Origin: a virus
Taxonomy: Duplodnaviria; Caudoviricetes
Reading direction: 5' to 3' (one strand)
Length of the DNA stretch: 64,000 nt
Virus record (IMG/VR): IMGVR_UViG_3300027804_000001
Span: 192,001-256,000 of that record
In this document: positions 1-64,000 of the stretch, in pieces
How positions within the stretch are numbered: the first letter of the stretch is position 1
How the letters are laid out: each line of letters begins with the position of its first letter
Made by a program: the position numbers and the translations under genes
Notes under the pieces: model-generated
Seen by the model: the letters and a program-made list of their open reading frames with translations, nothing else
Databases searched by the model: none
What the model was told of the DNA's origin: nothing

Positions 1-50
1 CCACCATCGAAATTTTCATTTATCCATATCATAATGAACGACTGATTTTC

Positions 51-413
51 TTATAAATTTGTGGTACCGTCTGACTTTATCTCTCCTTTTCTAATTTTAG
101 TACCACTTATTTCTGCAATTTCTGTTGGTGGTTCGTGATAAACGACATCATAACCAACTCCCCTACCATAATTTACCGATTCAATATCGGGTATAATACT
201 GATAAAAATTTTATTAGAGTTTTCAACAAAAAAGGGTTCCTGTGATAATTCCATTAAAATGTCATGTGCCTTCTTAGGGTTATTCTCATCTTGTGGTACA
301 TCTCTAATTGCCACCCACACATTTTTTCCTTTATCCAATTGTTGGCGGATTAACCATTCGTGGCCTTTATGCCAATTTTGCCATCTTCCGATGTATAATG
401 CGTATTTTTTCAT
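51..413 (-). CDS. Cytidylyltransferase-like (HxGH) nucleotidyltransferase, possibly a minimal sulfate adenylyltransferase partner of APS kinase
   Basis: 120 aa. N-terminal IGRWQNWHKGH (HIGH-like) and C-terminal ISGTKIR (KMSKS-like) motifs. 4-nt overlap with cysC. Confidence 0.75.
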   Translation of the reverse strand: MKKYALYIGRWQNWHKGHEWLIRQQLDKGKNVWVAIRDVPQDENNPKKAHDILMELSQEPFFVENSNKIFISIIPDIESVNYGRGVGYDVVYHEPPTEIAEISGTKIRKGEIKSDGTTNL

Positions 414-847
414 ATATCTATAAATTTAATTAAATCGATGAAGGATTCGTCATCGCGTTTGTTAGTGGTATTAATATCTACAAAATTTTCTGTGGGGGGG
501 TCGTAATTTGTCACATGAAAGTTTTCTCTTCCTCTAATTTCTGTTGTGTGAACATAAATCTCAATTACGTCATTCATTTTTTTGAACTCGTCTCTTTGAT
601 CTTTATATGGAGAAACCAAGGATACTACAACCGAATAACCCTTTTCATTCATAAAACGAGCAATATCTTGTGCCCTTTCTATGTTTCGTCTTCTACCTGT
701 TTCTGAATAATCTTTATTTTGAAAGATGTCTCTTAGGTCGTCACCATCAATATGAATAACCTTCTCTGTGTTACTCAAATATGACAATAAATGTTTTGCT
801 AATGTCGTTTTACCCGCTGCGGGTTGTCCTGTAAACCAATAAATCAT
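410..847 (-). CDS. cysC: Adenylylsulfate (APS) kinase
   Basis: WFTGQPAAGKTT P-loop, IDGDDLR, VVVSLVSPY and YDPP motifs typical of CysC. Confidence 0.88.
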   Translation of the reverse strand: MIYWFTGQPAAGKTTLAKHLLSYLSNTEKVIHIDGDDLRDIFQNKDYSETGRRRNIERAQDIARFMNEKGYSVVVSLVSPYKDQRDEFKKMNDVIEIYVHTTEIRGRENFHVTNYDPPTENFVDINTTNKRDDESFIDLIKFIDI

Positions 848-879
848 ATATCATAATATAATGATTTTTTTTCTAAAAA

Positions 880-1557
880 TCAAATGAATTTTAGTGGTTC
901 ATTTAGAGTTTTATTGAACAGTTTGGGGGTTATTCCTAATAAATTAAAAATGTATGATAATGCAATTCCTTCAGAACTACCATAACAACTAAATCCCGAT
1001 TGTTCAACCACACTCATATAATCAAAAATTGGTTTTATTTTTTCCATTTCATATATGATTCTTGTGGTATTATCGTCATATGGAAAATACATATAACACT
1101 CTCTGATTGTTGTTAATTCATTATAATCGAAATTTATTTTTTTGAAGTACAAATAAATTGGTAAGTAGTACACGCTAAAATAATCACCGAACTTATCCCA
1201 TGGAACGTATTTTTTATTGGTTTCGTCCCATTTTTGCCACTTCTCAAAAAAAACATAGTCTTTTGTTTCTTTGAAATTTTTAAAAAAATTATCGGTAAGG
1301 TTCTCACCAAAATCATGGTCTATGTAGAGAACATTTTGTTGAGTTTTTTCTGCAATTCTTAGTGAGAATAAAAGTTTATCAAAATATGAGAATATTTTAT
1401 TTTGATAATATTCGGTTTTAGTATTGGGAAATAATTCTGGTTTGTCTGTTAAGACGTAAACATCCCAACCCCGATTTTTAAAACGTTCAATTTGTTTAAT
1501 TGATTCATCAGGATTACTGGTGTAGTTTTCACCAACCAAAACTAAAGTTAAAATCAT
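880..1557 (-). CDS. Hypothetical protein, putative GT-A-fold glycosyltransferase; paralog of 33726..34436
   Basis: 225 aa. YVLTDKPE, FSYFDKLL, IDHD (DxD) and SSEGI segments align by eye with 33726..34436. Confidence 0.5.
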   Translation of the reverse strand: MILTLVLVGENYTSNPDESIKQIERFKNRGWDVYVLTDKPELFPNTKTEYYQNKIFSYFDKLLFSLRIAEKTQQNVLYIDHDFGENLTDNFFKNFKETKDYVFFEKWQKWDETNKKYVPWDKFGDYFSVYYLPIYLYFKKINFDYNELTTIRECYMYFPYDDNTTRIIYEMEKIKPIFDYMSVVEQSGFSCYGSSEGIALSYIFNLLGITPKLFNKTLNEPLKFI

Positions 1558-1558
1558 A

Positions 1559-1678
1559 TTAATGATTATAGATAAACGGATCTCTCTTTCTGAGTTCCTC
1601 TAACTTTTTCTTTATTTCCTTTTTCTTTTTTCTTTCTTGGATTTTATTCTTAACCCATTTAATTAATTTCATTATCAT
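1559..1678 (-). CDS. Small basic protein (39 aa), not in the ORF track
   Basis: Manual translation gives MIMKLIKWVKNKIQERKKKKEIKKKLEELRKRDPFIYNH*. It exactly fills the gap between the neighbouring genes. Confidence 0.7.
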   Translation of the reverse strand: MIMKLIKWVKNKIQERKKKKEIKKKLEELRKRDPFIYNH

Positions 1679-1685
1679 AAAAAAA

Positions 1686-3350
1686 TCATTTATATATTAC
1701 ATAATTACCTATAACCAAAATATCCATCTCGGTATCATAGAAAGTATCAATCGCATCTTTTGGTGTTAACACCATTGTTTTGTCTTTCACATTGAATGAA
1801 GTATTAAGAAGGATTGGATATCCGGTTAGTTGTTCAAAAACAGTTAAGAGATTGTGTATTTTAGTGTGTTTATATACTGTTTGTACTCTAGCAGTTCCGT
1901 CAACATGTGTAACCGCTTTTAATATATCCACATATTCGTCCTTTACTTTAACAACTTGATTCATATAAGGAACATCCTCAACCATTTCAAAAAAATCAAA
2001 TTGTCTTTCTTTTGTAACCATTGGTGCAAATGGTCTAAAACCCTCTCTCTTTTTAATCACTTTATTTATTTTATCTTTCATTCCGTCTATTGTTGGATTG
2101 GCTAAAATTGATCTATTACCTAACGCCCTTGCACCGAATTCACACCTTCCTTGAAACCATCCGACAACCTTTCCCTTTTTTAAATTTAGGGCAACATGTT
2201 CCAACAATCTATTTTCTAAAGTAAACTTGAATATTTTTTCTTTCTTAATGTCCTTTAAAAATTTATCGTATTCATATCTTGGACCAATAAAAGGATTTTT
2301 TTGAATTCTATTTTTTAAGAGGTCGTTCTTTACCAAATAATGAACACACGCACCAATACATGAACCAGCATCTGATGGTGCCGGTGGTATCCATAAACTT
2401 TTAACATGTGTCTTTCTTATAATCTTTCCATTTGCGGTTCCGTTATATGCACAACCACCACTTAAACAAAGATTTGTATTTTGTGAAAATTTCTTTGTAT
2501 AGTTAATAATTTTAAATAATATCTCCTCATATACTTTTTGTACAGACGCAGCTAAATTTTTGTGTATAATTTCAATACTTTCCTCTGGTAATCTTTGTTC
2601 AATTCTTAAAACATTATATAGGTTTTCATTGAACATTAGTGTATCTGATCTATCCCAACAAAACACATCCATATCGCATTTTAGTTCTCCATTTTTGAAT
2701 GATATCAATTTTCTTACTCTATCAATTAATGGTCTATAATCACCATAAGACGCCAATCCCATCATTTTATATTCACCTTCATTTGGTTTAAATCCGAGGT
2801 AAGATGTCATTGCAGAATAGAATAGACCTAATGAATGTGGATATTTTGATAATGTTTTATATTCAATTCCTTTTGAATTTGCCAATCCAAAAGATAATGT
2901 ATCTATTTCACCGACACCATCAACAGATAAACAATTAGATTCTTTATAATCTGACATAAAAAAAGAATAATATTGATGTGCTAAATGATGTTCAGAATAA
3001 AAAATATTATCAGAATAGTTCGATAACATTTTTTTCACATTTTTAATATTATTTTTAATTTTAAAATAACTCTTTAAAGAGAATATTGGGTTTTTAAATA
3101 GTTTTGTTTTTACATTTTCTTTTACACGTTTAAGTTTTAATTGTGGGTTTTCATAATAACAAATAACAGAAATGTCTTTCTTTGTTAAATTATATTGTTT
3201 GAATATATAGTCAAGTGTTTTTACAGGAAACGATGAATCATGTTTTATACCTGTAAATTTTTCTTCCTCACAGGCAAACAATAATTCTCCGTTCTTGAAT
3301 AAACAAGCTGAAGAATCGTGATAGTATGCCGAAACACCAATTACGTACAT
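1686..3350 (-). CDS. O-carbamoyltransferase, NodU/CmcH family
   Basis: HDSSACL, EHHLAH, VDGVGE, EGEYKMMGLASYG, LSGGCAYN, EFGARALGNRS, FRPFAP, HVDGTARVQTV and NTSFN motifs. Confidence 0.95.
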   Translation of the reverse strand: MYVIGVSAYYHDSSACLFKNGELLFACEEEKFTGIKHDSSFPVKTLDYIFKQYNLTKKDISVICYYENPQLKLKRVKENVKTKLFKNPIFSLKSYFKIKNNIKNVKKMLSNYSDNIFYSEHHLAHQYYSFFMSDYKESNCLSVDGVGEIDTLSFGLANSKGIEYKTLSKYPHSLGLFYSAMTSYLGFKPNEGEYKMMGLASYGDYRPLIDRVRKLISFKNGELKCDMDVFCWDRSDTLMFNENLYNVLRIEQRLPEESIEIIHKNLAASVQKVYEEILFKIINYTKKFSQNTNLCLSGGCAYNGTANGKIIRKTHVKSLWIPPAPSDAGSCIGACVHYLVKNDLLKNRIQKNPFIGPRYEYDKFLKDIKKEKIFKFTLENRLLEHVALNLKKGKVVGWFQGRCEFGARALGNRSILANPTIDGMKDKINKVIKKREGFRPFAPMVTKERQFDFFEMVEDVPYMNQVVKVKDEYVDILKAVTHVDGTARVQTVYKHTKIHNLLTVFEQLTGYPILLNTSFNVKDKTMVLTPKDAIDTFYDTEMDILVIGNYVIYK

Positions 3351-3354
3351 TATT

Positions 3355-5088
3355 TTATAAATTTATTAAACTTTGAAAAAAGTTATAATCTGTCTTATCT
3401 TCATACAAACTAGCAACTATTTCTCTATTATGTTTGAATCTTTTTTTAGATTCTAAATAAAAACCAGATAATTGATTTTTAATTTTATTAAGACGAACAA
3501 TTTCATCGATAATCATTTTCATTCTTTTTTGTGGATTTGGTTCGTTGTCATAACTTGTATCCACAAAGTCTTCAAATAAATCAAACCCATATTTTTCTTT
3601 TGTTCTTTTAACATGTTGATATGTACCGACAAGTAACGGGATTTGGGAATAATACAATGGAATTAAAGTTTTCTCTGTAATGTGAATTACTTCATCTCTA
3701 GAGAATTGTGATTCATTTACGATATTAATATATGAATGTTTATATGGATTATTTTCAAACATATAATCCCAATTTTGTCCGCCACCTGGTGTATCTATGT
3801 CATACGTTTCAAATTCACTTTTTTTGTTTTCTGCATCTTTGAAATAATTAAAACTTTCTCTCATTTCATTTATCATTTCATCATCAAAAACATCTCTTAA
3901 TATGTTCATATCGATGTTACCATCTGGTAATCTATAATCAGCAAGTCTAGTTGCTCTTAAAAATGACCAATCGGTATCTTCTAATAAATTGTGGTGTTTA
4001 AGTGCTGTTAAAATACCAACCCTATGGCTTGTATAATTTCTATTATAACACATAAACAATCTTTCTTTTTTTGGTTGGAAGTGGTATCCATCGCAAAAGT
4101 TTAGTATGTTTCTTGTTACAACTAAAGGTAATCTATTTGAAACATGTACGTTTATATCAGAATTTGCTTCTTTTTTTAAATCAGGAAGTAGTTCATTTCC
4201 ATTAATTATAAAAATTTGATTTGTTGGTATTCCTTCCATTTTTGCAAAGTAATCTGAGAACTTTACTACGTTACCTAAATCACATTCGTGCTCTGTTATA
4301 AACAGAACTTTAAAATTTTCATTTTCAATTAGTAGTTTTTTGATTTCGTCTGATATCGGAAACTTTTTATTTTCGGATAAATAATGTGTTAAATAATATG
4401 GTACATGTACTAAATGATAAAAATTTTCCTCTTTTCTTTGAGTTATTTCTTCTTTGTTACAGATTTTATAATTTTTAACATCATACCAACCATTACCAAT
4501 AAAATCCAGTGTCATTGTTTCACTGGTGTTATGATTAAAATCGTCACAAATAAGATTTAATATTGTTTTATTGTTATATAATTCTGGATACTCGTTTATA
4601 ATATAAACACCCACTACACTTGTTGCTCGGTCATAATTTAGTCTAATGTCTTCGATTGTTTTACAATCAAGTATGGTAACATTTTTACACATACTTTTAA
4701 ATTCTTCAATATAATTTGCTTTGTGTTGATGTCCTGGGTCTAATGGTTTATCCGAACCTTTACCAACTCGTATAATCATGTGAACCTTTTCACCTGACAT
4801 TGATTCATATTTGTCAACATGATTTATTAATTGATTTGCTGCGGAAATTAAAAAATCCCATCTAGGGTAAAATGTAATTACTCTTTTACCTGTCATTGCT
4901 AATCCTAAACTCATACCCATCTGAGTTTCCTCCATTACAGGAACCTCAATCATTTTTTCTTTAGGTACTTCATCAAGTGTTGTACTCATTGGGTTACCTC
5001 TATATACAATTTGTTGTCCAATAAAAACATAATCATCATCTTTTGATAATTTAGTCATTATTTCAGAAAGTGTTTCTTTATATGTCAT
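3355..5088 (-). CDS. Fusion of a TPP-enzyme beta-subunit (transketolase/E1beta pyrimidine-binding) domain with a GT10-like glycosyltransferase-type domain
   Basis: aa 1-~175 have EVPVMEETQMGMSLGLAMTG and LINHVDK (E1beta-like). The C-terminal ~400 aa have LFMCYNR..HR and SYINIVNES..HITEKTLIPL, shared with four other paralogs here. Confidence 0.75.
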   Translation of the reverse strand: MTYKETLSEIMTKLSKDDDYVFIGQQIVYRGNPMSTTLDEVPKEKMIEVPVMEETQMGMSLGLAMTGKRVITFYPRWDFLISAANQLINHVDKYESMSGEKVHMIIRVGKGSDKPLDPGHQHKANYIEEFKSMCKNVTILDCKTIEDIRLNYDRATSVVGVYIINEYPELYNNKTILNLICDDFNHNTSETMTLDFIGNGWYDVKNYKICNKEEITQRKEENFYHLVHVPYYLTHYLSENKKFPISDEIKKLLIENENFKVLFITEHECDLGNVVKFSDYFAKMEGIPTNQIFIINGNELLPDLKKEANSDINVHVSNRLPLVVTRNILNFCDGYHFQPKKERLFMCYNRNYTSHRVGILTALKHHNLLEDTDWSFLRATRLADYRLPDGNIDMNILRDVFDDEMINEMRESFNYFKDAENKKSEFETYDIDTPGGGQNWDYMFENNPYKHSYINIVNESQFSRDEVIHITEKTLIPLYYSQIPLLVGTYQHVKRTKEKYGFDLFEDFVDTSYDNEPNPQKRMKMIIDEIVRLNKIKNQLSGFYLESKKRFKHNREIVASLYEDKTDYNFFQSLINL

Positions 5089-5098
5089 ATTCTTTAAT

Positions 5099-5731
5099 TT
5101 AAAATGCTACCCATTTTCCACTTCCATAGTGTGGATATTTTGATTTATACTGATACCAAATTATATCATTAGGTACATCTCTTTTTATGTTATTCCAAGT
5201 TACCTCTGTTGGTGTATATGTTGATACTCCATTATCCTCCACAACAAAATATAATGGTAAATCGAAGTTTCTAGCGTATTTGTGTGTTTCATAAAACAAC
5301 CCACTTTCAAAACTCATATCACCTACAAATACCCAAACTTTTTCGTCACCACCACTTCTTTTAATTCCCATTGCAACACCTAAAGCAATTGATAATGTTC
5401 CACCAACAATTGCAGAAGCATAAAATTTGTCTTTTGGATTACAAACCGTAATTGATTTACCTTTTAATATTTGATCCTCTAACCATGCAGGGCAAATACC
5501 TTTTACCAAAGCATGATAATGTGATCTCCATGTTGAGAAAATCCAATCTGTTGTTTTTATTCTTTTGGATATTTCAATTAACTGTTCCTCATTACCATTT
5601 GATAAATGAACAGGTCCTCTAATTTTACCACCTTCCCAGTGATTTACAATTAAATCTTCAAATTTTATTAAATCTTCTGGTGTTAAATTTTGTTCTCTAA
5701 CTATTGGGTATTGTTCTAAATTTTTAATCAT
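5099..5731 (-). CDS. Short TPP-dependent enzyme alpha subunit (PDH E1alpha-like)
   Basis: GPVHLSNG, STWRSHYHAL, AIVGG and the TPP-binding motif VFVGDMSFESG...VVEDN. Only 210 aa. Confidence 0.85.
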   Translation of the reverse strand: MIKNLEQYPIVREQNLTPEDLIKFEDLIVNHWEGGKIRGPVHLSNGNEEQLIEISKRIKTTDWIFSTWRSHYHALVKGICPAWLEDQILKGKSITVCNPKDKFYASAIVGGTLSIALGVAMGIKRSGGDEKVWVFVGDMSFESGLFYETHKYARNFDLPLYFVVEDNGVSTYTPTEVTWNNIKRDVPNDIIWYQYKSKYPHYGSGKWVAF

Positions 5732-6276
5732 TTGTCTTTCATTTGAAGTATTGGGTTATTTGTTGGCCATTCTATGTTCCATTTTGGGTCGTTCCATTTT
5801 GCCACTCCGTGATTTATAGAATCTACATATTCACCTTTATAAAACATATTATAATGAAAAACACAATCAGTTAATGCGTAGTGACCATTTGCAAATCCTG
5901 GTGGAACCAATACTTGATTTCTATTTTTTTCTGAGATTAAAAACCAATCCCATTTACCGTATGTTGGTGAATTTTCTCTAACATCTAAAACTACAAGATA
6001 TATGTCACCAACTAATGCTTGTACCAACTTCCATGTTTTATCATCATAATGTAGACCTCTTAAAACATTTTTATATGACTTTGAAAATCTACCGTGAAAA
6101 CTAATTTCATTTTTATCATAATGAATATGTCTCATAACCGGATGTTCTTCACTATGAAATGTTGTAAAAATTTCACCTCTAAATTCTCTAAAGACTGAGG
6201 GTGTGAATATAGGAACCTCACATCCAAAAACTTTAGATGGGTTTTCTTCAAAATCACTCCATTTTTTTTCACTCAT
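5728..6276 (-). CDS. rmlC: dTDP-4-dehydrorhamnose 3,5-epimerase family (cupin)
   Basis: LRGLHY, SPTYGKW and VPPGFANGH motifs. Start placed at 6276 (ATGA overlap with the upstream gene) rather than 6285. Confidence 0.88.
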   Translation of the reverse strand: MSEKKWSDFEENPSKVFGCEVPIFTPSVFREFRGEIFTTFHSEEHPVMRHIHYDKNEISFHGRFSKSYKNVLRGLHYDDKTWKLVQALVGDIYLVVLDVRENSPTYGKWDWFLISEKNRNQVLVPPGFANGHYALTDCVFHYNMFYKGEYVDSINHGVAKWNDPKWNIEWPTNNPILQMKDK

Positions 6277-7016
6277 ATTCCCCAAAATTTTTTTCTAATT
6301 TCGTACACATCAAAAGGTTCTCTTTTCATTTGACCACCTTCTCTGATTGGTGCACTTTTTGTTTTATAACTAAGAACAATTGACCTTCTAAATCTGTCAC
6401 TTTTATTATCTTCCGAACCATGCACTAAATGGTCATGTGCAAATAACACATCACCAACTTTACAAACGTGGTTCACTTTATTAAAATGATGATTTTCAGG
6501 CATAACGCAAGCCCTACCTCTTTCATTTCTCCAAAACGATGGATTTGTTTTTGCTCTTTCCTCGTCTATTTCGATTGGTAGTATTGGTAAAAAATGTGAA
6601 CATTCATATGAATATAAACAACCATTTGTTTCATTCATAGAGTCCAAAGATATAATAACATTTATTGACCCACCCCAACCAGATTGAGTATAAAATCCAT
6701 CTTGATGAATATCTCTCCCTAACTCATTTGGGGGTTTGAAATATGCCAAACTTTGTATCCCCTCAATTTCATCTCCCATGATTTTTTCCAGTGTGTCAAT
6801 AATTTGAGGGTGACCGAATAGTTTTAGTATTAATTCAGAATCTTTTTGTGGGTGTGAGTACATGTCATATTCACCCCAAGAAAAATCTTTAGAATTTCTG
6901 ATAACTCTTAACCTATCTAATTCAAATTTTATATCTAAACATTCATACTCCGAAAAAATAGGGAGTATAATAAATCCACGATATTTCCAATTATATAATT
7001 CTTGTTCGTTTAACAT
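6273..7016 (-). CDS. Phytanoyl-CoA dioxygenase (PhyH)-family Fe(II)/2OG oxygenase
   Basis: YFKPP, HQD (HxD), NGCL and LVHGS..N.S..RRS facial-triad pattern. Confidence 0.85.
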   Translation of the reverse strand: MLNEQELYNWKYRGFIILPIFSEYECLDIKFELDRLRVIRNSKDFSWGEYDMYSHPQKDSELILKLFGHPQIIDTLEKIMGDEIEGIQSLAYFKPPNELGRDIHQDGFYTQSGWGGSINVIISLDSMNETNGCLYSYECSHFLPILPIEIDEERAKTNPSFWRNERGRACVMPENHHFNKVNHVCKVGDVLFAHDHLVHGSEDNKSDRFRRSIVLSYKTKSAPIREGGQMKREPFDVYEIRKKFWGI

Positions 7017-7026
7017 AATTGTATTT

Positions 7027-7437
7027 TTATTCCCAACTAATTCCCCAATCTTTAAATTCTGAAGCTAAACAGTCTGTTTTATAATCTTTCCTACCGCCAA
7101 CAATTTCTTGTATTTTATTTTTAGCAGTATTTCTAACACCGTTTAAACCATGTGTTAATTCTAAATTGGTATTTTCAGTTTTACCATACTTTCTGTAGTT
7201 AGATTCATTGTGCCAAATATGTAAATTAGTTTGTGCTAACACAACAATTGCCCTTACGGTATCAGCACTGATTAATTCATCAGTATTTTTTAGAATCAAA
7301 TCTATATCGTGTTTGATATCTCTTATTTCTTGTGCGTATTCCTCTTTATGTTCAGGTATAAACTGTTCTTTTAATTGAGAAATACTTAATCTGTCAACTA
7401 ATTCTGCTAATGTTGGTAGATACTTACGTTCTGACAT
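7027..7437 (-). CDS. Conserved helical hypothetical protein (DUF6165-like)
   Basis: 136 aa. AELVDRLSISQLK, N..IWHNE..YR and NG.RN.AKN.IQ resemble the DUF6165 pattern as I recall it. Confidence 0.45.
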   Translation of the reverse strand: MSERKYLPTLAELVDRLSISQLKEQFIPEHKEEYAQEIRDIKHDIDLILKNTDELISADTVRAIVVLAQTNLHIWHNESNYRKYGKTENTNLELTHGLNGVRNTAKNKIQEIVGGRKDYKTDCLASEFKDWGISWE

Positions 7438-7440
7438 TTT

Positions 7441-8448
7441 TTATCTGTTTAAAAATTTACGACCTTTATTTATTCTATCTCTCCAATAATCCAAAAGGTC
7501 GTCCATTGTCTTATTGAATGGTATTAACGGTCTCCATCCCGTTAATTCACTAAATTTAGTTATATCTGGTATTTGTAAATCCGCATCAATTGGTCTTAGT
7601 CTACTTACATCTGTTACTATTTCAATATCTTTAACTGTTGACTTAGATAAAAAATAATTCAAGGTATCACCAACCTTACAGGTGTATGTGCCACCTATGT
7701 TATAATATTCACCAGGTATTGGGTTAATATTTAACAACATCCAATATGCTCTCACGGCGTCTCTAACATCTGCGTAAGTTCTTAATGAATCTAAATTACC
7801 AACCAATATTTTAGGTTCTTGTAAACCATTTTCAATCATTGCAATTTGTTTTGCAAATGTTGATTCGTGGAAAACATCTCCTCTTCTTGGTCCTGTGTGG
7901 GTAAACATTCTTGTTGTCATTACCTTCATCTTATAAGCCTCACCATAGTAACGACCAATTAAATCGGTACCTACTTTTGATATTGCATATGGTGATGCAG
8001 GGTGTAAAGAACATTCTTCATTAATTGGTAATTTATCCTTTGTAACTCTACCAAAAATCTCACTTGACGCACAAACATGTATCCTTGCATTTTTATAAGG
8101 AGATTTTCTAAGAGCCTCTAATAAATTTGCGGTACCTAATATATTTGTTTGTAATGTTTCTAAAGGTGAATCAAAACTTGTTTGTGGGTAAGATTGTGCA
8201 CCTAAATGAAACACAAAATCGGGTTTTGAGATTTCAATTGCATTAACAATAGATGCATAGTCATTTAAGTCACCATAAATTAATTCTACTCGTTCCTTTT
8301 TGTTTATGATGTCAGTTAAATGTTCTATGTTGTCCATAGATTCATTCCATCTACAGAAACCATAAATTTTAATGGACGGTTTTTCTAATAAGAAATCCAA
8401 CATATGTGAACCAACCATTCCTAAAACACCTGTTATCAATATGTTCAT
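7441..8448 (-). CDS. gmd: GDP-mannose 4,6-dehydratase-like SDR
   Basis: LITGVLGMVGS, FHLGAQS, ASSEIFG, PASPYAISK, FTHTGPRR and GNLDSLRTYADVRDAVRAYW motifs. Confidence 0.85.
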   Translation of the reverse strand: MNILITGVLGMVGSHMLDFLLEKPSIKIYGFCRWNESMDNIEHLTDIINKKERVELIYGDLNDYASIVNAIEISKPDFVFHLGAQSYPQTSFDSPLETLQTNILGTANLLEALRKSPYKNARIHVCASSEIFGRVTKDKLPINEECSLHPASPYAISKVGTDLIGRYYGEAYKMKVMTTRMFTHTGPRRGDVFHESTFAKQIAMIENGLQEPKILVGNLDSLRTYADVRDAVRAYWMLLNINPIPGEYYNIGGTYTCKVGDTLNYFLSKSTVKDIEIVTDVSRLRPIDADLQIPDITKFSELTGWRPLIPFNKTMDDLLDYWRDRINKGRKFLNR

Positions 8449-9464
8449 TTATAATAAAATTTTTTTAACTTATCGTTTTCAAAAGCCCAATCAAAATCCT
8501 CTTTGTATTTTTCATATAATACGTAAAATTCTTGAGGAATGGTAGTGTTTTCTTCAATAATTTTTATTGCAGTGGAAATATTCTTTTCTAATTTATCCTT
8601 AACTTTAAGGTATAAATCATAATAGTTCATATCTTTTATTCTAATTAAGTTTGACATAATCCCATCCAATCTTTTATCTAAAGATTCTTCATTATCAAAA
8701 TCGTAGTCAAAAATCTCATCATATAATTCAAAACCATATTTTTTAAGGTTGGAGTGGAATCCCTTAATACTGACAACCAAAAAAATTTGTCCTAGTAATA
8801 ATGGTTTTGCCGTTTTTTCCGTCAGAAAAAAATAAATGTTATGGTTATTACATATAGTTTCGGTTACCAAATTTACCAGTGGGTTTCCATTATTCATTGA
8901 TAACCAATGTTGATTGGCTCCACTATCATATTCATGTGTATCATCTATTTTTACAATTTTTTGTTCCCAACATTTAAAATCATAAAGATGGTCGTCTTTA
9001 ATTAACCAAGATATCACTCCATAATCCAACAAATTGGATTTACATAGTTTATCAATTGTCATTGATCTATGTGGTTTTATGTGGTTATTTAAACAAATGA
9101 ATAATTTCTCGTAAACTCTTTTATCAATGTCCTCTTTAATTAATTTATATGTATCAAGTTGTGTATGGTATATACTGTTGAAAAAATATTGGGGGATGAA
9201 TATAAATTTAAACTTATTATATTTTCCATATTTTTCAAACACAATATCCTGCTTTTCAATACCTAAGAAAACATATAAGTCAATATTTTTACTATCTAAG
9301 AAATTATTAAAATCATTTAAAATTTCATTAAAAAATATGTCATATTCTCTAATGTAATCCCACACAATTATTTCCGGATTAAGTGTATTAATGTCATCCA
9401 AAATTTTTGAATAATCTTGGTGATTACTGCACCCACCAAACTTTATGAAATAAACTTTATTCAT
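8445..9464 (-). CDS. GT10-like glycosyltransferase-type protein (paralog family)
   Basis: FICLNN..KPHR and NLVTET..FFLTEKTAKPLLLGQIF motifs. Confidence 0.55.
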   Translation of the reverse strand: MNKVYFIKFGGCSNHQDYSKILDDINTLNPEIIVWDYIREYDIFFNEILNDFNNFLDSKNIDLYVFLGIEKQDIVFEKYGKYNKFKFIFIPQYFFNSIYHTQLDTYKLIKEDIDKRVYEKLFICLNNHIKPHRSMTIDKLCKSNLLDYGVISWLIKDDHLYDFKCWEQKIVKIDDTHEYDSGANQHWLSMNNGNPLVNLVTETICNNHNIYFFLTEKTAKPLLLGQIFLVVSIKGFHSNLKKYGFELYDEIFDYDFDNEESLDKRLDGIMSNLIRIKDMNYYDLYLKVKDKLEKNISTAIKIIEENTTIPQEFYVLYEKYKEDFDWAFENDKLKKFYYK

Positions 9465-10161
9465 TTGAAAATTTTATGTACAAATATTCAGAAAACAATC
9501 TATTCATTTTGAAACTCCAATGTGTATCAAAATCGGATCCATGTTTACCATTAGTTTGTATATAAACATCTTTATGTGTTTCCCACATACCAATATTCTT
9601 TGTTAAAATTTCTCTGTCTTCAATAATCTGAGATTTGAAATCCATTGTGTCCCAAGAAAATATATATTTTTTTCCTTTAGTTAAATTATAAAGAGATTCA
9701 ATAACTTCAATTGAATTCAATTGATTTGCCATAGAGGCGTTGATTATTTCTTGTGTTTTTAAATCATTCTCATATTTTTTCCAATCATACTGATTACCAA
9801 AGGTTTCAATATCACTATAAAGATTATTGTATGATGGGGTACCAATAAATCTATTTACGTATTTAACAACACTATTTTCAAAAACCTGATAATTTTTTTC
9901 TGATAATGGTAATCTTGTTCTTTTGAAATATGGAATACAAATAACCAAATAATCGTTTGGGGTGACTAATGATATTATTTTAATCCAATTGTCGATTATT
10001 GTTTGAACATCTCTACTTGGTTCTCCGTCACATATAAGATTGACATCTAACCTTTTAGATAAGTCACCAGCCCAAAAACACCTATTTTCATTTAAAGTCG
10101 GTTTTATGTATGTACATTCTCTACAAAAACTATCACCAATTACAAATAAATTATTTTTCAT
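9457..10161 (-). CDS. SGNH/GDSL-like hydrolase or acyltransferase
   Basis: N-terminal VIGDSF and C-terminal DTHW motifs. Confidence 0.55.
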   Translation of the reverse strand: MKNNLFVIGDSFCRECTYIKPTLNENRCFWAGDLSKRLDVNLICDGEPSRDVQTIIDNWIKIISLVTPNDYLVICIPYFKRTRLPLSEKNYQVFENSVVKYVNRFIGTPSYNNLYSDIETFGNQYDWKKYENDLKTQEIINASMANQLNSIEVIESLYNLTKGKKYIFSWDTMDFKSQIIEDREILTKNIGMWETHKDVYIQTNGKHGSDFDTHWSFKMNRLFSEYLYIKFSNE

Positions 10162-11107
10162 TATTCATATACCATTCAATGGTTTCTTTTATTCCTTCTT
10201 CAAAACTATATTTTGGTACAAAACCTAACTCATTCTTTATTCTATCGGTACTAACCGCTCTAAATGGAATTGTGGTGGGTTTAGTATCATCCCAAATAAC
10301 TTCAGGTGTTTTACCTGTTATTTTTAAAATTGTGTCTAATATTTCACCAATTGTAATTCCATCACCATAACCTAAGTTATATGGTTTCATTGATTCACCT
10401 TTTTCTAAAATCAATAACGCACCTTCAACAACATCTTTAACATACAAAAAATCTCTAACAACATCGGGTGAACCCCAAGCAGTAAATGGATTTTCATCGT
10501 CAAGTATTCGTTTGATTAATGCAGGAACTACGTGACAATTTTTTAAATTAAAGTTATCGTGTGGACCAAATATTGCTGTACATCTTGCAAGTGCAATTTC
10601 TAAACCAGAAAATTTAGAGACATGTTCCATTAATTTTTCTCTATATCTCCTCATCCATCCGTAACCAAAATAAGATTGGTATGGTTCACCATCCCAATAC
10701 TCTTCTTCTGTTATTGGTCTTCTTATATCGGGATATCCAGTTGAGCTATTTAAATCTAAAAATCTTTTTACTTTATTTTTTGCAGAAGCCTCTAACACAT
10801 TACCAATTAAATTAAGTTGTTTTAATGATATCTGTACATCAGTTGGTACTGATGATGGATGTGCAATCTCACCTGCACAATGAATAACGTAATCTGCACC
10901 CTCAGTTAATTTTACACAATCCTCTAATTTCATTAAATCGATATCATGAAATACTTGTATGTGATTGTGTTCAAATTTTAATTCTTTCTTGTGTATGGAT
11001 GTCCTAATGTAAGCACCAGTCTCAACCAGTTCTTTTAAGAAATGTGTACCTATAAAACCAGAACCGCCAGTCACCACCACTTTTTTACCTTTAAGAAAAT
11101 TATTCAT
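10151..11107 (-). CDS. NAD(P)-dependent sugar epimerase/reductase (GDP-fucose synthase-like)
   Basis: VTGGSGFIG, IFGPHDNF, HVVPALIKR and RDFLYVKD motifs. Confidence 0.85.
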   Translation of the reverse strand: MNNFLKGKKVVVTGGSGFIGTHFLKELVETGAYIRTSIHKKELKFEHNHIQVFHDIDLMKLEDCVKLTEGADYVIHCAGEIAHPSSVPTDVQISLKQLNLIGNVLEASAKNKVKRFLDLNSSTGYPDIRRPITEEEYWDGEPYQSYFGYGWMRRYREKLMEHVSKFSGLEIALARCTAIFGPHDNFNLKNCHVVPALIKRILDDENPFTAWGSPDVVRDFLYVKDVVEGALLILEKGESMKPYNLGYGDGITIGEILDTILKITGKTPEVIWDDTKPTTIPFRAVSTDRIKNELGFVPKYSFEEGIKETIEWYMNNEK

Positions 11108-11780
11108 AATATCTTTTTAAATTTTTTATCGAACTATTTTTGAATTTATTAAATAACTCGTAAATTGGCCTTCTATAATCATAATTTGAATTATACGTGT
11201 AATCCCCAAACAATGATTTAGATTTAAAATATTTTTTTACTTTAGATAACTCTACTCCCTCATTAGGAACAAAATCAAGGTTCCCCGTTAAATTCCATAT
11301 ATCAAAATTCATTATAAAATCTAACATATCCTCCATTAAAATATAATGAAAAAATGATTTATCTGATAATGTAATAATCTCATTGTTTTTAATTTTTTCA
11401 ATATGATTTTTTTTCATCGTTGGTCCAATCAAAGTTGGGCATCTAAGAATTAAATCTCTTTTGTCCATCATTGATTCAGAAAGTTTTTTAAATAAAGAAT
11501 AGGTTGTGTGATTTTCTTGGTAAACATCAACAGATGAAATATATATGAACTTTTGACACTTTAAATTTTTTAATTTTTGTGTCAAAAATATGTTATCGTC
11601 AATATATTTTTTATAGTCGGTTATATCGTTTTCCTTATTGAATGCACAATGAACAATAACATCATATTGGTTGTCTTTAATAGAATCAAAATTGTTTCTA
11701 TCTAAACCAAAAGAGTTGGGTATTCTTTCATGTAAAAATTTACCCAACCCACTGTTAACACCTGTTATTAAAATTTTCAT
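11100..11780 (-). CDS. Short NAD-dependent epimerase/dehydratase-family protein
   Basis: ILITGVNSGLG, IVHCA, FIYISSVDVY and YxxxK (YSLFK). Only 226 aa. Confidence 0.75.
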   Translation of the reverse strand: MKILITGVNSGLGKFLHERIPNSFGLDRNNFDSIKDNQYDVIVHCAFNKENDITDYKKYIDDNIFLTQKLKNLKCQKFIYISSVDVYQENHTTYSLFKKLSESMMDKRDLILRCPTLIGPTMKKNHIEKIKNNEIITLSDKSFFHYILMEDMLDFIMNFDIWNLTGNLDFVPNEGVELSKVKKYFKSKSLFGDYTYNSNYDYRRPIYELFNKFKNSSIKNLKRYYE

Positions 11781-12751
11781 TAGTGATGTACAAAAGGATT
11801 ATATCTCTTATCAATTATTTCCTTATTATTTAAAAACCATTCAGTAGTTAATTTAATACCTTCATCCAGACTAACATGATTTCCCAATCCATGTTTTTCC
11901 ATTCTTTCCGTACTCATTAATCTTTTTGCATCTCCACTTGGCATATCACTTAACCATTTAACCTCTATGTTACGACCTGAATATTTTAAAATAATATCCA
12001 CTAAATTTTTAATCGAGTGTCCACCGCCAGAACCTAAATTAATAGGTTCTGTAATTTTATTTTCAACTACTTTCAACATTCCTTTTGCAACATCATCCGC
12101 ATAAATAAAGTCGCGAATAGGTGTTCCATCACCAAAGACTTCAAGCACATCACTTTCCTGTGCTTTTCTTATAAGTGATGGTATCACCATCGCGTTTTGA
12201 GGATTGAAATTATCATATGGACCATAAACATTAGCAGGTCTTACAATTGAAATTCTATCCCACCCATATTGTTTACTGTATGTTTCAGTTTGTAATTCAC
12301 CAATCCTTTTTGCCCAACCAGCATATTTGTCATTTGGTGATGGAAAAGTACTCCAAACAGATTCTTCATAAAAAACTTCCGCAGGTGAATAGACACCAAC
12401 AGAGCTGGTGTATAGATACCACTTAACATTTGATTCAAATGCCGCTTGTGTCATGTTTGTATTAAATTGTAACATAGGAACCATAAAGTCTACCGGTTGT
12501 TCAATACACATTTTAGGTGAACCCTTTACCCCCGCCAAATGAAATACATAATCTTTTCCTTTACATATGTCCAAACAATTGTCAAAGAATCTTAAATCAA
12601 CTTGGGTGAATTCAACACTTTCAGGTAAATCTACAGGTTTAGTTAAATCGGCAATAGTTACTATTGCACCTCTTTGTAATAAAAGATTTACAAGTGATCT
12701 ACCAATCATTCCTGATCCACCCGTTACTAATACTTTCTGATTCTCAAACAT
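11780..12751 (-). CDS. GDP-L-fucose synthase/ColC-like epimerase-reductase
   Basis: VTGGSGMIG, FHLAG, YAGWAKRIGE, RPANVYGPYDNF, VIPSLIRK and GDGTPIRDFIY motifs. Confidence 0.85.
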   Translation of the reverse strand: MFENQKVLVTGGSGMIGRSLVNLLLQRGAIVTIADLTKPVDLPESVEFTQVDLRFFDNCLDICKGKDYVFHLAGVKGSPKMCIEQPVDFMVPMLQFNTNMTQAAFESNVKWYLYTSSVGVYSPAEVFYEESVWSTFPSPNDKYAGWAKRIGELQTETYSKQYGWDRISIVRPANVYGPYDNFNPQNAMVIPSLIRKAQESDVLEVFGDGTPIRDFIYADDVAKGMLKVVENKITEPINLGSGGGHSIKNLVDIILKYSGRNIEVKWLSDMPSGDAKRLMSTERMEKHGLGNHVSLDEGIKLTTEWFLNNKEIIDKRYNPFVHH

Positions 12752-13925
12752 TGTTTAATTTTTTTGTTAAGTTTATAATTTGTTCATCTGTTAAATCCGT
12801 ATGATTTCCAATATAAAGTGAATAGTTGTGTACATAATTAACATTTTTTAATTCACCAACAATTCTATGTTCACATTTTTCTAAATAAGGTTGTAATACT
12901 TGATTTCCTCCTCCAGATGTACCTAATCTATATTCTACACCCTCGAAAAATAAAATATCACATACACTACTATAATCATCATTAACTTTAAAACTATCTA
13001 TGTAATTTGGTTTCATTATTAATGGTAACGCAAAATTACTATTACCCTCTAAATCAAATTCGGTGATAAATTTATTACCATCCAAATTATTTAACCAAAC
13101 ATCAAGATTATGTTTTCTTTTTTCAACATTGTAATCAATCCTTTTCATTTGTTCGATACCCAAAACGGCATTCATTTCTGTACTTCTCATATTAAATCCA
13201 GGAACAACAAAAGTAAAAAGTGGATTTAAATTTGGATATTCTCTTTGGTAATATTGTTGTGTCTGTTGTGAGACTTCTCTTGTCATACCATGTGATCTGA
13301 AAAGTCTCGCCAATTCATTAATTTTTTCGTTGTTTGTTGAAATCATACCACCTTCTACAGTTGTTATGTGGTGACCAAAGAAAAATGAGAAAATTGACAT
13401 ATCACCAAATGTACCAACTTTTTGTCCTTTATGACAAGCACCGTGTGATTCACAACAATCTTCAATTAATAAGATATTTTTTTCTTTTGCAATTTGAATT
13501 AATTCGTCATCTATAGCATTAAAACCTAAACAATGAACAATAACAATTGCTTTTGTTTCATCGGTAATTGCTTTTTTAATATTTTCAGTTGTAATTGATA
13601 AATTACTTAGAGAAATATCCACAAAAACCGGTTTCATTCCGAGTTGAACAATTGATGATACATCTGAAACCCAACCCAATGGTGGTACTATTACTTCACC
13701 AATACCTAATAATTCTTTTACTATTGCAATAGAAATATAGTTTCCTGATGAACCCGAATTTATCATTGTTGAGTTTTTTACACCCAACCATTTAGACCAT
13801 ATACTTTCAAATTCTTTAACTTTCTCACCATTAGTTAATCTTTGGTTTGATAATAAAAACTCACTAAGTGCCACTCTGTCCGTGTTTGAAATATTGTCAT
13901 TTATAAGGGGCCATTTAAAATTCAT
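12744..13925 (-). CDS. PLP/PMP-dependent DegT-fold enzyme with His in place of the catalytic Lys: ColD/E1-type NDP-4-keto-6-deoxysugar 3-dehydratase
   Basis: VNSGSSGN-like motif, IEDCCESHGA, and SFFFGHHITTVEGG (His at the position of Lys in true aminotransferases). Confidence 0.8.
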   Translation of the reverse strand: MNFKWPLINDNISNTDRVALSEFLLSNQRLTNGEKVKEFESIWSKWLGVKNSTMINSGSSGNYISIAIVKELLGIGEVIVPPLGWVSDVSSIVQLGMKPVFVDISLSNLSITTENIKKAITDETKAIVIVHCLGFNAIDDELIQIAKEKNILLIEDCCESHGACHKGQKVGTFGDMSIFSFFFGHHITTVEGGMISTNNEKINELARLFRSHGMTREVSQQTQQYYQREYPNLNPLFTFVVPGFNMRSTEMNAVLGIEQMKRIDYNVEKRKHNLDVWLNNLDGNKFITEFDLEGNSNFALPLIMKPNYIDSFKVNDDYSSVCDILFFEGVEYRLGTSGGGNQVLQPYLEKCEHRIVGELKNVNYVHNYSLYIGNHTDLTDEQIINLTKKLNNV

Positions 13926-13955
13926 ATTTAAAATATATTAAAAAAAGAGGAAAAA

Positions 13956-14687
13956 TCAAAGATTGTCCAATGAATTATTCAAAATTGACTCTAAAAGATA
14001 TGGTGAGATGTTTATTGGATTATGTACACCCAATGGGTTTGGATAAAAAATGTTCTCAACACTAAATTTCATTGCAGTTTCTATATCAGGTAAATTATAC
14101 CCATCTAACCATTTGACAAAAAAGATATCCTCCCATCTGGGTTCATAATCTTTATGGTTTTTAGATATTTCCAACATAACATCTTTAGTCCTTAGAGATA
14201 AACCACCATTACCTATAAATTTATTTTCTTTAGGTTTTGTCCAAGGTGCACCGATATAATCATATTCTAAAAATTGTTCTACTCCGAATCTCAAAAGCAA
14301 TGTGTCTAACTGAAATGTTAAAACTTTTTTTCCTTTAACAAGACTCCAAAATTCATTTGATTTCATGTATTGATTATATTCTATTTTGGTGAAATCTTTA
14401 ACCCCGATGTTTATGAATTCTACATTTTTAATATCTTTTAAAATATCATACATAAAATCTTGGTTATCAATACCATGAAAAACCTGTAATCCCCATTTAA
14501 TGTTTGAATTATTCTCATTTAAAAAATATAAATGATTTTTTATTATAGATAACGTTTTTGTATCAATTCTAGGTTCAACATAAACAGCATAATAATCTGT
14601 TTCACTTGGTAAAACTGGTGAATAATTCTCCGTTTTTTTTGTGAAACTTTTTAAATATTTTTCAATTAAAAATTCTTGTGATGTCAT
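13956..14687 (-). CDS. DUF5672-family (glycosyltransferase-like) protein
   Basis: FQLDTLL, FLEYDYIGAPW, GNGGLSLR, EDIFF and PLGVH motifs. Confidence 0.75.
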   Translation of the reverse strand: MTSQEFLIEKYLKSFTKKTENYSPVLPSETDYYAVYVEPRIDTKTLSIIKNHLYFLNENNSNIKWGLQVFHGIDNQDFMYDILKDIKNVEFINIGVKDFTKIEYNQYMKSNEFWSLVKGKKVLTFQLDTLLLRFGVEQFLEYDYIGAPWTKPKENKFIGNGGLSLRTKDVMLEISKNHKDYEPRWEDIFFVKWLDGYNLPDIETAMKFSVENIFYPNPLGVHNPINISPYLLESILNNSLDNL

Positions 14688-15304
14688 ATCTTATCAATAA
14701 TACTATTATATATGTAATCACCTATAATTTTATATCCTAATAGATTTGGATGGTAATCTCCTTCCCAAAATTTTCTACCGTCGTTCCAAACACTTCTACT
14801 ACCATATTCCCAAACCGAAACGTTATTTTTAATTTCATATTCTTTTAGAATATCTGAAACACAACCATCAGGGTTTATGAATGATTTTGGTAATAGTGAC
14901 GTGTCAAAATTTTCTTCTTTAAACGTTGGGTAAAATGAGTTAAAATAAAAATGTTTATAATTTTTTAATAATTTTTCAAATTCCCAAAATAATTTTATTA
15001 AATCATAGTTATCTTTTGCATAACGATATGGATAAGAAAACATAACAATTATAATATCGTCTTCTTCCAAGAAGTTACTCTTAATCGTATCCTTTAAGTC
15101 ATTTGAGATAAAAACATTACCATAACCACAGACACCCATATTGACATATTCTATATCCAATTTTTCAGCAGCCCATCTTGGCCAAGAATTTTGATTTCTT
15201 AGTTTTTCAATGAATTTAGGTGCTTGTGCAATTTCTTTGTATTTTACTAAAGTTTCAACTCCGTGACCTGCGGTCCAACTATCTCCATAACACACTAATC
15301 TCAT
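14684..15304 (-). CDS. SGNH/GDSL hydrolase-family protein
   Basis: YGDSWTAG, NMGVCGYGN and DYHPN..GY motifs. Confidence 0.75.
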   Translation of the reverse strand: MRLVCYGDSWTAGHGVETLVKYKEIAQAPKFIEKLRNQNSWPRWAAEKLDIEYVNMGVCGYGNVFISNDLKDTIKSNFLEEDDIIIVMFSYPYRYAKDNYDLIKLFWEFEKLLKNYKHFYFNSFYPTFKEENFDTSLLPKSFINPDGCVSDILKEYEIKNNVSVWEYGSRSVWNDGRKFWEGDYHPNLLGYKIIGDYIYNSIIDKI

Positions 15305-16614
15305 GACATCAATGATTGAAATAATTTATAATCATCATTATTATTTTTTATTTCATTAATGATTTTACGATTGTTTTCTAATCTTTTAGTGTTTTCTTTA
15401 TAAAACTTAATGATTTCTTCTTTGTTTTCTTTAATTCTAACAACCTCATTAATTAATTTTAATAATCTAATTTGAATTGTTGGTTCATTATCATAACTGT
15501 GGTCAATAATATCATCAAAAAAATCAAAACCATATTTGTTCTTCATATATTTCACATGATGTTGGGTTGCAACTATGATTGGTAAGTTATAATACGCAAA
15601 AGGTCTGAATGATTTTTCACTAACATGAATAACATTAAAATCATCTCTCCATTGTGATTCTGTTACAATATTAACATACGATTTCATATATGAAAAACTA
15701 TCTTCGGGTATTAATAAACCTCCGGATTCCATTGCGGCTTCACCTAACGGGGGGAATTTAGTTTTATCAAATATTATTTCTCCATTCTCACTAAAATATT
15801 GTCTGTCTATTTCATAATCACTTTCTTTTACTTTTATTGAAAGTAGTTTTTTTATTTCCTGTTCACAATTATAAACCACACCATCAGGTAAAACCTCCCT
15901 CAACCAAATAAAGTCTTCTGGTGGTCTACTTTGACCACTTACAAATGACCAATTCACATCATCAATTAAACCTTTTTTGTCTAATAATGCCAAAGTTGCA
16001 TATCTATGTGGTTTTGGTGATTTATTATGACAAATAAAAAACTTACCTGTCTTATCCGTAATTAAATTAGGTGTTAAATCAGAAAAAATACTTGTACATG
16101 TTATTGGTATTAATTGTAATTGGGTAAATTGTATATTTCTGTTATGTTTTCTATTGTAGTCTTCAAAATTACCGTTGTTATTTAACAACATAAATTGTGC
16201 ATCATTAAGACCATTATTTGTTATGTAATTTATTAGTTCTATATAACCCATTTCATCATCACTTTCGTGTTCAGTTAGAAATACAATTGTAAAATTTGGA
16301 CATTCTTTTAAACAATTTCTAATTTCTTCAGAAAAAGATAAGTTCCTGTCTTTAAACATTTGTTCTATTGACATTGCCGTTTTAATAAAAAAATAATATT
16401 TTAAATTAGGATTTTCATATACGTCTTTAATTTTATTAAAAGTTCTTGATAGTGAGTGTCTATCGTAGTTTAATTGTGCACGATAATATCTTTCATAGAA
16501 ATCAAAAAATCCGTCTTCATATCTAAATCCATCAGATCCAAAAAATTCTGAACAATTAGGTAATGGTTTATCTCCATCCCATTTCTCGAAAACAAGTCTT
16601 ATATTCTTATCCAT
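15301..16614 (-). CDS. GT10-like glycosyltransferase-type protein (paralog family)
   Basis: LVFEKWD..PLPN, FFICHN..KPHR and SYVNIVTES..HVSEKSFRPF motifs. Confidence 0.55.
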   Translation of the reverse strand: MDKNIRLVFEKWDGDKPLPNCSEFFGSDGFRYEDGFFDFYERYYRAQLNYDRHSLSRTFNKIKDVYENPNLKYYFFIKTAMSIEQMFKDRNLSFSEEIRNCLKECPNFTIVFLTEHESDDEMGYIELINYITNNGLNDAQFMLLNNNGNFEDYNRKHNRNIQFTQLQLIPITCTSIFSDLTPNLITDKTGKFFICHNKSPKPHRYATLALLDKKGLIDDVNWSFVSGQSRPPEDFIWLREVLPDGVVYNCEQEIKKLLSIKVKESDYEIDRQYFSENGEIIFDKTKFPPLGEAAMESGGLLIPEDSFSYMKSYVNIVTESQWRDDFNVIHVSEKSFRPFAYYNLPIIVATQHHVKYMKNKYGFDFFDDIIDHSYDNEPTIQIRLLKLINEVVRIKENKEEIIKFYKENTKRLENNRKIINEIKNNNDDYKLFQSLMS

Positions 16615-17833
16615 TTGTTATTTTTTTATAGAATAAACTATCATCTTTCATATTTGAAATTTCCAATAGTTTAATTTTATTATTTTCCATTCTTTCTTTT
16701 AGAGATGGGTATATTTTGATTATTTCGTCTTTTTTATTGTTCAATTCAATTATCTGTTCGATAATTTTTTTCATTCTTTTTATATTATCCTTCTCATAAT
16801 CATAATCATGATTAACAATATCATCAAACATATCAAATCCATATTTTTTTCTTAAGACATCAACATGTAAATAAGATGCACAGAACAAAGGTATTTGATA
16901 ATATAAAAAGGGTTTCATTGATTTTTCAGATATGTGAATCAAGTCCTCTTCAAAAAAATTTGATTCAGATACTATATTAATGTATGAGTTTTCTTGGTCT
17001 TTTTTTATTTCAGGCATGTGAACATACAATGGAACATCCCGTATTCCTTCAAAATCGGGTTTTTTTTCCTTAATAGAATAAAAATACTCAATTTCTTCTT
17101 TTAATAACAATGTAGTTTCATCGTCTAAAAATCTTTTAATATCTTCAAATTGTGCAAATTTATTATATTCATCCTCATCGTCCCCAAATGACCAATTCAC
17201 ATTTTTTATTAAATCATATTTTTTTAAAAAAGATAACAATAGATGTCTATGTATCTTTCTCATATTATTCAAACAAATAAAAAATTTACCTTCTTTATTT
17301 TTTATAAAATTAGTCTCAAGATTTCTTACAGATGTCGAATACCACATTGGTACGTGCATAGTTGAGAGGTAATTAATTTTTAAATTCTTTTTTTCTATCT
17401 GTATTTGGTTTAATGCGTTGTTGTTAATTATGTATATTTTTTCGTCGGGTATATTATTATCACGTATAAACTTTTTAAGATATAAAAAATCTTTGTTTTG
17501 ATAACTTTCGTGACTACTTATAAAAAGAAGATTTAGATTATCATTTTTTTTAACCATATCTACAATCTTCTCAGTTATAACTTTCTTATCCATAAGTAGA
17601 CAATTCAAACTACAAGACAGGTGTTCAACCAAATAAAAAAATTTGGTTTTGTCATTTCTGAACACATCTTCAGGTTTGAAATACTCAACACTAATATCAT
17701 AAGTGTCAGATATAAAATCTGCTCTACTCAACGAACACTCAGGAAAAATTTTACTTCCATTTGGTTTTGGTACATCTTGATCCCAATCATCAAATACAAG
17801 ATTTAATTTATTTCTTGATTCTTGTATTTCCAT
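16607..17833 (-). CDS. GT10-like glycosyltransferase-type protein (paralog family)
   Basis: LVFDDWD..PKPNG, FFICLNN..HR and SYINIVSES..HISEKSMKPF motifs. Confidence 0.55.
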   Translation of the reverse strand: MEIQESRNKLNLVFDDWDQDVPKPNGSKIFPECSLSRADFISDTYDISVEYFKPEDVFRNDKTKFFYLVEHLSCSLNCLLMDKKVITEKIVDMVKKNDNLNLLFISSHESYQNKDFLYLKKFIRDNNIPDEKIYIINNNALNQIQIEKKNLKINYLSTMHVPMWYSTSVRNLETNFIKNKEGKFFICLNNMRKIHRHLLLSFLKKYDLIKNVNWSFGDDEDEYNKFAQFEDIKRFLDDETTLLLKEEIEYFYSIKEKKPDFEGIRDVPLYVHMPEIKKDQENSYINIVSESNFFEEDLIHISEKSMKPFLYYQIPLFCASYLHVDVLRKKYGFDMFDDIVNHDYDYEKDNIKRMKKIIEQIIELNNKKDEIIKIYPSLKERMENNKIKLLEISNMKDDSLFYKKITNG

Positions 17834-18974
17834 AATATTCTACTCTTATTTCTTCTGATTTATATTCTCTCCATGGATCTAATACAATTGAGTTTTTAGT
17901 AAATTTATAATCACGATGTTTTCCATAATGACCCAATAGATAAACAGCATCAATTGGAGTATTCAAATCATATTCAACCTTAATTCCTTCTTTCTCAACA
18001 TAGTAACCTACTAATATGGATGATGAACCGTCAACATATTCAACATCTGGTTTATAAGCCTTTCCCAAAATAACAATAGGTAAATTATTTTCTCTAGAAA
18101 GACTAACTAATTTTAATGCAATGTTTTCTGCTTGTTTTTCTCTTGCTGTCATAATTGCATCAAACAAATCATAACCCAAATTCAAATTTTCAGCCAAAAA
18201 TCTTAAAGCTATATTATCTCTTGGATGACATCCTCCACCATCACCCATACCTGCTTTCATATATGATGGTCCCATTATTCTTTTAGTACTTCTTTCAAGT
18301 GCACCTGTTACAACATCAACATTCATGTTACCAATTTTTTCTGCAACATCTTGTATCATATTAACCAATGCAACTTTGGTTGAAATGAATGTGTTATAGA
18401 AGATTTTAATACCTTCTGATTCATCCCACGTCCCAATTTCAAAACGAGTATTTTCTTTTACGATTGTTTTATAAAAGTCGGATAATAATTTAGCGTCTCC
18501 TGTAATAGAACCGTCTTCAGTACCAATAATAACCATTTCAGGATTTACCATGTCCCACTTAACGGTACCCATTGCAATCAAATAAGGGTTATAAATAAAT
18601 CTAAAATTAGTACATAGTGGAATAAATTCTCTTCTTATAGTACCAGGTAATACTGTTGAAATTAGCACAACTAATTGTTCTTTAGTTGTATGTTTATTAA
18701 CTTCTGTCAATACCTGTTTAACGATACTATAATTAAAATCCTTATTTTCTAAATGTGATGTTGGGTATCTACCATCATAATCAGGATGATGGGGAGTTGG
18801 TACTGCAATAAAGATTAAATCTCTATTTTTACATACCTCTTCTATTGTATCAACCATATTGAAATTTAATGGTGATACTTTATTTACATCATATCCAATT
18901 ACTTCATATTTTTCTGCCATAACTTCGGCGGCGTCTTTTCCTAATTTACCTATACCGATAAATCCTATTTTCAT
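17808..18974 (-). CDS. ugd: UDP-glucose/GDP-mannose 6-dehydrogenase family
   Basis: IGIGKLG, FIAVPTP, STVLPGT, YNPYLIAMG, GGGCHPRD (catalytic Cys) and LGKAYKP motifs. Confidence 0.88.
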   Translation of the reverse strand: MKIGFIGIGKLGKDAAEVMAEKYEVIGYDVNKVSPLNFNMVDTIEEVCKNRDLIFIAVPTPHHPDYDGRYPTSHLENKDFNYSIVKQVLTEVNKHTTKEQLVVLISTVLPGTIRREFIPLCTNFRFIYNPYLIAMGTVKWDMVNPEMVIIGTEDGSITGDAKLLSDFYKTIVKENTRFEIGTWDESEGIKIFYNTFISTKVALVNMIQDVAEKIGNMNVDVVTGALERSTKRIMGPSYMKAGMGDGGGCHPRDNIALRFLAENLNLGYDLFDAIMTAREKQAENIALKLVSLSRENNLPIVILGKAYKPDVEYVDGSSSILVGYYVEKEGIKVEYDLNTPIDAVYLLGHYGKHRDYKFTKNSIVLDPWREYKSEEIRVEYYGNTRIKK

Positions 18975-21130
18975 ACTATATCTAATTTTATTTGATTTAT
19001 TATTGATAAAATTTCTTTATAATGATTCATACTATCTCCATCAAAACTATACTTTGATGTTACAATTTCAATATATTTTTTTCTGTTAAACTCACAAACT
19101 TCTAACATTTCATTTCTAATTGATTTCAACTCATCAATTGTTTTATCTTTGAATTTTTCAATTTCATTAACTATCATATCAGATCTAACACCCATTTCTT
19201 CTTCATTATCATAACTTTCATCAAACCATCTATCAAATGTTTTGAATCCGAATTCTTTTAATTTTTTAAGAGTTCCTTTATTACCTAAAACCATAAATGG
19301 ATGACCACATGATATTGGTTTCCATATTTTTTCGGAAAGGAATAAAGTATATTTGTCTGTTAAACTTTCCGTTACTATTGATATAAAAGTATCTTGGTAA
19401 TCTTGAAACGCAATTTCGTTTGCCCAATTATAATCCAATCCCCTATCAATTTCTATTGGTGCCTTTTTTTGTAATTGATTTGTTGGGTGGTCATCTGGTA
19501 TGTTTTCTACATAAGGAAAACTATTTAAACTTACTTTACCTAAATCTAATAGATTTTTTGATAACATGTTAGACAAGAAATGTATTCTATGGTGTCTAAT
19601 GTTTCTATTGTATGATAGATATAGATATTTGTTATCCCTTGGTTCAAACAATATGGAACCTGTTCTTTCTTTCATCATATGATAATTAATCCAATTATCA
19701 AAAATTGAAATCGGGATACATTTAAACTCTATTCCTTTATTTTTTGCAATCTCATCAATAATCAAATTACCACTTAACAAATAAACTGATTTCGGGGGTA
19801 TTTCAAAATCTTTAATCCATTTATCTAATATTTCTAAATCATCGTTATTTTCACAACCAATGTAACCCTCAAGACCATTTACTAAAACCAATTTACATAA
19901 ACCTGATTTAATATCATTTATGTATTTTTCTGATATACACCTAAATCCAATTTTTTCATTTCTAATAAAAAAATTAGGGTCAAATACATTTATAAGGTAT
20001 ATGTGTTTTTCGTCTTTTATCTTTTCTTTTTGTCTAAAATCAACAAAATCATCATAAAAATTTGGTGCGACTTGGTCTTTATATGTTCCATATCCAAAAA
20101 GTTTATAATTACTGTTAACATCCATTAGATTCCAAATTCCCCACATTTTTGGTATATCTAGACCACCCTCCTCTTCAAGATACCATGTTCTACTTGCACC
20201 ATTTGGTCTTGGGCAACCCAAAATTGAATCGTACTCTTCTAAACCAAAGACAACTTTTTCAGATAAAAATATTTCATATATCCCCCTCTCAAATGATTTT
20301 GGTATGAAATTGTGTACATATTTTTGAATCTTATCAAAATTCACATAATAAGACCTAAATTCAAGTCCATCATCAAAATACTCAACATTAATCTTTTTAT
20401 TAATCGACGCTTCTACTTTTTCAATTAATTGAATTTTAGTTATATTAAAATCATTAAATCCAACATTTAAGATTTTTTCTTCCGTATTTTGTGATGACAA
20501 CCTAAAAAGAATTTCTGCACAATCTTTAACATTTAGATTTGGTCTATATGCCTCTGCTTCGTATATCCTAATTTGTTTATTTTGTTTTACGTCATTAACT
20601 ACATTATTAATTAACAAATCGTTTCTATCTATCTCACCAATTCCATATAATGTTGCTAATCTCACAATTAAAAAATTATCATACCCACCATTTAAAATTT
20701 GTTTTTCTCCTTCAATTTTTAATTTTGAATATAGTGTTGTTGGTACTAATTCGGTGTTTTCATCTACAACTTGGTTGGTGTTACCATAAACACTACAACT
20801 ACTTAAGAAAATAAGTTTGAATGATGGTGACACTTTTTTTACACATCTAATTGCATGTTCCATTAATAATATTTCTGATGTAATATGCAAGTCATCTTTA
20901 ACCTCACTAAATCTAGGAGATGCCATGTATAAAACACAATTAATATTTGACAACTTGTCTAAATGTGATGTTATGTTTGTTAGATTATCTTTAATATATG
21001 GACAACCTAAATTATCAGGATTCGAATATTCAAATTTATCATATACGATAACCTCTTGATTTCTATCGATAATCAGTTTAGCCAAAACAGAACCCAAATA
21101 TCCACCACCACCTAATAGTAAAAATTTCAT
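18971..21130 (-). CDS. Fusion of an NAD-dependent epimerase/dehydratase with a GT10-like paralog
   Basis: aa 1-~290 have LLGGGGYLGS, LSSCSVYG, YSKLK and RLATLYG. The remainder has PRPNG, YLSYNRNIRHHR and ISIVTES..FLSEKIWKPI. Confidence 0.75.
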   Translation of the reverse strand: MKFLLLGGGGYLGSVLAKLIIDRNQEVIVYDKFEYSNPDNLGCPYIKDNLTNITSHLDKLSNINCVLYMASPRFSEVKDDLHITSEILLMEHAIRCVKKVSPSFKLIFLSSCSVYGNTNQVVDENTELVPTTLYSKLKIEGEKQILNGGYDNFLIVRLATLYGIGEIDRNDLLINNVVNDVKQNKQIRIYEAEAYRPNLNVKDCAEILFRLSSQNTEEKILNVGFNDFNITKIQLIEKVEASINKKINVEYFDDGLEFRSYYVNFDKIQKYVHNFIPKSFERGIYEIFLSEKVVFGLEEYDSILGCPRPNGASRTWYLEEEGGLDIPKMWGIWNLMDVNSNYKLFGYGTYKDQVAPNFYDDFVDFRQKEKIKDEKHIYLINVFDPNFFIRNEKIGFRCISEKYINDIKSGLCKLVLVNGLEGYIGCENNDDLEILDKWIKDFEIPPKSVYLLSGNLIIDEIAKNKGIEFKCIPISIFDNWINYHMMKERTGSILFEPRDNKYLYLSYNRNIRHHRIHFLSNMLSKNLLDLGKVSLNSFPYVENIPDDHPTNQLQKKAPIEIDRGLDYNWANEIAFQDYQDTFISIVTESLTDKYTLFLSEKIWKPISCGHPFMVLGNKGTLKKLKEFGFKTFDRWFDESYDNEEEMGVRSDMIVNEIEKFKDKTIDELKSIRNEMLEVCEFNRKKYIEIVTSKYSFDGDSMNHYKEILSIINQIKLDIV

Positions 21131-21131
21131 A

Positions 21132-22142
21132 TCAGTCTCTTAACATTTCAGTTGTAACACAATGGAATGACCCACCCAAAGTTCTTGAGTGTCTTATTTT
21201 ACAATCCAATGTGTCTATATTATATTTTTTTAATTCTTTTATTAATTCAGTTTGTCTATTATCTACAATCACAGTATTTTCATCAATAGATAATAAATTC
21301 ACACCAATCCAAACAGATGCCCTAATTGTTTTATGATAACCAATATCTACCATAGGTGGACACCATATCTTATCCCAAGACTTTAAAAAGTCAGGCATGT
21401 TATTTTCATTTACTCTTTCAGGATTTAATAAACATAAACCTTCTCGAAGTACCGCAATTGTTGAATCAATATGAATATATGAATACACGTTTTCTATTGT
21501 GTGTACTCTGTATTCTTTACCTAAAAAATTTTGTAACCATTTTGCACCTTTTAAATTACCCGTGTTAGAAACCAAGTACAAAATATCATTATTACATCTT
21601 AAGATATTCGCAGCATCAAATACCGGTTCGTCATTGTTCAATGTTATCTTTGATAAGTCATCTCTTTGATACATTGAATCCAACAATCTTGGTTTTGGTG
21701 CCGCAACCCAATTAGCACCTTCTTCCATTTTCTCAATGAAAATTTTTTTAAAACAATCTGTTTCAAGTTGTCTAGAACGAAGGGACATTGGTGATTCGAG
21801 TATATTATTACCAATTACAGTAACGGTATCTCTTGGACAAAACGTATAGTATTGCGTTGTTTCCCAATAACCATTGGATATTGTTTTTGTTGTATCTATT
21901 GGAGTTGGTCTATAAACTTTAACACCTATATTGGTTAGTAAATTAGAAAGGTTTTCTAAATCTTCGTATGTTTCTTCATATACTTTTGGGTCCCAAAATC
22001 CTATTTCATCTTTTGGTATTTCATCATCAGTTGCATAGTTTATACAATGTAAATCTTTACCATGTGTTGGCATATTTGCATTGTCTACTGTTCCAACAAT
22101 AATTTCTCTAAGTTTACCCCATTCATTATTAACTAACACCAT
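21132..22142 (-). CDS. Amidinotransferase (glycine / inosamine-phosphate amidinotransferase family)
   Basis: WGKLREIIVG, CPRD, FDAAN, TGN.KG..WLQ, HIDST and RHSRTLGGSFHCVT (Asp/His/Cys triad). Confidence 0.9.
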   Translation of the reverse strand: MVLVNNEWGKLREIIVGTVDNANMPTHGKDLHCINYATDDEIPKDEIGFWDPKVYEETYEDLENLSNLLTNIGVKVYRPTPIDTTKTISNGYWETTQYYTFCPRDTVTVIGNNILESPMSLRSRQLETDCFKKIFIEKMEEGANWVAAPKPRLLDSMYQRDDLSKITLNNDEPVFDAANILRCNNDILYLVSNTGNLKGAKWLQNFLGKEYRVHTIENVYSYIHIDSTIAVLREGLCLLNPERVNENNMPDFLKSWDKIWCPPMVDIGYHKTIRASVWIGVNLLSIDENTVIVDNRQTELIKELKKYNIDTLDCKIRHSRTLGGSFHCVTTEMLRD

Positions 22143-22983
22143 TATTTAATTTTTTTAAAACATAATCTAAAACGAGATTTTGTGATAAATGTCCGTGATG
22201 TGATAAATCTCTAGCCTTCACTTCACCATGTTCATCAACAATTTCATCCACAATAAAATCATCTGATAGGAAATTTGGTGTGTCTTTATAAAACCCACAA
22301 CGAAAAGTCCAATTTAAAACTTTCACGTCTTTAGATTTCCATATGATATTTGATAATTTTATGTATAAATCTCTTTGTTTAATTAATTCTCCTTTATTTT
22401 CTAAGAATCCATGTAGATACCATTGTCCGTACAATTTTGAATTTGCGGGATACATCTCCGTAGGGAATGCTCCACAGAACAATTCAAAACCAAGTGATGT
22501 TCCTTCTTTTGAATAATCAGAAACAAAAGAAAATGTTGTTCGATACTGAAATGGCCATTGATATATAACGAGTTTAGGTAGTTTATTTATTTTCAATAGA
22601 TGTTCAAAAAGTAACATTGTGTTATAATATTGAAAATCTATTGATGTTGATCCCATACCCATATTAAGAACCTCCAAACCCAATTCTTTTCCAACCTTTG
22701 TTGACCACATATCTTCTTCATATAATCCAATACCTTCAGTATATGAACAACCAAACACAATCATAAAGTCACCCTTAATTTCATCTAATTCTTTTGATCT
22801 ATAACCCCAAGAATTATATTTGTATTCTATTGGCTTTTCATAATAATACCAATCATTACCCATTACTTCTTTATTTTTGGTAAATAGCCCTTCAGAATCA
22901 GTCGATGCAAACAAAAATGTTTCATTTTTCTGACCAATGTTTTGAATAATAGGTAAATTGTTATTTAGAATTAGATATGACAT
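22129..22983 (-). CDS. SGNH-like hypothetical protein
   Basis: YKYNSWGYRS, VFGCSYTEG, LNMGMGSTS and DLSHHG motifs. Confidence 0.55.
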   Translation of the reverse strand: MSYLILNNNLPIIQNIGQKNETFLFASTDSEGLFTKNKEVMGNDWYYYEKPIEYKYNSWGYRSKELDEIKGDFMIVFGCSYTEGIGLYEEDMWSTKVGKELGLEVLNMGMGSTSIDFQYYNTMLLFEHLLKINKLPKLVIYQWPFQYRTTFSFVSDYSKEGTSLGFELFCGAFPTEMYPANSKLYGQWYLHGFLENKGELIKQRDLYIKLSNIIWKSKDVKVLNWTFRCGFYKDTPNFLSDDFIVDEIVDEHGEVKARDLSHHGHLSQNLVLDYVLKKLNNGVS

Positions 22984-23014
22984 TATTTAACCAATATAAC
23001 CTTTTTTCATTAAT

Positions 23015-23701
23015 TTATAAACCCTTGAAGGTTGAGTTCAATCTTAAATCTTTATAGTTTTTTGAACCGTGTGTATCATCATTTATTTCAGATATTTTAC
23101 TCATTAAAATTAATCCCCTTGCTGCATCTTCTGGTGTCATGTACATATGCCAACCACAAAATTCAATATCATCATCCAAATAATTTTTACTTAAGTCTCG
23201 ACCATCATAACAAGCCCTTTTAAACCATTTATAAGCCTCATAATCGTCACATAAAATCATACCTCCTCTACCTATTGGTAATCTTTTTTTCATTTGAAAT
23301 GACAACGCTTGGAACCCTCCTTGGTACATATCCTTAGTCCATCTACCGGCCCCATCCCATACATCCAAAGGCTCTAGTTTATAAACACCGGACCATTCTT
23401 TCTCAATAAATTCAAACTCATAACCGGCATGTAAAATTTGCATCGGTACAGATGCATATGTGAAATAAGGAATCTTAATTTTTTGTGGTTTATTGATATA
23501 TTTTAGAATAAGAAATAACGCATTACTACAACAATCTACAGCAATTGCATATTTTGAACCAGAAAACTCCGCAACTTTATTTTCAAATATATCTATGATT
23601 TCATTTGGGTTATTCCATACATAACCCATATTAGACAAGGTAGATAACTCAGGTCTCTGTAATTCTTCTGGTATTTGTCCTAATGGCCATTCTTTATACA
23701 T
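23015..23701 (-). CDS. Compact DegT/DnrJ/EryC1/StrS-family sugar aminotransferase
   Basis: FENKVAEFSG, AVDCCSNAL, WDGA, SFQMKKRLPIGRGG (Lys retained) and YMTPEDAARGL. Only 228 aa. Confidence 0.8.
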   Translation of the reverse strand: MYKEWPLGQIPEELQRPELSTLSNMGYVWNNPNEIIDIFENKVAEFSGSKYAIAVDCCSNALFLILKYINKPQKIKIPYFTYASVPMQILHAGYEFEFIEKEWSGVYKLEPLDVWDGAGRWTKDMYQGGFQALSFQMKKRLPIGRGGMILCDDYEAYKWFKRACYDGRDLSKNYLDDDIEFCGWHMYMTPEDAARGLILMSKISEINDDTHGSKNYKDLRLNSTFKGL

Positions 23702-23702
23702 T

Positions 23703-24740
23703 TTAAAGTATTTTAAGATGATTTATATATTTTGCTTTAATCATCTCCAAATCATCTGTAACATATACCGCATCTTTTTTTACATAACACTCCGCAAAAG
23801 TTGACCACGTGGATGTTGGGGACTTAATTAAAAATGGGCAGTATGATAAAGAAAACAAATCGACCAAATTTTCTACTACATTTCCGTGTTGGAATTCAGA
23901 TTTTTTTGTACCTCCTGTTAAAAGGTAATCATAAGCAACATTAATAAGGAATTTCTTATTTACTATGTTATTTTTATATCTTTCATAAAAATAATACATA
24001 ATGTTATCAGGCATATCCGTACTAATATAAAAATTTTGATCGGGATTAATTTTTAACATTTGATCCATTATATCAAAATATAACTTATCTTGATGAAATT
24101 CATAAAAAACATGTGATTGAATTGTTGCCGTTCTTTTTATTAAATCATAATCATGTCTAACGTCTTCGGGTAATGTGTCTAAATCTTTTTGTGAATATGG
24201 TACACCATTACCTCTTCTTATATGAATACCAACCGCATCAGAAACTTCTTTTTTAATTGAGTCTTCCAAATATCTATGTTTAAGTCTAATTTCAGATAAT
24301 GGTCTTTTAGTTTTTTTTAAAACTTCGTAAGGATATAAATTATCCAATTCACGATAATTAAAATTACAATAATAATGATTGTCCTTTAATTTCATTAAAC
24401 CTGTCTCAAACATTCTTTCTACATCATCAGTATAAAGTGGTTTCGCAACATCTATTTTTTTATTTTCTACGTCATATATTGCAAGAAATTTCAATTTTTC
24501 AATATCATATTCATCACCTTCGATGTTAGATATTGTTTTTGAATCCGGTATATCTATGAGTTTAGTTTCTGGCCAATATTTTTCCTCAAGTAAAATGTTA
24601 TAATCATAGTCATTGTGTCTGTTTATTTCATATGCGACTTCCCAATGAAAAATTCTATTACATAATCCTGTATCTGATGTGTGTCCATTCCATCCTCCAA
24701 ATGGTTCTAACCATCTAAGTGTTCTTTTATATTGTGCCAT
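23703..24740 (-). CDS. GT11/NodZ(GT23)-like fucosyltransferase-type glycosyltransferase
   Basis: GLCNR, VGIHIRRGN, FYISTD and DLFSLSYC..I.S.TSTWS correspond to the conserved alpha-1,2/1,6-FucT motifs. Confidence 0.7.
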   Translation of the reverse strand: MAQYKRTLRWLEPFGGWNGHTSDTGLCNRIFHWEVAYEINRHNDYDYNILLEEKYWPETKLIDIPDSKTISNIEGDEYDIEKLKFLAIYDVENKKIDVAKPLYTDDVERMFETGLMKLKDNHYYCNFNYRELDNLYPYEVLKKTKRPLSEIRLKHRYLEDSIKKEVSDAVGIHIRRGNGVPYSQKDLDTLPEDVRHDYDLIKRTATIQSHVFYEFHQDKLYFDIMDQMLKINPDQNFYISTDMPDNIMYYFYERYKNNIVNKKFLINVAYDYLLTGGTKKSEFQHGNVVENLVDLFSLSYCPFLIKSPTSTWSTFAECYVKKDAVYVTDDLEMIKAKYINHLKIL

Positions 24741-24743
24741 TAA

Positions 24744-26195
24744 TTATTTCTTATTATAATTGTGTTTATCTGAAACATATTCACCTGGTTCAAAGTGTGT
24801 AATTCTACCATCAGTCATTTTAACATCAGGTATTGTATTATCAATTTCTAACGAATTATACCATTCAGCTAATTCGGGGAACGTTTCTACAAAATTTTTA
24901 TTTCTTCTTATATCATATTGCATATAGAAACTTTTGAAATCATGATACTGAAGGGAATTATCCATCTCAGTTGTATTATGACCTCTATTAACAACTTCTA
25001 TATAATCAATTAATCTTTGAATTTGTGCCTTTTCACCAACAGTAAAATATTCACTATTCTTATGTTTCATAAACCATAATGAAAGTTTACCATGTAAACC
25101 ATATTTTACATCATCAGGTAATACCAATGGTGACATAAACGCCGGCCATCTTAAAATGTTTAAATCAACTATTGGTCTGTGTGTACCGTATTTCTTTTTA
25201 AGTTCTAACATATCGTCTAAGAACTCAGTGATACTAAACAAACAAAGACTATTGATTGTCATCATAATAACAACCTGTCTAAAGTTTGCACTCTCTATAA
25301 ACTTAACTAAATTAGAATGCCATAATTTATAGTTTAATCCATCTCTAATATATTCGGCATGTGCACCATATGCCTCACAACTTGTATACAAATCAAATTC
25401 TTTAACCTGTACTTCGTGTGTGACATTAATGAGTCTTTCTAATGTTTTTTGATTTAAACCTAAATTAGAATTAATTGCTAATCTAAGATTTGGTGATGGG
25501 TATTGTTTCATCAAATCAATAAATTGCCAAAAGTTTCTACTTTGTGATGGTTCTCCACCAGTTACTCTGATTTCCATTAATTTTTCTGACAACTCCGGCC
25601 ACCATTCTAAGAATGCCTTTACATATGGGTTATCTTCATTGTATTTTCCAAAGATTTCAGACCAAGACCCATCTGCATAATATGCACCCGCACTTGTTGT
25701 TTTAAATTTCTGATATGGCCCATTATCTCTAATATCCTTACCCCAAGTTGTTGAATAACCCGAATTACAATATGAACAAGCAAAATTACACGTTCTGTCA
25801 AATGACACCTCAATCGTTTTTGGTGTTATATCTTCAGTCCAATGTATATCTTTCAATTTGGCAATGTCTTGTTCATCGTAAATTATACTTTTGTAAACCC
25901 TATCTGCAATGTTATTTCTACCAATATCCTCTACCTTCCAACAGTAAGAACATTCGGCGGGTTTAACACCATCCAACATCATTTTTCTAATTCTTTTCTT
26001 AAAATCTGTGTTGTGTAGTGCAGATGGGTTTGTTTTAATTGCTTCCGCATCAATTGGGTGTGGTAGTGGTAGATGACAAGAGTTTGTGAATCCGTGACCT
26101 AAATGTAGACTAACATTATACCATTTTGCAGCACAAAAACTACAACTGACTTTATTTAAATGTTCATCTCTCCAACTTGCTAATTCTTCTGACAT
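24744..26195 (-). CDS. Radical SAM protein with an N-terminal twitch/SPASM-like Cys cluster
   Basis: CNFACSYC (CxxxCxxC) and VTGGEP, plus N-terminal CSFC..KW..SCH..CSYCW. Confidence 0.9.
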   Translation of the reverse strand: MSEELASWRDEHLNKVSCSFCAAKWYNVSLHLGHGFTNSCHLPLPHPIDAEAIKTNPSALHNTDFKKRIRKMMLDGVKPAECSYCWKVEDIGRNNIADRVYKSIIYDEQDIAKLKDIHWTEDITPKTIEVSFDRTCNFACSYCNSGYSTTWGKDIRDNGPYQKFKTTSAGAYYADGSWSEIFGKYNEDNPYVKAFLEWWPELSEKLMEIRVTGGEPSQSRNFWQFIDLMKQYPSPNLRLAINSNLGLNQKTLERLINVTHEVQVKEFDLYTSCEAYGAHAEYIRDGLNYKLWHSNLVKFIESANFRQVVIMMTINSLCLFSITEFLDDMLELKKKYGTHRPIVDLNILRWPAFMSPLVLPDDVKYGLHGKLSLWFMKHKNSEYFTVGEKAQIQRLIDYIEVVNRGHNTTEMDNSLQYHDFKSFYMQYDIRRNKNFVETFPELAEWYNSLEIDNTIPDVKMTDGRITHFEPGEYVSDKHNYNKK

Positions 26196-26219
26196 ATTGT
26201 AAAATTTAATTTATTTTTT

Positions 26220-26960
26220 TTATAAAACAAAATCTTTAGGAACTCTTTCTAAAAAATTTGTATGTTTTGATTCGTCATATATGATACCTAAATTGTTCAC
26301 GGTCTTAAAATCGTAATAACAAAGTATATCATCATAACATTTTTTAAATGGTAGAACGTGTATTTCTGATTCTTTTAAGTAATCTTCAATTATTTCAATG
26401 TTTGAAGTTCTTAGTATAATTGAAAATAAAAATATATCCATTTCACAATAATATCGATGTCTGTCGGATGAACATTCCGGACTGGAACACCCAATAAACA
26501 AACTATTATCACAATAGTCAGAAATTAAATTACCGTTAAAAATTATTGTATTATTCTCTTTAAAATTTTTATATAACGCAAATTGATTATCTTTTCTTGC
26601 AACTGTAATTGTTACCCCATCTTCAATTTCTTTTTGTGTTGTATCTAACAATGGTAGAAAATAAAATTTATCTCCTTCTTCTTCATCGGTCCAAAATTCA
26701 AAAGCCATGGTTTGAGTTGTGTCGTTATAAGATAAACCTAAATTTTTACCCGGTTTACCAAAAACCATACTAATCTCATCTTTTTTATAATGTGGTTTTA
26801 TTTTGAAAGATAAAGTGATTGCATATTCACTTCTAAGTAAAAACTTAGTTAAATCACGATTTTCATACTTGTCATAATTTGTAACGTATTGATTATCGTG
26901 ATGTTCTTCAATTTCCCACTCAAACTTCGCCCAATAGGGTTCTTTATACTTTATTTTCAT
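26220..26960 (-). CDS. Stand-alone LamG/concanavalin-A-like domain protein
   Basis: Aligns by eye with the N-terminus of 26944..29052 (GxPGKNxGxSY, FEFWT, DY....FIGC, YYDF). Confidence 0.6.
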   Translation of the reverse strand: MKIKYKEPYWAKFEWEIEEHHDNQYVTNYDKYENRDLTKFLLRSEYAITLSFKIKPHYKKDEISMVFGKPGKNLGLSYNDTTQTMAFEFWTDEEEGDKFYFLPLLDTTQKEIEDGVTITVARKDNQFALYKNFKENNTIIFNGNLISDYCDNSLFIGCSSPECSSDRHRYYCEMDIFLFSIILRTSNIEIIEDYLKESEIHVLPFKKCYDDILCYYDFKTVNNLGIIYDESKHTNFLERVPKDFVL

Positions 26961-29052
26961 TTTTAATTTTTTTAAAAAATTCTTTTAATTCGGGGAAGTA
27001 ACTGTTTACATCCAAATCTCTTCTTTTTTTATACTCATCTGTAAAGTCTAATAAATCTTTTTTGTCTTTATCAAAATCTTTATAGTTTGTGTCATAATCA
27101 GCAACAAAGATGTCACGTATTCTCATAATTTTTTCAATCTCTTGAGTTGAAAACCCAACATCCTCTAACTTTTGTGTCTTATGAAAATTTAAACTTCTAA
27201 ATGTTGAGTTGAATTTCATATACTTTATCCATCTTTCAAATACATCAACACTTATGTAGTCTTTCAATAACCTAAAACTCATAAATGGTGGGTGTCTCAA
27301 ATAGGATGTATCCAAGATTAATGCAGTATTCCAATATCTCATGTTATTAAAGTGTCTCATTTTCATTTTGTGAACTTTTTTAATTAAAAGTTCATATGAA
27401 AACACACTAAAAATATTGAAGGTTGACATAATAACGATAGTAACTCTTGGTAATTTGGTTAATATCTTATCAATGTTCTGAAATAATTTTTCAAAACTCA
27501 TTCCGAATCTTGTGTATTCTGATTGTTTTCCATATGCATCACAAGAAGTAAAAATAACTAATTCGTGTACTCTATTATCTTTAATGATTAAATCCAACTT
27601 GTCAATTAGTTTGTCGATTAAATCATCAGTTACACCAAGATTACTATTAATCGATAACTTAAGATTTTTATTGGGGTTTTCGGTTTCAATTATGTAATCT
27701 AAAACTTTCCATGTGTCTTTGTGTAATAATGGTTCTCCGCCGGTTATTCTAAAGGTATCTAAGCTACCATATAATTCAGGAAACCATTCCCAAAACGCAT
27801 TTACATAAGGATTGTCCTCTGTTTGTTTGTATGGTCTTGTACCTCTTTCATCCATTCTTCTCGTACCATTATATTCATATGAAAGATTATATGCTCCGTG
27901 TTGATTAATTTCCTCCATCCATTTAGATGAATATTCGGGACCACAATAAGCACATTTAAAATTACATGTATTTGCAAAACTTATCTCGGCATATTTGGGG
28001 TTATAATCATCCCTCCAATTTGATTGACTAATTTCTTCAAAATATGGTTCAGACCACGGTTCGGATGATTTAAAAACTCTATCTGAATAAGAACTTGAAT
28101 TATCTTCAACATTCCAACAATATTGACACTCCGAAGGTCTTCTATCCTCAAGCATTTCTTTTCTTGCTTGTTTTTTGATTTTGCTATTATGTAAGGCGGA
28201 AGGGTTTCTTGAAATTTCCTCTAAACCAATTTTATGTGGCTCGGGGTGGTGACAACTATGTGTTGTACCATTATGTAGGTGCATAGTAACTTGTGTCCAT
28301 TTAGCCAAACAAAACCCACAACCAACATCATCTAATTTTTCTTTTACTATTTCAAAACCAACACTAGACATTTTATTTTTTCTTTTCAAAAATGTCTTTT
28401 CTTTATATTGTTCAATAATTAAAAATTCTTCGGTAGAATTTTCTAAATCAAAAAATGCGTATAGTTTGTTATAATCTTTAATATTAATAATCTCAATCTC
28501 TTTTTTTAGAACTGATTCTAATGTTTTTATATTAACAACCGACTGAAAAACACTAAAATGATTAACATCCATCTCAGTTATACACTTATGTGCGGATGTA
28601 ATACTATCCATGTTATGACAACCAATGTATATTGGTTCATTTTTATAGTCATCAATTAATGGATTAGAGTTTTCGATGGTATCAAACAATTTAAAATCTT
28701 TGTACAAATAATATGTTGTTCCGTCAAATTGTACTGTGACATTTATAAAGTTTTGAAATACTTTCGGATCTATATTATCATATAAAAAATAATTGAACTT
28801 ATCGTATAAATCTCCGTCTTCATTTTTTTCTTTCGTCCAAAATTCAAATACAAAATAATTGACTTTGTAATCATAACTAATACCAAAGTTTTTACCGGGT
28901 ATACCCATAAATCCAATCTTATCGTCCTGTTTATAATCTCTTGAAACTCTAAAAGTTGTTGAGATGGTAAATGGACCATCAGTAATGATATTGGTTTGTG
29001 CCTCTGTTGATTTTGGTTTTAAAAACCAAGGTTTTAAATATTCTATTCTCAT
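26944..29052 (-). CDS. LamG-like domain fused to a twitch-type radical SAM enzyme
   Basis: aa ~235-702 are paralogous to 24744..26195 (CGFCLAKW, SCHHP, CQYCW, CNFKCAYC, ITGGEP). aa 1-~230 are LamG-like. Confidence 0.85.
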   Translation of the reverse strand: MRIEYLKPWFLKPKSTEAQTNIITDGPFTISTTFRVSRDYKQDDKIGFMGIPGKNFGISYDYKVNYFVFEFWTKEKNEDGDLYDKFNYFLYDNIDPKVFQNFINVTVQFDGTTYYLYKDFKLFDTIENSNPLIDDYKNEPIYIGCHNMDSITSAHKCITEMDVNHFSVFQSVVNIKTLESVLKKEIEIINIKDYNKLYAFFDLENSTEEFLIIEQYKEKTFLKRKNKMSSVGFEIVKEKLDDVGCGFCLAKWTQVTMHLHNGTTHSCHHPEPHKIGLEEISRNPSALHNSKIKKQARKEMLEDRRPSECQYCWNVEDNSSSYSDRVFKSSEPWSEPYFEEISQSNWRDDYNPKYAEISFANTCNFKCAYCGPEYSSKWMEEINQHGAYNLSYEYNGTRRMDERGTRPYKQTEDNPYVNAFWEWFPELYGSLDTFRITGGEPLLHKDTWKVLDYIIETENPNKNLKLSINSNLGVTDDLIDKLIDKLDLIIKDNRVHELVIFTSCDAYGKQSEYTRFGMSFEKLFQNIDKILTKLPRVTIVIMSTFNIFSVFSYELLIKKVHKMKMRHFNNMRYWNTALILDTSYLRHPPFMSFRLLKDYISVDVFERWIKYMKFNSTFRSLNFHKTQKLEDVGFSTQEIEKIMRIRDIFVADYDTNYKDFDKDKKDLLDFTDEYKKRRDLDVNSYFPELKEFFKKIKNENKV

Positions 29053-30476
29053 TTCATTTTGGTATTTATGAACATTGTATTTGGATATAATGTTTCATCT
29101 ATGTTAACAATTTCAGTTACGTCTAAAATCTTATTAAATCCTTCCTCTCTATAATTTATTTTTTGTTGTTGCATTTCGGTAACGAATCTTTTTTCATTTC
29201 TTGCAGTTGTTTCACCTTTCGCCCATTGACCGTTTACATAACCTTCATCCAAATGATGCATACAATCAAACGCACCCTCTCTTCTATATGGTAATATGTT
29301 TTCAATAACATTAATATCTTCTTGAGTATATGTTACATCGCGACTATCACATCCTAAATCTTGTACTAATTCTATTTGACCTTTTGTAAACTCATAATGT
29401 AACTTTAAATTTTGATTCTCGTCTTCATCAAAAATTTTAGTTGCGTCATCAAAAAATTTATTATAAATTTTCACCTCTGAAATTTTACCTTTATAATAAA
29501 CATTTTGATGGTTACAAAATCCCAATAAAAATACTTTAAGAGCGTCGTGTCTTTTTAATTGTCCTTTAATTGGAAATGGTGCATTTACTTTAATACCATT
29601 CATGTTACTTATCAATTCGTTATTCACAAAAAGATACTGTTTTCTTGTTGTGGAATCATAGGAAATAGTAACCCAAGTCCATAAGTTTTCAAATCTTTTT
29701 GCCCAATTATAATAGTGTTGGGTATCCTCGTCAAAACAAACCATTGTAACTGCTCTAGAATTATTAAATGATAATCCCCACGTCCAACTACCATCTTTTC
29801 TAATTAAAGGATATTCAATAAACTTTCTGTCTTTATCTCCAACCAACCATATGGGATTCTTATCATGTTGTTGTTCCGCTTTAAACAAAACCGAAACCGT
29901 ATGATCACCAATTAAAGAACCACTAATTTCTCTGGTTGTTTCTGATGCAAAAACTGATGAAGAACCATTAAAATTTGCAACAATTCTATTTTTATATTTT
30001 TTATATATTCTACCAGTAGTGTAACCTTCATAATAACATCTCCAAAACAAATCATCATCTTCTTGACCCCAATCCCAATAATCATTTGAATAACCATTGG
30101 TTTTTTCTACTTGTTCTTTGTTGAACAACACTACTCCACCAAAGTATTGGTCATAACCCAATCCGTAACTATATTTTGATAACATAGTTGCTATATGTAT
30201 TGGATTTTTGGTTGGATAGGAATAATCACAGGTATCGTCGTGAGGTATCATGTCCACATCGTGCCAAGCAATATAATCACATCCATCTTCAAATGCGTAA
30301 TGTGCTGCAATATTTTTCATTGATCCTCTATTAAAAAGTTTTTCATCTACTTGGTGACCAACATAGAACTTATGTGGAATACCCTGTTTATTTAAATGAT
30401 TTGTTAACTCGGGTATTAATTTTTCAATGTGTTCTTTTCTATTTCTGTATGGTATACAAATTCCTAATTTTTTCAT
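29049..30476 (-). CDS. GT7 (beta-1,4-galactosyltransferase-like) enzyme with an inserted LamG domain
   Basis: IPYRNR, FNRG, WHDVD, YFGGV and NGYSNDYWDWGQEDDD, then a ~210-aa LamG-like insert, then RREGAFDCMHH. Confidence 0.85.
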   Translation of the reverse strand: MKKLGICIPYRNRKEHIEKLIPELTNHLNKQGIPHKFYVGHQVDEKLFNRGSMKNIAAHYAFEDGCDYIAWHDVDMIPHDDTCDYSYPTKNPIHIATMLSKYSYGLGYDQYFGGVVLFNKEQVEKTNGYSNDYWDWGQEDDDLFWRCYYEGYTTGRIYKKYKNRIVANFNGSSSVFASETTREISGSLIGDHTVSVLFKAEQQHDKNPIWLVGDKDRKFIEYPLIRKDGSWTWGLSFNNSRAVTMVCFDEDTQHYYNWAKRFENLWTWVTISYDSTTRKQYLFVNNELISNMNGIKVNAPFPIKGQLKRHDALKVFLLGFCNHQNVYYKGKISEVKIYNKFFDDATKIFDEDENQNLKLHYEFTKGQIELVQDLGCDSRDVTYTQEDINVIENILPYRREGAFDCMHHLDEGYVNGQWAKGETTARNEKRFVTEMQQQKINYREEGFNKILDVTEIVNIDETLYPNTMFINTKMK

Positions 30477-31894
30477 ATTCCAACAATTACGTGGGTTACA
30501 TTTTTATTTTTTACGTGAGAGTGTTCTATAAATTGACAATTGTTTAAACCGTCGTCTTTATAACTAACATTCCCTTTTTTTACTTCATTATAAAATCTTA
30601 ATTGATTGTATCTTGTTAATTTAGTTTTCCAACCATTTAACACATAACCATTTTCTTCGTGTGGAATTAATTGAAATGTTGAATTTCTTCTATATGGGAC
30701 ATCAATTTCTTTTGTTTCTTCATGTGAATAACCAACTATTTCACAATTATAAATTTGACCGTTATTTCCATTACCACTTAAATCCATTAATTTATAACCC
30801 TTAATAAATTTTGCATCGTAATTTAAAATCAATTTATGGTCAGAAACATAGTTACCAAAGTTTTGTGTTAAACCAAAATATTGATTATTTGAAATTTCTC
30901 TTATTTCGTCATCGGAAAGAATATCAGAATACACAGCAAAATTACTAATTGTACCCTTAAAGAATTTTTGGTCATTATTTCTATTTGGGTTTGAACACCC
31001 TAAATAAAATTTATTTTCTTTAGTTATATAATCTCTCAGTCTTTTAATTTTTTTATAGTCAACTACTAATCCATCTTGATAGAGTCTTATCTCTTTTTCG
31101 TATGTGTCAATTGTTATTGCAATGTTTGTTTTGTAATTTGTAACAATATTAGATTCTAAATGAATGATATCATTATTTTCATCGAAAATTTGAAATACAT
31201 ATCTTGAATATGAACTATAACCAATTAAAAAATCATAACCAGGTACACCAAAACAAGCATACATATCGTCATCTCTTTCATGATTCATTTCTATTTCATC
31301 GGGAAAGAAACTAATGAAAATTGTATTTTTATACTTGAAATCAAAAATGTTATTTGACTCTACATAAGAATTTACGCCATTGAATTTAAGGGTAGCAACA
31401 TTCCCACCTTTTTGTTGTATTTCCTTTGTGTTTAAGGGTATTTTCTCTTGTTGACATCTGAATAATAATTCAGTGTCTTCATATCCCCAACCCCAATATT
31501 TGTTTGAATACCCATTAACTTGTTCAAAATATTCAACAGGAAATAAAGTTACCCCACCAAAATATTCATCAAAAACGATTCTTTTGAATTTATATGTGGT
31601 AAGTAATTCTGTTGCCATATGTAAAGGAATGTCATAATAGGAATAGTCGACATCTATCGGTAACATATCAACGTCGTGAAAAACAACATAATCACACCTT
31701 AATTTTTTGGCGTATATGAATCCTATATTTAATAGTTTACCTCTATTAAACGCATTTCCGTTATCTTGTTCAACAACGATTAATTCATATTTAATGTTTT
31801 TATCAGATAGATAGTTTTTTAAATGTGTCTTAAACTGAATTAATTGTGGATATCTGTTTCGATATGGTACAATGATTCCAAGTTTATGAGACAT
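30473..31894 (-). CDS. GT7 (beta-1,4-galactosyltransferase-like) enzyme with an inserted LamG domain
   Basis: VPYRNR, FNRGKLLNIG, FHDVD, YFGGV and NGYSNKYWGWGYED, then a LamG insert (FKGTISNFAVYSDILS), then RRNSTFQLIPH. Confidence 0.88.
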   Translation of the reverse strand: MSHKLGIIVPYRNRYPQLIQFKTHLKNYLSDKNIKYELIVVEQDNGNAFNRGKLLNIGFIYAKKLRCDYVVFHDVDMLPIDVDYSYYDIPLHMATELLTTYKFKRIVFDEYFGGVTLFPVEYFEQVNGYSNKYWGWGYEDTELLFRCQQEKIPLNTKEIQQKGGNVATLKFNGVNSYVESNNIFDFKYKNTIFISFFPDEIEMNHERDDDMYACFGVPGYDFLIGYSSYSRYVFQIFDENNDIIHLESNIVTNYKTNIAITIDTYEKEIRLYQDGLVVDYKKIKRLRDYITKENKFYLGCSNPNRNNDQKFFKGTISNFAVYSDILSDDEIREISNNQYFGLTQNFGNYVSDHKLILNYDAKFIKGYKLMDLSGNGNNGQIYNCEIVGYSHEETKEIDVPYRRNSTFQLIPHEENGYVLNGWKTKLTRYNQLRFYNEVKKGNVSYKDDGLNNCQFIEHSHVKNKNVTHVIVGI

Positions 31895-32148
31895 TATTTT
31901 CTACCTGTTTTTTTTGGTGCCGGAACATCTTCTTGGTTCTCGTCACTACCTTTTACGATTTTGTTGTGGAATTCGGCTAAATAATACTGAACACGATTGC
32001 TCCACTCATCTTTGTCGATTTCTTCGAACCAAACAGTTAATGCATCTAAAGAATTTGCAATTTTTTCTAATGCCTTTGTTTTTCTTTGTTCAAGAATCAG
32101 TAATTCTTCTTCAAATTGTTTGTTTGGTTTTTTTGTTGAGTCTGTCAT
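31894..32148 (-). CDS. Hypothetical protein (84 aa, helical)
   Basis: Tiles between its neighbours with 1-4 nt overlaps. Confidence 0.65.
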   Translation of the reverse strand: MTDSTKKPNKQFEEELLILEQRKTKALEKIANSLDALTVWFEEIDKDEWSNRVQYYLAEFHNKIVKGSDENQEDVPAPKKTGRK

Positions 32149-32996
32149 ATTGATTTTATTTTATTTATTAATTTATTCCAGTTAGAATACTCTTTATAAT
32201 CACCTAATATACAATTTTTTTCGAACATAAACAAGAAATTATCGAGATTAATTTTGAATCTACTTTTTCTTAATGAATTGTACATTATTCTATACTCATC
32301 AGAGAACGAATAATCTTGATTATTATCTGCAACGGACTTAATTCTTTCTATGGAAGTTGAATCCCACTTAAAATGATGTACTTGAACCTGAAAATTTGGG
32401 TTTATGAGTGGGTGTGACCATCCTTGCCATCTCCATGTTGTTTGTCCTTCTATTTTGGCATAGTGTTGTCCGGAAGTAATTTCAATATACCCCTTTACAA
32501 TACATATTTTATTAGGATTTGCTTGACTTAACGGGTATCTGAAAAACCCCGCGTTTGGATATTGTTCAAAAATTAATTGATTTTCTTTTAACTCCACAAA
32601 TTCACCATCAGGTCCTATTCTATCAATAAAACCACCCCTAACAATTTCATATCCTTTATCATTACAGTCGTCTATGATACCAATTAAGTCATTATTAGGG
32701 TATAAATGGAATTCGTCGATATCGGCAATTACCCACCAATCGTTTGGATGTTTTGATTTTATAAAATTATATAGTTGTGTTACTTTCTCCCAATCAAAAA
32801 TCCTGTCTTTTATTGTTCTAACAATAGAAACATTATCGTAATCTTTAATTTGTTCCTCAACTTTTGATTTTAAATCTGGTGAGATTTGAGATTCATAAAC
32901 AATTATGTTAATCTCATCAACATATTGTTTATAATGTTGTACGAAATGAGGAATTAAGTTGTGTCCGTGACCTATAACAGTTACTAATCTAATCAT
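32145..32996 (-). CDS. GT2-like / GT92-like glycosyltransferase
   Basis: HFVQHY, WWVIADIDEFH (DxD), GGFIDR and QVHHFKW motifs. Confidence 0.7.
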   Translation of the reverse strand: MIRLVTVIGHGHNLIPHFVQHYKQYVDEINIIVYESQISPDLKSKVEEQIKDYDNVSIVRTIKDRIFDWEKVTQLYNFIKSKHPNDWWVIADIDEFHLYPNNDLIGIIDDCNDKGYEIVRGGFIDRIGPDGEFVELKENQLIFEQYPNAGFFRYPLSQANPNKICIVKGYIEITSGQHYAKIEGQTTWRWQGWSHPLINPNFQVQVHHFKWDSTSIERIKSVADNNQDYSFSDEYRIMYNSLRKSRFKINLDNFLFMFEKNCILGDYKEYSNWNKLINKIKSI

Positions 32997-33739
32997 TTTC
33001 TTCTATTAACCACCGTAATACCGCTTGATGACGGCTTTGTGTTTAATATACGAAAATTAAATAAATTAATCAAATTCCACTCAGTATTTTCTTGTAATTC
33101 TTTGATGAATTTTGATGGTCCGTCAAATCTATCGTGAGTTTCTTTTGTATCTTCCGAAATAATAAATGTCTCCTCATAATCATCATCTGTATCGTGTATA
33201 ATGATTATACCATTATCAGATAATAATTTGGAATATAATTCAAAATCTTTTTTAACTCCTTCATATGAATGGTCACCATCAATAAAAAGAACATCTATTT
33301 TAATATTTTGTCTAACAAAGAAATTATAATATGCTTCTTCGGATGTAGATTTAATAAATCGTGGATGGAAATGTTTTCTAAAAAAAGATTTTTTATCATC
33401 TAAATCATTTGGACCTCCAACACCATTACATGCATCAACCAAATATGTTGCACCTATCTCACCCCAATTTAAATCGGGGTTTCCTTCAAATATACTTTGA
33501 GTATGTAAATCCATTCTCGCTTGTGACATTATTCTTGGAATATAACCACCACCCGATCCAATACATACACAAACTTTTGCTCTCATATGTTGAATGATTG
33601 AGTAGACTATAAGTCCATCTCCCATATGTTCTTTAGTTGCTCCGTGTGTCCACAAATAAGGAACCAATACACCATCATTTGATGTTATGTTATTTTCAAT
33701 GTAATCCTGATTTAATAAGTTTTTATTATTCATAAACAA
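32993..33739 (-). CDS. Class I SAM-dependent methyltransferase (Methyltransf_24-like)
   Basis: VCIGSGGG and IDVLFIDGDHSYEGVKKDF...GIIIIHDT motifs. Confidence 0.88.
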   Translation of the reverse strand: MFMNNKNLLNQDYIENNITSNDGVLVPYLWTHGATKEHMGDGLIVYSIIQHMRAKVCVCIGSGGGYIPRIMSQARMDLHTQSIFEGNPDLNWGEIGATYLVDACNGVGGPNDLDDKKSFFRKHFHPRFIKSTSEEAYYNFFVRQNIKIDVLFIDGDHSYEGVKKDFELYSKLLSDNGIIIIHDTDDDYEETFIISEDTKETHDRFDGPSKFIKELQENTEWNLINLFNFRILNTKPSSSGITVVNRRK

Positions 33740-34436
33740 TTAAGTCTTTTATTATTTCGTAAAGTTCTTCATCTTTTTGTAACGGTGTATTTGAAAAAAT
33801 CGAACTCATAGTCATTGTTATTCCTTCACCTGCACCAACTATATCTTTATTTTCTAAAACATCACAGTATTCTTTTATTATCTGTAATTTTTCATAATGT
33901 TTATAGAATTCTTTATAATCATGTTTTTTAAAAACTAAAAAATGTTCCCATATTGTTTCTTTATCCATAAAATCACTGATTTTAGAATTAACATATGCAA
34001 AATACATTTTCCAATCATTTTTAAAAATCAAGTTCATTTCACTTATAGTAAATTTATTAATTCTATGTTTGGATAAATTTTCGATATATGTTATACCATC
34101 TTTAAAATTATAGTTCTTTAGTTTTTTTAAAACTTTAAAGTCGGCATCATATTTCATATCCGCATCTATCACTATTGCAATATCCATATCCAATAATATT
34201 TCTTTTACTAAAAGTATTTTGTCATGATATGATTTTATTTCTTTTTTATAATCAATTACATTAAGTAGAAATGGTGAATATTTTGGATAAAAAAATTCAG
34301 GGTTATCAGTCAAGACATAACACTTATATCCCAACTCCATCAAATTATTTAATTTTCTAACTGTTCCTTTGAAATATTTTTCATCCCCAAAACAAAGAAT
34401 ACCAAATCCTATTTTATTTGTTTGTTCCATAAGCAT
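33726..34436 (-). CDS. Hypothetical protein, putative GT-A-fold glycosyltransferase; paralog of 880..1557
   Basis: YVLTDNPE, SYHDK, VIDAD (DxD), YEKL and GAGEGI motifs. Confidence 0.5.
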   Translation of the reverse strand: MLMEQTNKIGFGILCFGDEKYFKGTVRKLNNLMELGYKCYVLTDNPEFFYPKYSPFLLNVIDYKKEIKSYHDKILLVKEILLDMDIAIVIDADMKYDADFKVLKKLKNYNFKDGITYIENLSKHRINKFTISEMNLIFKNDWKMYFAYVNSKISDFMDKETIWEHFLVFKKHDYKEFYKHYEKLQIIKEYCDVLENKDIVGAGEGITMTMSSIFSNTPLQKDEELYEIIKDLIVYE

Positions 34437-35058
34437 ATAGACCTAAATGTTTTATTTCCACACTTAATAGTGTATCTATATATACCTTGTGTCCTACATC
34501 TCTTAATTTTTTTAAAACATTAAAATCCTCACCTAACCAATCATTTGATTGTTCATTATATATAAACTCAAAATATGGTTTTTGTACTTGATTAAAAATT
34601 TCCGTTTTCATTAATAAACAACCCATCCCAACACCTTCAACTTCTATTAATTCCTCTTCGACTTTTAATGATAGAAAACTGTCCCAATCGCCCACATTCT
34701 TATATGCTACAGGTTTAATAGGATTGGTTCTTTTTAAGTAATTACATCCCACAATATCTTTATTGTGTTCTAAAAGTCTTAAAGCTGTTGTGGATGGAAA
34801 AACCATATCACTATCCAACCATAAAACATAATCTGAATTTATATTTTTTGCCTCCTCTATTAACTTTTCTCTCTGATTTAATAAAATAGTACTCGAGTCA
34901 AAAAATAAATAAGTATCAATTACCTCACTGGTTGTTTTATATAATTGAGTTAAACTATATGCAAAATGTGTATGAACGGATTCTCTTGTTGGAACTAAAA
35001 TTGATAGTTTTTTATTGTTTCCACTCCACAATGACCCGTTATATAAATTCTTTCTCAT
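34414..35058 (-). CDS. GT2-like glycosyltransferase
   Basis: YVLWLDSDMVFP, KDIVG, GVGMGCLL, GEDF and VYIDT....HLG motifs. Confidence 0.75.
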   Translation of the reverse strand: MRKNLYNGSLWSGNNKKLSILVPTRESVHTHFAYSLTQLYKTTSEVIDTYLFFDSSTILLNQREKLIEEAKNINSDYVLWLDSDMVFPSTTALRLLEHNKDIVGCNYLKRTNPIKPVAYKNVGDWDSFLSLKVEEELIEVEGVGMGCLLMKTEIFNQVQKPYFEFIYNEQSNDWLGEDFNVLKKLRDVGHKVYIDTLLSVEIKHLGLYAYGTNK

Positions 35059-35501
35059 AATCCTGGTGTGTTATTTGAAAAACTATCTTCTTGGTTTGAC
35101 ATGTTTTTAGCCAATTTGATTAATTCTTGAATTCTTTTTGAAAATAGTTGGTAGTCTTTTATTGGTAATTGACTTATTAATGAATAAGTTTCTTTAGTAA
35201 ATGTATTTGTGGTTACAATTTCAATCGCACCGATTCTTGCCCATTTCTCAATTAAAGAAATTCTTGAAATATTTTCATTGTTCTCTAAAATACCTCGTAA
35301 CCTTTCTTGATTTAGATTATTTAAAATCTCAACCAAAATTTCTCTTTCTTCTCTTGCATTTTTGGAAAAAAACGAAAGAAATTTAAGTCTTTTGATTCTT
35401 TTAATTAATCTGATTAGTTTTTCCCTATCATGATCAACTCCTGACCATATTATATAGGTTAATTCGTATTTAGATGGAAATGATTTATAACTCAAATTCA
35501 T
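35055..35501 (-). CDS. Hypothetical protein (148 aa)
   Basis: ORF tiles with its neighbours. No recognisable motif. Confidence 0.6.
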   Translation of the reverse strand: MNLSYKSFPSKYELTYIIWSGVDHDREKLIRLIKRIKRLKFLSFFSKNAREEREILVEILNNLNQERLRGILENNENISRISLIEKWARIGAIEIVTTNTFTKETYSLISQLPIKDYQLFSKRIQELIKLAKNMSNQEDSFSNNTPGL

Positions 35502-35540
35502 TGAGTTAATATACGAAAAAAAATTGAATTTGTGAATAAA

Positions 35541-35771
35541 TTAGATATAATCGTTAGGTGTGGTCAATCCTCCGAAATCTGATGATTCTATTGTTTGAGA
35601 TCCTGATGCAATACTAGCGATTACGGTAGTGGCCCTATTACGACCCACCCCTAAACTTGAATTTAATCCAAGATTTGTATTTGCGGCGTTTCCTGATCCC
35701 GTAATCAGTCCTAATGCTGCCGCGACTTTTCCAATACTTATTTCCGAACCGGTTGCTGGTACTAAACCCAT
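35541..35771 (-). CDS. Small Gly/Ser/Ala-rich putative virion protein
   Basis: 76 aa, MGLVPATGSEISIG... Preceded by the TATTTATA motif, and first in the block downstream of the lectin and fibre genes. Confidence 0.55.
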   Translation of the reverse strand: MGLVPATGSEISIGKVAAALGLITGSGNAANTNLGLNSSLGVGRNRATTVIASIASGSQTIESSDFGGLTTPNDYI

Positions 35772-35790
35772 TATCTAAAACTAGTTTTTA

Positions 35791-35798
35791 TATAAATA
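35791..35798 (-). promoter_or_regulatory. Putative late-promoter motif (sense TATTTATA)
   Basis: 20 nt upstream of the 35771 start. The same motif recurs upstream of nine other starts. Confidence 0.55.
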
Positions 35799-35850
35799 CT
35801 TATAATTTTGATTTATTCTTATGTTATTAATATATGTTTTTTATTTAACA

Positions 35851-36609
35851 CTATAAACCAAATCTTTTTTTTGTGTTATTATAATTTTGTAAAACTTGAG
35901 TTGAGGTTAAAGCTGTGGAATGTACCATAAGTTGAGCCAATGTACCGTTAAAAACCGAACCATAACTATCCGTACCCACCCCATAACTATCAGAATTACA
36001 CGGTCCCCACATTGTACATATAGCACAAACGGGTCCAGTTGTGTTTGTTATTGTTTTAGTTGCATCAAGTGAACCATTTATATACATTTTCATTGAGGTG
36101 GTTGATTCTTTAACCCACACTAAATTTTTCCAACCTCCTGTATTCACCAATGTTGTTCCTAAATATGTTTGCCACGCACCGTCATAATTCCAATATTCCA
36201 TATATCCATTAACAAGTGTATATGCAATGTTTACCGGACCACCACTACAGTGAGATAAGATACCAACCCTTCCTGTAGTGGTAAATTTACACCATATAGA
36301 TACAGTACAAGTATTTCCCAAATTAAAAGAAGAAAATTTACCCCAGTCATTAGTACCATCGAATACAAATTCGTTATTTTTTCGATTTTTATTATGTGTT
36401 GGGGGGCCGGAAGTAGTTGTAGAATATGTACCACCACCAGAATTATATAAGGTTACGTCTCTTCCGTTTCCACTTAAATCTTTCCATGTTGACCCCGACC
36501 CTGAATATGAGAAACCTCTATCGGAGTCTAAAAATAATTCAATATTTGTTAATACTAAATTATTTAAGTTTTTAATTGAATCAGATTTATTATATGGTCC
36601 TACGTACAT
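35851..36609 (-). CDS. LamG/ConA-like lectin-domain virion protein
   Basis: LD..G.SYSGSG.TWKDLSGNG, FDGTND, W..LVWV, MYING and C-terminal NYNNTKKRFGL. Confidence 0.8.
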   Translation of the reverse strand: MYVGPYNKSDSIKNLNNLVLTNIELFLDSDRGFSYSGSGSTWKDLSGNGRDVTLYNSGGGTYSTTTSGPPTHNKNRKNNEFVFDGTNDWGKFSSFNLGNTCTVSIWCKFTTTGRVGILSHCSGGPVNIAYTLVNGYMEYWNYDGAWQTYLGTTLVNTGGWKNLVWVKESTTSMKMYINGSLDATKTITNTTGPVCAICTMWGPCNSDSYGVGTDSYGSVFNGTLAQLMVHSTALTSTQVLQNYNNTKKRFGL

Positions 36610-36612
36610 GTT

Positions 36613-37305
36613 TTATAAATTAAATCTTTTTTTTGTTGCATTATAATTATTCAAAATTTCGGCGTCTGTCAATGACCTATTATACACTCTAAAAACATAT
36701 AATTTTCCCGACCAACCACTGGCAATTGTTGCTGCGGTTGTTAAATTCCATGTTGATGTTGCAGTTGAGTTTGCACCTGAGCTGACCTGTTCCACCGTAT
36801 TTTTAAACATTTGTCTATATGGTGTGGTATTTGTCCTTACCCTATAAGAAAAATGTCTAATCCCCGCAGTTAAATCAGAATCATTTGCATATTGTATTCT
36901 TTGGGTTACGTTACAACAACCATTAACGTCAAAATAAGTGTTACCATTACTATAGTATAAATGACTAAAAATTGCTCTTGTATCTGAACCAAGACTTGAG
37001 GTTGCTCTCCAATCAAAAAATGTATTCGTTGTTGCAGACGTTGTTTGAACATATGCTTCAATATAACATTCACTTGTAGATGAAAAACCGAACGTGTTAG
37101 AGGCGGGTCCTGTAAAAACACCACCACTACAATCAAAATAACCCGCAGAGTTCCAAGAAATATTTGCACCAAAACTGTAATTCCTATTACCAGTACTTAA
37201 ATCATACCATGTACTCCCTGAACCTGGATATGATCTATTTACACCCGCATCTAAATGTAAAACTAAACCATTTGTTACTATATTAGGTCCACCGTATGCT
37301 CCCAT
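36613..37305 (-). CDS. LamG/ConA-like lectin-domain virion protein
   Basis: GPNIVTNGLVLHLDAG..SYPGSGSTWYDLS and YNRSLTDAEILNNYNATKKRFNL. Confidence 0.8.
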   Translation of the reverse strand: MGAYGGPNIVTNGLVLHLDAGVNRSYPGSGSTWYDLSTGNRNYSFGANISWNSAGYFDCSGGVFTGPASNTFGFSSTSECYIEAYVQTTSATTNTFFDWRATSSLGSDTRAIFSHLYYSNGNTYFDVNGCCNVTQRIQYANDSDLTAGIRHFSYRVRTNTTPYRQMFKNTVEQVSSGANSTATSTWNLTTAATIASGWSGKLYVFRVYNRSLTDAEILNNYNATKKRFNL

Positions 37306-37307
37306 GT

Positions 37308-38009
37308 TTATAAATTAAATCTTTTTTTTGTTGCATTAAAAATTTCACCTACTTGTGTTGATGTTAATGCTCTGTTATACATTAAAACTTTCCCAACTTT
37401 ACCATTTACATAGTACGCATTGATTCCAATATCACCACCGATAGACAAAGCACCTGTGTTATAATAATTTCCACCAGATGGTGTTGTGGTTGCAGTCTCA
37501 TCATAATTGTTTCTTATAATTGTTTGTGTATTATCCGTTCTATTTAAAATTGCAGTAAACATTGCCCACGTATTAAAAGTGTAACCGATAAAACCTGTAT
37601 CTGTTCTACTACTTGCATCGTTACCTATCATAAATCTAACACCACTTGGATTGTTAGCACCAATATAATAACCATTAGAACCACCCGACCTTTTTGCAAT
37701 CCATAAATCCCAACCATCTCCAGCAATTGAAGGGTCTGAATTTACCCAACATATTATTGTAAACGACCCACTATTTGGATTTATAGTTGAACTATTTGTA
37801 ATTGAAATATAATCATCTACACCATCAAATGAAAAAACACCACCATTAGAATTATTAAAGGTTGCACCGTTTGTTAATGTCCCGTTATTACCATTTTTAG
37901 ATATATCATAAACATTATTTCCACTACCGATATAGGATCTATATGACCCAGCATCAATAGATAATACTAATCCGTTTCTTGTAAAATTAGGCCCTCTAAA
38001 AATTCCCAT
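37308..38009 (-). CDS. LamG/ConA-like lectin-domain virion protein
   Basis: GLVLSIDAG, FSFDGVDDYI and YNRALTSTQVGEIFNATKKRFNL. Confidence 0.82.
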   Translation of the reverse strand: MGIFRGPNFTRNGLVLSIDAGSYRSYIGSGNNVYDISKNGNNGTLTNGATFNNSNGGVFSFDGVDDYISITNSSTINPNSGSFTIICWVNSDPSIAGDGWDLWIAKRSGGSNGYYIGANNPSGVRFMIGNDASSRTDTGFIGYTFNTWAMFTAILNRTDNTQTIIRNNYDETATTTPSGGNYYNTGALSIGGDIGINAYYVNGKVGKVLMYNRALTSTQVGEIFNATKKRFNL

Positions 38010-39958
38010 TATTTAATTTTTTGCTCTAACGCCTCGATACGTTTTAATAACTCTTTATTTGTTTCAATTAGTAACGCAACTAATTTTTCATATTTAACAG
38101 CTTTAAATCCATTATTTCTTGTTGTTACAATTTCGGGTAAAACTTTCTCTATTTCTTGAGCAACAACACCAATATCGTGTCCTTCATTTTCATGTATTCC
38201 TTTCATTGGTACCCAATCAAATTCATAACCACTTATTTCGTTTAATTTATCCAATGAACCTTTAATTGGTCTTATATTTGTTTTTAATCTTTCATCAGAA
38301 CCATAATATGCAATTACATCATTTGTGGCTCTTATTAAACCAACAGTTGTTGGTGTTTCGGTTCCAACTCCAAGTGCACCCGAAACATATAGATTTCCGT
38401 CGACATCAACTCTCGCAGATGCGCTTACAGATAAAATTGGTGCACCTGAAATATCACCAACACTAAAAACTGTTCCAAGTAAATCGTCTGTAACCGAAAA
38501 TAATTGACCTTGTGAACCTTGTATATCTACAACAACTGAACCCGATTTATAAATTTCTAATGAACCTGAAATAGACATTACTGTTCCTGTAAATCTTGCA
38601 TTTGATTCAACTGTTACATTTGGTGATGTACTGTTTAATGTTAATAAACCATCATTAAGTGTTCCTGATAATGTTACCGTACCACTACTACCCGATGAAC
38701 CACTACTACCGCTTGAACCCGATGTTCCTGAACTTCCACTACTTCCTGATGTACCACTACTACCAGAACTTCCTGAGGATCCACTTAAACCTGAAGAACC
38801 CGAAGAACCTGATGTTCCACTACTTCCTGATGTACCAGAAGTTCCTGAAGAACCCGATGTACCTGAAGTACCCGAACTACCTGAAGATCCCGAAGAACCT
38901 GAGGTTCCACTAGTTCCTGAAGTACCAGAACTTCCACTAGTTCCACTACTACCACTTGAACCTGAACTACCTGATGATCCACTTGTACCTGAAGTACCCG
39001 AAGAACCATTACTACCACTACTACCACTTGTACCAGAAGAACCTGAGCTTCCTGATGTTCCACTACTTCCACTTGTACCTGAAGTACCACTAGAACCTGA
39101 TGTTCCACTTGTACCATTTATACCTGACGTACCACTTGAACCACTACTACCGTTACTTCCTGATGTTCCACTTGTTCCTGAACTTCCACTAGTACCTGAA
39201 GTACCTCTAGTTCCTGAACTACCAGATGTTCCTGAGGAACCACTTGAACCTGATGTACCGCTAGAACCTGATGTACCAGAACTTCCGCTTGAGCCAGAAG
39301 AACCAGATGTTCCTGAAGAACCTGAAGTACCAGAACTTCCTGATGTTCCGCTGGTACCAGATGAACCATTACTACCACTTGTTCCACTTGTACCAGATGA
39401 ACCATTACTACCACTTGTACCAGATGAACCATTACTACCACTTGTACCAGATGTTCCTGAACTTCCAGAAGAACCTGATGTTCCCGAACTACCACTACTT
39501 CCACTTGTACCTGAAGTACCACTAGTTCCTGAAGTACCTCTAGTTCCTGAACTACCAGATGTTCCTGATGAACCTGAACTACCAGATGTTCCTGATGAAC
39601 CAGAACTTCCTGAAGAACCTGATGTTCCCGATGTTCCACTACTACCACTAGTACCTGAACTTCCAGAAGAACCTGATGTACCACTAGTACCTGAAGTACC
39701 CGATGTCGCAGCCGCAAAAGTGGTACCATTTAACACTAAACTACCAGTAACTCTTAATGAACCTGTGAAATCATGACTATCATCACTTGAATTACCAAAC
39801 TTTGTTGAACCACTGCTAAATGATGCGGTTTGATATATTACCGAAGATGAAATTATGTATTGTTGTGCGACGAGATTACCCTGTATATTTAAATCTCCTG
39901 AGATGTCCGCCGAGCCTGATACAATCAGACCATTTTTGACTTTAAATTCGTTTGCCAT
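38009..39958 (-). CDS. Tail-fibre-like protein with a ~340-aa Gly-(S/T)-S repeat and a C-terminal Peptidase S74 autocleaving chaperone
   Basis: YYGSDERLKTNI...GVVAQE...YEKLVALLIE..KEL (S74 domain). The triplet repeat is visible directly. Confidence 0.88.
   Translation of the reverse strand: MANEFKVKNGLIVSGSADISGDLNIQGNLVAQQYIISSSVIYQTASFSSGSTKFGNSSDDSHDFTGSLRVTGSLVLNGTTFAAATSGTSGTSGTSGSSGSSGTSGSSGTSGTSGSSGSSGSSGTSGSSGSSGTSGSSGTRGTSGTSGTSGTSGSSGSSGTSGSSGSSGTSGTSGSNGSSGTSGSNGSSGTSGTSGSNGSSGTSGTSGSSGTSGSSGTSGSSGSSGSSGTSGSSGTSGSSGSSGTSGSSGTRGTSGTSGSSGTSGTSGSNGSSGSSGTSGINGTSGTSGSSGTSGTSGSSGTSGSSGSSGTSGSSGSNGSSGTSGTSGSSGSSGSSGSSGTSGSSGTSGTSGTSGSSGSSGSSGTSGTSGSSGTSGTSGSSGTSGSSGSSGLSGSSGSSGSSGTSGSSGSSGTSGSSGSSGSSGSSGTVTLSGTLNDGLLTLNSTSPNVTVESNARFTGTVMSISGSLEIYKSGSVVVDIQGSQGQLFSVTDDLLGTVFSVGDISGAPILSVSASARVDVDGNLYVSGALGVGTETPTTVGLIRATNDVIAYYGSDERLKTNIRPIKGSLDKLNEISGYEFDWVPMKGIHENEGHDIGVVAQEIEKVLPEIVTTRNNGFKAVKYEKLVALLIETNKELLKRIEALEQKIK
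38681..39711 (-). repeat. Gly-X-Y coding repeat (GTS/GSS), synonymously diverged
   Basis: About 110 consecutive triplets with no Pro. Codon choice varies, so this is not an exact DNA tandem repeat. Confidence 0.95.
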
Positions 39959-40005
39959 TTATTCAAATTAGTTTCATTATCCACTAATGGTGTTTATGTG
40001 TTTAC

Positions 40006-40013
40006 TATAAATA
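40006..40013 (-). promoter_or_regulatory. Putative late-promoter motif (sense TATTTATA)
   Basis: 48 nt upstream of the 39958 start, just downstream of a terminator. Confidence 0.55.
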
Positions 40014-40034
40014 CTAAATCAAAGATTATAAAAT

Positions 40035-40059
40035 AAAAAAGGGGAGAATAAATCTCCCC
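40035..40059 (-). terminator. Intrinsic terminator
   Basis: Minus strand GGGGAGA-TTTAT-TCTCCCC followed by T6, downstream of the 40082 stop. Confidence 0.85.
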
Positions 40060-40081
40060 TTTCATCTAATTTATTTTTATC

Positions 40082-43000
40082 TTATATTGACAACGCTCTT
40101 GCGAACATAACTACACTCCATGTTCCTGATGATGATGTTGCCGTAACCGTTCCACTATTGGAAATTGTAAACGATATTGCTGATGTGTTACCTAAGTCAG
40201 TAGTTGTGGTTTCTGTTAATTTAGATGTTGAACCATCCCATATACCTACAATACTACCTGCTCTCATATTAGAACCATTTTTCACTAAGTAATCAAGAAC
40301 TACACCATTGTAACTTGATAATGTAAACATTGTTGATGATGTACTTACAGATTGATTACTTGTTTGAACATCTACTTTACCATTCATCAAGATATCACCT
40401 GTTAATGATAATGTTGATCCACTAAATGTTAAATTGGTTTCAACCGTTGCATTTGTTCCACTACCATCATATGTTATAACACCATTGTTTGTTGAACCTG
40501 TTAATGTTACAAGTCCTGATGTACCTGATGTACCTGCTGTACCACTTGAACCGCTTGTTCCTGAAGAACCACTTGAACCGCTTGAACCTGAAGTACCAGA
40601 TGTTCCACTTGTACCAGATGAACCCGAAGTACCTGATGTTCCAGAACTTCCTGATGTTCCACTACTTCCTGAAGAACCACTTGTACCAGCAGTTCCTGAT
40701 GAACCTGAACTTCCTGATGTTCCACTACTTCCACTAGTACCTGAACTACCCGATGTTCCTGATGTTCCAGAACTTCCTGAAGAACCAGATGAACCTGATG
40801 AACCTGAGCTACCTGATGAACCAGAAGTTCCCGAAGTACCTGATGAACCAGAAGAACCTGAACTACCACTTGTTCCTGAACTACCAGAAGAACCTGAGCT
40901 TCCTGATGTTCCACTACTTCCACTTGTTCCTGAACTACCACTTGTACCGGCTGTTCCTGAAGAACCACTTGTACCAGCCGTTCCTGAACTACCTGAAGTA
41001 CCTGAGGTTCCACTTGTTCCTGATGAACCAGATGAACCCGATGTACCAGAACTTCCTGATGAACCAGATGTACCCGATGAACCACTTGTACCAGCGGTTC
41101 CTGATGAACCACTTGAACCAGATGTACCCGAAGTACCTGATGAACCACCACCACCTTCACCGAGTGTAACCGCAACTAAACCTGCTTGTGGTGATGAAAA
41201 TCCTATTTCAATATTATATAAGTCAATCGCTTCAATTGTCTGTGGTATAATTGAAAAACCATTTGTATCATAAACTTGTACAACAGGATATTTTGCACCT
41301 AAATCGTGTTGGAATGACCATGTTGTTGAAGGTGAGTTAACGGTTAATGAATTATATGCTCCCACAGTTGTACTACCTGAGCTACCGCTTGTTCCTGAAG
41401 AACCCGATGTACCAGATGTACCTGCAGTACCACTACTTCCTGAAGAACCACTAGAACCTGAAGTTCCACTTGTTCCACTACTTCCTGAACTACCACTAGA
41501 ACCTGAAGTACCTGATGTACCTGAGGTACCACTACTTCCCGAACTACCACTAGAACCTGATGTTCCTGAGGACCCTGAAGTACCAGATGTTCCACTTGTT
41601 CCTGAAGAACCAGATGAACCTGATGTACCACTAGAACCTGATGTACCACTTGAACCAGATGTACCCGAAGTACCTGATGTTCCACTTGTACCATCTGCAC
41701 CTGTAGCACCATCTAAGTTAATTGACCAAGATGAATACGTACCACTACCGATTGTTCCATTTGCATCAGGTGCAGAGAATGTTAATGTTGTACCACTATA
41801 ACTTACTACGTCTGATTCTTGATAATTGTTTACATTATAAGCAATGATGATTGATTGTCCAACTGAGTAACTTAATCCCGTAGGAACTGTAACTGAACCA
41901 CCTTGTCCTAATGTATGTGTTGAATTCGATGTTGTTTTATAAACTTCTGAAGTACCTGAAGTACCTGATGTACCAGCTGTTCCTGAAGAACCACTTGTAC
42001 CCGAAGAACCCGAAGAACCTGATGTTCCAGAAGTTCCTGAACTTCCTGATGAACCACTAGAACCTGATGTTCCTGATGTACCAGATGAACCAGAACTTCC
42101 TGAACTACCACTTGTACCTGAAGTACCCGCAGTTCCAGAACTTCCTGATGAACCACTAGAACCCGAAGTACCACTACTTCCACTTGTTCCTGAACTTCCA
42201 GATGAACCCGAACTTCCACTCGTTCCTGAAGAACCAGATGTACCACTTGTACCGGCAGTTCCACTACTTCCTGAAGAACCTGAACTTCCGCTTGTTCCTG
42301 AAGAACCGGATGTACCTGAACTTCCTGAAGAACCACTAGAACCTGATGTTCCACTTGTTCCACTACTTCCTGAACTACCACTAGAACCACTTGTACCGGC
42401 TGTTCCTGAAGAACCACTTGTACCAGATGTTCCACTACTTCCCGATGTTCCCGCAGTTCCTGAACTACCTGAAGTTCCAGATGTACCAGAAGAACCTGAT
42501 GAACCCGATGTACCCGCAGTTCCAGAACTTCCTGAAGAACCACTAGAACCTGATGTACCAGATGTTCCTGATGAACCACTTGTTCCTGAAGATCCACTTG
42601 AACCTGATGTACCAGATGTACCCGCAGTTCCACTACTACCACTACTTCCACTTGAACCTGAAGTACCAGATGTTCCTGATGAACCACTAGAACCACTTGA
42701 ACCTGAAGTACCACTTGTACCAGATGTACCTGAAGTACCATCAGCACCCGTAGCACCATCTAAGTTAATAACCCAATTAGAATATGTACCGCTACCAATT
42801 GTACCGTTAGCATCTGGAGTATCAACTGTTATTGTTGTTCCACTATATGAAACCACATGAGACTCTTGATAATTGTTGACATCATACGCTATGATAATAG
42901 ACTGACCAACAGTGTAACTTAATCCACTTGGTACAGTAAATGACCCCGAATTACCTAATGTATGTGTGGTTGTTGATATTGTTTTATAAACTTCCGAAGT

Positions 43001-45166
43001 ACCTGATGTACCCGATGTACCCGCAGTTCCACTACTTCCTGATGAACCCGAAGAACCTGATGTACCTGATGTTCCACTTGTACCAGCGGTTCCTGATGAA
43101 CCACTAGAACCTGAAGTACCTGACGTACCACTACTTCCTGATGAACCACTAGAACCCGAAGTACCAGAAGAACCTGACGTACCTGATGAACCAGAACTTC
43201 CTGAAGAACCACTTGTACCAGATGTACCACTTGTTCCTGAAGAACCCGAACTTCCTGAAGAACCAGATGTTCCACTTGTACCAGATGAGCCATCACTACC
43301 ACTAGTTCCTGAAGTACCAGATGTACCAGATGAACCTGAGGTACCAGATGTTCCTGATGAACCACTAGAACCTGATGTTCCTGAAGTACCTGAACTTCCT
43401 GAAGTACCAGATGAACCACTAGAACCTGAAGTTCCACTTGTTCCACTACTTCCTGAACTACCACTAGAACCACTTGTTCCTGAGGTACCAGATGAACCCG
43501 AGGTACCAGATGAACCTGATGTACCTGAACTTCCAGATGTTCCACTTGTACCACTTGAACCACTTGAACCCGAACTTCCGCTTGTACCAGATGTTCCGCT
43601 TGAACCCGAGGTACCGGACGAACCAGAACTTCCTGAAGAACCACTTGTACCAGATGTACCAGCCGTTCCCGAACTTCCTGAAGATCCACTAGAACCTGAT
43701 GTTCCTGAAGTTCCAGAACTTCCAGATGTACCTGAAGAACCATCTGCACCTGTTGCACCATCTAAATTGATAGTCCATGATGAATATGTACCACTACCAA
43801 TAGTACCATTAGAATCTGGTGCTGTAAACGTTAAAGTAGTACCACTATATGATACTACATCCGATTCTTGGTAGTTATTTACGTTATATGCTATTATAAT
43901 TGATTGACCAACGGTATAACTTAAACCACTCGGTACAGTTAATGAACCCGCTTGTCCTAAAGTAAATGTATCTGTTGATGTTGTTTTATAGACCTCTGAG
44001 GTACCTGATGAACCACTTGTACCAGCTGTTCCTGATGAACCACTCGTTCCCGAACTTCCTGAACTACCACTAGAACCCGATGTACCTGAAGTACCAGATG
44101 TTCCACTTGTTCCTGAACTTCCTGAACTACCACTAGAACCTGAAGTACCTGAAGTACCTGAAGTACCACTACTTCCACTTGTTCCTGCTGTTCCCGAACT
44201 TCCTGATGAACCACTAGAACCTGATGTTCCTGATGTTCCACTTGTACCACTTGAACCATCACTACCACTGGTTCCCGAACTTCCTGATGAACCACTAGAA
44301 CCTGATGTTCCTGATGTACCACTAGAACCTGATGTTCCTGAACTACCAGATGTACCCGCAGTACCACTTGTTCCTGAAGAACCGGATGTACCTGAACTTC
44401 CTGAAGATCCACTAGAACCAGAAGAACCTGATGTTCCTGAAGTACCGGCAGTACCTGAACTTCCTGAAGATCCACTTGTACCTGATGTACCAGAACTACC
44501 GCTTGTACCTGAAGTGCCTGAACTTCCTGATGTACCACTAGAACCTGAGGTACCAGCTGTTCCTGATGAACCACTAGAACCTGATGTTCCTGATGAACCA
44601 TTACTTCCCGAAGAACCACTTGAACCAGAACTACCACTTGTACCTGAAGTACCTGAGCTTCCCGATGTACCAGATGAACCTGATGTTCCTGACGTACCCG
44701 AAGTTCCAGATGAACCACTAGTACCACTAGAACCACTTGAACCCGAAGTACCTGAACTTCCTGAAGAACCAGATGTACCTGATGATCCACTTGTTCCTGA
44801 TGTACCACTAGAACCTGATGTTCCTGAAGTACCCGATGTTGCAGCCGTATATTCAGTACCATTTATTGATAACGAACCTGTAACTGAAAAAGAACCAGTA
44901 AATTGATGTGTATCGTCTAAACTATCACCAAATTTTGTGGAACCAGAAGAAAATGACGTTGTAATATAACTTACAGAAGATGAGACTATAAATTGATTGG
45001 CGGACAAATTACCACCAACAACTAAATCACCACTAATATTTTGACTACCTGAAACATTTAATGAACCTGTTACACTTAACGATCCAGATATTTGTGAGGA
45101 GCCTGTTATATTTGCTCCACCCTGGTCAACAATTAGACCATTTTTTACTATAAATTGATTTGCCAT
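40082..45166 (-). CDS. Giant (1694 aa) Gly-(S/T)-S repeat fibre protein with interspersed globular modules
   Basis: N-terminus paralogous to 38009..39958 and C-terminus paralogous to 45254..47482. Contains three 86-aa inserts and one ~75-aa HDLG..YP module. Confidence 0.88.
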   Translation of the reverse strand: MANQFIVKNGLIVDQGGANITGSSQISGSLSVTGSLNVSGSQNISGDLVVGGNLSANQFIVSSSVSYITTSFSSGSTKFGDSLDDTHQFTGSFSVTGSLSINGTEYTAATSGTSGTSGSSGTSGTSGSSGTSGSSGSSGTSGSSGSSGTSGSSGTSGTSGTSGSSGTSGSSGTSGTSGSSGSSGSSGSNGSSGTSGSSGSSGTAGTSGSSGTSGSSGTSGTSGSSGTSGTSGSSGSSGTAGTSGTSGSSGSSGSSGSSGTSGSSGTSGTAGTSGSSGTSGSSGTSGTSGSSGSSGSSGTSGSDGSSGTSGTSGTSGSSGSSGSSGTAGTSGSSGTSGTSGTSGSSGSSGSSGTSGTSGTSGTSGSSGSSGSSGTSGSSGTAGTSGSSGTSEVYKTTSTDTFTLGQAGSLTVPSGLSYTVGQSIIIAYNVNNYQESDVVSYSGTTLTFTAPDSNGTIGSGTYSSWTINLDGATGADGSSGTSGSSGTSGTSGSSGSSGSSGTAGTSGTSGSSGSSGSSGTSGSSGTSGTSGSSGSSGSSGTSGTSGSSGTSGSSGTSGSSGTSGTSGSSGSSGSSGTSGTSGSSGSSGTSGSSGTSGTSGSSGSSGTSGTSGSSGTSGTSGTSGSDGSSGTSGTSGSSGSSGSSGTSGTSGTSGSSGSSGSSGTSGSSGTSGSSGSSGSSGTSGTSGSSGSSGTAGTSGTSGTSGSSGSSGSSGTAGTSGTSGTSEVYKTISTTTHTLGNSGSFTVPSGLSYTVGQSIIIAYDVNNYQESHVVSYSGTTITVDTPDANGTIGSGTYSNWVINLDGATGADGTSGTSGTSGTSGSSGSSGSSGTSGTSGSSGSSGSSGTAGTSGTSGSSGSSGTSGSSGTSGTSGSSGSSGSSGTAGTSGSSGSSGTSGTSGSSGTAGTSGSSGTSGTSGSSGTAGTSGSSGSSGSSGTSGTSGSSGSSGSSGTSGSSGTSGSSGSSGSSGTAGTSGTSGSSGTSGSSGSSGSSGTSGSSGTSGSSGSSGSSGTAGTSGTSGSSGSSGSSGTSGTSGSSGSSGSSGTSGTSGSSGSSGTSGSSGTAGTSGTSGTSEVYKTTSNSTHTLGQGGSVTVPTGLSYSVGQSIIIAYNVNNYQESDVVSYSGTTLTFSAPDANGTIGSGTYSSWSINLDGATGADGTSGTSGTSGTSGSSGTSGSSGTSGSSGSSGTSGTSGTSGSSGTSGSSGSSGSSGTSGTSGTSGSSGSSGSSGTSGTSGSSGSSGSSGTAGTSGTSGSSGTSGSSGSTTVGAYNSLTVNSPSTTWSFQHDLGAKYPVVQVYDTNGFSIIPQTIEAIDLYNIEIGFSSPQAGLVAVTLGEGGGGSSGTSGTSGSSGSSGTAGTSGSSGTSGSSGSSGTSGSSGSSGTSGTSGTSGSSGTAGTSGSSGTAGTSGSSGTSGSSGTSGSSGSSGSSGTSGSSGSSGSSGTSGTSGSSGSSGSSGSSGSSGSSGTSGTSGSSGTSGSSGTSGSSGSSGTAGTSGSSGSSGTSGSSGTSGTSGSSGTSGTSGTSGSSGSSGSSGTSGSSGTAGTSGTSGLVTLTGSTNNGVITYDGSGTNATVETNLTFSGSTLSLTGDILMNGKVDVQTSNQSVSTSSTMFTLSSYNGVVLDYLVKNGSNMRAGSIVGIWDGSTSKLTETTTTDLGNTSAISFTISNSGTVTATSSSGTWSVVMFARALSI
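40514..44840 (-). repeat. Gly-X-Y coding repeat (GTS/GSS/GTA), interrupted four times
   Basis: Visible directly in the translation. Confidence 0.95.
41690..43996 (-). repeat. Three copies of a 258-bp (86-aa) module at 43739-43996, 42737-42994 and 41690-41947
   Basis: EVYKTT...GLSY(T/S)VGQSIIIAY(N/D)VNNYQES(D/H)VVSYSGTT...GSGTYS(S/N)W.INLDGATGADG occurs three times at identical length. Confidence 0.95.
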
Positions 45167-45200
45167 TTCTTCTTCTTTGTTTTTATTACACTAAGTCTTT

Positions 45201-45208
45201 TATAAATA
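45201..45208 (-). promoter_or_regulatory. Putative late-promoter motif (sense TATTTATA, followed by AAAGACTT)
   Basis: 35 nt upstream of the 45166 start. Confidence 0.55.
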
Positions 45209-45253
45209 TTTCATTATTCGATTAGTTTATTACTTTTGATAAAAAACTTTTTA

Positions 45254-47482
45254 TTATAAAAATGTCGTCATTGACTTGAATGTCCAATTCGCACTTGCGT
45301 TTACTTTCAATTCAACATGACCTTCATTTGAAACCGTTACATCAAAAGATGCATCACTTGTATCTCCAATATCTGCCGTTGTTGTTTCATTAAAATTTAC
45401 ACTATTATTATTCCACACCGCAACAACTATACCCGCTCTCGCATTTGAATTATCATAAATTGTATAATTGTAAAACGCTGACGTGTATGAACCCGTTAAT
45501 GTTGACACTACAGTATTAGAACCTGGTGAAACATTTGACAATGAATTTTTTAGTTGTGCGTTGGTAACATCAATACTACCTGTAACAATTAATGATCCTG
45601 ATATGGTTGTATCATTACCTATTGTTACTATAGTTCCTGTATCAACAATAGATGAGTTTGTAACACCTGTTGCCGATTCAAATTTGACAACAGTATTTAC
45701 ATTACCATTAATTGAAACTGATGTTCCACTTGTTCCTGAAGTACCCCCACTTCCACTAGTTCCAGATGTTCCACTAGAACCTGATGTACCCGAAGTTCCA
45801 GATGATCCACTACTACCGCTAGTACCACTTGTGCCTGATGTTCCTGAAGTTCCTGCTGAACCTGAAGTACCACTACTACCACTTGTGCCCGATGTTCCTG
45901 AAGTACCGGCTGAACCCGATGTTCCACTACTACCGCTAGTACCCGAAGAACCAGAACTTCCACTTGTTCCCGAAGTACCAGAACTTCCACTTGTTCCCGA
46001 AGTACCGGCTGAACCTGATGTTCCACTACTACCAGATGAACCACTACTACCACTTGTACCAGCAGTGCCACTACTACCACTTGTACCGGCAGTACCACTA
46101 CTACCACTAGTACCTGATGAACCACCACCACCTTCACCGAGTGTTGCAACTACAATACCCGCAATTGGTTGTGAAAATGTAATTGTTGCATTGTATAAAT
46201 CAACCGCTAAAATCTCTTGAGGTATAACTTGGTAACCATATTCATCAAATACTTGAAATACGGGATATCTTGCACCTAAATCATGATTAAAATACCACAC
46301 GTCTGACGGTGTTGTAACCGTCATTGATTCATAAGCACCTACTGTTGTACTACCTGAAGAACCCGAACTACCTGATGTTCCACTAGTTCCTGAAGTACCA
46401 CTACTTCCTGAACTACCTGAAGTACCTGAGGTTCCACTAGTTCCCGATGTACCACTAGTACCGGCAGTACCACTACTACCACTTGTACCCGAAGTACCGG
46501 ATGAACCATTACCACCAATCGTTGCAATTACTGTACCTGCTGTTGGTAATGCAAAATAAACATCTAAATTATTTGCATCTAATACTTTAATTTCAGTTGG
46601 GATGATGACCCTATCACTGTTATCAAAAACATTAATTGCTGGATATTTGTAATCTAAATTGTGATTAAAAGACCATGTTGTTTGTTGTGAACTCACAACA
46701 AGTGTTCTTGTCATACCCGAAACAGGGTATGCAGAATCAACATAATTTACTAAAGAGGCCGATAATGCCGATACATTGAATGTTACTTCTTTAATGTAAC
46801 CGTTATCATTTGTATCAACCATTGATGTGGTGATTTCTAAACCACCTTCACCGATAAATTCAACAACATCTGAACCTGTTGCTCTAACTAAATCCTGACC
46901 TTCAACAAATATATCTCTAAAGTGTGAACCAATAGAAACAAATGCGGTACCATCAAAAGATTCACTAACATTTAATCCCGTACTATCGTCAAATTGTAAT
47001 TTGGTAAATTGTTTATCATATGTATTACCATCAACATCAGAACCTGAAATATGAAATGGTACATTTGTTAAACCTAAACCACTACCTGTAAATTCTGTTG
47101 CAGTAATTGAACCTGTTACAGATAAATTTACATTAACTTGTAAACCATCTTCATCAATAGATGCGGTCGCATTACCACTTGCAATTTGAGATAAGTTTAA
47201 TCCTGTGATACCACTTGCCGGAATATTATAAAGACCTTGTCCATCACCTATGAATGAACCCGTAAAAAATGATGCTGTTACATTATCTGTTAGATAAATT
47301 GAACCTGTATTAACCGTGTTTGTTGCAACTAATTCTTGTATTGAAGGACCTAACGCACCTGAAACCGCAAAAAATACTTTACCGTCAGTAGTATTAATTG
47401 ATAATTCCCCTAGTTGTAGATTAGCGTTGGTCGGTTTCCTACCCGATACAGCGCTCCTACGTAGCTTTACTATTTGTGCCAT
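45254..47482 (-). CDS. Tail-fibre-like protein with an Mtd_N-like N-terminus and Gly-(S/T)-S repeats
   Basis: MAQIVKLRRS..PT...LQLGELSINT.DGK.F, two HNL/HDL..YP modules and G-X-S repeats. Confidence 0.82.
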   Translation of the reverse strand: MAQIVKLRRSAVSGRKPTNANLQLGELSINTTDGKVFFAVSGALGPSIQELVATNTVNTGSIYLTDNVTASFFTGSFIGDGQGLYNIPASGITGLNLSQIASGNATASIDEDGLQVNVNLSVTGSITATEFTGSGLGLTNVPFHISGSDVDGNTYDKQFTKLQFDDSTGLNVSESFDGTAFVSIGSHFRDIFVEGQDLVRATGSDVVEFIGEGGLEITTSMVDTNDNGYIKEVTFNVSALSASLVNYVDSAYPVSGMTRTLVVSSQQTTWSFNHNLDYKYPAINVFDNSDRVIIPTEIKVLDANNLDVYFALPTAGTVIATIGGNGSSGTSGTSGSSGTAGTSGTSGTSGTSGTSGSSGSSGTSGTSGTSGSSGSSGSTTVGAYESMTVTTPSDVWYFNHDLGARYPVFQVFDEYGYQVIPQEILAVDLYNATITFSQPIAGIVVATLGEGGGGSSGTSGSSGTAGTSGSSGTAGTSGSSGSSGSSGTSGSAGTSGTSGSSGTSGTSGSSGSSGTSGSSGTSGSAGTSGTSGTSGSSGTSGSAGTSGTSGTSGTSGSSGSSGTSGTSGSSGTSGTSGSGGTSGTSGTSVSINGNVNTVVKFESATGVTNSSIVDTGTIVTIGNDTTISGSLIVTGSIDVTNAQLKNSLSNVSPGSNTVVSTLTGSYTSAFYNYTIYDNSNARAGIVVAVWNNNSVNFNETTTADIGDTSDASFDVTVSNEGHVELKVNASANWTFKSMTTFL

Positions 47483-47527
47483 ATATATGGTTCCCTCAAT
47501 CGAATGTGGTATGTACCACGGTTAATT

Positions 47528-47554
47528 AGACTTATATAAGTCTTTCTATAAATA
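47528..47554 (-). promoter_or_regulatory. TATTTATA motif followed by the perfect 16-bp palindrome AGACTTATATAAGTCT
   Basis: Palindrome at 47528-47543 and motif at 47547-47554. A further hairpin GTGGT-N4-ACCAC lies at 47506-47519. Confidence 0.55.
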
Positions 47555-47578
47555 CATAAAAATTTCGTTTGTGTAAAT

Positions 47579-47605
47579 AAAAAAAGGGAGAGTTTTTACT
47601 CTCCC
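47579..47605 (-). terminator. Intrinsic terminator
   Basis: Minus strand GGGAGAGT-AAAA-ACTCTCCC followed by T7, downstream of the 47634 stop. Confidence 0.88.
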
Positions 47606-47633
47606 CCTTATTTAATTTATAAATGTTATAATT

Positions 47634-49961
47634 TTAGTAAGATCCACCATCGATGACTGTTGAGAACTTCAATGAACCATCAGAATTTTTGTATCCTAAA
47701 ATACCATCAAGAACATCAGTTGTTTCGGTAGTCGAAACAAAACCAACAACGTTTGAAGAATTTCTGAACATGATTGTAGATGTTTTATTTCCGTTGTCAG
47801 TTCCTCCTGAATATGATAATGTGAAGTTACCACTTATTGATGTATCACCCGTTCCTGAATCAACTGTGAATTTATTTGTATTAAATGCTAAAGTTGTTCC
47901 AAGATAAGTCAATAAACTATCTGCTATGTGGTCATCATCAACCGCAATTGGGAAGTGACCAACTGTTAAACCTGTTTCTTCACCTAATGAACCTGTATTT
48001 TTTGGTCCCGCAATAAAACGAGCTGAAGCGTATGAGGATCCCGAAGGATTTGCATAAATCCAAACATTATTTTGTGAATCCCAAAGTAATGACCCTGTTA
48101 CACCAACATTTGATCCTGAATCATAAACATCAATTCCTGCAAATCTTTCAAATGGTGAATAGGTATTGAGTAATATTTTATTTGTTCCAATATCAACTTG
48201 AGATCCTGATAATGTAATAATTGAACCTGTACCTAAAACTTGGAAGTTTCCTGATACATACATGTTACCATGTACAGTTAAATCATTATCGAAAGCCGAA
48301 TTACCATTTACATTTAGACTACCACTTAATCTAAAATTAACATTATCTAAAGTTAAACTACCTGTATTATCTAAGAATACACTATGTGTAACATTAGATG
48401 TCACATCCCAAGTATTTAATTCAATACCTCTTTGTTCAACCAATAAATTATTGATTCCCATTTCATCATTTGCTACCGATATTGTTGTTGTACCATTAAT
48501 ATCAGCATAACTACCAGTAAATCCACCAGGTATTGTTAAATTACCATTAACATCAAAATTTAATGTTTTTGATACTCCATTATAATTTGTTATTAATGTA
48601 ATAGACTCTTCGTCACTATAGTTTCTTAATGAGAATGTATCGTTAGAGTATAATCTAAGGTCATCACCGGCAGTTATAGTTACATCGGTGTCCGCTTCAA
48701 AAGTTAAATCACTACTTGAACTAACAAATAAATCGTTACCATCCTCGGTTTTTATATTTAACGAGCCGGAGGTGATAATATCAACACCACCAACAGATTC
48801 AATACTAATTTTTGATAAACTATCATCAATTTTTAAAAAATTGGTGTCATCACCAAAGAAATTATAAGTAGCATTACCTTTAAAATGAATGTCCGAAGGC
48901 GCTGTATTATAAATTTGAAATAATCTTGAGTCGTTTTTGTCTGGTTTCAAATATAATGAACCCGTACCTTGGATATCAGTTACTTCAAGTGCTCCCGATA
49001 AGTTTAAATTACCGTTATCAAATGTTAAACCACTATAATCTGTAAGTATACCATCAGTACCAACAACAACTAATCTTTTCTCTGTTAAATCATCTAAGTA
49101 AACTGAACCAGATAATATTGTTGTTCCTGTAACTGTTAAGTCACCTGGTAATTCTAAATTTGTTGTTGAAACTTGACCGATATTAATATTTTCAATAAAC
49201 GCAGTTCCACTAACATATAAATCTTTCCATGCATTTGTTGGTGAACCTAAATCAAATAGATTTGAACCTGATGGAACAAGGGATGAACTAATTTCAGCGT
49301 TTAAGTCAATAACATCACCACCTTGATTATCACCGATGGTAATGTTACCTTTCATAGTGATTGAACCTGAGGTTCTAATATTACCTGTGTTGTTGTCAAC
49401 TTCAAATTGACCTTGACCTATATTAAATGTTGAACCATCAAATGTTAAATTTGGACTATCTTCAAGTATCCCACCTGTACCAACAAGAACTAATCTATTG
49501 TCAGTTAATCCTGTAATTGTAACATCACCATTAAAAGTTGTATCACCTGTTACATTCAAAGCGGATGCACTAACAAATGTGTCAAAAACACCTGTATTAC
49601 CTGTTAAGTTATTAATAGTAACACCACTTATAACATTACCTTCAATATTACCTGTTAAATCCATAGTAATATTTCCTACGTTACTTAAAAGATATAATGT
49701 TTGGTCAGTAGAACTATAAAAAGGTGTACCATTTAATGTTGATCCGTAACTACCTCCCGTTAAATCGGGTGCAACTGAACCTTGATATATTTTAGATAGT
49801 GTTCTAAAGGCTCCAGCTGAACCCTCGGTTTCACCAACAAAAATCCAAGGACCGTTCATGTTACCAACCGAACCGGTTGCCATTACTAATTCGCCCTTTT
49901 TAGCTGTTGCAGAAACTAAGGAGTCAATCGAACCCCTTCTGTGTTTAATTATTTGTGCCAT
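47634..49961 (-). CDS. Putative tail-fibre/structural protein (775 aa)
   Basis: MAQIIKHRRGS N-terminus resembles its neighbour. Gly/Ser/Thr/Asn-rich beta-like repeats. The GSLLWDS segment is shared with 50007..50765. Confidence 0.7.
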   Translation of the reverse strand: MAQIIKHRRGSIDSLVSATAKKGELVMATGSVGNMNGPWIFVGETEGSAGAFRTLSKIYQGSVAPDLTGGSYGSTLNGTPFYSSTDQTLYLLSNVGNITMDLTGNIEGNVISGVTINNLTGNTGVFDTFVSASALNVTGDTTFNGDVTITGLTDNRLVLVGTGGILEDSPNLTFDGSTFNIGQGQFEVDNNTGNIRTSGSITMKGNITIGDNQGGDVIDLNAEISSSLVPSGSNLFDLGSPTNAWKDLYVSGTAFIENINIGQVSTTNLELPGDLTVTGTTILSGSVYLDDLTEKRLVVVGTDGILTDYSGLTFDNGNLNLSGALEVTDIQGTGSLYLKPDKNDSRLFQIYNTAPSDIHFKGNATYNFFGDDTNFLKIDDSLSKISIESVGGVDIITSGSLNIKTEDGNDLFVSSSSDLTFEADTDVTITAGDDLRLYSNDTFSLRNYSDEESITLITNYNGVSKTLNFDVNGNLTIPGGFTGSYADINGTTTISVANDEMGINNLLVEQRGIELNTWDVTSNVTHSVFLDNTGSLTLDNVNFRLSGSLNVNGNSAFDNDLTVHGNMYVSGNFQVLGTGSIITLSGSQVDIGTNKILLNTYSPFERFAGIDVYDSGSNVGVTGSLLWDSQNNVWIYANPSGSSYASARFIAGPKNTGSLGEETGLTVGHFPIAVDDDHIADSLLTYLGTTLAFNTNKFTVDSGTGDTSISGNFTLSYSGGTDNGNKTSTIMFRNSSNVVGFVSTTETTDVLDGILGYKNSDGSLKFSTVIDGGSY

Positions 49962-49980
49962 TTTATATTATTGTTCTTTT

Positions 49981-49994
49981 TATTTATATAAATA
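49981..49994 (-). promoter_or_regulatory. TATTTATA motif inside the 14-bp palindrome TATTTATATAAATA
   Basis: 20-33 nt upstream of the 49961 start. Confidence 0.5.
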
Positions 49995-50006
49995 CTTTAT
50001 TTTAAA

Positions 50007-50765
50007 TTAAAAAAATCCATCTCCACAGTCTATTTCCTGTAGTAAAGACCTATCTGCCAACGTCCCTAAATTTTGTATTTTCAAAGAAGCTGAAACAATT
50101 TGTGGTGTTAATTCATTTCTAACAATACTCATTGCACCTGAAACCACCAATGATTCTAAATTCTCATCAAGTGTCTGTACTAAGGTTGTCATACCCTCAA
50201 CTCTCAAATCACCTTTAATGACCATTGACCCCGTTACTTGTAAGTCATTCGTTGTTGCAAAAAATGAACCCGTTTCTCTCCAAACACCAGCATCTAAATC
50301 GGTACTTAAAATTACCTTTTGTTCACTACCACTTGGTCCCGCAATCCAATAATCATTTACAGAATCCCAAAGTAATGAACCAGATATTTTATTTGGATTT
50401 GTTGGGTCGTTAACTAACAGACCACCAAAACCTTCTTCGGTACCATTAAGTGAAATAATATTATCACCTAAGTCAATAATATTAGAATCTATTATTGTTG
50501 TTGTTCCTTTAACAGTAAGATTACCTTTGACTGTAAGATTTGAACCGGTTAATTCTATTGCTTGATTAAGTGAAGCGGTATATGCATTTAACGCATTCAC
50601 ACCACCTACTTCACCAACATAATCACTAAACTCTAAACCCGATATATAAAGATTTTCAAAATAACCAGCATGTAATGGACCCGTAAGTTTTCCAATATCT
50701 ATAATAGAACCAGAAGGTACATTTGTTGTGTCAATTTGTGTCCAGTTAATCTGTTGTAATGCCAT
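50007..50765 (-). CDS. Putative virion structural protein (252 aa)
   Basis: Shares the VKGTT..D..I.LN...G....GSLLWDS..W segment with 47634..49961. Confidence 0.65.
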   Translation of the reverse strand: MALQQINWTQIDTTNVPSGSIIDIGKLTGPLHAGYFENLYISGLEFSDYVGEVGGVNALNAYTASLNQAIELTGSNLTVKGNLTVKGTTTIIDSNIIDLGDNIISLNGTEEGFGGLLVNDPTNPNKISGSLLWDSVNDYWIAGPSGSEQKVILSTDLDAGVWRETGSFFATTNDLQVTGSMVIKGDLRVEGMTTLVQTLDENLESLVVSGAMSIVRNELTPQIVSASLKIQNLGTLADRSLLQEIDCGDGFF

Positions 50766-50775
50766 TTGGAAAGTA

Positions 50776-50793
50776 AAGTCTTTTACATAAATA
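50776..50793 (-). promoter_or_regulatory. TATTTAT motif followed by AAAGACTT
   Basis: Sense AGTATTTATGTAAAAGACTTT, 11-28 nt upstream of the 50765 start. Confidence 0.5.
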
Positions 50794-50815
50794 CTTTTAT
50801 AAAATTTATGTGCAT

Positions 50816-50846
50816 AAAAAAAGAGGGAAAAACCCTCTTTTTTTTT
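50816..50846. terminator. Bidirectional-type intrinsic terminator
   Basis: A7-GAGGG-AAAAA-CCCTC-T9, between the glutaredoxin stop and the structural block. Confidence 0.8.
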
Positions 50847-50851
50847 ATTTT

Positions 50852-51124
50852 TTATATATGCTTTTTAATTTTTGGTATTAATTCATCAGGACTTTTAAAA
50901 TCTCTACCCGGAACAAAAACGGGTCCCGTGTCCGAACCCTTATTTTTTATAAAAATTGTTGGCAAAACATTGTGTCCTGTTTGTTCAACAACTTTATCCC
51001 ATATTTTTTGATTTGAACTTATTTCAATTTCAGTAAATGGAATAGTTTCTTCGTTCAATTTAGATTTTAAGTTTGAACAATGTACACATCCATTTAAACT
51101 AAAAACTATCAACTCTGAATTCAT
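50852..51124 (-). CDS. Glutaredoxin/NrdH-like protein
   Basis: FSLNGCVHC (CxxC) and VLPTIFI (cis-Pro). 90 aa. Confidence 0.85.
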   Translation of the reverse strand: MNSELIVFSLNGCVHCSNLKSKLNEETIPFTEIEISSNQKIWDKVVEQTGHNVLPTIFIKNKGSDTGPVFVPGRDFKSPDELIPKIKKHI

Positions 51125-51441
51125 AGGGTATCTAAAATCTTTGTATATATAATATCTTGATTGGCACCCGTACTTCTATCTACTAATGTTTCTCCATTAA
51201 AAATCATAACAGTTGGTACCGTTCTTATGTTTAAATCTAATGCAAAATCAACATTTTCATCCACATTAATCTTTACAAATTTAACATTTGGGTATTTTGA
51301 TTCTAAAGATTCCAAACGAGGAATTAATTGTTTACATGGTCCACACCAAGGTGCCCAAAAATCTACGAGTATCTTTTTACCCTTATTTTGTAATTCTTCT
51401 AATTCTGTTCTATTTACGTTTTCCATATTAATATAATCCAA
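51121..51441 (-). CDS. trxA: Thioredoxin
   Basis: VDFWAPWCGPCK and IRTVPT motifs. The true start may be the Met at 51426. Confidence 0.92.
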   Translation of the reverse strand: MDYINMENVNRTELEELQNKGKKILVDFWAPWCGPCKQLIPRLESLESKYPNVKFVKINVDENVDFALDLNIRTVPTVMIFNGETLVDRSTGANQDIIYTKILDTL

Positions 51442-52495
51442 TTTTACTTTTTGTTTTTGACTTATAAACTTCTACGTCTATGTTATAAATATCCGCCAAT
51501 GACATTGGTTCACTAGATATAAAGTTTTTATTTAAATGTTTTAAAAGTTTATTTGTGTCGTCTATTGATAACAATTCAAACTTATGTTCCGCAATTAATC
51601 TACCCTTTCTTAACAATGCAGAGTCTATTTTTTCTCTTTTCATGTTAAAAGTAGCCACAATCTGTATATTCAAACAATCCCCTAAAATACCGTCCGTAAG
51701 ATTAAGAATATTAGATACTCCTGCAGGTGAACCATTACCTTCTCTATCTGCAATTACCCTTTCAGCGTCCTCAATAATTAAAATTGAGTTTCTATGGTCC
51801 ATTAAGAAGGGTATAATTGACGGTTCGGATAACATTTCAGCCATAGAAGGTGGAATGAATAAAACGTCTTTATCTTTAACCAAAGATGTTAAATATTTTA
51901 TATATGAAGTCTTTCCTGTTCCAGGATCTCCATGTAAAAGTATAATCCCTTTACCATTTTGTTTATTTAATGAATCCACAATGACTTTGTGGATGTTTGA
52001 AAATTCCGAACCATAGTTTAATTTAATATCCATTTTAGGAACAGACAAATCATAATCTTCTGTATCCAAATGACCCATATCAGATCTAATTAAACTAATA
52101 TTTGATTTTTGTTTTTTCTTTTCAAATGTTTCAATTTCTTTCAAATTAATTTGATTCTTTAATTCACCATTTTTTAAAGAATATAAAATTTTAACATTAA
52201 AAAGATTATTATCTTTTGATGTTGAATTTAATTCAATTGCAAGTTGTTTTTCTTGATTAGATAATAAAACATTATAAGATAATTCACCTCTTCTATTTGA
52301 AGTGTTTAGTGAAACAATTTTATCAAATCCATTAGAGATAAAATATTCTTCAATCTTTTTATCGAAAGTTAATGATGACAACTCATATTTCGATGGTAAA
52401 TAATTAAAAGAAATTAAAAAATATTGTTCTGCAGGTATCTCGGTTCCATATGATGTCTCATATAATGCATAACCATTAGGTAGAATTTTCTCCAT
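51428..52495 (-). CDS. AAA+ ATPase (BCS1-like C-terminal domain)
   Basis: GDPGTGKT (Walker A), LIIEDAE (Walker B), ILNLTDG and DSALLRKGR (SRH). Confidence 0.9.
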   Translation of the reverse strand: MEKILPNGYALYETSYGTEIPAEQYFLISFNYLPSKYELSSLTFDKKIEEYFISNGFDKIVSLNTSNRRGELSYNVLLSNQEKQLAIELNSTSKDNNLFNVKILYSLKNGELKNQINLKEIETFEKKKQKSNISLIRSDMGHLDTEDYDLSVPKMDIKLNYGSEFSNIHKVIVDSLNKQNGKGIILLHGDPGTGKTSYIKYLTSLVKDKDVLFIPPSMAEMLSEPSIIPFLMDHRNSILIIEDAERVIADREGNGSPAGVSNILNLTDGILGDCLNIQIVATFNMKREKIDSALLRKGRLIAEHKFELLSIDDTNKLLKHLNKNFISSEPMSLADIYNIDVEVYKSKTKSKIGLY

Positions 52496-52530
52496 AAAAA
52501 AATTATAGGAATTATTTTTAATAAAATAAA

Positions 52531-52803
52531 CTAATTAAGACAAATTTTGCCGAAATCTTTTAAATCAAAAAATATATTATCTTCTTTAGTTTTTGTTTTT
52601 TGTAAAGCTTCTTTTATTGATTCAAATTGATCTCTTGTTAACATCGGGTCACCTTTTTCTATAAAATTTTTTTCTGACTGTGATATTAATTCATTATAAA
52701 AATCGTTTGGATTTAGTCCATTTAAAAAATAATTATTTGCTTCTTTATTTGTTGAGAGGTAGTTTTTTATTTTTTGTAAATAAATTAAAACTTCAGATGA
52801 CAT
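52531..52803 (-). CDS. Hypothetical protein (90 aa)
   Basis: ORF tiles with its neighbours. Confidence 0.6.
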   Translation of the reverse strand: MSSEVLIYLQKIKNYLSTNKEANNYFLNGLNPNDFYNELISQSEKNFIEKGDPMLTRDQFESIKEALQKTKTKEDNIFFDLKDFGKICLN

Positions 52804-52806
52804 CTA

Positions 52807-53331
52807 TTATATTTTTTCTATTTGACGCAAAGTTAATTCAACCGGAGTTACTCTACCAAAAATTTTCACTTCTAATGAAACTTTTTCACCGTTTATACTT
52901 GAAATAATTCCTTCAAACGTAGTGAATGGACCATCATTGATTCTAATTGATTCACCAATTGTATATTGATACTTCATGGTTGTGTTATACTCATCTAAAA
53001 TTTCATCTTTTAGAATACGTTTTATATCTGTATCTTTTAACTTAATTGGTGTTCTATCTCCCATCATTCCCATCAAACCATTCATACCTGATACGAATTT
53101 TAAATCTTCTTTGGTCAATAATTTTTCCGATTCAAAATAAAGATATCCAGTATAAAGGACCTTTTCTCTTACGATTTTTTTATTCTTTACAATTTTTAAT
53201 TCCTTTTCGGTTGGACACAGGAACCTATTAATACCTTTTAACTTTCCTTGTGTTATTTGTTTGTTGTATTCTTCTTTTAATGTTCTTTCTTTACCGGGTA
53301 AAACTTTTACCACGTACCAATGTGATTCCAT
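52807..53331 (-). CDS. nusG: Transcription elongation/antitermination factor NusG
   Basis: NGN domain WYVVKV.PGKE...GYLY and KOW domain GE.IRI.DGPF..FEG...EVKIFGRVTPVEL. Confidence 0.92.
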   Translation of the reverse strand: MESHWYVVKVLPGKERTLKEEYNKQITQGKLKGINRFLCPTEKELKIVKNKKIVREKVLYTGYLYFESEKLLTKEDLKFVSGMNGLMGMMGDRTPIKLKDTDIKRILKDEILDEYNTTMKYQYTIGESIRINDGPFTTFEGIISSINGEKVSLEVKIFGRVTPVELTLRQIEKI

Positions 53332-53346
53332 AATCTTGATTTTTTA

Positions 53347-53353
53347 ATAAATA
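53347..53353 (-). promoter_or_regulatory. TATTTAT motif
   Basis: 16 nt upstream of the nusG start. Confidence 0.45.
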
Positions 53354-53357
53354 CGAA

Positions 53358-54194
53358 TTAATAGTTCATTATTAGTAATTCGGTCCCTTTAGTTTTCTCT
53401 TTTTTAGTGGATGCTGCTTTACTAAAGTCTTTTTGTTCCCATTTAAATTCTTCTTTAGGGAACCATTCTAATAATTGTGGGAATTCATAATATGATAAAC
53501 CAAACTTCCCTTTGATACTTTTAATACAATTAGCCAGACGAATATGGTCTTCAGAATCAAATTCATGATTTGAATAATAATTTTCAGTTTTCCAATATGG
53601 TGGGTCCATATAGAAATATGTTGTTGGTGAATCATATTTTTCAACCACTTCTTGGAAATCGGAATTTTCTATAAACGTGATTTTATCAAAATGTTCACGG
53701 TATTTTGGATTCTTTAGTTTATCCATAAACACCAAAACTTTACAACGATATTTTCCTTTATAATCCATATATGACGCCTTTTCTGGTTTTGAACCAGAGA
53801 ACACTTGTCCTAAAACATAAACATATTTACATGCGATTTCTAAACTGTTTTCATCGGTTATAATAAGTTTAGGATTAAACAACTCTTGTTGGTAACGATT
53901 AAACATTTCACCATATTCAGGTGGAGTATCAACCACCCCTAGTTGTTGACATGGGTAATGTGACAACGCTTCCCATAAAACGTCATATTGTTTACTCCAT
54001 TTCATTAGATTATAATTTAATCTATTATAATCATTATATACTACGGTTTTTAAATTAGGGAACTTACTAAGATCCATATTAAAAAAAACCCAAAACATAC
54101 CAGAGAATCCTTCTACGTATGTCTCAATATCATTTGGAATTTGTGGAACTATCCATTTACCAATTGTTGCTTTTCCGCCAATATAAGATATCAT
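53358..54194 (-). CDS. D12-class (Dam-like) N6-adenine DNA methyltransferase, orphan
   Basis: SYIGGK, YVEGF.G, VYND and FYMDPPY motifs. No restriction endonuclease is adjacent. Confidence 0.9.
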   Translation of the reverse strand: MISYIGGKATIGKWIVPQIPNDIETYVEGFSGMFWVFFNMDLSKFPNLKTVVYNDYNRLNYNLMKWSKQYDVLWEALSHYPCQQLGVVDTPPEYGEMFNRYQQELFNPKLIITDENSLEIACKYVYVLGQVFSGSKPEKASYMDYKGKYRCKVLVFMDKLKNPKYREHFDKITFIENSDFQEVVEKYDSPTTYFYMDPPYWKTENYYSNHEFDSEDHIRLANCIKSIKGKFGLSYYEFPQLLEWFPKEEFKWEQKDFSKAASTKKEKTKGTELLIMNY

Positions 54195-54268
54195 TATTTA
54201 TCAATAAAGTTTATTAAAATATAACCTTTAAAATTGAAAAAAAGAAATAAAATCCTTATATTTTTATT

Positions 54269-54421
54269 ATGTCATGTACAAAATGTAAACAAAAAAATGA
54301 ATTTAGAGAAGAGATAGAAAAAACAACTGGATTCATAAATAAAGGTGCAATATGGTTTGTTGTTATTTGGTCGATGCTTGCACTATATGGTCTTTATTCT
54401 CTTATTAGTAAATTTTTATGA
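54269..54421 (+). CDS. Small CxxC protein with a C-terminal transmembrane segment (50 aa), not in the ORF track
   Basis: Manual translation gives MSCTKCKQKNEFREEIEKTTGFINKGAIWFVVIWSMLALYGLYSLISKFL*. ATGA overlap with 54418. Confidence 0.7.
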   Translation: MSCTKCKQKNEFREEIEKTTGFINKGAIWFVVIWSMLALYGLYSLISKFL

Positions 54422-55056
54422 AAAATGGTAAGTATTTTATAGTCTTGTTCTGTAATAAGAAAAAAATTAAAATATTATATAAGTGTATGAAAAGAACCAC
54501 TATTACTGAATATTGGCACGAATTTAAGACACAGAAAAAACCAGATTTTGTTAAGATTCAAGGTGGTAAAAGAAATCAAGAACAAATCTTTGAATTAGCT
54601 TTAATTTTTCCCAATACAAGGTGGTCGACCAACCCTTGGGTTAAAGATAGTTTAGGTAGAAATATAGAAGCCAAAATAGAAGATGATAAATTTCGTATCA
54701 AAGAGATTATACCCTATTGGAAAGAAGAACTGATTTATGATTTTCAAACCAAGAAAAGAATTAGGTTTCATGAAATGATGGAAAAAATATATCTCGTTAG
54801 TGAAATTGCACAAATATTCACATTAAATAATAAACTATTTGTACAGGTTGAAAATGATGTTTGGTTGTACGGAAACAAAAATTTAAACGATGCAGAAAGA
54901 CTGTTTGAATTGGTAAGGGAAAATTTAACAAAAAAGAAAAGAGGTAATTTTATCTTTGTTAAAGATATTACCACACACCAAAGAAAACAACTATATAATT
55001 TACTTGAGTCTAAGGGATTTAAAAGAAGGGAATTGTTTAGACATTATTCGTACTAA
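54418..55056 (+). CDS. Hypothetical basic protein (212 aa)
   Basis: Long Lys-rich ORF and the only substantial plus-strand gene. Confidence 0.75.
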   Translation: MKNGKYFIVLFCNKKKIKILYKCMKRTTITEYWHEFKTQKKPDFVKIQGGKRNQEQIFELALIFPNTRWSTNPWVKDSLGRNIEAKIEDDKFRIKEIIPYWKEELIYDFQTKKRIRFHEMMEKIYLVSEIAQIFTLNNKLFVQVENDVWLYGNKNLNDAERLFELVRENLTKKKRGNFIFVKDITTHQRKQLYNLLESKGFKRRELFRHYSY

Positions 55057-55270
55057 AAACTATATCAACGTTACCAATTGTGATTGTAAATCTATCTTTT
55101 GGTTTATCACTTTTTCTGTTATACTTTTTTTCAATGTACTCGAAAATATTATCAAATTCATTTTTTGAAACTTCAAAAACTAATGTATTTGATTTTATAT
55201 TTGCATTAACTTTTTCAATTAAATCCGATATTATTGCTAGTTGGTTTAGTAAATCACCTTTTTTTTCCAT
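55037..55270 (-). CDS. Hypothetical protein (77 aa)
   Basis: Tiles in the minus-strand run. Confidence 0.6.
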   Translation of the reverse strand: MEKKGDLLNQLAIISDLIEKVNANIKSNTLVFEVSKNEFDNIFEYIEKKYNRKSDKPKDRFTITIGNVDIVFSTNNV

Positions 55271-55457
55271 ATCCTAATATCATAAGTATTTTACTTACTA
55301 TAGATATTTTCTTTTTAGGTTTTTGGATAAACATTTTAGATTTATCCCAATTTTTTATTTCATCAATCATCAGATTCTTGTGATTCTGAATCTCCGTCTT
55401 GTCCTTCTCCATCTCCCTGTTCAACCAATCCGATGCTTGTTGTATCCTCTTGTCCAT
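55254..55457 (-). CDS. Hypothetical protein (67 aa)
   Basis: Fills the gap between neighbours but overlaps the upstream gene by 95 nt. Confidence 0.55.
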   Translation of the reverse strand: MDKRIQQASDWLNREMEKDKTEIQNHKNLMIDEIKNWDKSKMFIQKPKKKISIVSKILMILGYGKKR

Positions 55458-55818
55458 CTTTGTTCAATAGGTTTATATCTTTCAATTTATCTAAACTTTG
55501 ATTTTTAAATAACTCTTCAAGTTCTTTTACTTTTTGTTGGAATAATTTTTGTTTCTCTTCTTCCTCTTTGTTTAATTTTATAATTTCAGAAGCACATGCA
55601 AATACCACATCATAACCATTTTGTGTTGCACCACCAATTAATGAAACCAATGTGAATTTATCATTCTTGTCTTGGATTTTTACTTTTATTGTACGGTATG
55701 GTTTTACGATATCTTCATACAACCAAGTCAATGGTAATTTAATATCTAAACTTACATTATTTTCAATTTCTCTTAAAGAGAAAAAATATGGTTTCAATGA
55801 CTTTATTACTTCAAACAC
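55363..55818 (-). CDS. Hypothetical protein (151 aa, C-terminal coiled coil)
   Basis: GTG start 4 nt downstream of the upstream stop. Confidence 0.65.
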   Translation of the reverse strand: MFEVIKSLKPYFFSLREIENNVSLDIKLPLTWLYEDIVKPYRTIKVKIQDKNDKFTLVSLIGGATQNGYDVVFACASEIIKLNKEEEEKQKLFQQKVKELEELFKNQSLDKLKDINLLNKDGQEDTTSIGLVEQGDGEGQDGDSESQESDD

Positions 55819-55822
55819 AAAT

Positions 55823-56002
55823 TCAAATTAAAATATAGGTTATTATATACGAAACGGCAAAATACAAAAAGATTTTTTCCGTCTCTTTCAGTTTTAATTG
55901 TTCAGGATTTTCTCTTGTTAATTCATAAACGAATTGAAAAATAAATCTTAAAACAAATACGATACTAAGAACAAAAATGAAAAGTTTAATTTCGTTAATC
56001 AT
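55823..56002 (-). CDS. Small two-transmembrane protein (59 aa, holin-like topology), not in the ORF track
   Basis: Manual translation gives MINEIKLFIFVLSIVFVLRFIFQFVYELTRENPEQLKLKETEKIFLYFAVSYIITYILI*. Confidence 0.65.
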   Translation of the reverse strand: MINEIKLFIFVLSIVFVLRFIFQFVYELTRENPEQLKLKETEKIFLYFAVSYIITYILI

Positions 56003-56174
56003 GTTTTTTTGTTTCTTCTAAAATTTCTTTACGATAAATCGCAATTAGGAGTTTAATTTCTTGAGCATATTTTCTTGCTCGTATTGATGCACTTCGATTT
56101 CCCTTCTCGTAAACTTTCTGGGTGTCTACTGACATCTTCTCAACCAACTCCTTAATTTTTCTTAAGGTTTCCAT
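55995..56174 (-). CDS. Histone H1-like (Hc1 family, Bacteroidota type) nucleoid-associated protein (59 aa), not in the ORF track
   Basis: Manual translation gives METLRKIKELVEKMSVDTQKVYEKGNRSASIRARKYAQEIKLLIAIYRKEILEETKKHD*. It matches the Hc1 core K.YEKGN.aA..RARK..QE.K...RKE. Confidence 0.75.
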   Translation of the reverse strand: METLRKIKELVEKMSVDTQKVYEKGNRSASIRARKYAQEIKLLIAIYRKEILEETKKHD

Positions 56175-56212
56175 ATTATTTCGGTTTTTAATACTAATAT
56201 ATGGAAAAATAT

Positions 56213-56668
56213 CTACTTTTTCAAGTTTTGATCTAACAATTTGTAAATTTCGGTTAACATGTCTAATTCAGGCCTGGATTTCTTATGTTGAAATGTGAAT
56301 AACTTGTTGAAATATTCTTTAATTTTGGGTGTTCCTCCCTCCAAATTGATGATATAAAATGCTTCAATATAGAAGTTAAAAAAATATTCCTTATGTCTTC
56401 CTGATTCTTTAAATACTATTCTTTCTTTTGAGAAGTTTTCAATGGTTTTATTCCAACACCATGTAAAATGACCCATCTGGTCTTTTTCATATTCAAAAAC
56501 ATCGGGTCCTAAATAAGTGTTCTCTATTAACTCATGTAATGAAATGAGAAAGTCGTGAAAAAGTTCAATTTTCTCACGACTTATATTGTAAGCCCTATAC
56601 CAAACATCAATTTGATTTTTGTAACTCTCAGATGAGATAAACTCTAAATAACTCTCTTTATTTTCCAT
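56213..56668 (-). CDS. Hypothetical protein (151 aa)
   Basis: Long ORF with an upstream TATATT motif. Confidence 0.65.
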   Translation of the reverse strand: MENKESYLEFISSESYKNQIDVWYRAYNISREKIELFHDFLISLHELIENTYLGPDVFEYEKDQMGHFTWCWNKTIENFSKERIVFKESGRHKEYFFNFYIEAFYIINLEGGTPKIKEYFNKLFTFQHKKSRPELDMLTEIYKLLDQNLKK

Positions 56669-56717
56669 ACCCTATTATTGTTATAATATAAGGATAAAAG
56701 AAAAGAAAAAGAAAAAA

Positions 56718-59219
56718 TTACTGAGTTTTCTCGTTATAAGATGCCATTTTTTTGATCTTTTCGATTTCTTCTTTCAATACTGTAGAAGTTTTCTCTTCAG
56801 ATTCGTTGACATTTTTTGTTGGTTGAGTATCCTTGTTATACATTGGAGCCTCTTCTTCTTTTTTCTCTTTTCTTTCAGCCTTTTTTGCTAATTTTTTACC
56901 TAAATCACTTTTTACTACATTTGCAGCATCTTGTGAATTACCCATTTTAGTACTACCTTCTAAAGCATCTCTTAATCTTTCAGTAAACTTTTTAGAAGGT
57001 ACATGGTCGTAATCCAAATTTAATAACGTTCCACCTCTGTTATCATCAACATATTCATCCTCCTCATCATCATTCTGTCTTGCAACTTTTGTTCCACTAT
57101 TATTTTGATGAGGAAAATCTGGATTATCACCACCAGGAATTGTTGTAGCCGCTTTTATTTTATCACCCACTTCTTTAGCATTTGCCTCATTATCTTTTTT
57201 AGATTGTGCTTGTGCCGCCCTAGTAACTGTTTGACCAGGTACCGATTCAGCAACAATCTTCTTTATCATTTCAGTCATTTGTGATTCTGTTAAACGTATT
57301 ACCCTTTTCTTTTTAGTGGATTCTTTCATCATACCACACTCACTACACATACCTTCTTCATTCAACATTGAACCACATTCATTACAAGTACCCATACCTT
57401 CTTCTTTCATATCTCTTAGTTTTTTGAAATCGTCGGCATCTATTTCACCATTTTTATTGGTGTCTATTTTATCTTGGTTACCTGTTAATTCTTCTTCCAT
57501 TGATGAATCACCACATTCTTTACATTCTTCCTCGTCCCACTCTCCTATGGCCTCATCTTCTTCTAATTGTTTCCAACATTCTTCAACGTCATGTGTTTTT
57601 CCACCATGTTTAAATGTTTTTTCACCTTTTTGTTTAGCCTTTAATACTGCATGTGCGAAGGAATTACCTTCCATTGGTTCTTGGTTTTCCATATTTTGAT
57701 TTTCTTTTTCTTCTAATTCTTGACCCATCTGATCCATTTTTTCAATCATATCAGAATATGATTCGTATGTTTCGGGTTCTATTATAAGTTCACCTTTATG
57801 TTTTTCTTGATATTTTGGAAGTGCTTCTTCAGCTTCTTCTTTTGAGTTAAATGTTTCAACAGGTTCACCATCTACTTTTATATGGAAAACTTGTTTTTTA
57901 GACTCTTCAGACTCAGAAATTATAGTTTTTCTGACTTCTTCAGATGCCACACTCTCAATCAAATTATTTAAATCAGATAAGTTCATGTCTATAAATATCT
58001 TATTTATCTCATTTAATACGATTTTTTCCATTTCTTTATATGGAATTCCGTATTTATCTGAGATTTCTTTAATATCGTTCTCAATTTCAAGTAATTCTAT
58101 TGCATTTATATCACCTTGATTACAATATGGGAACTTTTTACACTTTTCTTTTATTTTAATAAAAATACCTTTAGGTCCACCCCATTTAGGAAATTTTTTA
58201 TCTTTTACCGCTCTACTTTTTTTAACACTGTCAGGACCATTAATTTTCAAAGGATTTTTACCACCATCACCAAAAGGTACATCATATTGACCAGATGAAG
58301 ACGCGTCTGTAACCTCATTAATTTCTTCTTTATCTGAATTGTATTTCTTAAAATTCTTTGGTTTATATAAGTCTTTTTTCTTTATTACGTTACTAAACGC
58401 AGGTCCTTCAAATGAACCAGATGCATCTGCACCCATAGATTCTTTAGTTTCCATTTTCTTTAATTTGCTGTAATAACTTGGGTCTTCCCATAAATGATCT
58501 AATGCAATCTCTCTTGCTTTATCTTTATTATCGGTATGTTCCATCTCCACCTCAAGTCCCATTTCAAGTTGTTTTTTCAAAGATGATACCATATTAGTAA
58601 TATGATAATAACCTTTACTATCATGTTTCTTTGCAATTTGTATTAGGGATTTATTATCCGCTAAACCACCCTTTAATTCTTCAGATTCGTTTGTTTTCTT
58701 TTTTCTCCCTTGACAATGTGCTCTTTGACTAAACCCTTTAGGGTTATTACAGTCTATTGAACGTTTATATTTTTCTGACCATTTTTCGTTTAATTCAGAA
58801 TCCACATTAATATTTGCGATGAATACTTTAGGATTCACTCCCATGGCAGCGGCGGTACAAAGTCTTGTATTACCCGCAACTAAAATATACCTTTCACCCA
58901 ATTTAACAATTAAAGGTCTACTATAGTCACCTTTCTCAATTGAAATCTTTAATTTTTTTGGGTTTGTTTTTTTATATTTCTTTGCAATATTCATAACCGA
59001 ATCCCAATCACCTTTCTCAATTTCATTTGACTCGGTATTCTCTAAGTTAATCCAAACATCATTACTTAATGTTTGTTCTTCTGATTCTTGAAATGCTTTA
59101 ACTAAATCATCAACCGAAACGTCAATATCCTCATCACGTTTTAAATCTTGTGACAATCTTTGAAGTTCATCCATTTCGCCTTCAATATTCGGTCTTATAT
59201 GATTTTCTTTATTTAACAT
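56718..59219 (-). CDS. Multi-module acidic protein (833 aa), putative internal head/scaffold polyprotein
   Basis: ParB-like N-terminus (PLIV...LVAGNTRL), KWS.KYK.SIDC..PKGFSQ.AHC module, DUF5661-like GLEVEMEH..ALDHL.EDP.YY, three CxxCG, EF-hand-like DTNKNGEID and IRLTES. Confidence 0.7.
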   Translation of the reverse strand: MLNKENHIRPNIEGEMDELQRLSQDLKRDEDIDVSVDDLVKAFQESEEQTLSNDVWINLENTESNEIEKGDWDSVMNIAKKYKKTNPKKLKISIEKGDYSRPLIVKLGERYILVAGNTRLCTAAAMGVNPKVFIANINVDSELNEKWSEKYKRSIDCNNPKGFSQRAHCQGRKKKTNESEELKGGLADNKSLIQIAKKHDSKGYYHITNMVSSLKKQLEMGLEVEMEHTDNKDKAREIALDHLWEDPSYYSKLKKMETKESMGADASGSFEGPAFSNVIKKKDLYKPKNFKKYNSDKEEINEVTDASSSGQYDVPFGDGGKNPLKINGPDSVKKSRAVKDKKFPKWGGPKGIFIKIKEKCKKFPYCNQGDINAIELLEIENDIKEISDKYGIPYKEMEKIVLNEINKIFIDMNLSDLNNLIESVASEEVRKTIISESEESKKQVFHIKVDGEPVETFNSKEEAEEALPKYQEKHKGELIIEPETYESYSDMIEKMDQMGQELEEKENQNMENQEPMEGNSFAHAVLKAKQKGEKTFKHGGKTHDVEECWKQLEEDEAIGEWDEEECKECGDSSMEEELTGNQDKIDTNKNGEIDADDFKKLRDMKEEGMGTCNECGSMLNEEGMCSECGMMKESTKKKRVIRLTESQMTEMIKKIVAESVPGQTVTRAAQAQSKKDNEANAKEVGDKIKAATTIPGGDNPDFPHQNNSGTKVARQNDDEEDEYVDDNRGGTLLNLDYDHVPSKKFTERLRDALEGSTKMGNSQDAANVVKSDLGKKLAKKAERKEKKEEEAPMYNKDTQPTKNVNESEEKTSTVLKEEIEKIKKMASYNEKTQ
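57990..57997 (-). promoter_or_regulatory. Intragenic TATTTATA motif 4 nt upstream of the in-frame Met412
   Basis: Sense AAGATATTTATAGACATG. Confidence 0.5.
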
Positions 59220-59448
59220 TTTTTAATGATGTTTCCCAAAACGATTTTCTTTGCCATAATGTCTTGAATAGTTCAACCACCACTTTGGTAGATAAATCGA
59301 TAACTTTATCATTAATATCTCTAGTACCCATTTCTTTCTTAACCATGTCAATAACAACCTTATGGGCTTGTGTTGAGTCCATAAAGTTCTTAATTTCCTT
59401 TTTAGTTATTCTTTCTATTTCTTGTTTATCTTGACTAGTTAGGGCCAT
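59209..59448 (-). CDS. Hypothetical protein (79 aa)
   Basis: Tiles with its neighbours. Confidence 0.65.
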   Translation of the reverse strand: MALTSQDKQEIERITKKEIKNFMDSTQAHKVVIDMVKKEMGTRDINDKVIDLSTKVVVELFKTLWQRKSFWETSLKNVK

Positions 59449-59951
59449 TAGTTATTATTTCTTTCTCTTATTATTGGGTTCACCGCATCCTCAAATGCTA
59501 AATGAAATTTAATTAATTTTTGAATCGTATTTAAAGTTTCGTCCTCAACTTTTAACATATCTGCATTTATATAAAATCCAGATTCTTCTCCTGATATCAA
59601 TACAAAATTAATATCAACATCGGGAATCGACCCATCTAATCTAATTTGGTTCATGTTTATTGTGAAACCAGGTTCTAAATTAGCAAGTTGTGATACCTGT
59701 TCTCTGAAGGAATCAACCAATCCAGATAACGTGTTTTTCTGATTATCGGTTAATTTCATATCCTGATTGTCAGAAGACAACATTTTAACATCAACATCGT
59801 TAATAACGTCGATATTATCGTCTATTTTATCTGTTTGAGGTAATTCCTCTTCTTTTAGGATTTTAGTGTTTCTTGTTGACTCTGTGAGATTCCTCATAAT
59901 GTTTAACATCTTTTTGGTCTCATCGTATCCTATATTTTTTCTATTTGTCAT
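59448..59951 (-). CDS. Hypothetical protein (167 aa)
   Basis: Tiles with its neighbours. A TATTTATA motif lies at 59994-60001, inside the upstream gene. Confidence 0.65.
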   Translation of the reverse strand: MTNRKNIGYDETKKMLNIMRNLTESTRNTKILKEEELPQTDKIDDNIDVINDVDVKMLSSDNQDMKLTDNQKNTLSGLVDSFREQVSQLANLEPGFTINMNQIRLDGSIPDVDINFVLISGEESGFYINADMLKVEDETLNTIQKLIKFHLAFEDAVNPIIRERNNN

Positions 59952-60546
59952 GATTAAATAATATTCTAAAATTGAATGATGGGTTTATATCTGTATAAAT
60001 ATTTGAAAAGTTCGATTTACATACAATACCGTTAAATTTGGAGATATTTTCCAAATAACCTTGTGATGGGACGTGTTGTTTGAATATTTCGTGTTTTTCA
60101 CACAACATATCACATAGTTCTGAAACCTTCTCTATTTGTATTTCGTTATATTTGTCCCAATAGTAGTAGTTCCTCCAATTTTTTATAAAAGGTTCGGATC
60201 TATATGGGTCTCCAACCCAATTTGTATATATACCATTTATTGTATTTTTATTTAACCAACCGAGATTTTCAATTGCAATCTTAATCTGTTTTTTATCTAC
60301 CTTGGGTTCATTGAATGTGACGGAACTATGGTTGGTATCAAAAATTTGAAAAACCATACCTAACTTATTTACAATAAAATGTGGGATATCTTCGTAATTT
60401 CCGTTCTTACGATATTTTAATTTTTGAACAAAATCATCTACCCTTCTTTGAGTGTCATAAAGTAAAATTTGAGTTTTTTTACTTTTCCTTCTGGTGATGT
60501 TTAATTTGTCCTTATCTAATACGTCTACGTCTTGAATTACCAACAT
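59941..60546 (-). CDS. N-acetylmuramoyl-L-alanine amidase (Amidase_2)-fold protein with apparently degenerate Zn ligands
   Basis: QILLYDT, HFIV..LG.V.Q, IAIENLGWL, Y...QIE.V.ELC..L and DINPSF follow the amidase layout. Confidence 0.7.
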   Translation of the reverse strand: MLVIQDVDVLDKDKLNITRRKSKKTQILLYDTQRRVDDFVQKLKYRKNGNYEDIPHFIVNKLGMVFQIFDTNHSSVTFNEPKVDKKQIKIAIENLGWLNKNTINGIYTNWVGDPYRSEPFIKNWRNYYYWDKYNEIQIEKVSELCDMLCEKHEIFKQHVPSQGYLENISKFNGIVCKSNFSNIYTDINPSFNFRILFNHDK

Positions 60547-60811
60547 TTCTAGAAACTATTTTTTTTATTATTGGTTGTTCGGTAGGTGTTGGTGTTGTTG
60601 TAATTTCTTCTTCTGACGGAATGATAGTTTCGTTATTGTCTAAATCATAGATAACATGATTGGGATTTATATCGTCTGATTCCCAATATAATTCATCAGG
60701 TGTTAATGTTGGGGTTGGTACCGCCAAATCTAAGGATGGAAAATCTTCCGTGTCTAAGGGGTTGTTTTCCAACACCTCTAAGGGGTCTTCCTCCGTTAGG
60801 AATTTTTTTTT
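60512..60811 (-). other. -1 frame extension (~97 aa) of 60796..62052, reachable by a frameshift on an A10 run
   Basis: The -1 frame opens with TGA-AAA-AAA-AAA-TTC immediately at the run (60803-60812) and the zero frame closes 2 codons after it. Both sides have the same acidic Pro/Thr-rich composition. Confidence 0.65.
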
Positions 60812-62052
60812 TCAACCTCTTCGTTTGGAACTACTGGGGTTGCGGTTACGTTAGTTTGTAACTCTATTTCTTCTGGTGTTGCAAATGGTTCGGGTACCTG
60901 TTCATCCCAAAATTGTTGTTCCAATTCTTCAGTCCACCCATCTTCTTCATCTTGGAAAATATTCTCTGAAATTGGTTCTATAGTGGAAAAATTTTCATTT
61001 TCTTCCTCTTGTGTTGGTTCTATAGTGGAAAAATTTTCATTTTCTTCCTCTTCGACCATATCAAATTTTCTTTCGGGTTCAGTTTCTTCTTGAATAGGTT
61101 CAAACACGACTTGTTTCAATTCTAACTTTTTTTCTTCAATAGATATCGGTGTATCGTTTATAATTTCTTTATTTATGTTAGGGATTTCGTCATCACCGAT
61201 TAATTCCTCTTCAACTTCTTTATGAGATTGGGGTTGTTCTACTGCTTTAACTTCAACCTCAAAATCATTAATATGAACATGTTTTTCTTTTATTTTTTCA
61301 CTGTATCTTTTAGCGGCCTCTTTTAATTTTTCATTAGGTAATGGAGGATTTAATAAAACCTCTTCTAATATTTTTAAATCTTCTTCACTTAATCTCAATC
61401 TAGATGTTTCACCAACTAAATCACTCGCTTCTATTTTATTTAATTCTTGTTCTTTTTTATAATTTTCAATTGCATTATTAATTAATTCATCATCTATAAT
61501 GTGTTTTTTTCCTTCTTCGATTGATATTTCTTCTTTTTTTCTATCTTCTTCAGTAAACTTAACTAACATGTGAAGGAATGAAAGAGAGATAATTGGTAAC
61601 ATACCTCCCGCGAAAAAGGCTAAAAATCTCTTGTGACCAACAAAATCAGTTGATTCGACACCCATAAAAGAAACTAAGGGTGAGACTAAATCAACCCAAT
61701 CTTTAAATGATTGAGAATTAATATCAATATAAGAGTAGGCAAAAAATATGTTACCTATAAATTGAACGACTGTTACAATTGCAAATGGAAAATAAACTTT
61801 CTTACCCATGTCCGCCGAAATTGCAGCCAATGCGGATAGTGCTGCAATCTCAATACCAATTGATAGGTAAATCGACCAACTTACAGGATTAGAAATTCCA
61901 TACCACTTTGTTACGTGTGATATCGAAACAATTGCCACCGTTATGATTGGTATCAAAAACGCGGCAATGATTAGTGTTTTAAAATTATTGTTTATCCAAT
62001 GTTTCATATTACCACTTAGTGACCTCTTTTTGTAATTTAGATATTTCTTCAT
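60796..62052 (-). CDS. Multi-pass membrane protein with a long acidic C-terminal tail
   Basis: About four hydrophobic segments in the first ~165 aa. Probable start is the Met at 62007 (MKHWINN), directly after the upstream stop. Confidence 0.75.
   Translation of the reverse strand: MKKYLNYKKRSLSGNMKHWINNNFKTLIIAAFLIPIITVAIVSISHVTKWYGISNPVSWSIYLSIGIEIAALSALAAISADMGKKVYFPFAIVTVVQFIGNIFFAYSYIDINSQSFKDWVDLVSPLVSFMGVESTDFVGHKRFLAFFAGGMLPIISLSFLHMLVKFTEEDRKKEEISIEEGKKHIIDDELINNAIENYKKEQELNKIEASDLVGETSRLRLSEEDLKILEEVLLNPPLPNEKLKEAAKRYSEKIKEKHVHINDFEVEVKAVEQPQSHKEVEEELIGDDEIPNINKEIINDTPISIEEKKLELKQVVFEPIQEETEPERKFDMVEEEENENFSTIEPTQEEENENFSTIEPISENIFQDEEDGWTEELEQQFWDEQVPEPFATPEEIELQTNVTATPVVPNEEVEKKNS
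60973..61052 (-). repeat. 38-bp direct repeat with a 42-bp period (EEENENFSTIEP x2)
   Basis: Copies at 60973-61010 and 61015-61052 are identical. Confidence 0.95.
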
Positions 62053-62302
62053 CTATTTGTGTTTGACGTTGAACATCTAAAATTTTACGGTCAGTCGCCT
62101 GTATCATCCTTTTTTCGGATTTTAACCCCTCCACTTGTAAAATAATGGTTAATTCCCTTTTATTATATGTGGAATCTTTAATTTGTTTTATTTCGTTTTT
62201 AATTTTGGTTATTTCTCTACTATCTGAACATCCTTTAAAAAATGTTAATAGTACCACAACCAATACAATAATTGTAAAATTATTTTCAATAAACTTTTTC
62301 AT
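62009..62302 (-). CDS. Membrane-anchored, possibly lipoprotein, coiled-coil protein (spanin-like topology)
   Basis: N-terminal KK, hydrophobic stretch and FKGC (possible lipobox), followed by a coiled coil. Confidence 0.55.
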   Translation of the reverse strand: MKKFIENNFTIIVLVVVLLTFFKGCSDSREITKIKNEIKQIKDSTYNKRELTIILQVEGLKSEKRMIQATDRKILDVQRQTQIDEEISKLQKEVTKW

Positions 62303-62317
62303 ACGATATTTTTACTT

Positions 62318-63127
62318 TTATAAATAGTTTAATAGCTCAAAACTTTCGTTTCTTAGCTTCTTTATTGCTTTATCTTTCAATTGTCTAATCCTTTCTTTAG
62401 TACAACCAAACTCTTCTCCAAGGTCTTCCAAGTTAGATTCTACACCTGTTAATCCAAAATATTTTGTTACAATAATACGTTCTCTTTCATCTAAAATACC
62501 TAACATTAATTGTACTTTCTTTTTGATTTCTTCATTTGAATTCAAAATTTGTTCGGGTGATTCTGCGTTATTATTAGGTATCACATCTAAAAGAGTGTCA
62601 CCATCTTCATTTATTTGACTGAACAAACCAACACAATATGGTAAGTTATTACTAAACGGGACTTCATCGGTACTTGAAAACTTATCTTCTTCAGGTACCT
62701 CATCTTTTCTTTTATTCTTTTGTGCCTCTTGTACTAAATTTGAGGGGATTCTAATTGTTCGTGCGTTTTCATTTAGTGATGCCATTATGGATTGTCTTAC
62801 CCACCAAACTGCATACGAAATAAATTTAAGTCCACTGGTAGGATCAAATTTTTCTGATGCTTTCATTAATCCAATGTTACCTTCAGATATTAAATCCATG
62901 ATATCTAATCCCTGATTTTGATACATCTTAGCAACAGATATAACGAATCTCAAATTTCCAACAACTAATTCATTGTAAAGAGATGTCCTTTCATTCTTAG
63001 ATAAATTCTTATTTCGTAATTCTTCAAAAATAACTTCTTGTCTTTCGTGTGTAATGACAGGAATTTTACGAATGTCTTTGATGTACTGTTGGATTTCTTC
63101 GGTGGAGATAATAACAGACTTTTTCAT
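62318..63127 (-). CDS. Sigma70-family RNA polymerase sigma factor (RpoD/RpoS-like, Bacteroidota type)
   Basis: NLRFVISVAK.YQNQGL..DLISEGNIGL..A.EKFDP..KFISYAVWWVRQSI (region 2) and LEDLGEEFGCTKERIRQ (region 4). Confidence 0.93.
   Translation of the reverse strand: MKKSVIISTEEIQQYIKDIRKIPVITHERQEVIFEELRNKNLSKNERTSLYNELVVGNLRFVISVAKMYQNQGLDIMDLISEGNIGLMKASEKFDPTSGLKFISYAVWWVRQSIMASLNENARTIRIPSNLVQEAQKNKRKDEVPEEDKFSSTDEVPFSNNLPYCVGLFSQINEDGDTLLDVIPNNNAESPEQILNSNEEIKKKVQLMLGILDERERIIVTKYFGLTGVESNLEDLGEEFGCTKERIRQLKDKAIKKLRNESFELLNYL
62319..62326 (-). promoter_or_regulatory. TATTTATA motif overlapping the sigma-gene stop
   Basis: 17 nt upstream of the 62302 start. Confidence 0.45.
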
Positions 63128-63177
63128 AATGGGATTAGTTTAGTTTTGTTTATAGAATTAAAAATAACTAAAAAAAA

Positions 63178-63627
63178 TCACTTATCAAAATTATCCAAGA
63201 ATTTTTTTTCGTCATCCGTTAAACTATCTAATCCGGCCTTTTCAATCTTTTCTAAAACCTCATCTAAATCAAAATTCTTTTTACTAGGTTTTATATATTC
63301 AACCCTAATATTCATTGAGTTTTCTTGTGGTTTGAAAATGAAATCTTTAAGTTTCTGTGGTAAATGTGCTGTAACTATTGTATCTGTTGGGAATAATAAA
63401 TAAAACTTTATAGTGTCATTTGTCATAATTGATAATAACTCTGTGGACAAATTGACTGGTGGATAATCAGAATCAAATATAACAATTATATTGTTATTAC
63501 TTTCTATGACGTATCGTAAAGTTTTAATTGCGGGTGAATCCAATAGAATATCCATACAAAAAAACTCTACTTCTTCATGGTCTTCAAATGTACCATAAAT
63601 AAAAAGAGTATATGATTTTAAATCCAT
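63178..63627 (-). CDS. Hypothetical protein with a C-terminal DUF6576-like motif
   Basis: FDLDEVLEKIEKAGLDSLTDDEKKFL. Start moved to the Met at 63627, which abuts the upstream stop (the track gives 63678). Confidence 0.6.
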   Translation of the reverse strand: MDLKSYTLFIYGTFEDHEEVEFFCMDILLDSPAIKTLRYVIESNNNIIVIFDSDYPPVNLSTELLSIMTNDTIKFYLLFPTDTIVTAHLPQKLKDFIFKPQENSMNIRVEYIKPSKKNFDLDEVLEKIEKAGLDSLTDDEKKFLDNFDK

Positions 63628-63628
63628 A

Positions 63629-64000
63629 TTAGTAACGATTACCCTTAGATCGAATTTTCCAATAGACTCCACCACCAACGTATGGTGAAAGTTTACCTAT
63701 TGTATTATCAAAAACTCTATTATTTAACCCTACATCAACTCTAAAAATTTTATCCGACTTAGTTTTCATCATTGCACCAACACCTAAAGAATTAACAAAA
63801 TCTTGTTGATTCATACTAAAATTGAATCCGTAATAAAATTTATTTTTTGGTTCTTCGGGTATTCTTAATGTGTCAAGAACTATTTGTTTTTTAATTTTTG
63901 AATTAGAAATATTTCTTTCAATTACTTTATTCTCACTAACAACTTCATCCAATACTAATGTTCCCACATTGTTGGGTAAAGTCAACGTTTCTGAAATTTT
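63629..64000 (-). CDS. 5'-truncated hypothetical protein with C-terminal amphipathic beta-strands
   Basis: The frame stays open to the window edge. C-terminus YYGFNF...GVG...YVGGGVYWKI. Confidence 0.6.
   Translation of the reverse strand, partial: KISETLTLPNNVGTLVLDEVVSENKVIERNISNSKIKKQIVLDTLRIPEEPKNKFYYGFNFSMNQQDFVNSLGVGAMMKTKSDKIFRVDVGLNNRVFDNTIGKLSPYVGGGVYWKIRSKGNRY

Follow-up and report, generated by a model that had tools for sequence, protein, structure and literature searches.

Organization of the locus

The window analysed here is a 64,000-nucleotide stretch from the genome of a freshwater jumbo phage of approximately 334 kb. Between positions 51 and 35,771 its minus strand carries a block of 38 genes, all read in one direction and most of them overlapping, whose products are soluble enzymes; immediately upstream on the same strand lie genes for three LamG proteins and five fibre genes. 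Thirty-seven of the open reading frames in the block fill 51–35,501, while a further ORF of 77 amino acids occupies 35,539–35,771. The majority of the gene junctions are overlaps of 1–26 nt or gaps of less than 35 nt, and across 51–50,765 the minus strand holds every ORF of at least 80 amino acids that has a family match. A previous sequence-only reading had described about 38 tightly packed genes for sugar synthesis, tailoring and glycosyl transfer directly downstream of lectin and fibre genes, and the family matches agree on both points. That reading placed the end of the block at the start of the window; instead modification genes run on for at least 10 kb beyond it, including 2OG oxygenases and a Trp halogenase among others.

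The GC content of the block (25–32%) is that of the remaining phage, and the window contains phage hallmarks in the form of a sigma factor, NusG, a Dam methylase and tail-fibre PHROG matches. Identical contigs spanning the block occur in two freshwater metatranscriptome libraries from different studies, although RNA libraries may contain DNA. The phage genes and the lack of export machinery in the window support the view, already put forward from the sequence, that this is the phage's own locus and not a bacterial surface-polysaccharide locus.

Fibre and LamG proteins

The fibre gene furthest upstream (50007..50765, minus strand, as are all genes below) encodes a 252-amino acid fibre-module protein with virion-structural PHROG matches, which by blastp has a domain in common with residues 566–643 of the neighbouring 775-amino acid protein. 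The latter (47634..49961) is a repeat-free fibre protein with 23% Ser and Thr and no G-X-Y runs, and its homologues sit upstream of the conserved core described below in related phages. The remaining three are collagen-like fibres with tail-fibre PHROG matches: one of 742 amino acids with 65 G-(S/T)-S triplets (45254..47482; Pfam Collagen 2.6e-23), one of 1694 amino acids with 378 triplets (40082..45166; 1.3e-149) and one of 649 amino acids with 114 triplets (38009..39958; 1.1e-49), which ends in an S74 intramolecular chaperone (Peptidase_S74, 4.1e-17). In the largest the triplets form five runs with globular modules of approximately 80 amino acids between them, and the protein contains 621 Ser, 273 Thr and 10 Pro. 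Combined, the three proteins contain 557 G-X-Y triplets, where X is Ser or Thr and Y is Ser in approximately 90% of cases, and 1,411 Ser and Thr against 29 Pro, in keeping with the earlier estimate of well over 1000 Ser/Thr in Gly-X-Ser triplets. The repeats are nearly free of charged residues. Synonymous codons are mixed throughout, so the repeat is maintained at the protein level.

Between these fibres and the enzyme block lie three small proteins with the ConA-like lectin fold of LamG domains (35851..38009), assigned by Laminin_G_3 matches (4e-13 and 1.5e-12) and by paralogy. They have a common C-terminus (..NATKKRFNL) that matches the C-terminus of the virion-structural family phrog_8510.

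A motif common to the fibre genes and the block

The enzyme block is headed by the 77-amino acid ORF (35539-35771), a Gly/Ser/Thr-rich frame that was read from the sequence and is conserved in four close relatives. The fibre-type motif GTATTTATA lies 28 nt upstream of it, at 35791-35799. The general form of this motif, RTATTTATR, is found 28–73 nt upstream of the five fibre genes (29 nt for the 252-amino acid protein and 34 nt for the 775-amino acid protein) and of the first gene of the block, and six of its nine same-strand matches fall in the intergenic 5.5% of the window. There is no match within the 35-kb enzyme block and none upstream of the ClpP and 780-amino acid protein genes. RTATTTATR, at most a candidate late promoter, is common to the fibre genes and the start of the enzyme block. 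A strong terminator follows the 775-amino acid protein gene (47582-47609) and another follows the 1694-amino acid fibre gene (40037-40063), while between 33,000 and 38,009, a stretch that takes in the junction of the S74 fibre gene with the head of the block, no minus-strand terminator was found.

Enzymes of the block

Enzymes were identified by sequence matches to Pfam, NCBIfam and the PDB. The first stretch of the block (32993..35501) encodes a 148-amino acid protein of unknown function, an Anp1/GT62-like GT-A (34414-35058; Pfam) and a GT-A-like protein of 236 amino acids (33726-34436), the last being a language-model lead only (Atlas features 0.95 to GT8/GT6/TOD1-type clusters). It closes with a Methyltransf_24 protein (32993-33739; Pfam), found in 54 relatives, which is the first of seven conserved core genes. 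The others are a Glyco_tranf_2_4 GT-A (32145-32996; Pfam, with a model of pLDDT 92 and GT-A neighbours), an 84-amino acid coiled-coil-like protein (31894-32148), two GT7 enzymes, each with an inserted LamG domain (30473-31894 and 29049-30476; Pfam GT7N, GT7C and Laminin_G_3) and two N-twitch radical SAM enzymes (26944-29052 and 24744-26195), which match NF033640 above cut-off at 3.8e-91 and 1e-87 and the first of which is fused to a LamG-like domain. A stand-alone LamG-like paralogue of 246 amino acids lies between the radical SAM genes (26220-26960; blastp). Among solved structures the GT7 enzymes are best matched by beta4GalT7 (3lw6, E 7.5e-30), and their motifs FNRG, HDxDM, YFGGV and WGWGxED are kept across approximately 48 homologues; in the radical SAM enzymes the CxxxCxxC and N-terminal Cys motifs are conserved.

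Downstream of the core are a 345-amino acid NodZ/FUT8/POFUT-like glycosyltransferase (23703-24740), a lead from Atlas features of 0.95 and TM scores of 0.53–0.59, a short DegT-like protein (23015-23701; Pfam), a 284-amino acid protein of unknown function (within 21132..24740) and a StrB1-like amidinotransferase (21132-22142; Pfam and PDB 1bwd, E 9.3e-97). These are followed by a short-chain dehydrogenase/reductase (SDR) fused to a GT-B domain (18971-21130; Pfam and paralogy), a UDP-Glc/GDP-Man dehydrogenase-like protein (17808-18974; Pfam) and two stand-alone GT-B paralogues, one with an AF2 model of pLDDT 90.4 whose top Foldseek matches are all GT-B (16607-17833) and one assigned by paralogy (15301-16614). 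The region 8445..15304 encodes a candidate SGNH hydrolase with a weak Pfam match below cut-off, a possible second SGNH hydrolase in which a GDS motif was spotted by eye only, a DUF5672 protein (Pfam) assumed to be glycosyltransferase-like, a DegT aminotransferase (Pfam), three SDR proteins of epimerase/reductase type (Pfam), of which that at 10151-11107 is closest to GDP-mannose 3,5-epimerase and GDP-fucose synthase, and a further GT-B paralogue (8445-9464). The last ten genes, within 51..8448 and assigned in part by Pfam, encode a GDP-heptose/mannose 4,6-dehydratase-like protein (7us5, E 4.2e-106), a PhyH dioxygenase, an RmlC-like cupin, a TPP E1 alpha-like protein, a TPP E1 beta-like protein fused to a GT-B domain (blastp) and an APS kinase, together with a NovN/GdmN/TobZ-like O-carbamoyltransferase (E 3e-74 to 6e-58) and three proteins of unknown function of 225, 136 (conserved) and 120 amino acids. 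The best-known relatives of the StrB1-like, TobZ-like and twitch radical SAM enzymes belong to small-molecule pathways.

Across the block there are five SDR domains and two DegT aminotransferases, one of them short, and the chemistry predicted from the families is tailoring of NDP-sugars together with the addition of carbamoyl, methyl, amidino and hydroxyl groups. As a nucleotidyltransferase is missing from the matches, host NDP-sugars must be the starting material, which corrects the sequence-only reading. We count approximately 12 glycosyltransferases, as had been estimated: the two GT7 enzymes, the Glyco_tranf_2_4, Anp1-like and DUF5672 proteins, the 236- and 345-amino acid proteins and five GT-B paralogues, although curated family matches back only about five of these. 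The GT-B family is without a Pfam match and was recognised by fold alone (AF2 model pLDDT 90, with GT-B matches only).

Several of these enzymes could also belong to a pathway for a secondary metabolite that is soluble and glycosylated, for example an aminoglycoside-like compound, an aminocyclitol or a glycosylated peptide. Its targets would be the host or rival phages and microbes, and the neighbouring block with halogenase, 2OG oxygenase and sulfotransferase would take part in making it. The StrB1-like amidinotransferase (E 9e-97), the NovN/GdmN/TobZ-like carbamoyltransferase, the DegT aminotransferases, the twitch-domain radical SAM enzymes and the Trp halogenase and 2OG oxygenases of the adjoining block would all fit. 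One such twitch enzyme is BtrN of aminoglycoside synthesis. In the Ralstonia jumbo phage RsoM2USA the same radical SAM is paired with a carbamoyltransferase and there are no fibres nearby, and homologues in a cyanophage have been labelled "antibiotic synthesis genes" (PMC12801897). However, a small molecule would need far fewer than some 12 glycosyltransferases, five of which are paralogues that are joined to tailoring domains or lie beside them, and the block yielded no match for a cyclitol-forming enzyme, a kinase, a resistance gene or an exporter. A polymeric substrate is indicated by the LamG fusions and by the conserved place behind the fibres, and we regard a secondary metabolite as improbable.

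Conservation of the core and of its position

The seven-gene core is colinear in all 38 non-identical related phage loci from IMG/VR, and its GT-A/84-amino acid/GT7 region (29049..32996) was found in 57–65 loci. A homologue of a fibre protein of the window precedes the core on the same strand in 29 of the 38, and in most of the remaining nine a giant ORF of 1,437–2,293 amino acids takes this place. The downstream portion of the block is hypervariable among relatives. Neither the GT7-LamG protein nor the GT-B family gave a tblastn match among 50,697 deposited phage records.

The suggestion that the cluster would co-occur with G-X-S fibres held for the fibre module, with synteny in 38 of 38, but not for the repeats, since at least 20 such triplets were present in the examined flank of only 10 of the 38. 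In G002 and G004, both complete genomes, the core and the sugar genes follow the fibres although collagen repeats are absent from the whole genome. This ties the factory to the fibre module rather than to the G-X-S repeats, which cannot be a universal acceptor, contrary to what was first proposed. Conserved synteny together with the common upstream motif supports a link between the enzymes and the fibre module, although the synteny could stem from a hypervariable "host recognition" region and not from an enzyme–substrate relation, as has been concluded for the pelagimyophage clusters (PMC7029224).

That the system is kept in relatives without Ser/Thr-repeat fibres would also suit the glycosylation of non-virion targets in the cytoplasm, such as host or phage non-structural proteins, or a polysaccharide bound non-covalently to virions, as soluble enzymes without export machinery suit any intracellular acceptor. 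No feature of the locus specifically indicates such a target, and the fibre synteny and common motif would be coincidence, which makes this decidedly improbable.

Export, lipid-carrier and DNA-modification genes

Each protein of the 38-gene block contains at most one hydrophobic 19-mer, and none is multi-spanning. There was no Pfam match in the window for Wzx, Wzy, an ABC transporter or a phosphoglycosyl transferase, no lipid-carrier or export machinery in the 10 kb past either window end, and no initiating transferase, Wzx or Wzy in three complete relatives (245–336 kb, IMG/VR). PF02397, PF01943, PF04932 and PF00953 were absent from these three and from two partial relatives, while they were found in 9–13 of 14 control genomes. 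The absence noted from the sequence thus extends beyond the window.

This bears on the possibility that the phage remodels host LPS, capsule or glycoproteins during infection, blocking superinfection or changing recognition. Such remodelling is the published reading for comparable clusters beside tail fibres (PMC7029224; PMC12801897), several enzymes are closest to bacterial capsule and O-antigen sugar pathways (for example the 7us5 GDP-heptose dehydratase), and the downstream part varies among relatives as O-antigen loci do. Yet neither a membrane protein nor a flippase, a polymerase, a ligase or a lipid-carrier transferase is present in the block, its flanks or the complete relatives, so that the glycan would have to be fed into a host pathway from the cytoplasmic side. 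The core bears LamG modules instead of membrane anchors, and for a lytic jumbo phage at least 40 genes are a high price to pay for an effect that does not last. We consider host-surface remodelling unlikely.

The window also gave no Pfam match for a thymidylate-synthase-like or TET/JBP enzyme, as the sequence-only reading had stated, and PF00303 (thymidylate-synthase-like) is present in one of the three complete core-bearing relatives and absent from two. These results, with the lack of a hydroxymethylase in the window, speak against glycan hypermodification of the phage DNA as a means of evading restriction or CRISPR. The upstream motif of the block is common to fibre genes and not to replication genes, and the LamG lectin folds and beta4GalT7-like GT7 enzymes suggest that the acceptor is a protein or a glycan. 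The structural neighbours of the GT-B family include T4 BGT and AGT, but at ranks 16 and 23 and with low TM scores. Weakly related amidinotransferases occur in Campylobacter phages, whose DNA carries modified guanine. A variety of glycans is known on phage DNA (Pyle et al. 2024, as cited in PMC12619734), but we judge such a modification to be very improbable here.

A proposed system for virion glycosylation

The fibre-linked block is best explained as a phage system that glycosylates the phage's own virion proteins, a reading to which we give a probability of about one half; the original observation is confirmed and its interpretation as virion glycosylation partly supported. The system would be cytoplasmic, without a lipid carrier, and part of the tail-fibre module. 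Host NDP-sugars (GDP-, UDP- and possibly dTDP-linked) would be re-tailored by the phage dehydratases, epimerases/reductases, aminotransferases, TPP two-carbon-branching pair and amidinotransferase, and the approximately 12 soluble glycosyltransferases would assemble the glycan straight on the finished acceptor in the cytoplasm. The conserved core may produce or edit an inner, invariant part of the glycan, with its polymer-binding LamG modules perhaps keeping the core enzymes on a polymeric substrate, while the variable downstream genes would add a lineage-specific outer part that is carbamoylated, methylated and possibly O-acylated and sulfated. The acceptor is most likely a virion protein, the fibres above all, which here would include the approximately 557 G-(S/T)-S triplets.

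Triple helices usually owe their stability to proline/hydroxyproline or to salt bridges. The role of salt bridges is described in PMC11923368, according to which viral collagens normally depend on KGD/KGE triplets and (Gly-Pro-Thr)10 forms a triple helix only if Thr bears beta-galactose. As the triplets of this phage are without Pro/Hyp and without salt bridges, O-glycosylation could stabilise them.

Comparison with known systems

Mycobacteriophage systems consist of two or three glycosyltransferase genes that use host sugars and target the C-terminal tails of capsid and tail-tube proteins. They are without the sugar-synthesis factory, collagen-like fibres and radical SAM or LamG enzymes of the present phage. 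Modification of virion structural proteins by cytoplasmic phage glycosyltransferases, which is proposed here, has been proven for mycobacteriophages (Freeman et al. 2023, as cited in PMC12619734). The comparison with giant viruses made from the sequence is apt, but these phages, the pelagimyophages (PMC7029224) and S-SCSM2R (PMC12801897) are closer precedents. Glycosylation of Mimivirus fibrils by virus-encoded enzymes is proven (PMC10117803, PMC8456856), and the Megavirinae similarly combine virus-encoded glycosyltransferases with pathways that supply rare amino and deoxy sugars of bacterial type in NDP-linked form, in lineage-specific clusters whose target is the virion fibre layer (PMC10117803, PMC8456856, PMC9614988). 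Viral collagen-like proteins and collagen glycosyltransferases also exist in giant viruses (PMC9546862). The Megavirinae are eukaryotic giant viruses with clusters of approximately 6–12 genes, while the tailed phage has approximately 38 in the window, with a continuation of at least 10 kb beyond it, and a different conserved core, of GT7-LamG and N-twitch radical SAM enzymes. The glycans of Mimivirus and their attachment have been proven by experiment, whereas the phage system is predicted from its genes.

Fibre-adjacent glycosyltransferase clusters in pelagimyophages and similar gene sets in cyanomyophages are already known and have been read differently, the proposed roles being to modify host O-chains, to glucosylate DNA or to make antibiotics (PMC7029224; PMC12801897). 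The hypervariable "host recognition clusters" of pelagimyophages average 44.6 kb and contain tail-fibre genes, many glycosyltransferases, LPS/deoxy-sugar genes and radical SAM cassettes (PMC7029224), while cyanomyophage S-SCSM2R has 13 glycosyltransferases, DegT, radical SAM, an amidinotransferase, 2OG oxygenases, a sulfotransferase and PrnA (PMC12801897). The S-SCSM2R amidinotransferase is 42% identical to the 21132-22142 protein, but its gene set lies away from fibres, among psbA and psbD. All are large aquatic myophages with comparable gene sets, although pelagimyophages and S-SCSM2R differ in lineage from the present phage and no collagen-like Ser/Thr fibres are reported for them.

Other likenesses concern the acceptor. 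Each triplet of the phage includes a Ser-Gly dipeptide, which is the motif for glycosaminoglycan attachment. In synthesis of the proteoglycan linkage region (XylT, beta4GalT7) it is beta4GalT7, the closest solved GT7 relative, that acts on a Ser-linked glycan, but no xylosyltransferase (GT14) was identified in the phage locus. Serine-rich repeat adhesins and SD-repeat proteins (GtfA/B, SdgA/B) are glycosylated by soluble glycosyltransferases on long Ser-rich repeats with no lipid carrier, and SdgB is among the fold neighbours of the GT-B family. The likeness to these enzymes and to beta4GalT7 is at fold or family level only (TM 0.3–0.45). Gly-X-Thr-type collagen-like repeats occur in the Bacillus BclA exosporium filament and vent-worm cuticle collagen, where Thr is O-glycosylated and beta-galactosyl-Thr replaces hydroxyproline as the triple-helix stabiliser (as cited in PMC11923368). 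As described there, these repeats contain proline (GPT), while X and Y in the phage are almost only Ser or Thr and neither Pro nor charge is present; as far as tested, there is no relationship between the enzymes. The "Moraphages" are also freshwater jumbo phages, with genomes of 200–307 kb, a predicted Bacteroidota host and four putative glycosyltransferase orthologous groups among their near-core genes, for which generic possibilities only are given and no fibre-linked factory is described (PMC12619734).

Gene content of the enzyme block

Large aquatic myophages have long been known for “LPS-like” sets of glycosyltransferase and sugar genes, and the guesses as to what these do have been host-surface change, DNA protection and antibiotics. 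The clade studied here turns this into a sharper and testable question. Its system is wholly soluble and without an export route, it comprises about 38 genes with about 12 glycosyltransferases, and its core is fixed behind fibre genes in every relative examined. We give a probability of roughly one half to the reading that the phage enzymes glycosylate the phage's own virion protein, chiefly the fibres.

The enzyme block had been described from the sequence as about 38 co-directional, tightly overlapping genes, and this was borne out: 37 minus-strand ORFs lie in 51-35,501, with a 77-aa ORF at 35,539-35,771 that the 80-aa ORF threshold had skipped, and most gene junctions overlap or are shorter than 35 nt. 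The claimed virus-encoded glycosyltransferases and NDP-sugar tailoring enzymes are likewise present, as seen by Pfam, NCBIfam, PDB sequence matches and a fold model. The enzymes named here, all on the minus strand, come from curated family matches and PDB sequence matches. Curated matches identify an APS kinase (410-847), a split pair of TPP E1 alpha-like and beta-like proteins, an RmlC-type cupin, a PhyH dioxygenase, two DegT aminotransferases, a UDP-Glc/GDP-Man dehydrogenase-like protein and a Methyltransf_24 enzyme. An O-carbamoyltransferase (1686-3350) is nearest to NovN, GdmN and TobZ, a dehydratase to GDP-glycero-manno-heptose 4,6-dehydratase (E 4e-106), and SDR enzymes to GDP-mannose 3,5-epimerase and GDP-fucose synthase, while an amidinotransferase (21132-22142) is very near StrB1 (E 9e-97). 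SGNH-type hydrolases are assigned on a weak or motif-level basis. No nucleotidyltransferase was found in the block, so the pathways would start from host NDP-sugars.

Two proteins (26944-29052 and 24744-26195) match the N-terminal-twitch radical SAM family NF033640 over its full length (bit scores of 295 and 306, the curated cut-off being 170) and carry the CxxxCxxC motif, with CNF(A/K)C(S/A)YC conserved among homologues. The first ~225 residues of the 702-aa protein 26944-29052 are paralogous (30% identity) to a stand-alone 246-aa protein (26220-26960) that has a weak LamG match; a lectin-like module is thus used both fused and free beside the two radical SAM enzymes. PHROGs gave no match for eight of the ten enzymes without a family assignment, NCBIfam gave none for the GT-B family described below, the Glyco_tranf_2_4 protein (GT2_4), the 84-aa protein or the 236-aa protein, and the PDB sequence search returned nothing for 22129-22983, 23703-24740, 32145-32996 or 13956-14687.

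Enzymes of the StrB1, TobZ and twitch radical SAM types suggest a soluble metabolite as a rival product. Homologues in Synechococcus phage S-SCSM2R sit among psbA and psbD and not by fibres (PMC12801897), and Ralstonia phage RsoM2USA pairs an N-twitch radical SAM enzyme with a carbamoyltransferase, both of which favour such a product. Twelve transferases and the synteny with fibres speak against it, however, as does the lack of any cyclitol-forming enzyme (inositol-phosphate or 2-deoxy-scyllo-inosose synthase), resistance gene or export gene among 37 proteins compared with Pfam, six of them without assignment. The aminoglycoside-like chemistry of the block is confined to the amidinotransferase, carbamoyltransferase, DegT and twitch radical SAM enzymes, and we consider a metabolite distinctly unlikely.

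Glycosyltransferases

The estimate of about 12 glycosyltransferases in the sequence-only reading stands if fold-level evidence is accepted; it does not stand on Pfam alone, which yields two GT7 proteins, one Glyco_tranf_2_4 protein, one Anp1-like protein and DUF5672. The two GT7 proteins (29049-30476 and 30473-31894) score 65-74 bits for the N-region and 61-69 bits for the C-region, against Pfam cut-offs of 27 and 23, and the motifs FNR, DxD, YFGGV and WGWGxEDDD are kept in ~48 homologues. By these matches both are predicted members of CAZy GT7 (beta-1,4-Gal/GalNAc transferases), and both carry an internal LamG domain, an insertion atypical for the family. Their nearest solved relative in the PDB sequence search is beta4GalT7 (E 7.5e-30), the galactosyltransferase of the Ser-linked proteoglycan linkage region; this is a resemblance, and the acceptor specificity is only putative.

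A second group is a family of five paralogues, comprising 8445-9464, 15301-16614, 16607-17833 and the C-terminal parts of 3355-5088 and 18971-21130, which has no Pfam, PHROG or NCBIfam match. We gathered 108 homologues, all annotated as hypothetical and all on phage-sized or shorter contigs, aligned 36 of them and folded a 408-aa member with AF2 (pLDDT 90.4, pTM 0.89). The best 50 PDB matches of this model in Foldseek were all GT-B, as were most of the top Swiss-Prot model matches, with probabilities up to 0.99; they include a GT10 fucosyltransferase, BshA, glycogen synthase, OtsA, T4 BGT, TarM and SdgB. TM values for the GT-B matches are only 0.3-0.43, because the orientation of the two mobile Rossmann domains varies. 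The family is therefore described as predicted GT-B fold glycosyltransferases outside any assignable CAZy family. Two window proteins join the GT-B domain to a tailoring domain, E1 beta-like in one and SDR in the other, and a protein atlas shows the GT-B domain fused to methyltransferase and DUF6071 domains in other phages.

The model of GT2_4 (32145-32996; pLDDT 92) has a predicted GT-A fold, with TM values of 0.3-0.49 to LARGE1, SunS, ThuS, chondroitin synthase and xylosyltransferase 1, neighbours that do not fix its family. SunS and ThuS are peptide S-glycosyltransferases. The 345-aa protein 23703-24740 resembles the NodZ/FUT8/protein-O-fucosyltransferase clusters and the 236-aa protein 33726-34436 resembles GT-A families; both are leads only.

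A conserved core behind the fibre genes

Searching IMG/VR with one GT7-LamG protein gave 65 loci, many on contigs of 100-336 kb, which were compared with all window proteins by tblastn. A core of seven genes is conserved in 52-65 of these loci, encoding a Methyltransf_24 enzyme, GT2_4, the 84-aa protein, two GT7-LamG proteins, a (LamG-)radical SAM enzyme and a further radical SAM enzyme. Homologues keep the catalytic motifs of the two GT7 paralogues, the cysteines of the radical SAM enzymes and the invariant residues of GT2_4; the downstream sugar-pathway and GT-B genes differ from locus to locus. The GT7-LamG architecture alone accounts for >2,249 protein clusters from metagenomes, which marks the clade as abundant and diverse.

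Synteny was examined in the 38 loci that are non-identical and have 6 kb or more of sequence upstream. Every one of them keeps the core genes colinear, and in 29 a homologue of one of the window's fibre proteins lies upstream in the same orientation. Of the remaining nine, eight show a giant ORF of 1,437-2,293 aa in that position, and the ninth (L051) has only ORFs of 388-411 aa. Of the four giant upstream ORFs compared with PHROGs, only one was confirmed as fibre- or spike-like: that of L047 matched tail-fibre/spike families, that of L043 only an unknown family, and those of L053 and L027 had no match.

The cluster had been tied from the outset to the Gly-X-Ser repeats of the fibres, and this link held only in part. 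At least 20 G-(S/T)-S triplets are found in the flank analysed of only 10 of the 38 loci, and a genome-wide Collagen search gave 41 matches in the complete relative G001, 32 in G005, and none in the complete G002 and G004 or in G003. These last three genomes carry the core, with clustered epimerase-type genes just downstream, so the enzyme system is a clade-wide companion of the fibre module, and the collagen repeats are a sub-clade elaboration. Gene-neighbourhood profiling, the proposed check, thus upheld a core behind fibre genes and restricted the repeats to one sub-clade. The enzyme system is less closely bound to the repeats than first held, and its interpretation is unproven. A correlation between the repeats and individual enzyme genes was abandoned, since their distribution follows sub-clades and does not represent independent events.

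No tblastn match to the GT7-LamG proteins or the GT-B family was obtained among deposited phages, so no cultured carrier of either was found. Among the core and block genes searched, only two have relatives in cultured phages: the radical SAM enzyme in RsoM2USA, and the amidinotransferase in S-SCSM2R and Campylobacter phages. The genome of the jumbo phage RsoM2USA (344 kb; L076, MG752970.1 123,467-128,228) encodes an N-twitch radical SAM protein 48% identical to 24744-26195 and, three genes away, an O-carbamoyltransferase 33% identical to 1686-3350, in a region whose genes are all annotated as hypothetical. The S-SCSM2R region (L077, PQ898602.1 214,582-244,186) holds glycosyltransferases, a DegT-like protein, radical SAM, amidinotransferase, many 2OG oxygenases, a sulfotransferase, a PrnA halogenase, thioredoxin and glutaredoxin; this recurrence of the toolkit suggests an accessory module shared among large aquatic phages. 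A second group of viral IMG/VR contigs, of higher GC content (L064-L070, 39-44% GC), carries distant GT7 homologues with 33-38% identity over the first 150-200 residues, and in three of them an Anp1-like glycosyltransferase homologue lies ~8 kb from the GT7 homologue.

Collagen-like fibres and LamG proteins

The fibre module consists of five genes (38,009-50,765), directly followed by three LamG proteins with a common C-terminus. Three of the fibre proteins (649, 1694 and 742 aa) match Pfam Collagen and contain 114, 378 and 65 strict G-X-Y triplets, in uninterrupted runs of 19-114 triplets. The X position is Ser or Thr and Y is Ser in >90% of triplets, and the runs have no Pro or Lys and almost no charge. 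More than 1000 Ser/Thr residues had been claimed for the lectin and fibre products, in agreement with the 1,411 Ser+Thr counted across the three proteins, alongside only 29 Pro. The Gly, Ser and Thr codons are well mixed in the repeats, which points to selection at the protein level. At the C-terminus of the 649-aa protein is a Peptidase_S74 domain (Pfam), an intramolecular chaperone that is a hallmark of trimeric phage fibres, and we regard these proteins as predicted collagen-like tail fibres with an S74 chaperone. The 1694-aa fibre (40082-45166) consists of three nearly identical units, in each of which a collagen run of ~85-93 triplets precedes an 80-aa globular module (EVYKT...INLDGATGADG), and then of two more runs; a related globular module is found twice in the 742-aa protein.

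The usual triple-helix stabilisers, which are Pro/Hyp in X/Y and KGD/KGE salt-bridge triplets, are absent from these runs. Viral collagen-like proteins are usually rich in KGD/KGE triplets, and (Gly-Pro-Thr)10 is a random coil unless every Thr carries beta-galactose (PMC11923368). For fibres without proline and charge, glycosylation is thus the sole documented stabiliser left, a further argument for virion glycosylation in this phage. In a more specific and, in our view, unlikely proposal, the fibres would be proteoglycan- or mucin-like. Their uncharged, proline-free (Gly-Ser/Thr-Ser)n triple helix would form only through near-complete O-glycosylation of Ser/Thr by the phage enzymes, with the core laying a linkage region like the Ser-Gly-anchored one of glycosaminoglycans and the LamG proteins reading the glycan. 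The core would contribute the beta4GalT7-like GT7-LamG proteins, the GT-A enzyme with LARGE1, SunS and XylT1 among its fold neighbours, and the radical SAM enzymes, and the variable genes would add a lineage-specific outer glycan that is carbamoylated, guanidinylated, methylated and, through the APS kinase, sulfated. If this is true, no more elaborate glycosylation system is known from a phage, and collagen would have a new route to stability. The fibres also provide a natural test of whether a collagen helix lacking proline can be held stable by glycosylation alone.

Regulatory signals and expression

A motif, (A/G)TATTTAT(A/G), often followed by AAAGACTT, was read from the intergenic regions. 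Its minus-strand copies at 35791-35799, 40006-40014, 45201-45209, 47547-47555, 49987-49995 and 50786-50794 each lie 28-73 nt ahead of a start codon, in five cases that of a fibre gene and in one that of the 77-aa ORF heading the enzyme block. The total count in the window equals chance, but six of nine same-strand copies are intergenic where intergenic sequence makes up 5.5% (binomial estimate ~2e-6), and none lies inside the 35-kb block. In relatives, copies of the motif are again found ahead of fibre genes and, in L061, ahead of the methyltransferase gene with which the core begins. It looks like a promoter element of the fibre module. Two more copies lie 51 and 66 nt upstream of a 167-aa gene (59448-59951) and the thioredoxin gene.

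The 775-aa and 1694-aa genes are each followed by a strong terminator, and no terminator turned up between the S74 fibre gene and those parts of the block that were scanned (1-19,000 and 33,000 onward). The enzymes are tied to the fibres only through synteny and the shared upstream motif. From the motif and the terminators we infer that the block is co-regulated with the fibres. A sigma-70 consensus scan gave no more sites than shuffled sequence, and the Bacteroidota-type pattern TTTG-N18-22-TAnnTTTG was uninformative, with 6 matches where 4.9 are expected. Contigs 100% identical across the block are present in two freshwater metatranscriptome libraries of separate studies, which is compatible with expression, with DNA carry-over possible.

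Absence of export and base-modification genes

The proteins of the block have at most one hydrophobic 19-mer each, and the single ones are Rossmann N-termini or buried strands. The absence of an exporter or initiating transferase, noted from the sequence, was confirmed in the window (Pfam) and in 10 kb beyond each end; exporter genes just outside the window, named beforehand as evidence against virion glycosylation, were looked for there and none was found. Among the relatives carrying the core, Bac_transf (PF02397) was absent from three (two complete) and matched 9 of 14 control genomes, and the GT4/WecA type (PF00953) was absent from five (three complete, two partial) and matched 12 of the 14. 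Wzx (PF01943) and Wzy_C/O-antigen ligase (PF04932) were absent from all five, G001-G005; ABC transporters were looked for in the window and its 10-kb flanks, and none was found. Each profile matched 9-13 of the 14 genomes as a positive control. At the level of gene content this excludes a bacterial Wzx/Wzy- or ABC-dependent surface-polysaccharide locus. Remodelling of the host surface is the published reading of analogous genes in pelagimyophages (PMC7029224), but with no membrane or lipid-carrier step here we judge it unlikely.

The glycans might alternatively be placed on DNA. As first noted, no thymidylate-synthase-like hydroxymethylase is present in the window. Among G001-G003, PF00303 was absent from the complete G001 and from G003 and present only in G002, where one copy scores as canonical ThyA (316 bits). 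With no conserved hydroxymethylase and a poor fit to the regulatory tie with the fibres, DNA glycosylation is very improbable.

Glycosylation of virion protein, the reading we prefer, would proceed as follows. Soluble phage enzymes would retailor host NDP-sugars, and the ~12 transferases would assemble the glycan directly on its acceptor in the cytoplasm, this acceptor being a virion protein, chiefly the fibres. The LamG-bearing core enzymes would act at the polymer level and the variable genes would provide a lineage-specific outer structure. If the acceptor is the virion, lake phage particles would carry dense, lineage-specific glycan coats with effects on host recognition, protease and grazer resistance, mucus and particle adhesion and antigenicity, and the machinery would be the most complex virus-encoded glycosylation system outside giant viruses.

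Virus-encoded virion glycosylation is known from giant viruses (PMC10117803, PMC8456856) and mycobacteriophages (cited in PMC12619734), and glycosyltransferase-rich regions beside fibres are known in aquatic myophages (PMC7029224). The “moraphage” paper (PMC12619734) reports four glycosyltransferase groups among the near-core genes of freshwater jumbo phages, a lineage that may include the clade of the window phage. What is new here is the scale of the system, the seven-gene core with its lectin-inserted GT7 and LamG-fused N-twitch radical SAM enzymes, the Pfam-less GT-B family, the strict fibre synteny in a very abundant clade and the pairing, in one sub-clade, with proline-free Ser/Thr collagen. 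These GT7 and radical SAM architectures, together with the GT-B proteins, which are often fused to tailoring domains, make up new enzyme families.

The phage and the surroundings of the block

Window proteins have identical copies on JGI and ENA freshwater metagenome contigs, and the GT7 protein is found on a contig of 333,612 bp. The IMG/VR relatives are 245-336 kb long; three are complete by CheckV, and terminal repeats are present in one. The window comes from a freshwater jumbo phage. There was no DNA-level match to deposited phages (megablast of 50,000-62,000 against 50,697 phage records), and an exact 44-mer taken from the window was absent from IMG/VR. Nearly all genes of the 64-kb window are on the minus strand, GC content is 26-32% outside the fibre genes, and ARAGORN found no tRNA within the window. 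A bacterial or giant-virus origin was rejected in view of the sigma factor, the NusG and Dam methylase genes, the S74 tail fibres and relatives that are all Uroviricota, and recent acquisition of the block from a host was rejected because its GC matches that of the rest of the phage.

In the upstream third (50.8-64 kb) lie genes for a sigma-70-type factor and a NusG-like protein, for glutaredoxin and thioredoxin, and for an AAA ATPase, a Dam methylase and an amidase. Within an apparent gap of the 80-aa ORF list, at ~55,990-56,170 on the minus strand (16954-17133 of L002), lies a 59-aa ORF with a precomputed Pfam match to Hc1 (chlamydial histone-like), which may be a phage DNA-condensing protein. 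In the 10 kb before position 1 (L001 10816-20438) there are three 2OG-Fe(II) oxygenases, a DUF2061 protein, a Trp halogenase, a GDSL/DUF6071 protein and eight genes without assignment, so the modification block extends beyond the start of the window. The 10 kb past the other end contain primase-like, phosphoesterase, GT2 and ClpP genes.

Follow-up and report, generated by a model that had tools for sequence, protein, structure and literature searches.

We found that a very large uncultured freshwater phage encodes, within its sugar-building gene island, an amidinotransferase and an unusually short DegT-family protein in one tightly packed one-strand operon, and we tentatively propose that the three-gene tailoring module to which they belong in this glycan island makes a guanidino-sugar. 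We would put this reading at slightly under even odds, and we infer the acceptor, the order of the steps, and the location of the product. The window analysed, a 64,000-nucleotide stretch of the phage genome, carries on its minus strand an L-arginine-dependent amidinotransferase (P0001, 336 aa; 21132..22142), a predicted SGNH-fold esterase or acyltransferase-like protein (P0002, 284 aa; 22129..22983), and a minimal DegT-family PLP protein (P0003, 228 aa; 23015..23701), within the coordinates that the original prediction had given; as that prediction held, the amidinotransferase lies two genes from the DegT-like protein, with P0002 alone between them. Genes in the operon abut or overlap: the gaps measure 1 to 31 bases, and 14 bases are shared by P0002 and the start of the amidinotransferase gene. 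Their operon partners are a fucosyltransferase-like glycosyltransferase, a twitch radical SAM enzyme, an SDR fusion, and a UDP-glucose dehydrogenase, and Ser/Thr-rich collagen-like tail fibres are encoded 15 kb away. Almost no near-identical DNA was found among known phages.

In a phmmer search of the PDB, P0001 aligned end to end (residues 2-335) with StrB1 (1bwd; E 9.3e-97), and it is 45.7% identical to S. griseus StrB1; other full-length matches were SxtG (1.6e-57), HsvA (8.6e-54), and human AGAT (5e-52). No model in Pfam-A or NCBIfam matched P0001, even at an E-value of 10, and its name therefore comes from the PDB and PHROG searches only. An intact catalytic triad (HIDST, FHC) had been predicted, and this was borne out both by the alignment, in which Asp176 (FDAAN), His224 (HIDST), and Cys328 (FHC) fall on the catalytic Asp, His, and Cys, and by conservation across 135 relatives, which reaches 97% or more at His224, Asp226, Asp105, and His327. 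The gene is under strong purifying selection (dN/dS 0.04 against L010). Judged by its sequence, P0001 is a full-length member of the AGAT/StrB1-type family with intact catalytic residues. It shares with StrB1 the fold, length class, and triad, with only two one-residue gaps and none of the AGAT-type inserts, whereas AGAT, CyrA, SxtG, and HsvA, although homologous over their full length (E 1e-50 to 1e-57) and equipped with the same catalytic residues, carry extra segments (query gaps of up to 7 residues) and a flap of the D-P-N-P-M type.

The short DegT protein scored 53.6 bits against the Pfam DegT model (PF01041, E 2.7e-14; gathering score 19.8), covering profile positions 24-92 and a second stretch. 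In the alignment with solved sugar aminotransferases (SFQMKK compared with SFHPRK), its Lys139 falls on the PLP lysine; the counterpart is the Lys of 9bgp that is mutated to Ala in 9bgr. Among 82 diverse members of the short-DegT family, Ser134, Phe135, Lys139, and Gly147 never vary and Asp116 is at least 90% conserved, so that the PLP lysine originally claimed for this protein is indeed retained. Relatives fall into 500 representative clusters (E<=1e-10) and are mostly 200-245 aa long, and dN/dS for P0003 (0.06) again indicates strong purifying selection. The AF2 model (pLDDT 96.5) matched sugar aminotransferases in Foldseek at E-values of about 1e-10 and superposed on them over about 200 residues (VIA Z 18-21, rmsd 2.6-3.4 Å), at a sequence identity of only 15-22%. 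Model and alignment together give P0003 the fold-type I sugar-aminotransferase fold and the PLP Lys, Asp, and Ser positions of canonical DegT enzymes (ArnB, GDP-perosamine synthase, PseC, WlaRG, DesI), but P0003, at 228 aa, does not have their two-domain architecture of ~360-400 aa: it aligns to chain residues from about 16 to 325, skips about 100 internal residues, and lacks the C-terminal tail, in keeping with the original description of a much shortened protein. The missing regions help to bind the nucleotide in solved family members, and P0003 may therefore not accept an NDP-sugar. The full-length DegT of the island has a His in place of the PLP Lys and is therefore dehydratase-type, so that of the island's DegT proteins only the short one bears this Lys. 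The same short DegT occurs in Flavobacterium phage immuto, where it adjoins a nucleotide-sugar epimerase gene and a gene for a 'pilin glycosylation protein', which may, going by its name only, be an acetyltransferase; such a neighbour would fit a short DegT that forms the amine of an N-modified product. For the amidinotransferase/DegT observation as a whole, the E-values and the family-wide conservation rule out chance.

The remaining genes of the operon are consistent with sugar tailoring. Pfam and NCBIfam scans of P0002 gave no match, but in an alignment with GDSL-type paralogues its Gly78, Ser80, Asn107, and His262 are invariant and Asp259 lies three residues ahead of the His, supplying the block I Ser (within GCS, where GDS is usual), the oxyanion Asn/Gly, and the block V Asp-x-x-His of SGNH enzymes. 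Its AF2 model (pLDDT 87) matched TesA, CE2/CE3 esterases (acetyl-xylan), and PatB in Foldseek (E 1.5e-4 to 1e-3), and P0002 is thus probably an SGNH-type esterase or acyltransferase-like protein. One paralogue (14684-15304) matched Lipase_GDSL_2 at 7.8e-07, under the gathering score, and P0002 itself only at E 0.038 in a direct BLASTP comparison. P0004 (345 aa; 23703..24740, minus strand) is a candidate glycosyltransferase of the fucosyltransferase superfamily (NodZ/FUT8/O-FucT-like), with weak Pfam NodZ/GT11 matches and with ESM Atlas neighbours, by features and structure, in O-FucT/NodZ/FUT8 clusters. It is followed on the same strand by the twitch-domain radical SAM enzyme (483 aa; 24744..26195; NCBIfam NF033640 N_Twi_rSAM, 1e-87), a candidate oxidant for making a keto group, which had no sequence match in the PDB, BtrN included, so that sequence likeness to BtrN or to any solved structure was rejected. 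On the other side of the amidinotransferase, and likewise on the minus strand, are the UDP-glucose/nucleotide-sugar 6-dehydrogenase (388 aa; 17808..18974; Pfam UDPG_MGDP_dh domains, PHROG 9148 at 5.8e-98, TIGR03026 at 5.7e-44) and the 719-aa fusion (18971..21130). Residues 1-270 of the fusion form an extended-SDR epimerase/4-oxidase-like domain (Pfam Epimerase, 7.7e-21) whose best PDB matches were 6vo6, Pal, and UDP-GlcA 4-epimerases, and which has the motifs GxxGxxG, SSCSVYG, and YSKLK; SSCSVYG is the epimerase type, and the dehydratase TDE motif is not there. An unnamed domain of ~430 aa with a SEK...P motif follows, and its assignment to GT10 was set aside as a weak Atlas lead (score 0.80) with no Pfam match.

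Taken together, these genes could make up a pathway in which a sugar, most probably one linked to a nucleotide, first acquires a keto group through the twitch radical SAM enzyme, the SDR domain of the fusion, or the GDP-sugar 4,6-dehydratase pathway that the island encodes further along. The short DegT, with PLP on Lys139, would then convert the keto group to an amine, and the amidinotransferase would transfer the amidino group of L-arginine to Cys328, releasing ornithine, and from there to the amine, giving the guanidino-sugar. The fucosyltransferase-like and unnamed transferase-like proteins would build this sugar into a glycan that probably decorates the Ser/Thr-rich collagen-like tail fibres, and P0002 would add or remove an acyl group at some step. 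An Ara4N-like route (UDP-glucose dehydrogenase, decarboxylase, ArnB-type transaminase) was considered because ArnB heads the Foldseek list of P0003; we demoted it to one option among several, as all sugar aminotransferases in that list are tied with ArnB and the SDR domain is nearer to 4-epimerases and 4-oxidases than to decarboxylases.

The mostly viral clade of StrB1-like amidinotransferases to which P0001 belongs was found in at least 335 IMG/VR contigs. We surveyed the neighbourhoods of 52 dereplicated amidinotransferase loci, counting a short DegT as a neighbour when it lay within 6 kb, and found one in 18 loci and none in the other 34. Amidinotransferase identity covers 42-92% across the paired loci, among them those of cyanophage S-SCSM2R and one bacterial MAG. 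Most of the 52 loci are glycan-type neighbourhoods: the SEK-motif domain is the commonest neighbour (31 loci), ahead of the FucT-like glycosyltransferase (19), SGNH-like proteins (15), twitch radical SAM enzymes (14), and UDP-glucose dehydrogenase (12), and the PLP protein and amidinotransferase are repeatedly accompanied by an oxidising enzyme, of the 2OG oxygenase or the radical SAM type. In the converse search, run with a 12-sequence alignment of the short DegT, 75 of the best 80 loci had no amidinotransferase; as the partner is missing from these and from 34 of the 52, each enzyme can work alone. Two loci (L205 and L210) place a short DegT directly adjacent to an amidinotransferase 45-46% identical to P0001, and a Pseudobdellovibrionaceae MAG (L106) has a three-gene operon of short DegT, SEK-motif protein, and amidinotransferase. 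One bacterial clade-mate of P0001, from an Acidobacteria MAG, has GT2, SDR, full-length DegT, GDSL, and HAD genes around it. The logic of transamination followed by amidination in the original prediction thus draws support from the synteny in 18 of the 52 loci and from their sugar-tailoring surroundings; its comparison with StrB1-type enzymes does not extend to orthology, as set out below.

Comparable arrangements occur in other phages. Cyanophage S-SCSM2R carries ORF305, ORF306, and ORF309, annotated as 'AHBA synthase', radical SAM, and 'inosamine amidinotransferase', and its authors suggest antibiotic synthesis, without experiments (PMC12801897). Its short DegT (195 aa) is 37% identical to P0003 (E 5e-43) and its amidinotransferase, which differs by two deletions, is 42% identical to P0001; the block also holds a 2OG oxygenase and glycosyltransferases beside the radical SAM gene. 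We rejected orthology between the radical SAM genes of the window and S-SCSM2R, because the core motifs alone match. Campylobacter phages CP220 and CPt10 have a putative glycine amidinotransferase among five radical SAM genes (PMC2853527), but it is only 23-27% identical to P0001, and a search for the short DegT in these phages gave no match. Current labels for both families are inconsistent, and include glycine amidinotransferase, DDAH, AHBA synthase, WecE, and 'antibiotic synthesis genes'.

As StrB1 is the nearest solved relative of P0001, the acceptor might instead be a phosphorylated aminocyclitol, as with StrB1 itself, and the product a streptidine-like guanidino-cyclitol pseudo-sugar. 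BtrN and BtrS act in 2-deoxystreptamine synthesis, and a radical SAM enzyme together with a DegT-type transaminase recalls that pair; among the top structural matches of P0003, many of them tied, is also 7b0d, which the PDB names glutamine--scyllo-inositol transaminase. We nevertheless regard a cyclitol acceptor as quite improbable. In a phylogeny of 135 sequences, built with FastTree only and with no outgroup, all 51 viral sequences and 17 bacterial ones group together, P0001 among them; a split with support of 99 separates them from StrB1, StrB2, and further sequences of Streptomyces, cyanobacteria, and Bacillota. P0001 has Asn at position 193 where StrB1 has Asp, and V-Y-S-Y-I-H rather than L-Y-A-S-T-H in the flap ahead of the catalytic His, a specificity flap that governs acceptor choice (PMC4887976). 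The well-supported split and the different flap led us to reject P0001 as a StrB1 orthologue (EC 2.1.4.2), and the analogy with StrB1 and streptidine is thus not to be taken as orthology. Furthermore, the phage glycan island in which P0001 lies is without cyclitol genes, unlike the context of StrB1, and PF01658, PF01408, and PF01761 were not found in a complete relative (CheckV-100%, 326-kb) or in two partial relatives; the complete relative encodes no inositol-1-phosphate synthase, GFO/IDH/MocA (inositol-type) dehydrogenase, or DHQS-type cyclase, although a host could supply the cyclitol. The radical SAM enzyme, as noted, has no sequence similarity to BtrN. Since P0001 is not a StrB1 orthologue and enzymes that form cyclitols are missing from this relative, we favour a guanidino-sugar over a guanidino-cyclitol as the product, with a presumed acceptor; of the two products originally put forward, the cyclitol thus loses ground and the sugar stands as plausible but unproven. 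Modification of an amine-bearing hypermodified DNA base appears more improbable still, to the point of being hardly credible: some distant phage loci place the gene beside a 5'-3' exonuclease, dUTPase, or DNA methylase, but these are ordinary replication-module genes, most such loci also hold SEK-motif genes, and no DNA-modification genes occur within the operon studied here.

Two further explanations, both unlikely in our estimation and to a similar degree, bear on the substrate and on the link between the two enzymes. The amidinotransferase could be an auxiliary metabolic or small-molecule enzyme acting on free amines (glycine, lysine, polyamines, or derivatives of amino acids, for example), and its location within a sugar island would then be incidental; the antibiotic synthesis proposed for S-SCSM2R would come under this explanation. 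In about ten marine phage loci the amidinotransferase is flanked by CobS/CobT-like and phosphoesterase genes, with no visible sugar genes nearby, and in 13 loci its neighbour belongs to a ~300-aa family (A4) with class I/II aminotransferase-like motifs (SLSK, D.AY), an assignment that is a lead only, based on those motifs and a sub-threshold Pfam match (E 0.004). Class I/II aminotransferases usually handle amino or keto acids; the A4 profile had no PDB match at E 0.01, and hhalign gave no significant relationship to the short DegT family (probability 0.4%). Characterised members of the amidinotransferase family, moreover, mostly use small amines and are often promiscuous (PMC4887976, PMC3684758). 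Set against this are the overlap of the gene with its neighbour in a one-strand glycan operon, the prevalence of transferase-like and sugar-tailoring genes among the commonest neighbours in the 52 loci, and the lack in P0001 of the two elements, an AGAT-type insert and a DPNPM flap, by which the site is closed round small acceptors. Alternatively, a glycan-related amine may be amidinated without the short DegT being its supplier, the two enzymes acting on different sugars or the amino sugar being already in the glycan or host-supplied. In the solved StrB1 the missing insert leaves the active site open, and a StrB1-like architecture would admit bulky acceptors; pairing is facultative both ways, and the genome of this lineage encodes a canonical Lys-bearing DegT of 401 aa elsewhere. 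The genes are, however, adjacent in three independent contexts (L205/L210, the L106 operon, and, with P0002 between them, this lineage), and purifying selection is similarly strong on both.

In the papers searched, the amidino products of this enzyme family are small molecules (creatine precursors, streptomycin, saxitoxin, cylindrospermopsin, and homoarginine), phage amidinotransferases are annotated but never characterised, and searches for a guanidino-sugar in a glycan or an amidinotransferase in polysaccharide clusters returned nothing relevant. Our analysis defines a mostly viral clade of StrB1-like amidinotransferases and a large family of miniature DegT proteins (~200-245 aa) that may represent the smallest working sugar-aminotransferase fold. 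It is possible, though on balance doubtful, that large freshwater and marine phages more generally make a permanently cationic guanidino-sugar by a compact module that first oxidises (radical SAM or 2OG oxygenase), then transaminates (minimal PLP enzyme), and lastly amidinates (StrB1-like enzyme), and display it on virion fibre glycans. If true, it would provide the first example of a guanidinylated glycan, and aminoglycoside-type amidino chemistry would for the first time serve to build a surface structure instead of an antibiotic. Phage fibres that bear a guanidino-sugar would add a new building block to those of glycans, and its fixed positive charge could control how the phage adsorbs to host surfaces of negative charge.

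Three consecutive minus-strand genes encode a short DegT-family protein (P0003, 228 aa, 23015-23701), an SGNH-type protein (P0002, 284 aa, 22129-22983), and an amidinotransferase (P0001, 336 aa, 21132-22142), in that order. The window is phage DNA, AT-rich (GC content ~29%), and carries nearly all genes between positions 51 and 54194 on the minus strand; sigma factor, DNA methyltransferase, and collagen-like tail-fibre genes are present, and its close relatives in IMG/VR are contigs as long as 326 kb. P0003 lies 1 base from the end of its upstream gene and 31 bases from P0002, P0002 and P0001 overlap by 14 bases, and the gene after P0001 begins 1 base on; given this tight packing, the three genes and those abutting them are very probably co-transcribed.

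P0001 had no match in Pfam or NCBIfam and was identified by a sequence search of the PDB, in which residues 2-335 matched StrB1 (1bwd, E 9.3e-97), with further matches to SxtG (E 1.6e-57), HsvA (E 8.6e-54), and human AGAT (E 5e-52). The alignment to StrB1 needs just two one-residue gaps, whereas AGAT-type enzymes require several, one of 7 residues; S. griseus StrB1, taken from the gene in its genome, is 45.7% identical over 335 positions. The catalytic triad is complete, with Asp in FDAAN, His in HIDST, and Cys in FHC, in agreement with the original observation of an intact triad; for His224, Asp226, Asp105, and His327, among other residues, conservation across 135 relatives is 97% or higher. 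The dN/dS against the orthologue in one related locus (L010) is 0.04 (approximate, with dS >1), and judging from its sequence P0001 is an active-looking enzyme under strong constraint. When block 21132-26195 is compared between the window and relatives L002-L010 and L172-L181, the amidinotransferase is its most constrained gene (74-92% identity); the flanking genes have drifted far more (SGNH-like 34-51%, fucosyltransferase-like 36-65%, SDR fusion 40-79%, short DegT 40-86%).

The StrB1 analogy drawn originally does not extend to orthology. Relatives of P0001 were recovered from no fewer than 335 IMG/VR contigs and 438 bacterial genomes, and in an unrooted tree of 135 sequences built with FastTree, a fast method, a 99%-supported split placed all 51 viral and 17 bacterial sequences (mostly Acidobacteriota and Burkholderiales MAGs) on one side and StrB1, StrB2, and other Streptomyces, cyanobacterial, and Bacillota sequences on the other. 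The '300-flap' sets acceptor choice in AGAT, CyrA, and AmtA (PMC4887976); its counterpart in the P0001 alignment is the five residues preceding the catalytic His, which read V-Y-S-Y-I in this phage, Y-(S/A)-Y-x in most of the viral side, and L-Y-A-S-T in StrB1. On these sequence comparisons P0001 is not a StrB1 orthologue, and because its flap differs, the StrB1 acceptor cannot be transferred to it. Inositol-1-phosphate synthase, GFO/IDH/MocA dehydrogenase, and DHQS-type cyclase were all absent from a CheckV-complete 326-kb relative, whose amidinotransferase is 77% identical to P0001, and were not found in two partial relatives either; control genomes matched as expected in every search. Taken with the position in the tree and the flap sequence, this makes a cyclitol acceptor unlikely, barring supply by the host, so that of the proposed guanidino-sugar or guanidino-cyclitol the sugar is the better reading.

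P0003 scores above the Pfam DegT threshold, yet covers only part of the model. An exhaustive search recovered 1114 representative clusters at E<=1e-3 (500 at E<=1e-10), mostly 200-245 aa in length, with a few fusions to other domains, such as one with GT1 plus FkbM methyltransferase. Across 82 diverse members Ser134, Phe135, Lys139, and Gly147 never vary and Asp116 hardly does; in alignment, Lys139 falls at the PLP lysine of a solved aminotransferase, the position taken by Ala in the K-to-A mutant of that enzyme, bearing out the suggestion that this protein, one gene from P0001, retains the PLP Lys. The top structural matches of its AlphaFold model (pLDDT 96.5) were all sugar aminotransferases (ArnB, GDP-perosamine synthase, PseC, WlaRG, and DesI), with Foldseek E-values of ~1e-10 and VIA Z scores of 18-21 over ~200 of 228 residues. 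The aligned span in the canonical enzymes is ~16-325, and P0003 lacks ~100 of their internal residues and their C-terminal tail. A truncation artefact is ruled out by the large same-size family, the conserved residues, and the confident model. The dN/dS of P0003 is 0.06, and its sequence and model suggest to us a functional PLP enzyme of minimal size, most probably an aminotransferase. In the island's full-length DegT (12744-13925) His replaces the PLP Lys (SFFFGHH; SFFFGHHITTVEGG), a sequence signature of ColD/E1-type 3-dehydratases, and P0003 is therefore the sole Lys-bearing family member in this sugar-gene island; one further canonical DegT lies 105 kb away in the complete relative.

P0002 had no match among Pfam and NCBIfam models or in a PDB sequence search. 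Alignment with its orthologues and a GDSL-type paralogue family revealed GCS at the GDS position (Gly78, Ser80), a conserved Asn107, and Asp259-x-x-His262 close to the C-terminus, and the structural matches to its model (pLDDT 87), at E ~1e-4, were TesA, acetyl-xylan esterases, and PatB, a peptidoglycan O-acetyltransferase. By motifs and model it is a predicted esterase or acyltransferase of SGNH fold; it evolves far faster than its neighbours (dN/dS 0.32).

Upstream, in the direction of transcription, lie a 345-aa fucosyltransferase-superfamily protein (weak Pfam matches; Atlas neighbours in O-FucT, NodZ, and FUT8 clusters) and two twitch-type radical SAM enzymes (NF033640, E 1e-87 and 4e-91). 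Downstream, a 719-aa fusion (18971-21130) joins an N-terminal extended SDR, closest to 6vo6, Pal, and UDP-glucuronate 4-epimerases and bearing an epimerase-type SSCSVYG...YSKLK signature, to an unnamed C-terminal domain of ~430 aa with a SEK...P motif; a UDP-glucose dehydrogenase follows, with a GDP-mannose 4,6-dehydratase-like gene and more SDRs farther on. The SEK-motif family (~400 aa, C-terminal SEK...P) occurs in the window at 18971-21130, 16607-17833, and 15301-16614 and in a bacterial three-gene operon (L106:8668-9981); no Pfam model covers it, and the nearest clusters with a name in the Atlas belong to GT10 but score just 0.80.

We clustered all ORFs within 6 kb of the amidinotransferase at 52 dereplicated loci (the window, 49 IMG/VR groups, cyanophage S-SCSM2R, and one bacterial MAG). 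The SEK-motif domain was the commonest neighbour (31 of 52), followed by the fucosyltransferase-like protein (19), short DegT (18), SGNH-like protein (15), twitch radical SAM (14), a ~300-aa protein with GTTE, D.AY, SLSK, and RIG motifs that is always adjoined by a ~178-aa 2OG oxygenase (13), and UDP-glucose dehydrogenase (12). Amidinotransferases at loci paired with short DegT were 42-92% identical to P0001. Two loci (L205 and L210) have the order 2OG oxygenase, short DegT, amidinotransferase, unknown gene, twitch radical SAM; the S-SCSM2R block contains a 195-aa 'AHBA synthase' (37% identical to P0003, E 5e-43), amidinotransferase, radical SAM gene, 2OG oxygenase, and glycosyltransferases. 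A Pseudobdellovibrionaceae MAG carries short DegT, a 437-aa SEK-motif protein, and amidinotransferase as a three-gene operon flanked by ordinary bacterial genes, and in an Acidobacteria MAG a clade-mate lies beside HAD, GT2, GDSL, SDR, and full-length DegT genes. L198-type loci add SPASM and B12 radical SAM enzymes and a NodU/CmcH carbamoyltransferase. What recurs, as annotated from sequence, is an amidinotransferase combined with an oxidant and a PLP enzyme, set among transferases.

This recurrence favours the predicted order of transamination then amidination, but the two enzymes need not occur together, an amidinotransferase being absent from 75 of the 80 best short-DegT loci. In Flavobacterium phage immuto, short DegT is followed by genes for a 'pilin glycosylation protein', which from its name we take to be a putative acetyltransferase, and a nucleotide-sugar epimerase; this fits a general amine-forming role for short DegT, with the product N-modified in different ways.

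Other arrangements were also observed. The ~300-aa protein, with class I/II aminotransferase-like motifs, and the 2OG oxygenase precede the amidinotransferase in 13 divergent viral loci (L208:8592-9488, L226:9160-10002, and 11 others); its profile had no PDB match and a Pfam match below threshold, and it may be another minimal aminotransferase, unrelated to the first, with the same job. A B12-binding radical SAM gene (633-639 aa), absent from the window, lies between short DegT and the SGNH gene in the close relatives L010 (7283-9202), L002, L007, and L173; since aminoglycoside sugars are tailored by class B radical SAM methylases, some relatives may additionally C-methylate the same sugar. 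In ~10 marine loci the amidinotransferase is bracketed by CobS/CobT-like genes and a phosphoesterase, and no sugar genes were seen nearby. A group of marine phage contigs (L206, L207, L209, and L213-L224) has this arrangement, with CobS/CobT-like AAA and VWA genes on one side of a 44-47% identical amidinotransferase and a metallophosphoesterase on the other; the enzyme may have another purpose there.

Phage amidinotransferases have previously been noticed as annotations only. Five radical SAM genes adjoin one in Campylobacter phages CP220 and CPt10 (PMC2853527), and the S-SCSM2R trio was named 'antibiotic synthesis genes', without experiments (PMC12801897). The virion proteome of S-SCSM2R (PQ898602) includes a second protein annotated as glycine amidinotransferase, ORF266 (PMC12801897), which had no tblastn match to P0001 at E 1e-5. 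Our literature search, of incomplete coverage, found no description of a guanidino-sugar or of an amidinotransferase in a polysaccharide cluster.

A guanidino-sugar is the best reading of the locus, and we give it about an even chance of being correct. A keto-sugar, probably nucleotide-linked, would be made by the twitch radical SAM enzyme, the SDR domain, or a 4,6-dehydratase pathway; short DegT would convert it to an amine, and the amidinotransferase would transfer the amidino group from arginine to that amine via Cys328. The flanking transferase-like proteins would then set the guanidino-sugar into a glycan, for which the Ser/Thr-rich fibres encoded nearby are a plausible site. The analysis shows what the enzymes are and how their genes recur together; the making of the keto-sugar, its final placement, and the acceptor are inferred. 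The enzymes themselves are of known kinds, found here in a hitherto unstudied context.

Follow-up and report, generated by a model that had tools for sequence, protein, structure and literature searches.

The closest known enzymes to the gene pair described here are the animal beta-1,4-galactosyltransferases 1 and 7 (CAZy GT7; PDB 1TVY, 1NF5, 2AE7, 4IRQ, 3LW6). A type II membrane anchor, a stem and a contiguous catalytic domain are typical of animal GT7 enzymes, rather than criteria of the CAZy family; in comparison, the phage pair lacks the anchor and stem and its catalytic domain is interrupted. Within the window, a 64,000-nucleotide stretch of viral DNA, the pair consists of GT7b (P0002, 473 aa; 30473..31894), which encodes a glycosyltransferase of GT7 type in which a LamG domain is nested, and GT7a (P0001, 475 aa; 29049..30476), a paralog with the same nested design. 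Both open reading frames are present as an earlier, sequence-only reading had described them, on the minus strand, to which all coordinates below refer. Relative to beta4GalT1, the phage LamG domain (230-244 residues) breaks the catalytic domain at about residue 330-335. We know of no domain nested inside a GT7 catalytic fold, and our literature search, directed at this architecture and its phage context, turned up no description of one. The source of the pair is an uncultured freshwater giant phage.

GT7a and GT7b are full-length paralogs (29% identity over the full length, E = 2e-44), and the GT7b stop overlaps the GT7a start by 4 bases. By sequence, GT-A fold and motifs, both belong to the GT7 / beta4-galactosyltransferase type. 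Pfam Glyco_transf_7N matches GT7a at 65 bits and GT7b at 73.7 bits (gathering cut-off 27 bits), beginning at model position 47, the first ~46 positions being absent from both proteins, and Glyco_transf_7C matches them at 69.3 and 61.5 bits, respectively (cut-off 23 bits). Among solved structures, beta4GalT7 and beta4GalT1 are the nearest to them (E = 3e-32 to 1e-28), with residues 3-151 of GT7a matching the beta4GalT7 PDB sequence at E = 3e-32. The N-terminal catalytic segment (aa 1-151 in each; 31442..31894 in GT7b, 30024..30476 in GT7a) carries the motifs FNR (residues 49-51 in GT7b, 48-50 in GT7a), DVD (74-76 and 73-75), YFGGV (111-115 in both) and WGWGYED or WDWGQED (134-140 in GT7b and GT7a, respectively). 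The DVD sequence, a D-x-D metal/nucleotide-sugar motif, is invariant in alignments A1 and A4, as are, in alignment A1, D74 and D76 of GT7b and residues W136, G137, E139 and D140 of the W-G-x-E-D catalytic loop. The corresponding sites in beta4GalT1 are D252-V-D254 (D-x-D) and W314, E317 and D318 (W-G-x-E-D-D loop). After the insert, the C-terminal catalytic segment of GT7b (aa 396-473; 30476..30709) contains a PYRR motif, His412 (in IPH, 410-412), the lid loop and a DGLN strand, and that of GT7a (aa 393-475; 29052..29300) contains PYRR, M406-H407-H408 (MHH, 406-408) and the lid. H412 of GT7b is invariant in alignment A1, and the post-insert His is at least 95% conserved across 68 GT7a and 63 GT7b orthologs; DVD, the E-D of W-G-x-E-D and this His are thus all invariant or at least 95% conserved. 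Neither protein contains a hydrophobic segment, i.e. both are without a membrane anchor. A complex prediction for GT7a with GT7b scored 0.00, below the mark, and is uninformative either way.

Because a profile built from just the last 80 residues gave only chance-level matches against PDB sequences (E = 0.13), the link between the lid and that of beta4GalT is drawn from insert-less relatives and from structural alignment. Insert-less forms of ~220 aa occur in uncultured phages and bacteria (alignment A5) and match beta4GalT1 along their whole length (E = 7e-64); their C-terminal motif order is the same as that of GT7b, in a segment that aligns to beta4GalT1 331-398, and M406-H407-H408 of GT7a and H412 of GT7b fall in a motif that, in the insert-less forms, aligns to beta4GalT1 340-347. 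The metal-hinge His of the pair corresponds to beta4GalT1 position 344 or 347, either assignment fitting; the hinge of the long flexible loop is M344/H347 in beta4GalT1 and H-x-H in beta4GalT7. The insert-less proteins, which are 29-38% identical to P0002 (alignment A3), share with the pair a shortened N-terminus and an R-K/R-x3-F-x3-H motif, but differ in having a contiguous catalytic domain and no LamG. A MAFFT alignment of the long and short forms put the short C-termini inside the insert and was not used for boundaries.

The sequence-only reading had about 210 aa of LamG-like sequence interrupting the canonical motif order; the interruption stands, but the insert proves longer, at about 230-244 residues (152/164 to 392/395), with ~80 residues of enzyme remaining after it. 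In GT7b it comprises a linker strand and a LamG beta-sandwich (aa 152-395; 30710..31441), and in GT7a a two-strand stalk and a LamG domain (aa 152-392; 29301..30023). Structure prediction, the check proposed for a discontinuous GT-A fold, produced two high-confidence models (pLDDT 90.8 and 90.6, pTM 0.85 and 0.87) that, together with structural alignments, bore out both this fold and the anticipated beta-sandwich. In both paralogs the GT-A fold, including the C-terminal lid segment, superposes on beta4GalT1/7, and the insert, a two-sheet jelly-roll superposable on LamG or pentraxin domains, sits after the W-G-x-E-D helix and before the His loop. The closest structure to the insert is 4dqa, a putative carbohydrate-binding protein. 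LamG enters ~10 residues before the metal-binding His, the hinge of the active-site lid, and two-domain chains modelled at pTM 0.85-0.87 suggest that it packs in a fixed way on the catalytic domain. Loop 411-430 of GT7b has low pLDDT (60-74 after His412), as expected in such a model for a mobile lid.

Pfam Laminin_G_3 matches GT7b at 40.4 bits and GT7a at 23.1 bits, above and below the 27.6-bit gathering cut-off, respectively. By BLASTP, the insert matches the neighbouring LamG proteins weakly (best E = 8e-4), and a clear signal is obtained only by profile comparison, in which hhalign relates the GT7b insert to the GT7a insert (E = 1e-23), to the free LamG246 (E = 1e-15) and to the N-domain of the radical SAM enzyme (E = 1.5e-12). 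The insert is the least conserved part of the enzymes, with a mean top-residue frequency of 0.54-0.55 versus 0.70-0.80 in the N-terminal core. The GT7b LamG has only 7 positions that are at least 95% conserved, and so shows no obvious conserved site for binding; in the GT7a LamG, a number of polar and aromatic positions are kept, with H192, E221, R226, N238-R241, K260 and W266 making up the conserved face. From the reuse of the same subtype on the neighbouring radical SAM enzyme, it is reasonable to infer that LamG may be a substrate-targeting or glycan-binding module.

Uncultured aquatic phages that form a large family carry the nested design as a rule; it is found in more than 2,250 metagenome clusters at 90% identity and at no fewer than 485 loci in IMG/VR. 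Neither enzyme has a match among 50,697 deposited phage genomes (tblastn, megablast), and neither matches a PHROG family or NCBIfam. The view that GT7 is chiefly eukaryotic, from which the sequence-only reading had started, is to be corrected, since P0001 matches 4,810 metagenome clusters at 50% identity, many of them ~220-aa insert-less forms, and GT7-like proteins are not rare outside eukaryotes. Its companion statement, that the motifs are normally contiguous, holds for the insert-less relatives and for beta4GalT1. In a tree of the N-terminal core, one clade of all LamG-bearing forms was not rejected (p-AU 0.37), with the truncated ORFs P0221 and P0222 and the tandem double-GT7 P0132 relabelled after the tree had been seen; counting these three as insert-less led to rejection of the single clade, and from these sequences a single origin of LamG-bearing forms is not demonstrated.

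Comparison of 80 related viral loci places the pair, in 77 of them, in a cassette of fixed order: methyltransferase, GT2, small protein, GT7b, GT7a and radical SAM. Both paralogs are present in 77/80 loci, the GT7b and GT7a frames overlap by 4 bases in 64/80, and a radical SAM gene follows GT7a in 72/80. Just upstream of GT7b lies a conserved cassette member encoding a helical protein of 84 aa (31894..32148) that falls in no known family, has no match in Pfam or PHROG and for which tblastn finds a match at the same position in 72 of the 80 loci, with a median identity of 71%. Farther upstream (32145..33739) are a GT2-like glycosyltransferase (283 aa) and a methyltransferase (248 aa), assigned by Pfam and syntenic in most of the 80 loci. 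Downstream members (24744..29052; Pfam, NCBIfam) include a twitch radical SAM enzyme with an N-terminal LamG (702 aa), a free LamG protein (246 aa) and a second radical SAM enzyme (483 aa), and NCBIfam NF033640 matches within this radical SAM group at 306 bits. Across loci, the radical SAM enzyme exists in a ~700-aa form that carries LamG and a ~465-aa form that does not, the free and radical-SAM-fused LamG copies come and go between genomes, and the same LamG subtype recurs on several cassette enzymes.

The cassette is placed just downstream of Ser/Thr/Gly-rich structural genes, an ORF of this composition of at least 200 aa being found upstream in 45/57 loci and downstream in 0/73. In the source phage, the candidate acceptors encoded there (35851..47482; Pfam Laminin_G_3, Collagen, Peptidase_S74) are three free LamG_3 proteins and three collagen-like Gly-Ser/Thr-Ser fibres, and a free LamG protein matches PHROG 'virion structural protein'. 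The free LamG proteins occupy 35851..38009, and fibre fragments lie at 38009..39958. The suggestion that the pair glycosylates G-X-S repeats processively fares less well: nothing was found in support of processivity, and the link to the repeats is not specific, as only 34/80 related loci have a collagen-like ORF within 10 kb and 3/8 large related genomes carry the pair without a Pfam Collagen match, two of the three having estimated completeness of 93% and 100%. The acceptor therefore cannot be that repeat in general. The surrounding 36-kb island encodes nucleotide-sugar enzymes, six sugar enzymes in it matching NCBIfam models only far below cut-off, with no sugar named. It encodes no multi-pass membrane protein and no flippase, polymerase or polyprenyl-phosphate transferase, nor did a DNA-base hydroxymethylase or a transport gene turn up in it.

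We propose, giving the idea about an even chance of being right, that the GT7 pair extends a glycan stepwise on a phage structural protein and that LamG is the acceptor-recognition module. GT7a and GT7b would be soluble, probably metal-dependent, inverting sugar-nucleotide transferases, most likely using a UDP-hexose donor and probably translated as a coupled unit from the conserved phage cassette; a soluble system is proposed because the island encodes no multi-pass membrane protein and neither enzyme has a hydrophobic segment. Successive sugars would most likely be added to a glycan growing on a phage structural protein in the infected cell, candidate acceptors in the source phage being the Ser/Thr-rich fibres or LamG-type virion proteins encoded just upstream. 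The nested LamG would most likely hold a protein or glycan substrate beside the catalytic cleft; the hhalign matches, the radical SAM enzyme with or without LamG and the conserved GT7a LamG residues point to LamG as a common accessory module. To our knowledge, characterised GT7 enzymes transfer to sugar acceptors, not protein, so that a separate initiating enzyme would be needed, of which none was identified in our analysis. The intact active-site motifs, the conserved cassette, its place after Ser/Thr/Gly-rich genes and the nucleotide-sugar enzymes of the island favour the proposal; the genomes that carry the pair but no collagen repeat, the low conservation of the LamG insert and the published reading of similar pelagimyophage islands as modifying the host O-chain (PMC7029224) count against it. 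By a bolder and doubtful analogy, the nested LamG might play in cis the part that alpha-lactalbumin or a RiPP recognition element plays, redirecting a sugar-to-sugar GT7 onto phage structural proteins, and the cassette might build a beta-linked glycan on fibre Ser/Thr that stabilises proline-free Gly-Ser/Thr-Ser triple helices in phages like the source. The triple helix of Riftia cuticle collagen is stabilised by galactosylated threonine.

Zaragoza-Solas et al. read the glycosyltransferases of the pelagimyophage tail-fibre 'host recognition cluster' as remodelling host surface glycans (PMC7029224). By the same logic, the pair and its cassette might remodel a host surface glycan (O-antigen, capsule or S-layer) during infection, e.g. 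blocking superinfection, with LamG binding a host glycan intermediate. Sugar acceptors are usual for GT7 enzymes, and the often carbohydrate-binding nature of LamG-type folds, together with the resemblance to 4dqa, would also suit this explanation. We consider it unlikely, given that neither a multi-pass membrane protein of any kind nor a flippase, polymerase or polyprenyl-phosphate transferase is encoded in the island, that the cassette keeps its place immediately downstream of the structural genes, and that the island has its own nucleotide-sugar pathways, as do the known virion-glycosylating viruses (mimivirus, mycobacteriophages).

A phage product might also be glycosylated with LamG serving only as a structural add-on, either controlling the lid, as an in-cis alpha-lactalbumin counterpart, or assembling the cassette enzymes into a complex. 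Insertion ~10 residues ahead of the lid hinge, the rigid packing suggested by high pTM, the weak sequence conservation, especially in GT7b, and the presence of one subtype on several cassette enzymes are consistent with such a role, which we nevertheless judge rather improbable: the conserved polar and aromatic set in the GT7a LamG is more typical of a ligand site, and the variability of free and radical-SAM-fused copies between genomes would be expected of a recognition module more than of a fixed scaffold. The neighbours of the pair include twitch radical SAM enzymes, DegT aminotransferases and a carbamoyltransferase, which recall aminoglycoside clusters, and DNA-glycosylating phage glycosyltransferases are known (cited in PMC12619734). 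A further reading, in which the product of the island is a sugar-bearing small molecule (aminoglycoside- or nucleoside-like) or else a hypermodified DNA base, and the GT7 pair glycosylates this product instead of protein, is very improbable in view of the fixed position of the cassette beside fibre genes, the occurrence of same-superfamily LamG domains as virion structural proteins in the source phage, and an island with no visible DNA-base hydroxymethylase or transport gene.

If LamG recognises the acceptor, as in the stepwise glycosylation of a phage structural protein that we favour, the pair would be a natural case of a sugar-specific transferase retargeted by domain insertion, and would offer a handle on phage virion glycosylation, so far documented mainly in mycobacteriophages and giant viruses. 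It would also provide compact soluble GT7 enzymes for glyco-engineering and help in choosing between virion coating and host-surface remodelling for the glycan islands that neighbour fibre genes in large aquatic phages.

The source island resembles the host recognition cluster of pelagimyophages and cyanomyophages, a large, variable region within the structural region of large aquatic phages that contains tail fibres, glycosyltransferases, radical SAM cassettes, concanavalin-like domains and collagen repeats (PMC7029224). There, GT8 is named as the main family and host O-chain modification is proposed, and, unlike the source island, the cluster is described without GT7-type enzymes or a nested LamG (PMC7029224). 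At the level of the enzymes, GT27 polypeptide GalNAc-transferases offer a functional analogy only: both they and the pair combine a GT-A domain with a lectin-type domain, but GT27 is another family with a retaining mechanism, and its lectin is of another fold and appended rather than nested. The C-terminal ricin-type lectin domain of GT27 enzymes steers glycosylation of Ser/Thr-rich repeats. GtfA, from the glycosylation of streptococcal serine-rich-repeat adhesins, and OGT with its intervening domain are likewise functional analogs only, in which a beta-rich domain is inserted in a glycosyltransferase fold; they differ from the pair in having a GT-B fold and an insert whose fold is unrelated to LamG. 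In both GtfA and OGT, the inserted beta-rich domain contributes to recognition of Ser-rich protein acceptors.

GT7b (P0002, 473 aa; 30473-31894, minus strand) and GT7a (P0001, 475 aa; 29049-30476, minus strand) are encoded by consecutive ORFs in which the GT7b stop and the GT7a start overlap by 4 bases and the GT7a stop likewise runs into the start of the following gene, in a window that is AT-rich (about 29% GC) and carries nearly all of its genes on a single strand. Identity between the two proteins is 29% from end to end (E 2e-44). In both, residues 2-160 match Pfam Glyco_transf_7N and Glyco_transf_7C well over the gathering scores, and Laminin_G_3 follows at about 190-341, scoring 40.4 bits in GT7b (over the cut-off) and 23.1 bits in GT7a (under it). 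The only solved relatives found by sequence, beta4GalT7 and beta4GalT1, align with no more than residues 3-156 (E 3e-32 to 1e-28). Insert-less relatives of about 220 aa (P0199, P0256 and others) give a profile whose alignment with beta4GalT1 runs end to end (E 7e-64, profile 3-221). In these forms R-K/R-x3-F-x3-H comes no more than about 20 residues after the W-G-x-E-D-D helix, and a loop separates it from D-G-L-N. The equivalent of R-K/R-x3-F-x3-H is PYRR…H412 in GT7b, where it lies C-terminal of LamG, and PYRR…M406-H407-H408 in GT7a. Because the motif is contiguous in the insert-less forms and follows LamG in GT7b, the alignments place the insertion point near beta4GalT1 residue 330-335, roughly ten residues ahead of Met344/His347, on which the long flexible loop hinges (bovine numbering, checked against the profile alignment). 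The Pfam domains and the short relatives thus bear out the sequence-only reading that LamG interrupts the GT7 catalytic order ahead of the His motif.

Ortholog alignments show DVD, W136, G137, E139, D140 and the His to be invariant or at least 95% conserved. In the GT7b model, confidence is lowest in the loop after His412 (pLDDT 60-74), as expected for a mobile lid, and in the GT7a model two long strands (153-170 and 382-398) connect LamG to the core. Both the conservation and the models are consistent with a functional GT7 active site, and the two enzymes thus look catalytically competent. The YFGG Tyr corresponds to beta4GalT1 Tyr289, from which we infer by analogy that a hexose donor may be favoured over HexNAc.

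The inserted module has several relatives nearby. By profile comparison, the GT7b insert is closest to a free 246-aa LamG protein (E 1e-15) and to the N-domain of a 702-aa radical SAM enzyme (E 1.5e-12), and these two are of near-identical type (E 1e-46). Both GT7 inserts match the free LamG_3 proteins adjacent to the fibres (E about 1e-9), which the radical SAM N-domain did not match in the same comparison. Among the loci compared, the radical SAM enzyme carries LamG in about 15 (~700 aa) and is without it in about 47 (~465 aa). Thus a single LamG subtype is nested, fused or free across different enzymes of one pathway, a pattern comparable, by analogy, to that of the substrate-recognition elements of peptide-modification pathways. 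The frequency of the top residue is 0.54-0.55 in the insert versus 0.70-0.80 in the catalytic core, showing that the insert evolves faster; 23 positions of the GT7a insert, many of them polar or aromatic, are nevertheless at least 95% conserved. Residues 353-383 of GT7b (window about 30746-30838) resemble residues 12-47 of the protein encoded at 37308-38009 (BLASTP E 0.009), and the shared motif, L-x-L-x-Y-D … D-L-S-G-N-G-N-N-G, is carried by the last strands of the GT7b insert and stands at the start of the free LamG_3 proteins. The hhalign comparison pairs the start of the insert with residue ~57 of free LamG_3. Relative to these free proteins, the nested LamG may be circularly permuted.

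At least 485 loci were confirmed in IMG/VR, and the cassette counts cover the best 80. Both paralogs occur in 77 of the 80 (two full-length copies in 66 loci, three in 7, one in 7), the four-base frame overlap in 64, and a twitch-type radical SAM gene (NF033640, 306 bits) after GT7a in 72; most loci also have a GT2-like gene and a methyltransferase gene ahead of the pair. Across the downstream segment of the window (24744-29052, minus strand) and loci L001-L080, the radical SAM enzyme encoded after GT7a has one of three lengths: about 465 aa, about 700 aa where an N-terminal LamG is present, or 857-940 aa. From a reading of the gene lists, uncounted, the free 246-aa LamG occurs only in loci with a large form (about 700 aa or longer). 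Directly upstream of GT7b lies a gene for an 84-aa helical protein (31894-32148, minus strand), found in this position in 72/80 loci. The protein has no Pfam or PHROG match, and its median identity is 71% over the aligned ~50-70 residues, versus 50-60% typical of full-length GT7b orthologs. It is a core member of the cassette and may serve the GT7 enzymes as a partner or a specifier.

Within the window, genes for three collagen-like Gly-Ser/Thr-Ser fibres and for three free LamG_3 proteins are found 6-16 kb upstream of the pair, and the sequence-only reading had given the G-X-S repeats as an example of a possible target. This tie is not specific: only 34/80 loci have a collagen-like ORF 10 kb or less from the pair, and 3/8 large related records, including ones estimated to be 100% and 93% complete, are without any Pfam Collagen match. 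These three (G003, G006 and G007, the records of L037, L036 and L074) encode a GT7-LamG pair or triplet, and in them the cassette comes after LamG-type or other Ser/Thr-rich structural genes; in L036 and L037 these are several LamG-type Ser/Thr-rich proteins in succession. Ser/Thr/Gly-rich ORFs of at least 200 aa were found upstream in 45/57 loci and downstream in 0/73, some loci being near-duplicates. Together with the collagen-less genomes, these ORFs tie the cassette to the fibre/structural region rather than to the G-X-S repeat itself.

In the sugar island (window 1-36000), which encodes nucleotide-sugar enzymes, every ORF has at most one hydrophobic segment; the island accordingly encodes no flippase, polymerase or polyprenyl-phosphate transferase. 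The sole multi-pass membrane protein of the window is at 60796-62052. With nucleotide-sugar enzymes present and no multi-pass membrane protein in the island, a cytoplasmic protein target fits better than polysaccharide export. We propose, at about even odds, that the two GT7-type transferases are soluble and work one after the other, lengthening a glycan carried by a virion protein, the nested LamG beside the lid hinge serving as a built-in acceptor-recognition module. LamG could instead be a lid regulator or an assembly domain and no targeting module, which we consider rather improbable. Remodelling of host surface glycans, the published reading of similar islands (PMC7029224), is unlikely here, if somewhat less so, and a small-molecule or DNA target is very unlikely.

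Beyond these loci, the design is common: the full GT7-LamG architecture was found in 2,252 clusters at 90% identity, and at the 50% level P0001 has matches in 4,810 clusters, among them many full-length forms of 450-500 aa, the ~220-aa insert-less forms and other fusions. Neither enzyme has a match in 50,697 deposited phage genomes or a family in PHROG or NCBIfam. A pattern scan of one genome from each of 185,579 prokaryotic species gave at least one full-length match, the single one among the matches listed, on a 23-kb contig (L081, VHCC01000006.1) binned with a Pelagibacterales MAG. This contig, which carries the 84-aa gene too, is probably a phage contig binned there through its low GC; read otherwise, it is a weak clue to the host. 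In metagenomic proteins, GT7-like domains also occur in tandem, as double-GT7 proteins, or fused to GT2, methyltransferase, GT47 (exostosin) or RXYLT1_C domains (P0132, P0147, P0148; P0181, P0185, P0217, P0248, P0269). In P0240 (576 aa, metagenomic, high GC), a contiguous GT7-like domain precedes a peptide-recognition domain of the PqqD type, and about 250 more residues at the C-terminus match nothing in Pfam; this arrangement hints that bacterial GT7-like enzymes also take part in peptide glycosylation. The gene for insert-less P0256 lies, on L094 and L095, two to three small genes from that for ribosomal protein S21, a reported core gene of pelagimyophages (PMC7029224), so the short forms may be phage-encoded too. 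A tree built from the N-terminal core places the LamG-bearing forms in a GT7a-like and a GT7b-like group, and only once labels had been corrected post hoc was a single clade uniting these forms not rejected (p-AU 0.37). That the insertion point is shared and that the two inserts are homologous (hhalign E 1e-23) suggests that insertion preceded duplication.

Our literature search found no description of the GT7-LamG architecture, and a recent paper on large aquatic phages names just 'putative glycosyltransferases' in the core gene set (PMC12619734). New here are the presence of the pair in near-complete genomes without collagen-like fibres and the place of the 84-aa protein in the core of the cassette. 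In every sequence and fold feature examined, GT7a and GT7b conform to GT7. The parallel with lectin-assisted GT27 enzymes, and with the domains inserted in GtfA and OGT, is one of functional analogy only. The two phage enzymes differ from all characterised GT7 members in being phage-encoded, in having neither anchor nor stem, and in carrying a LamG domain nested within them.
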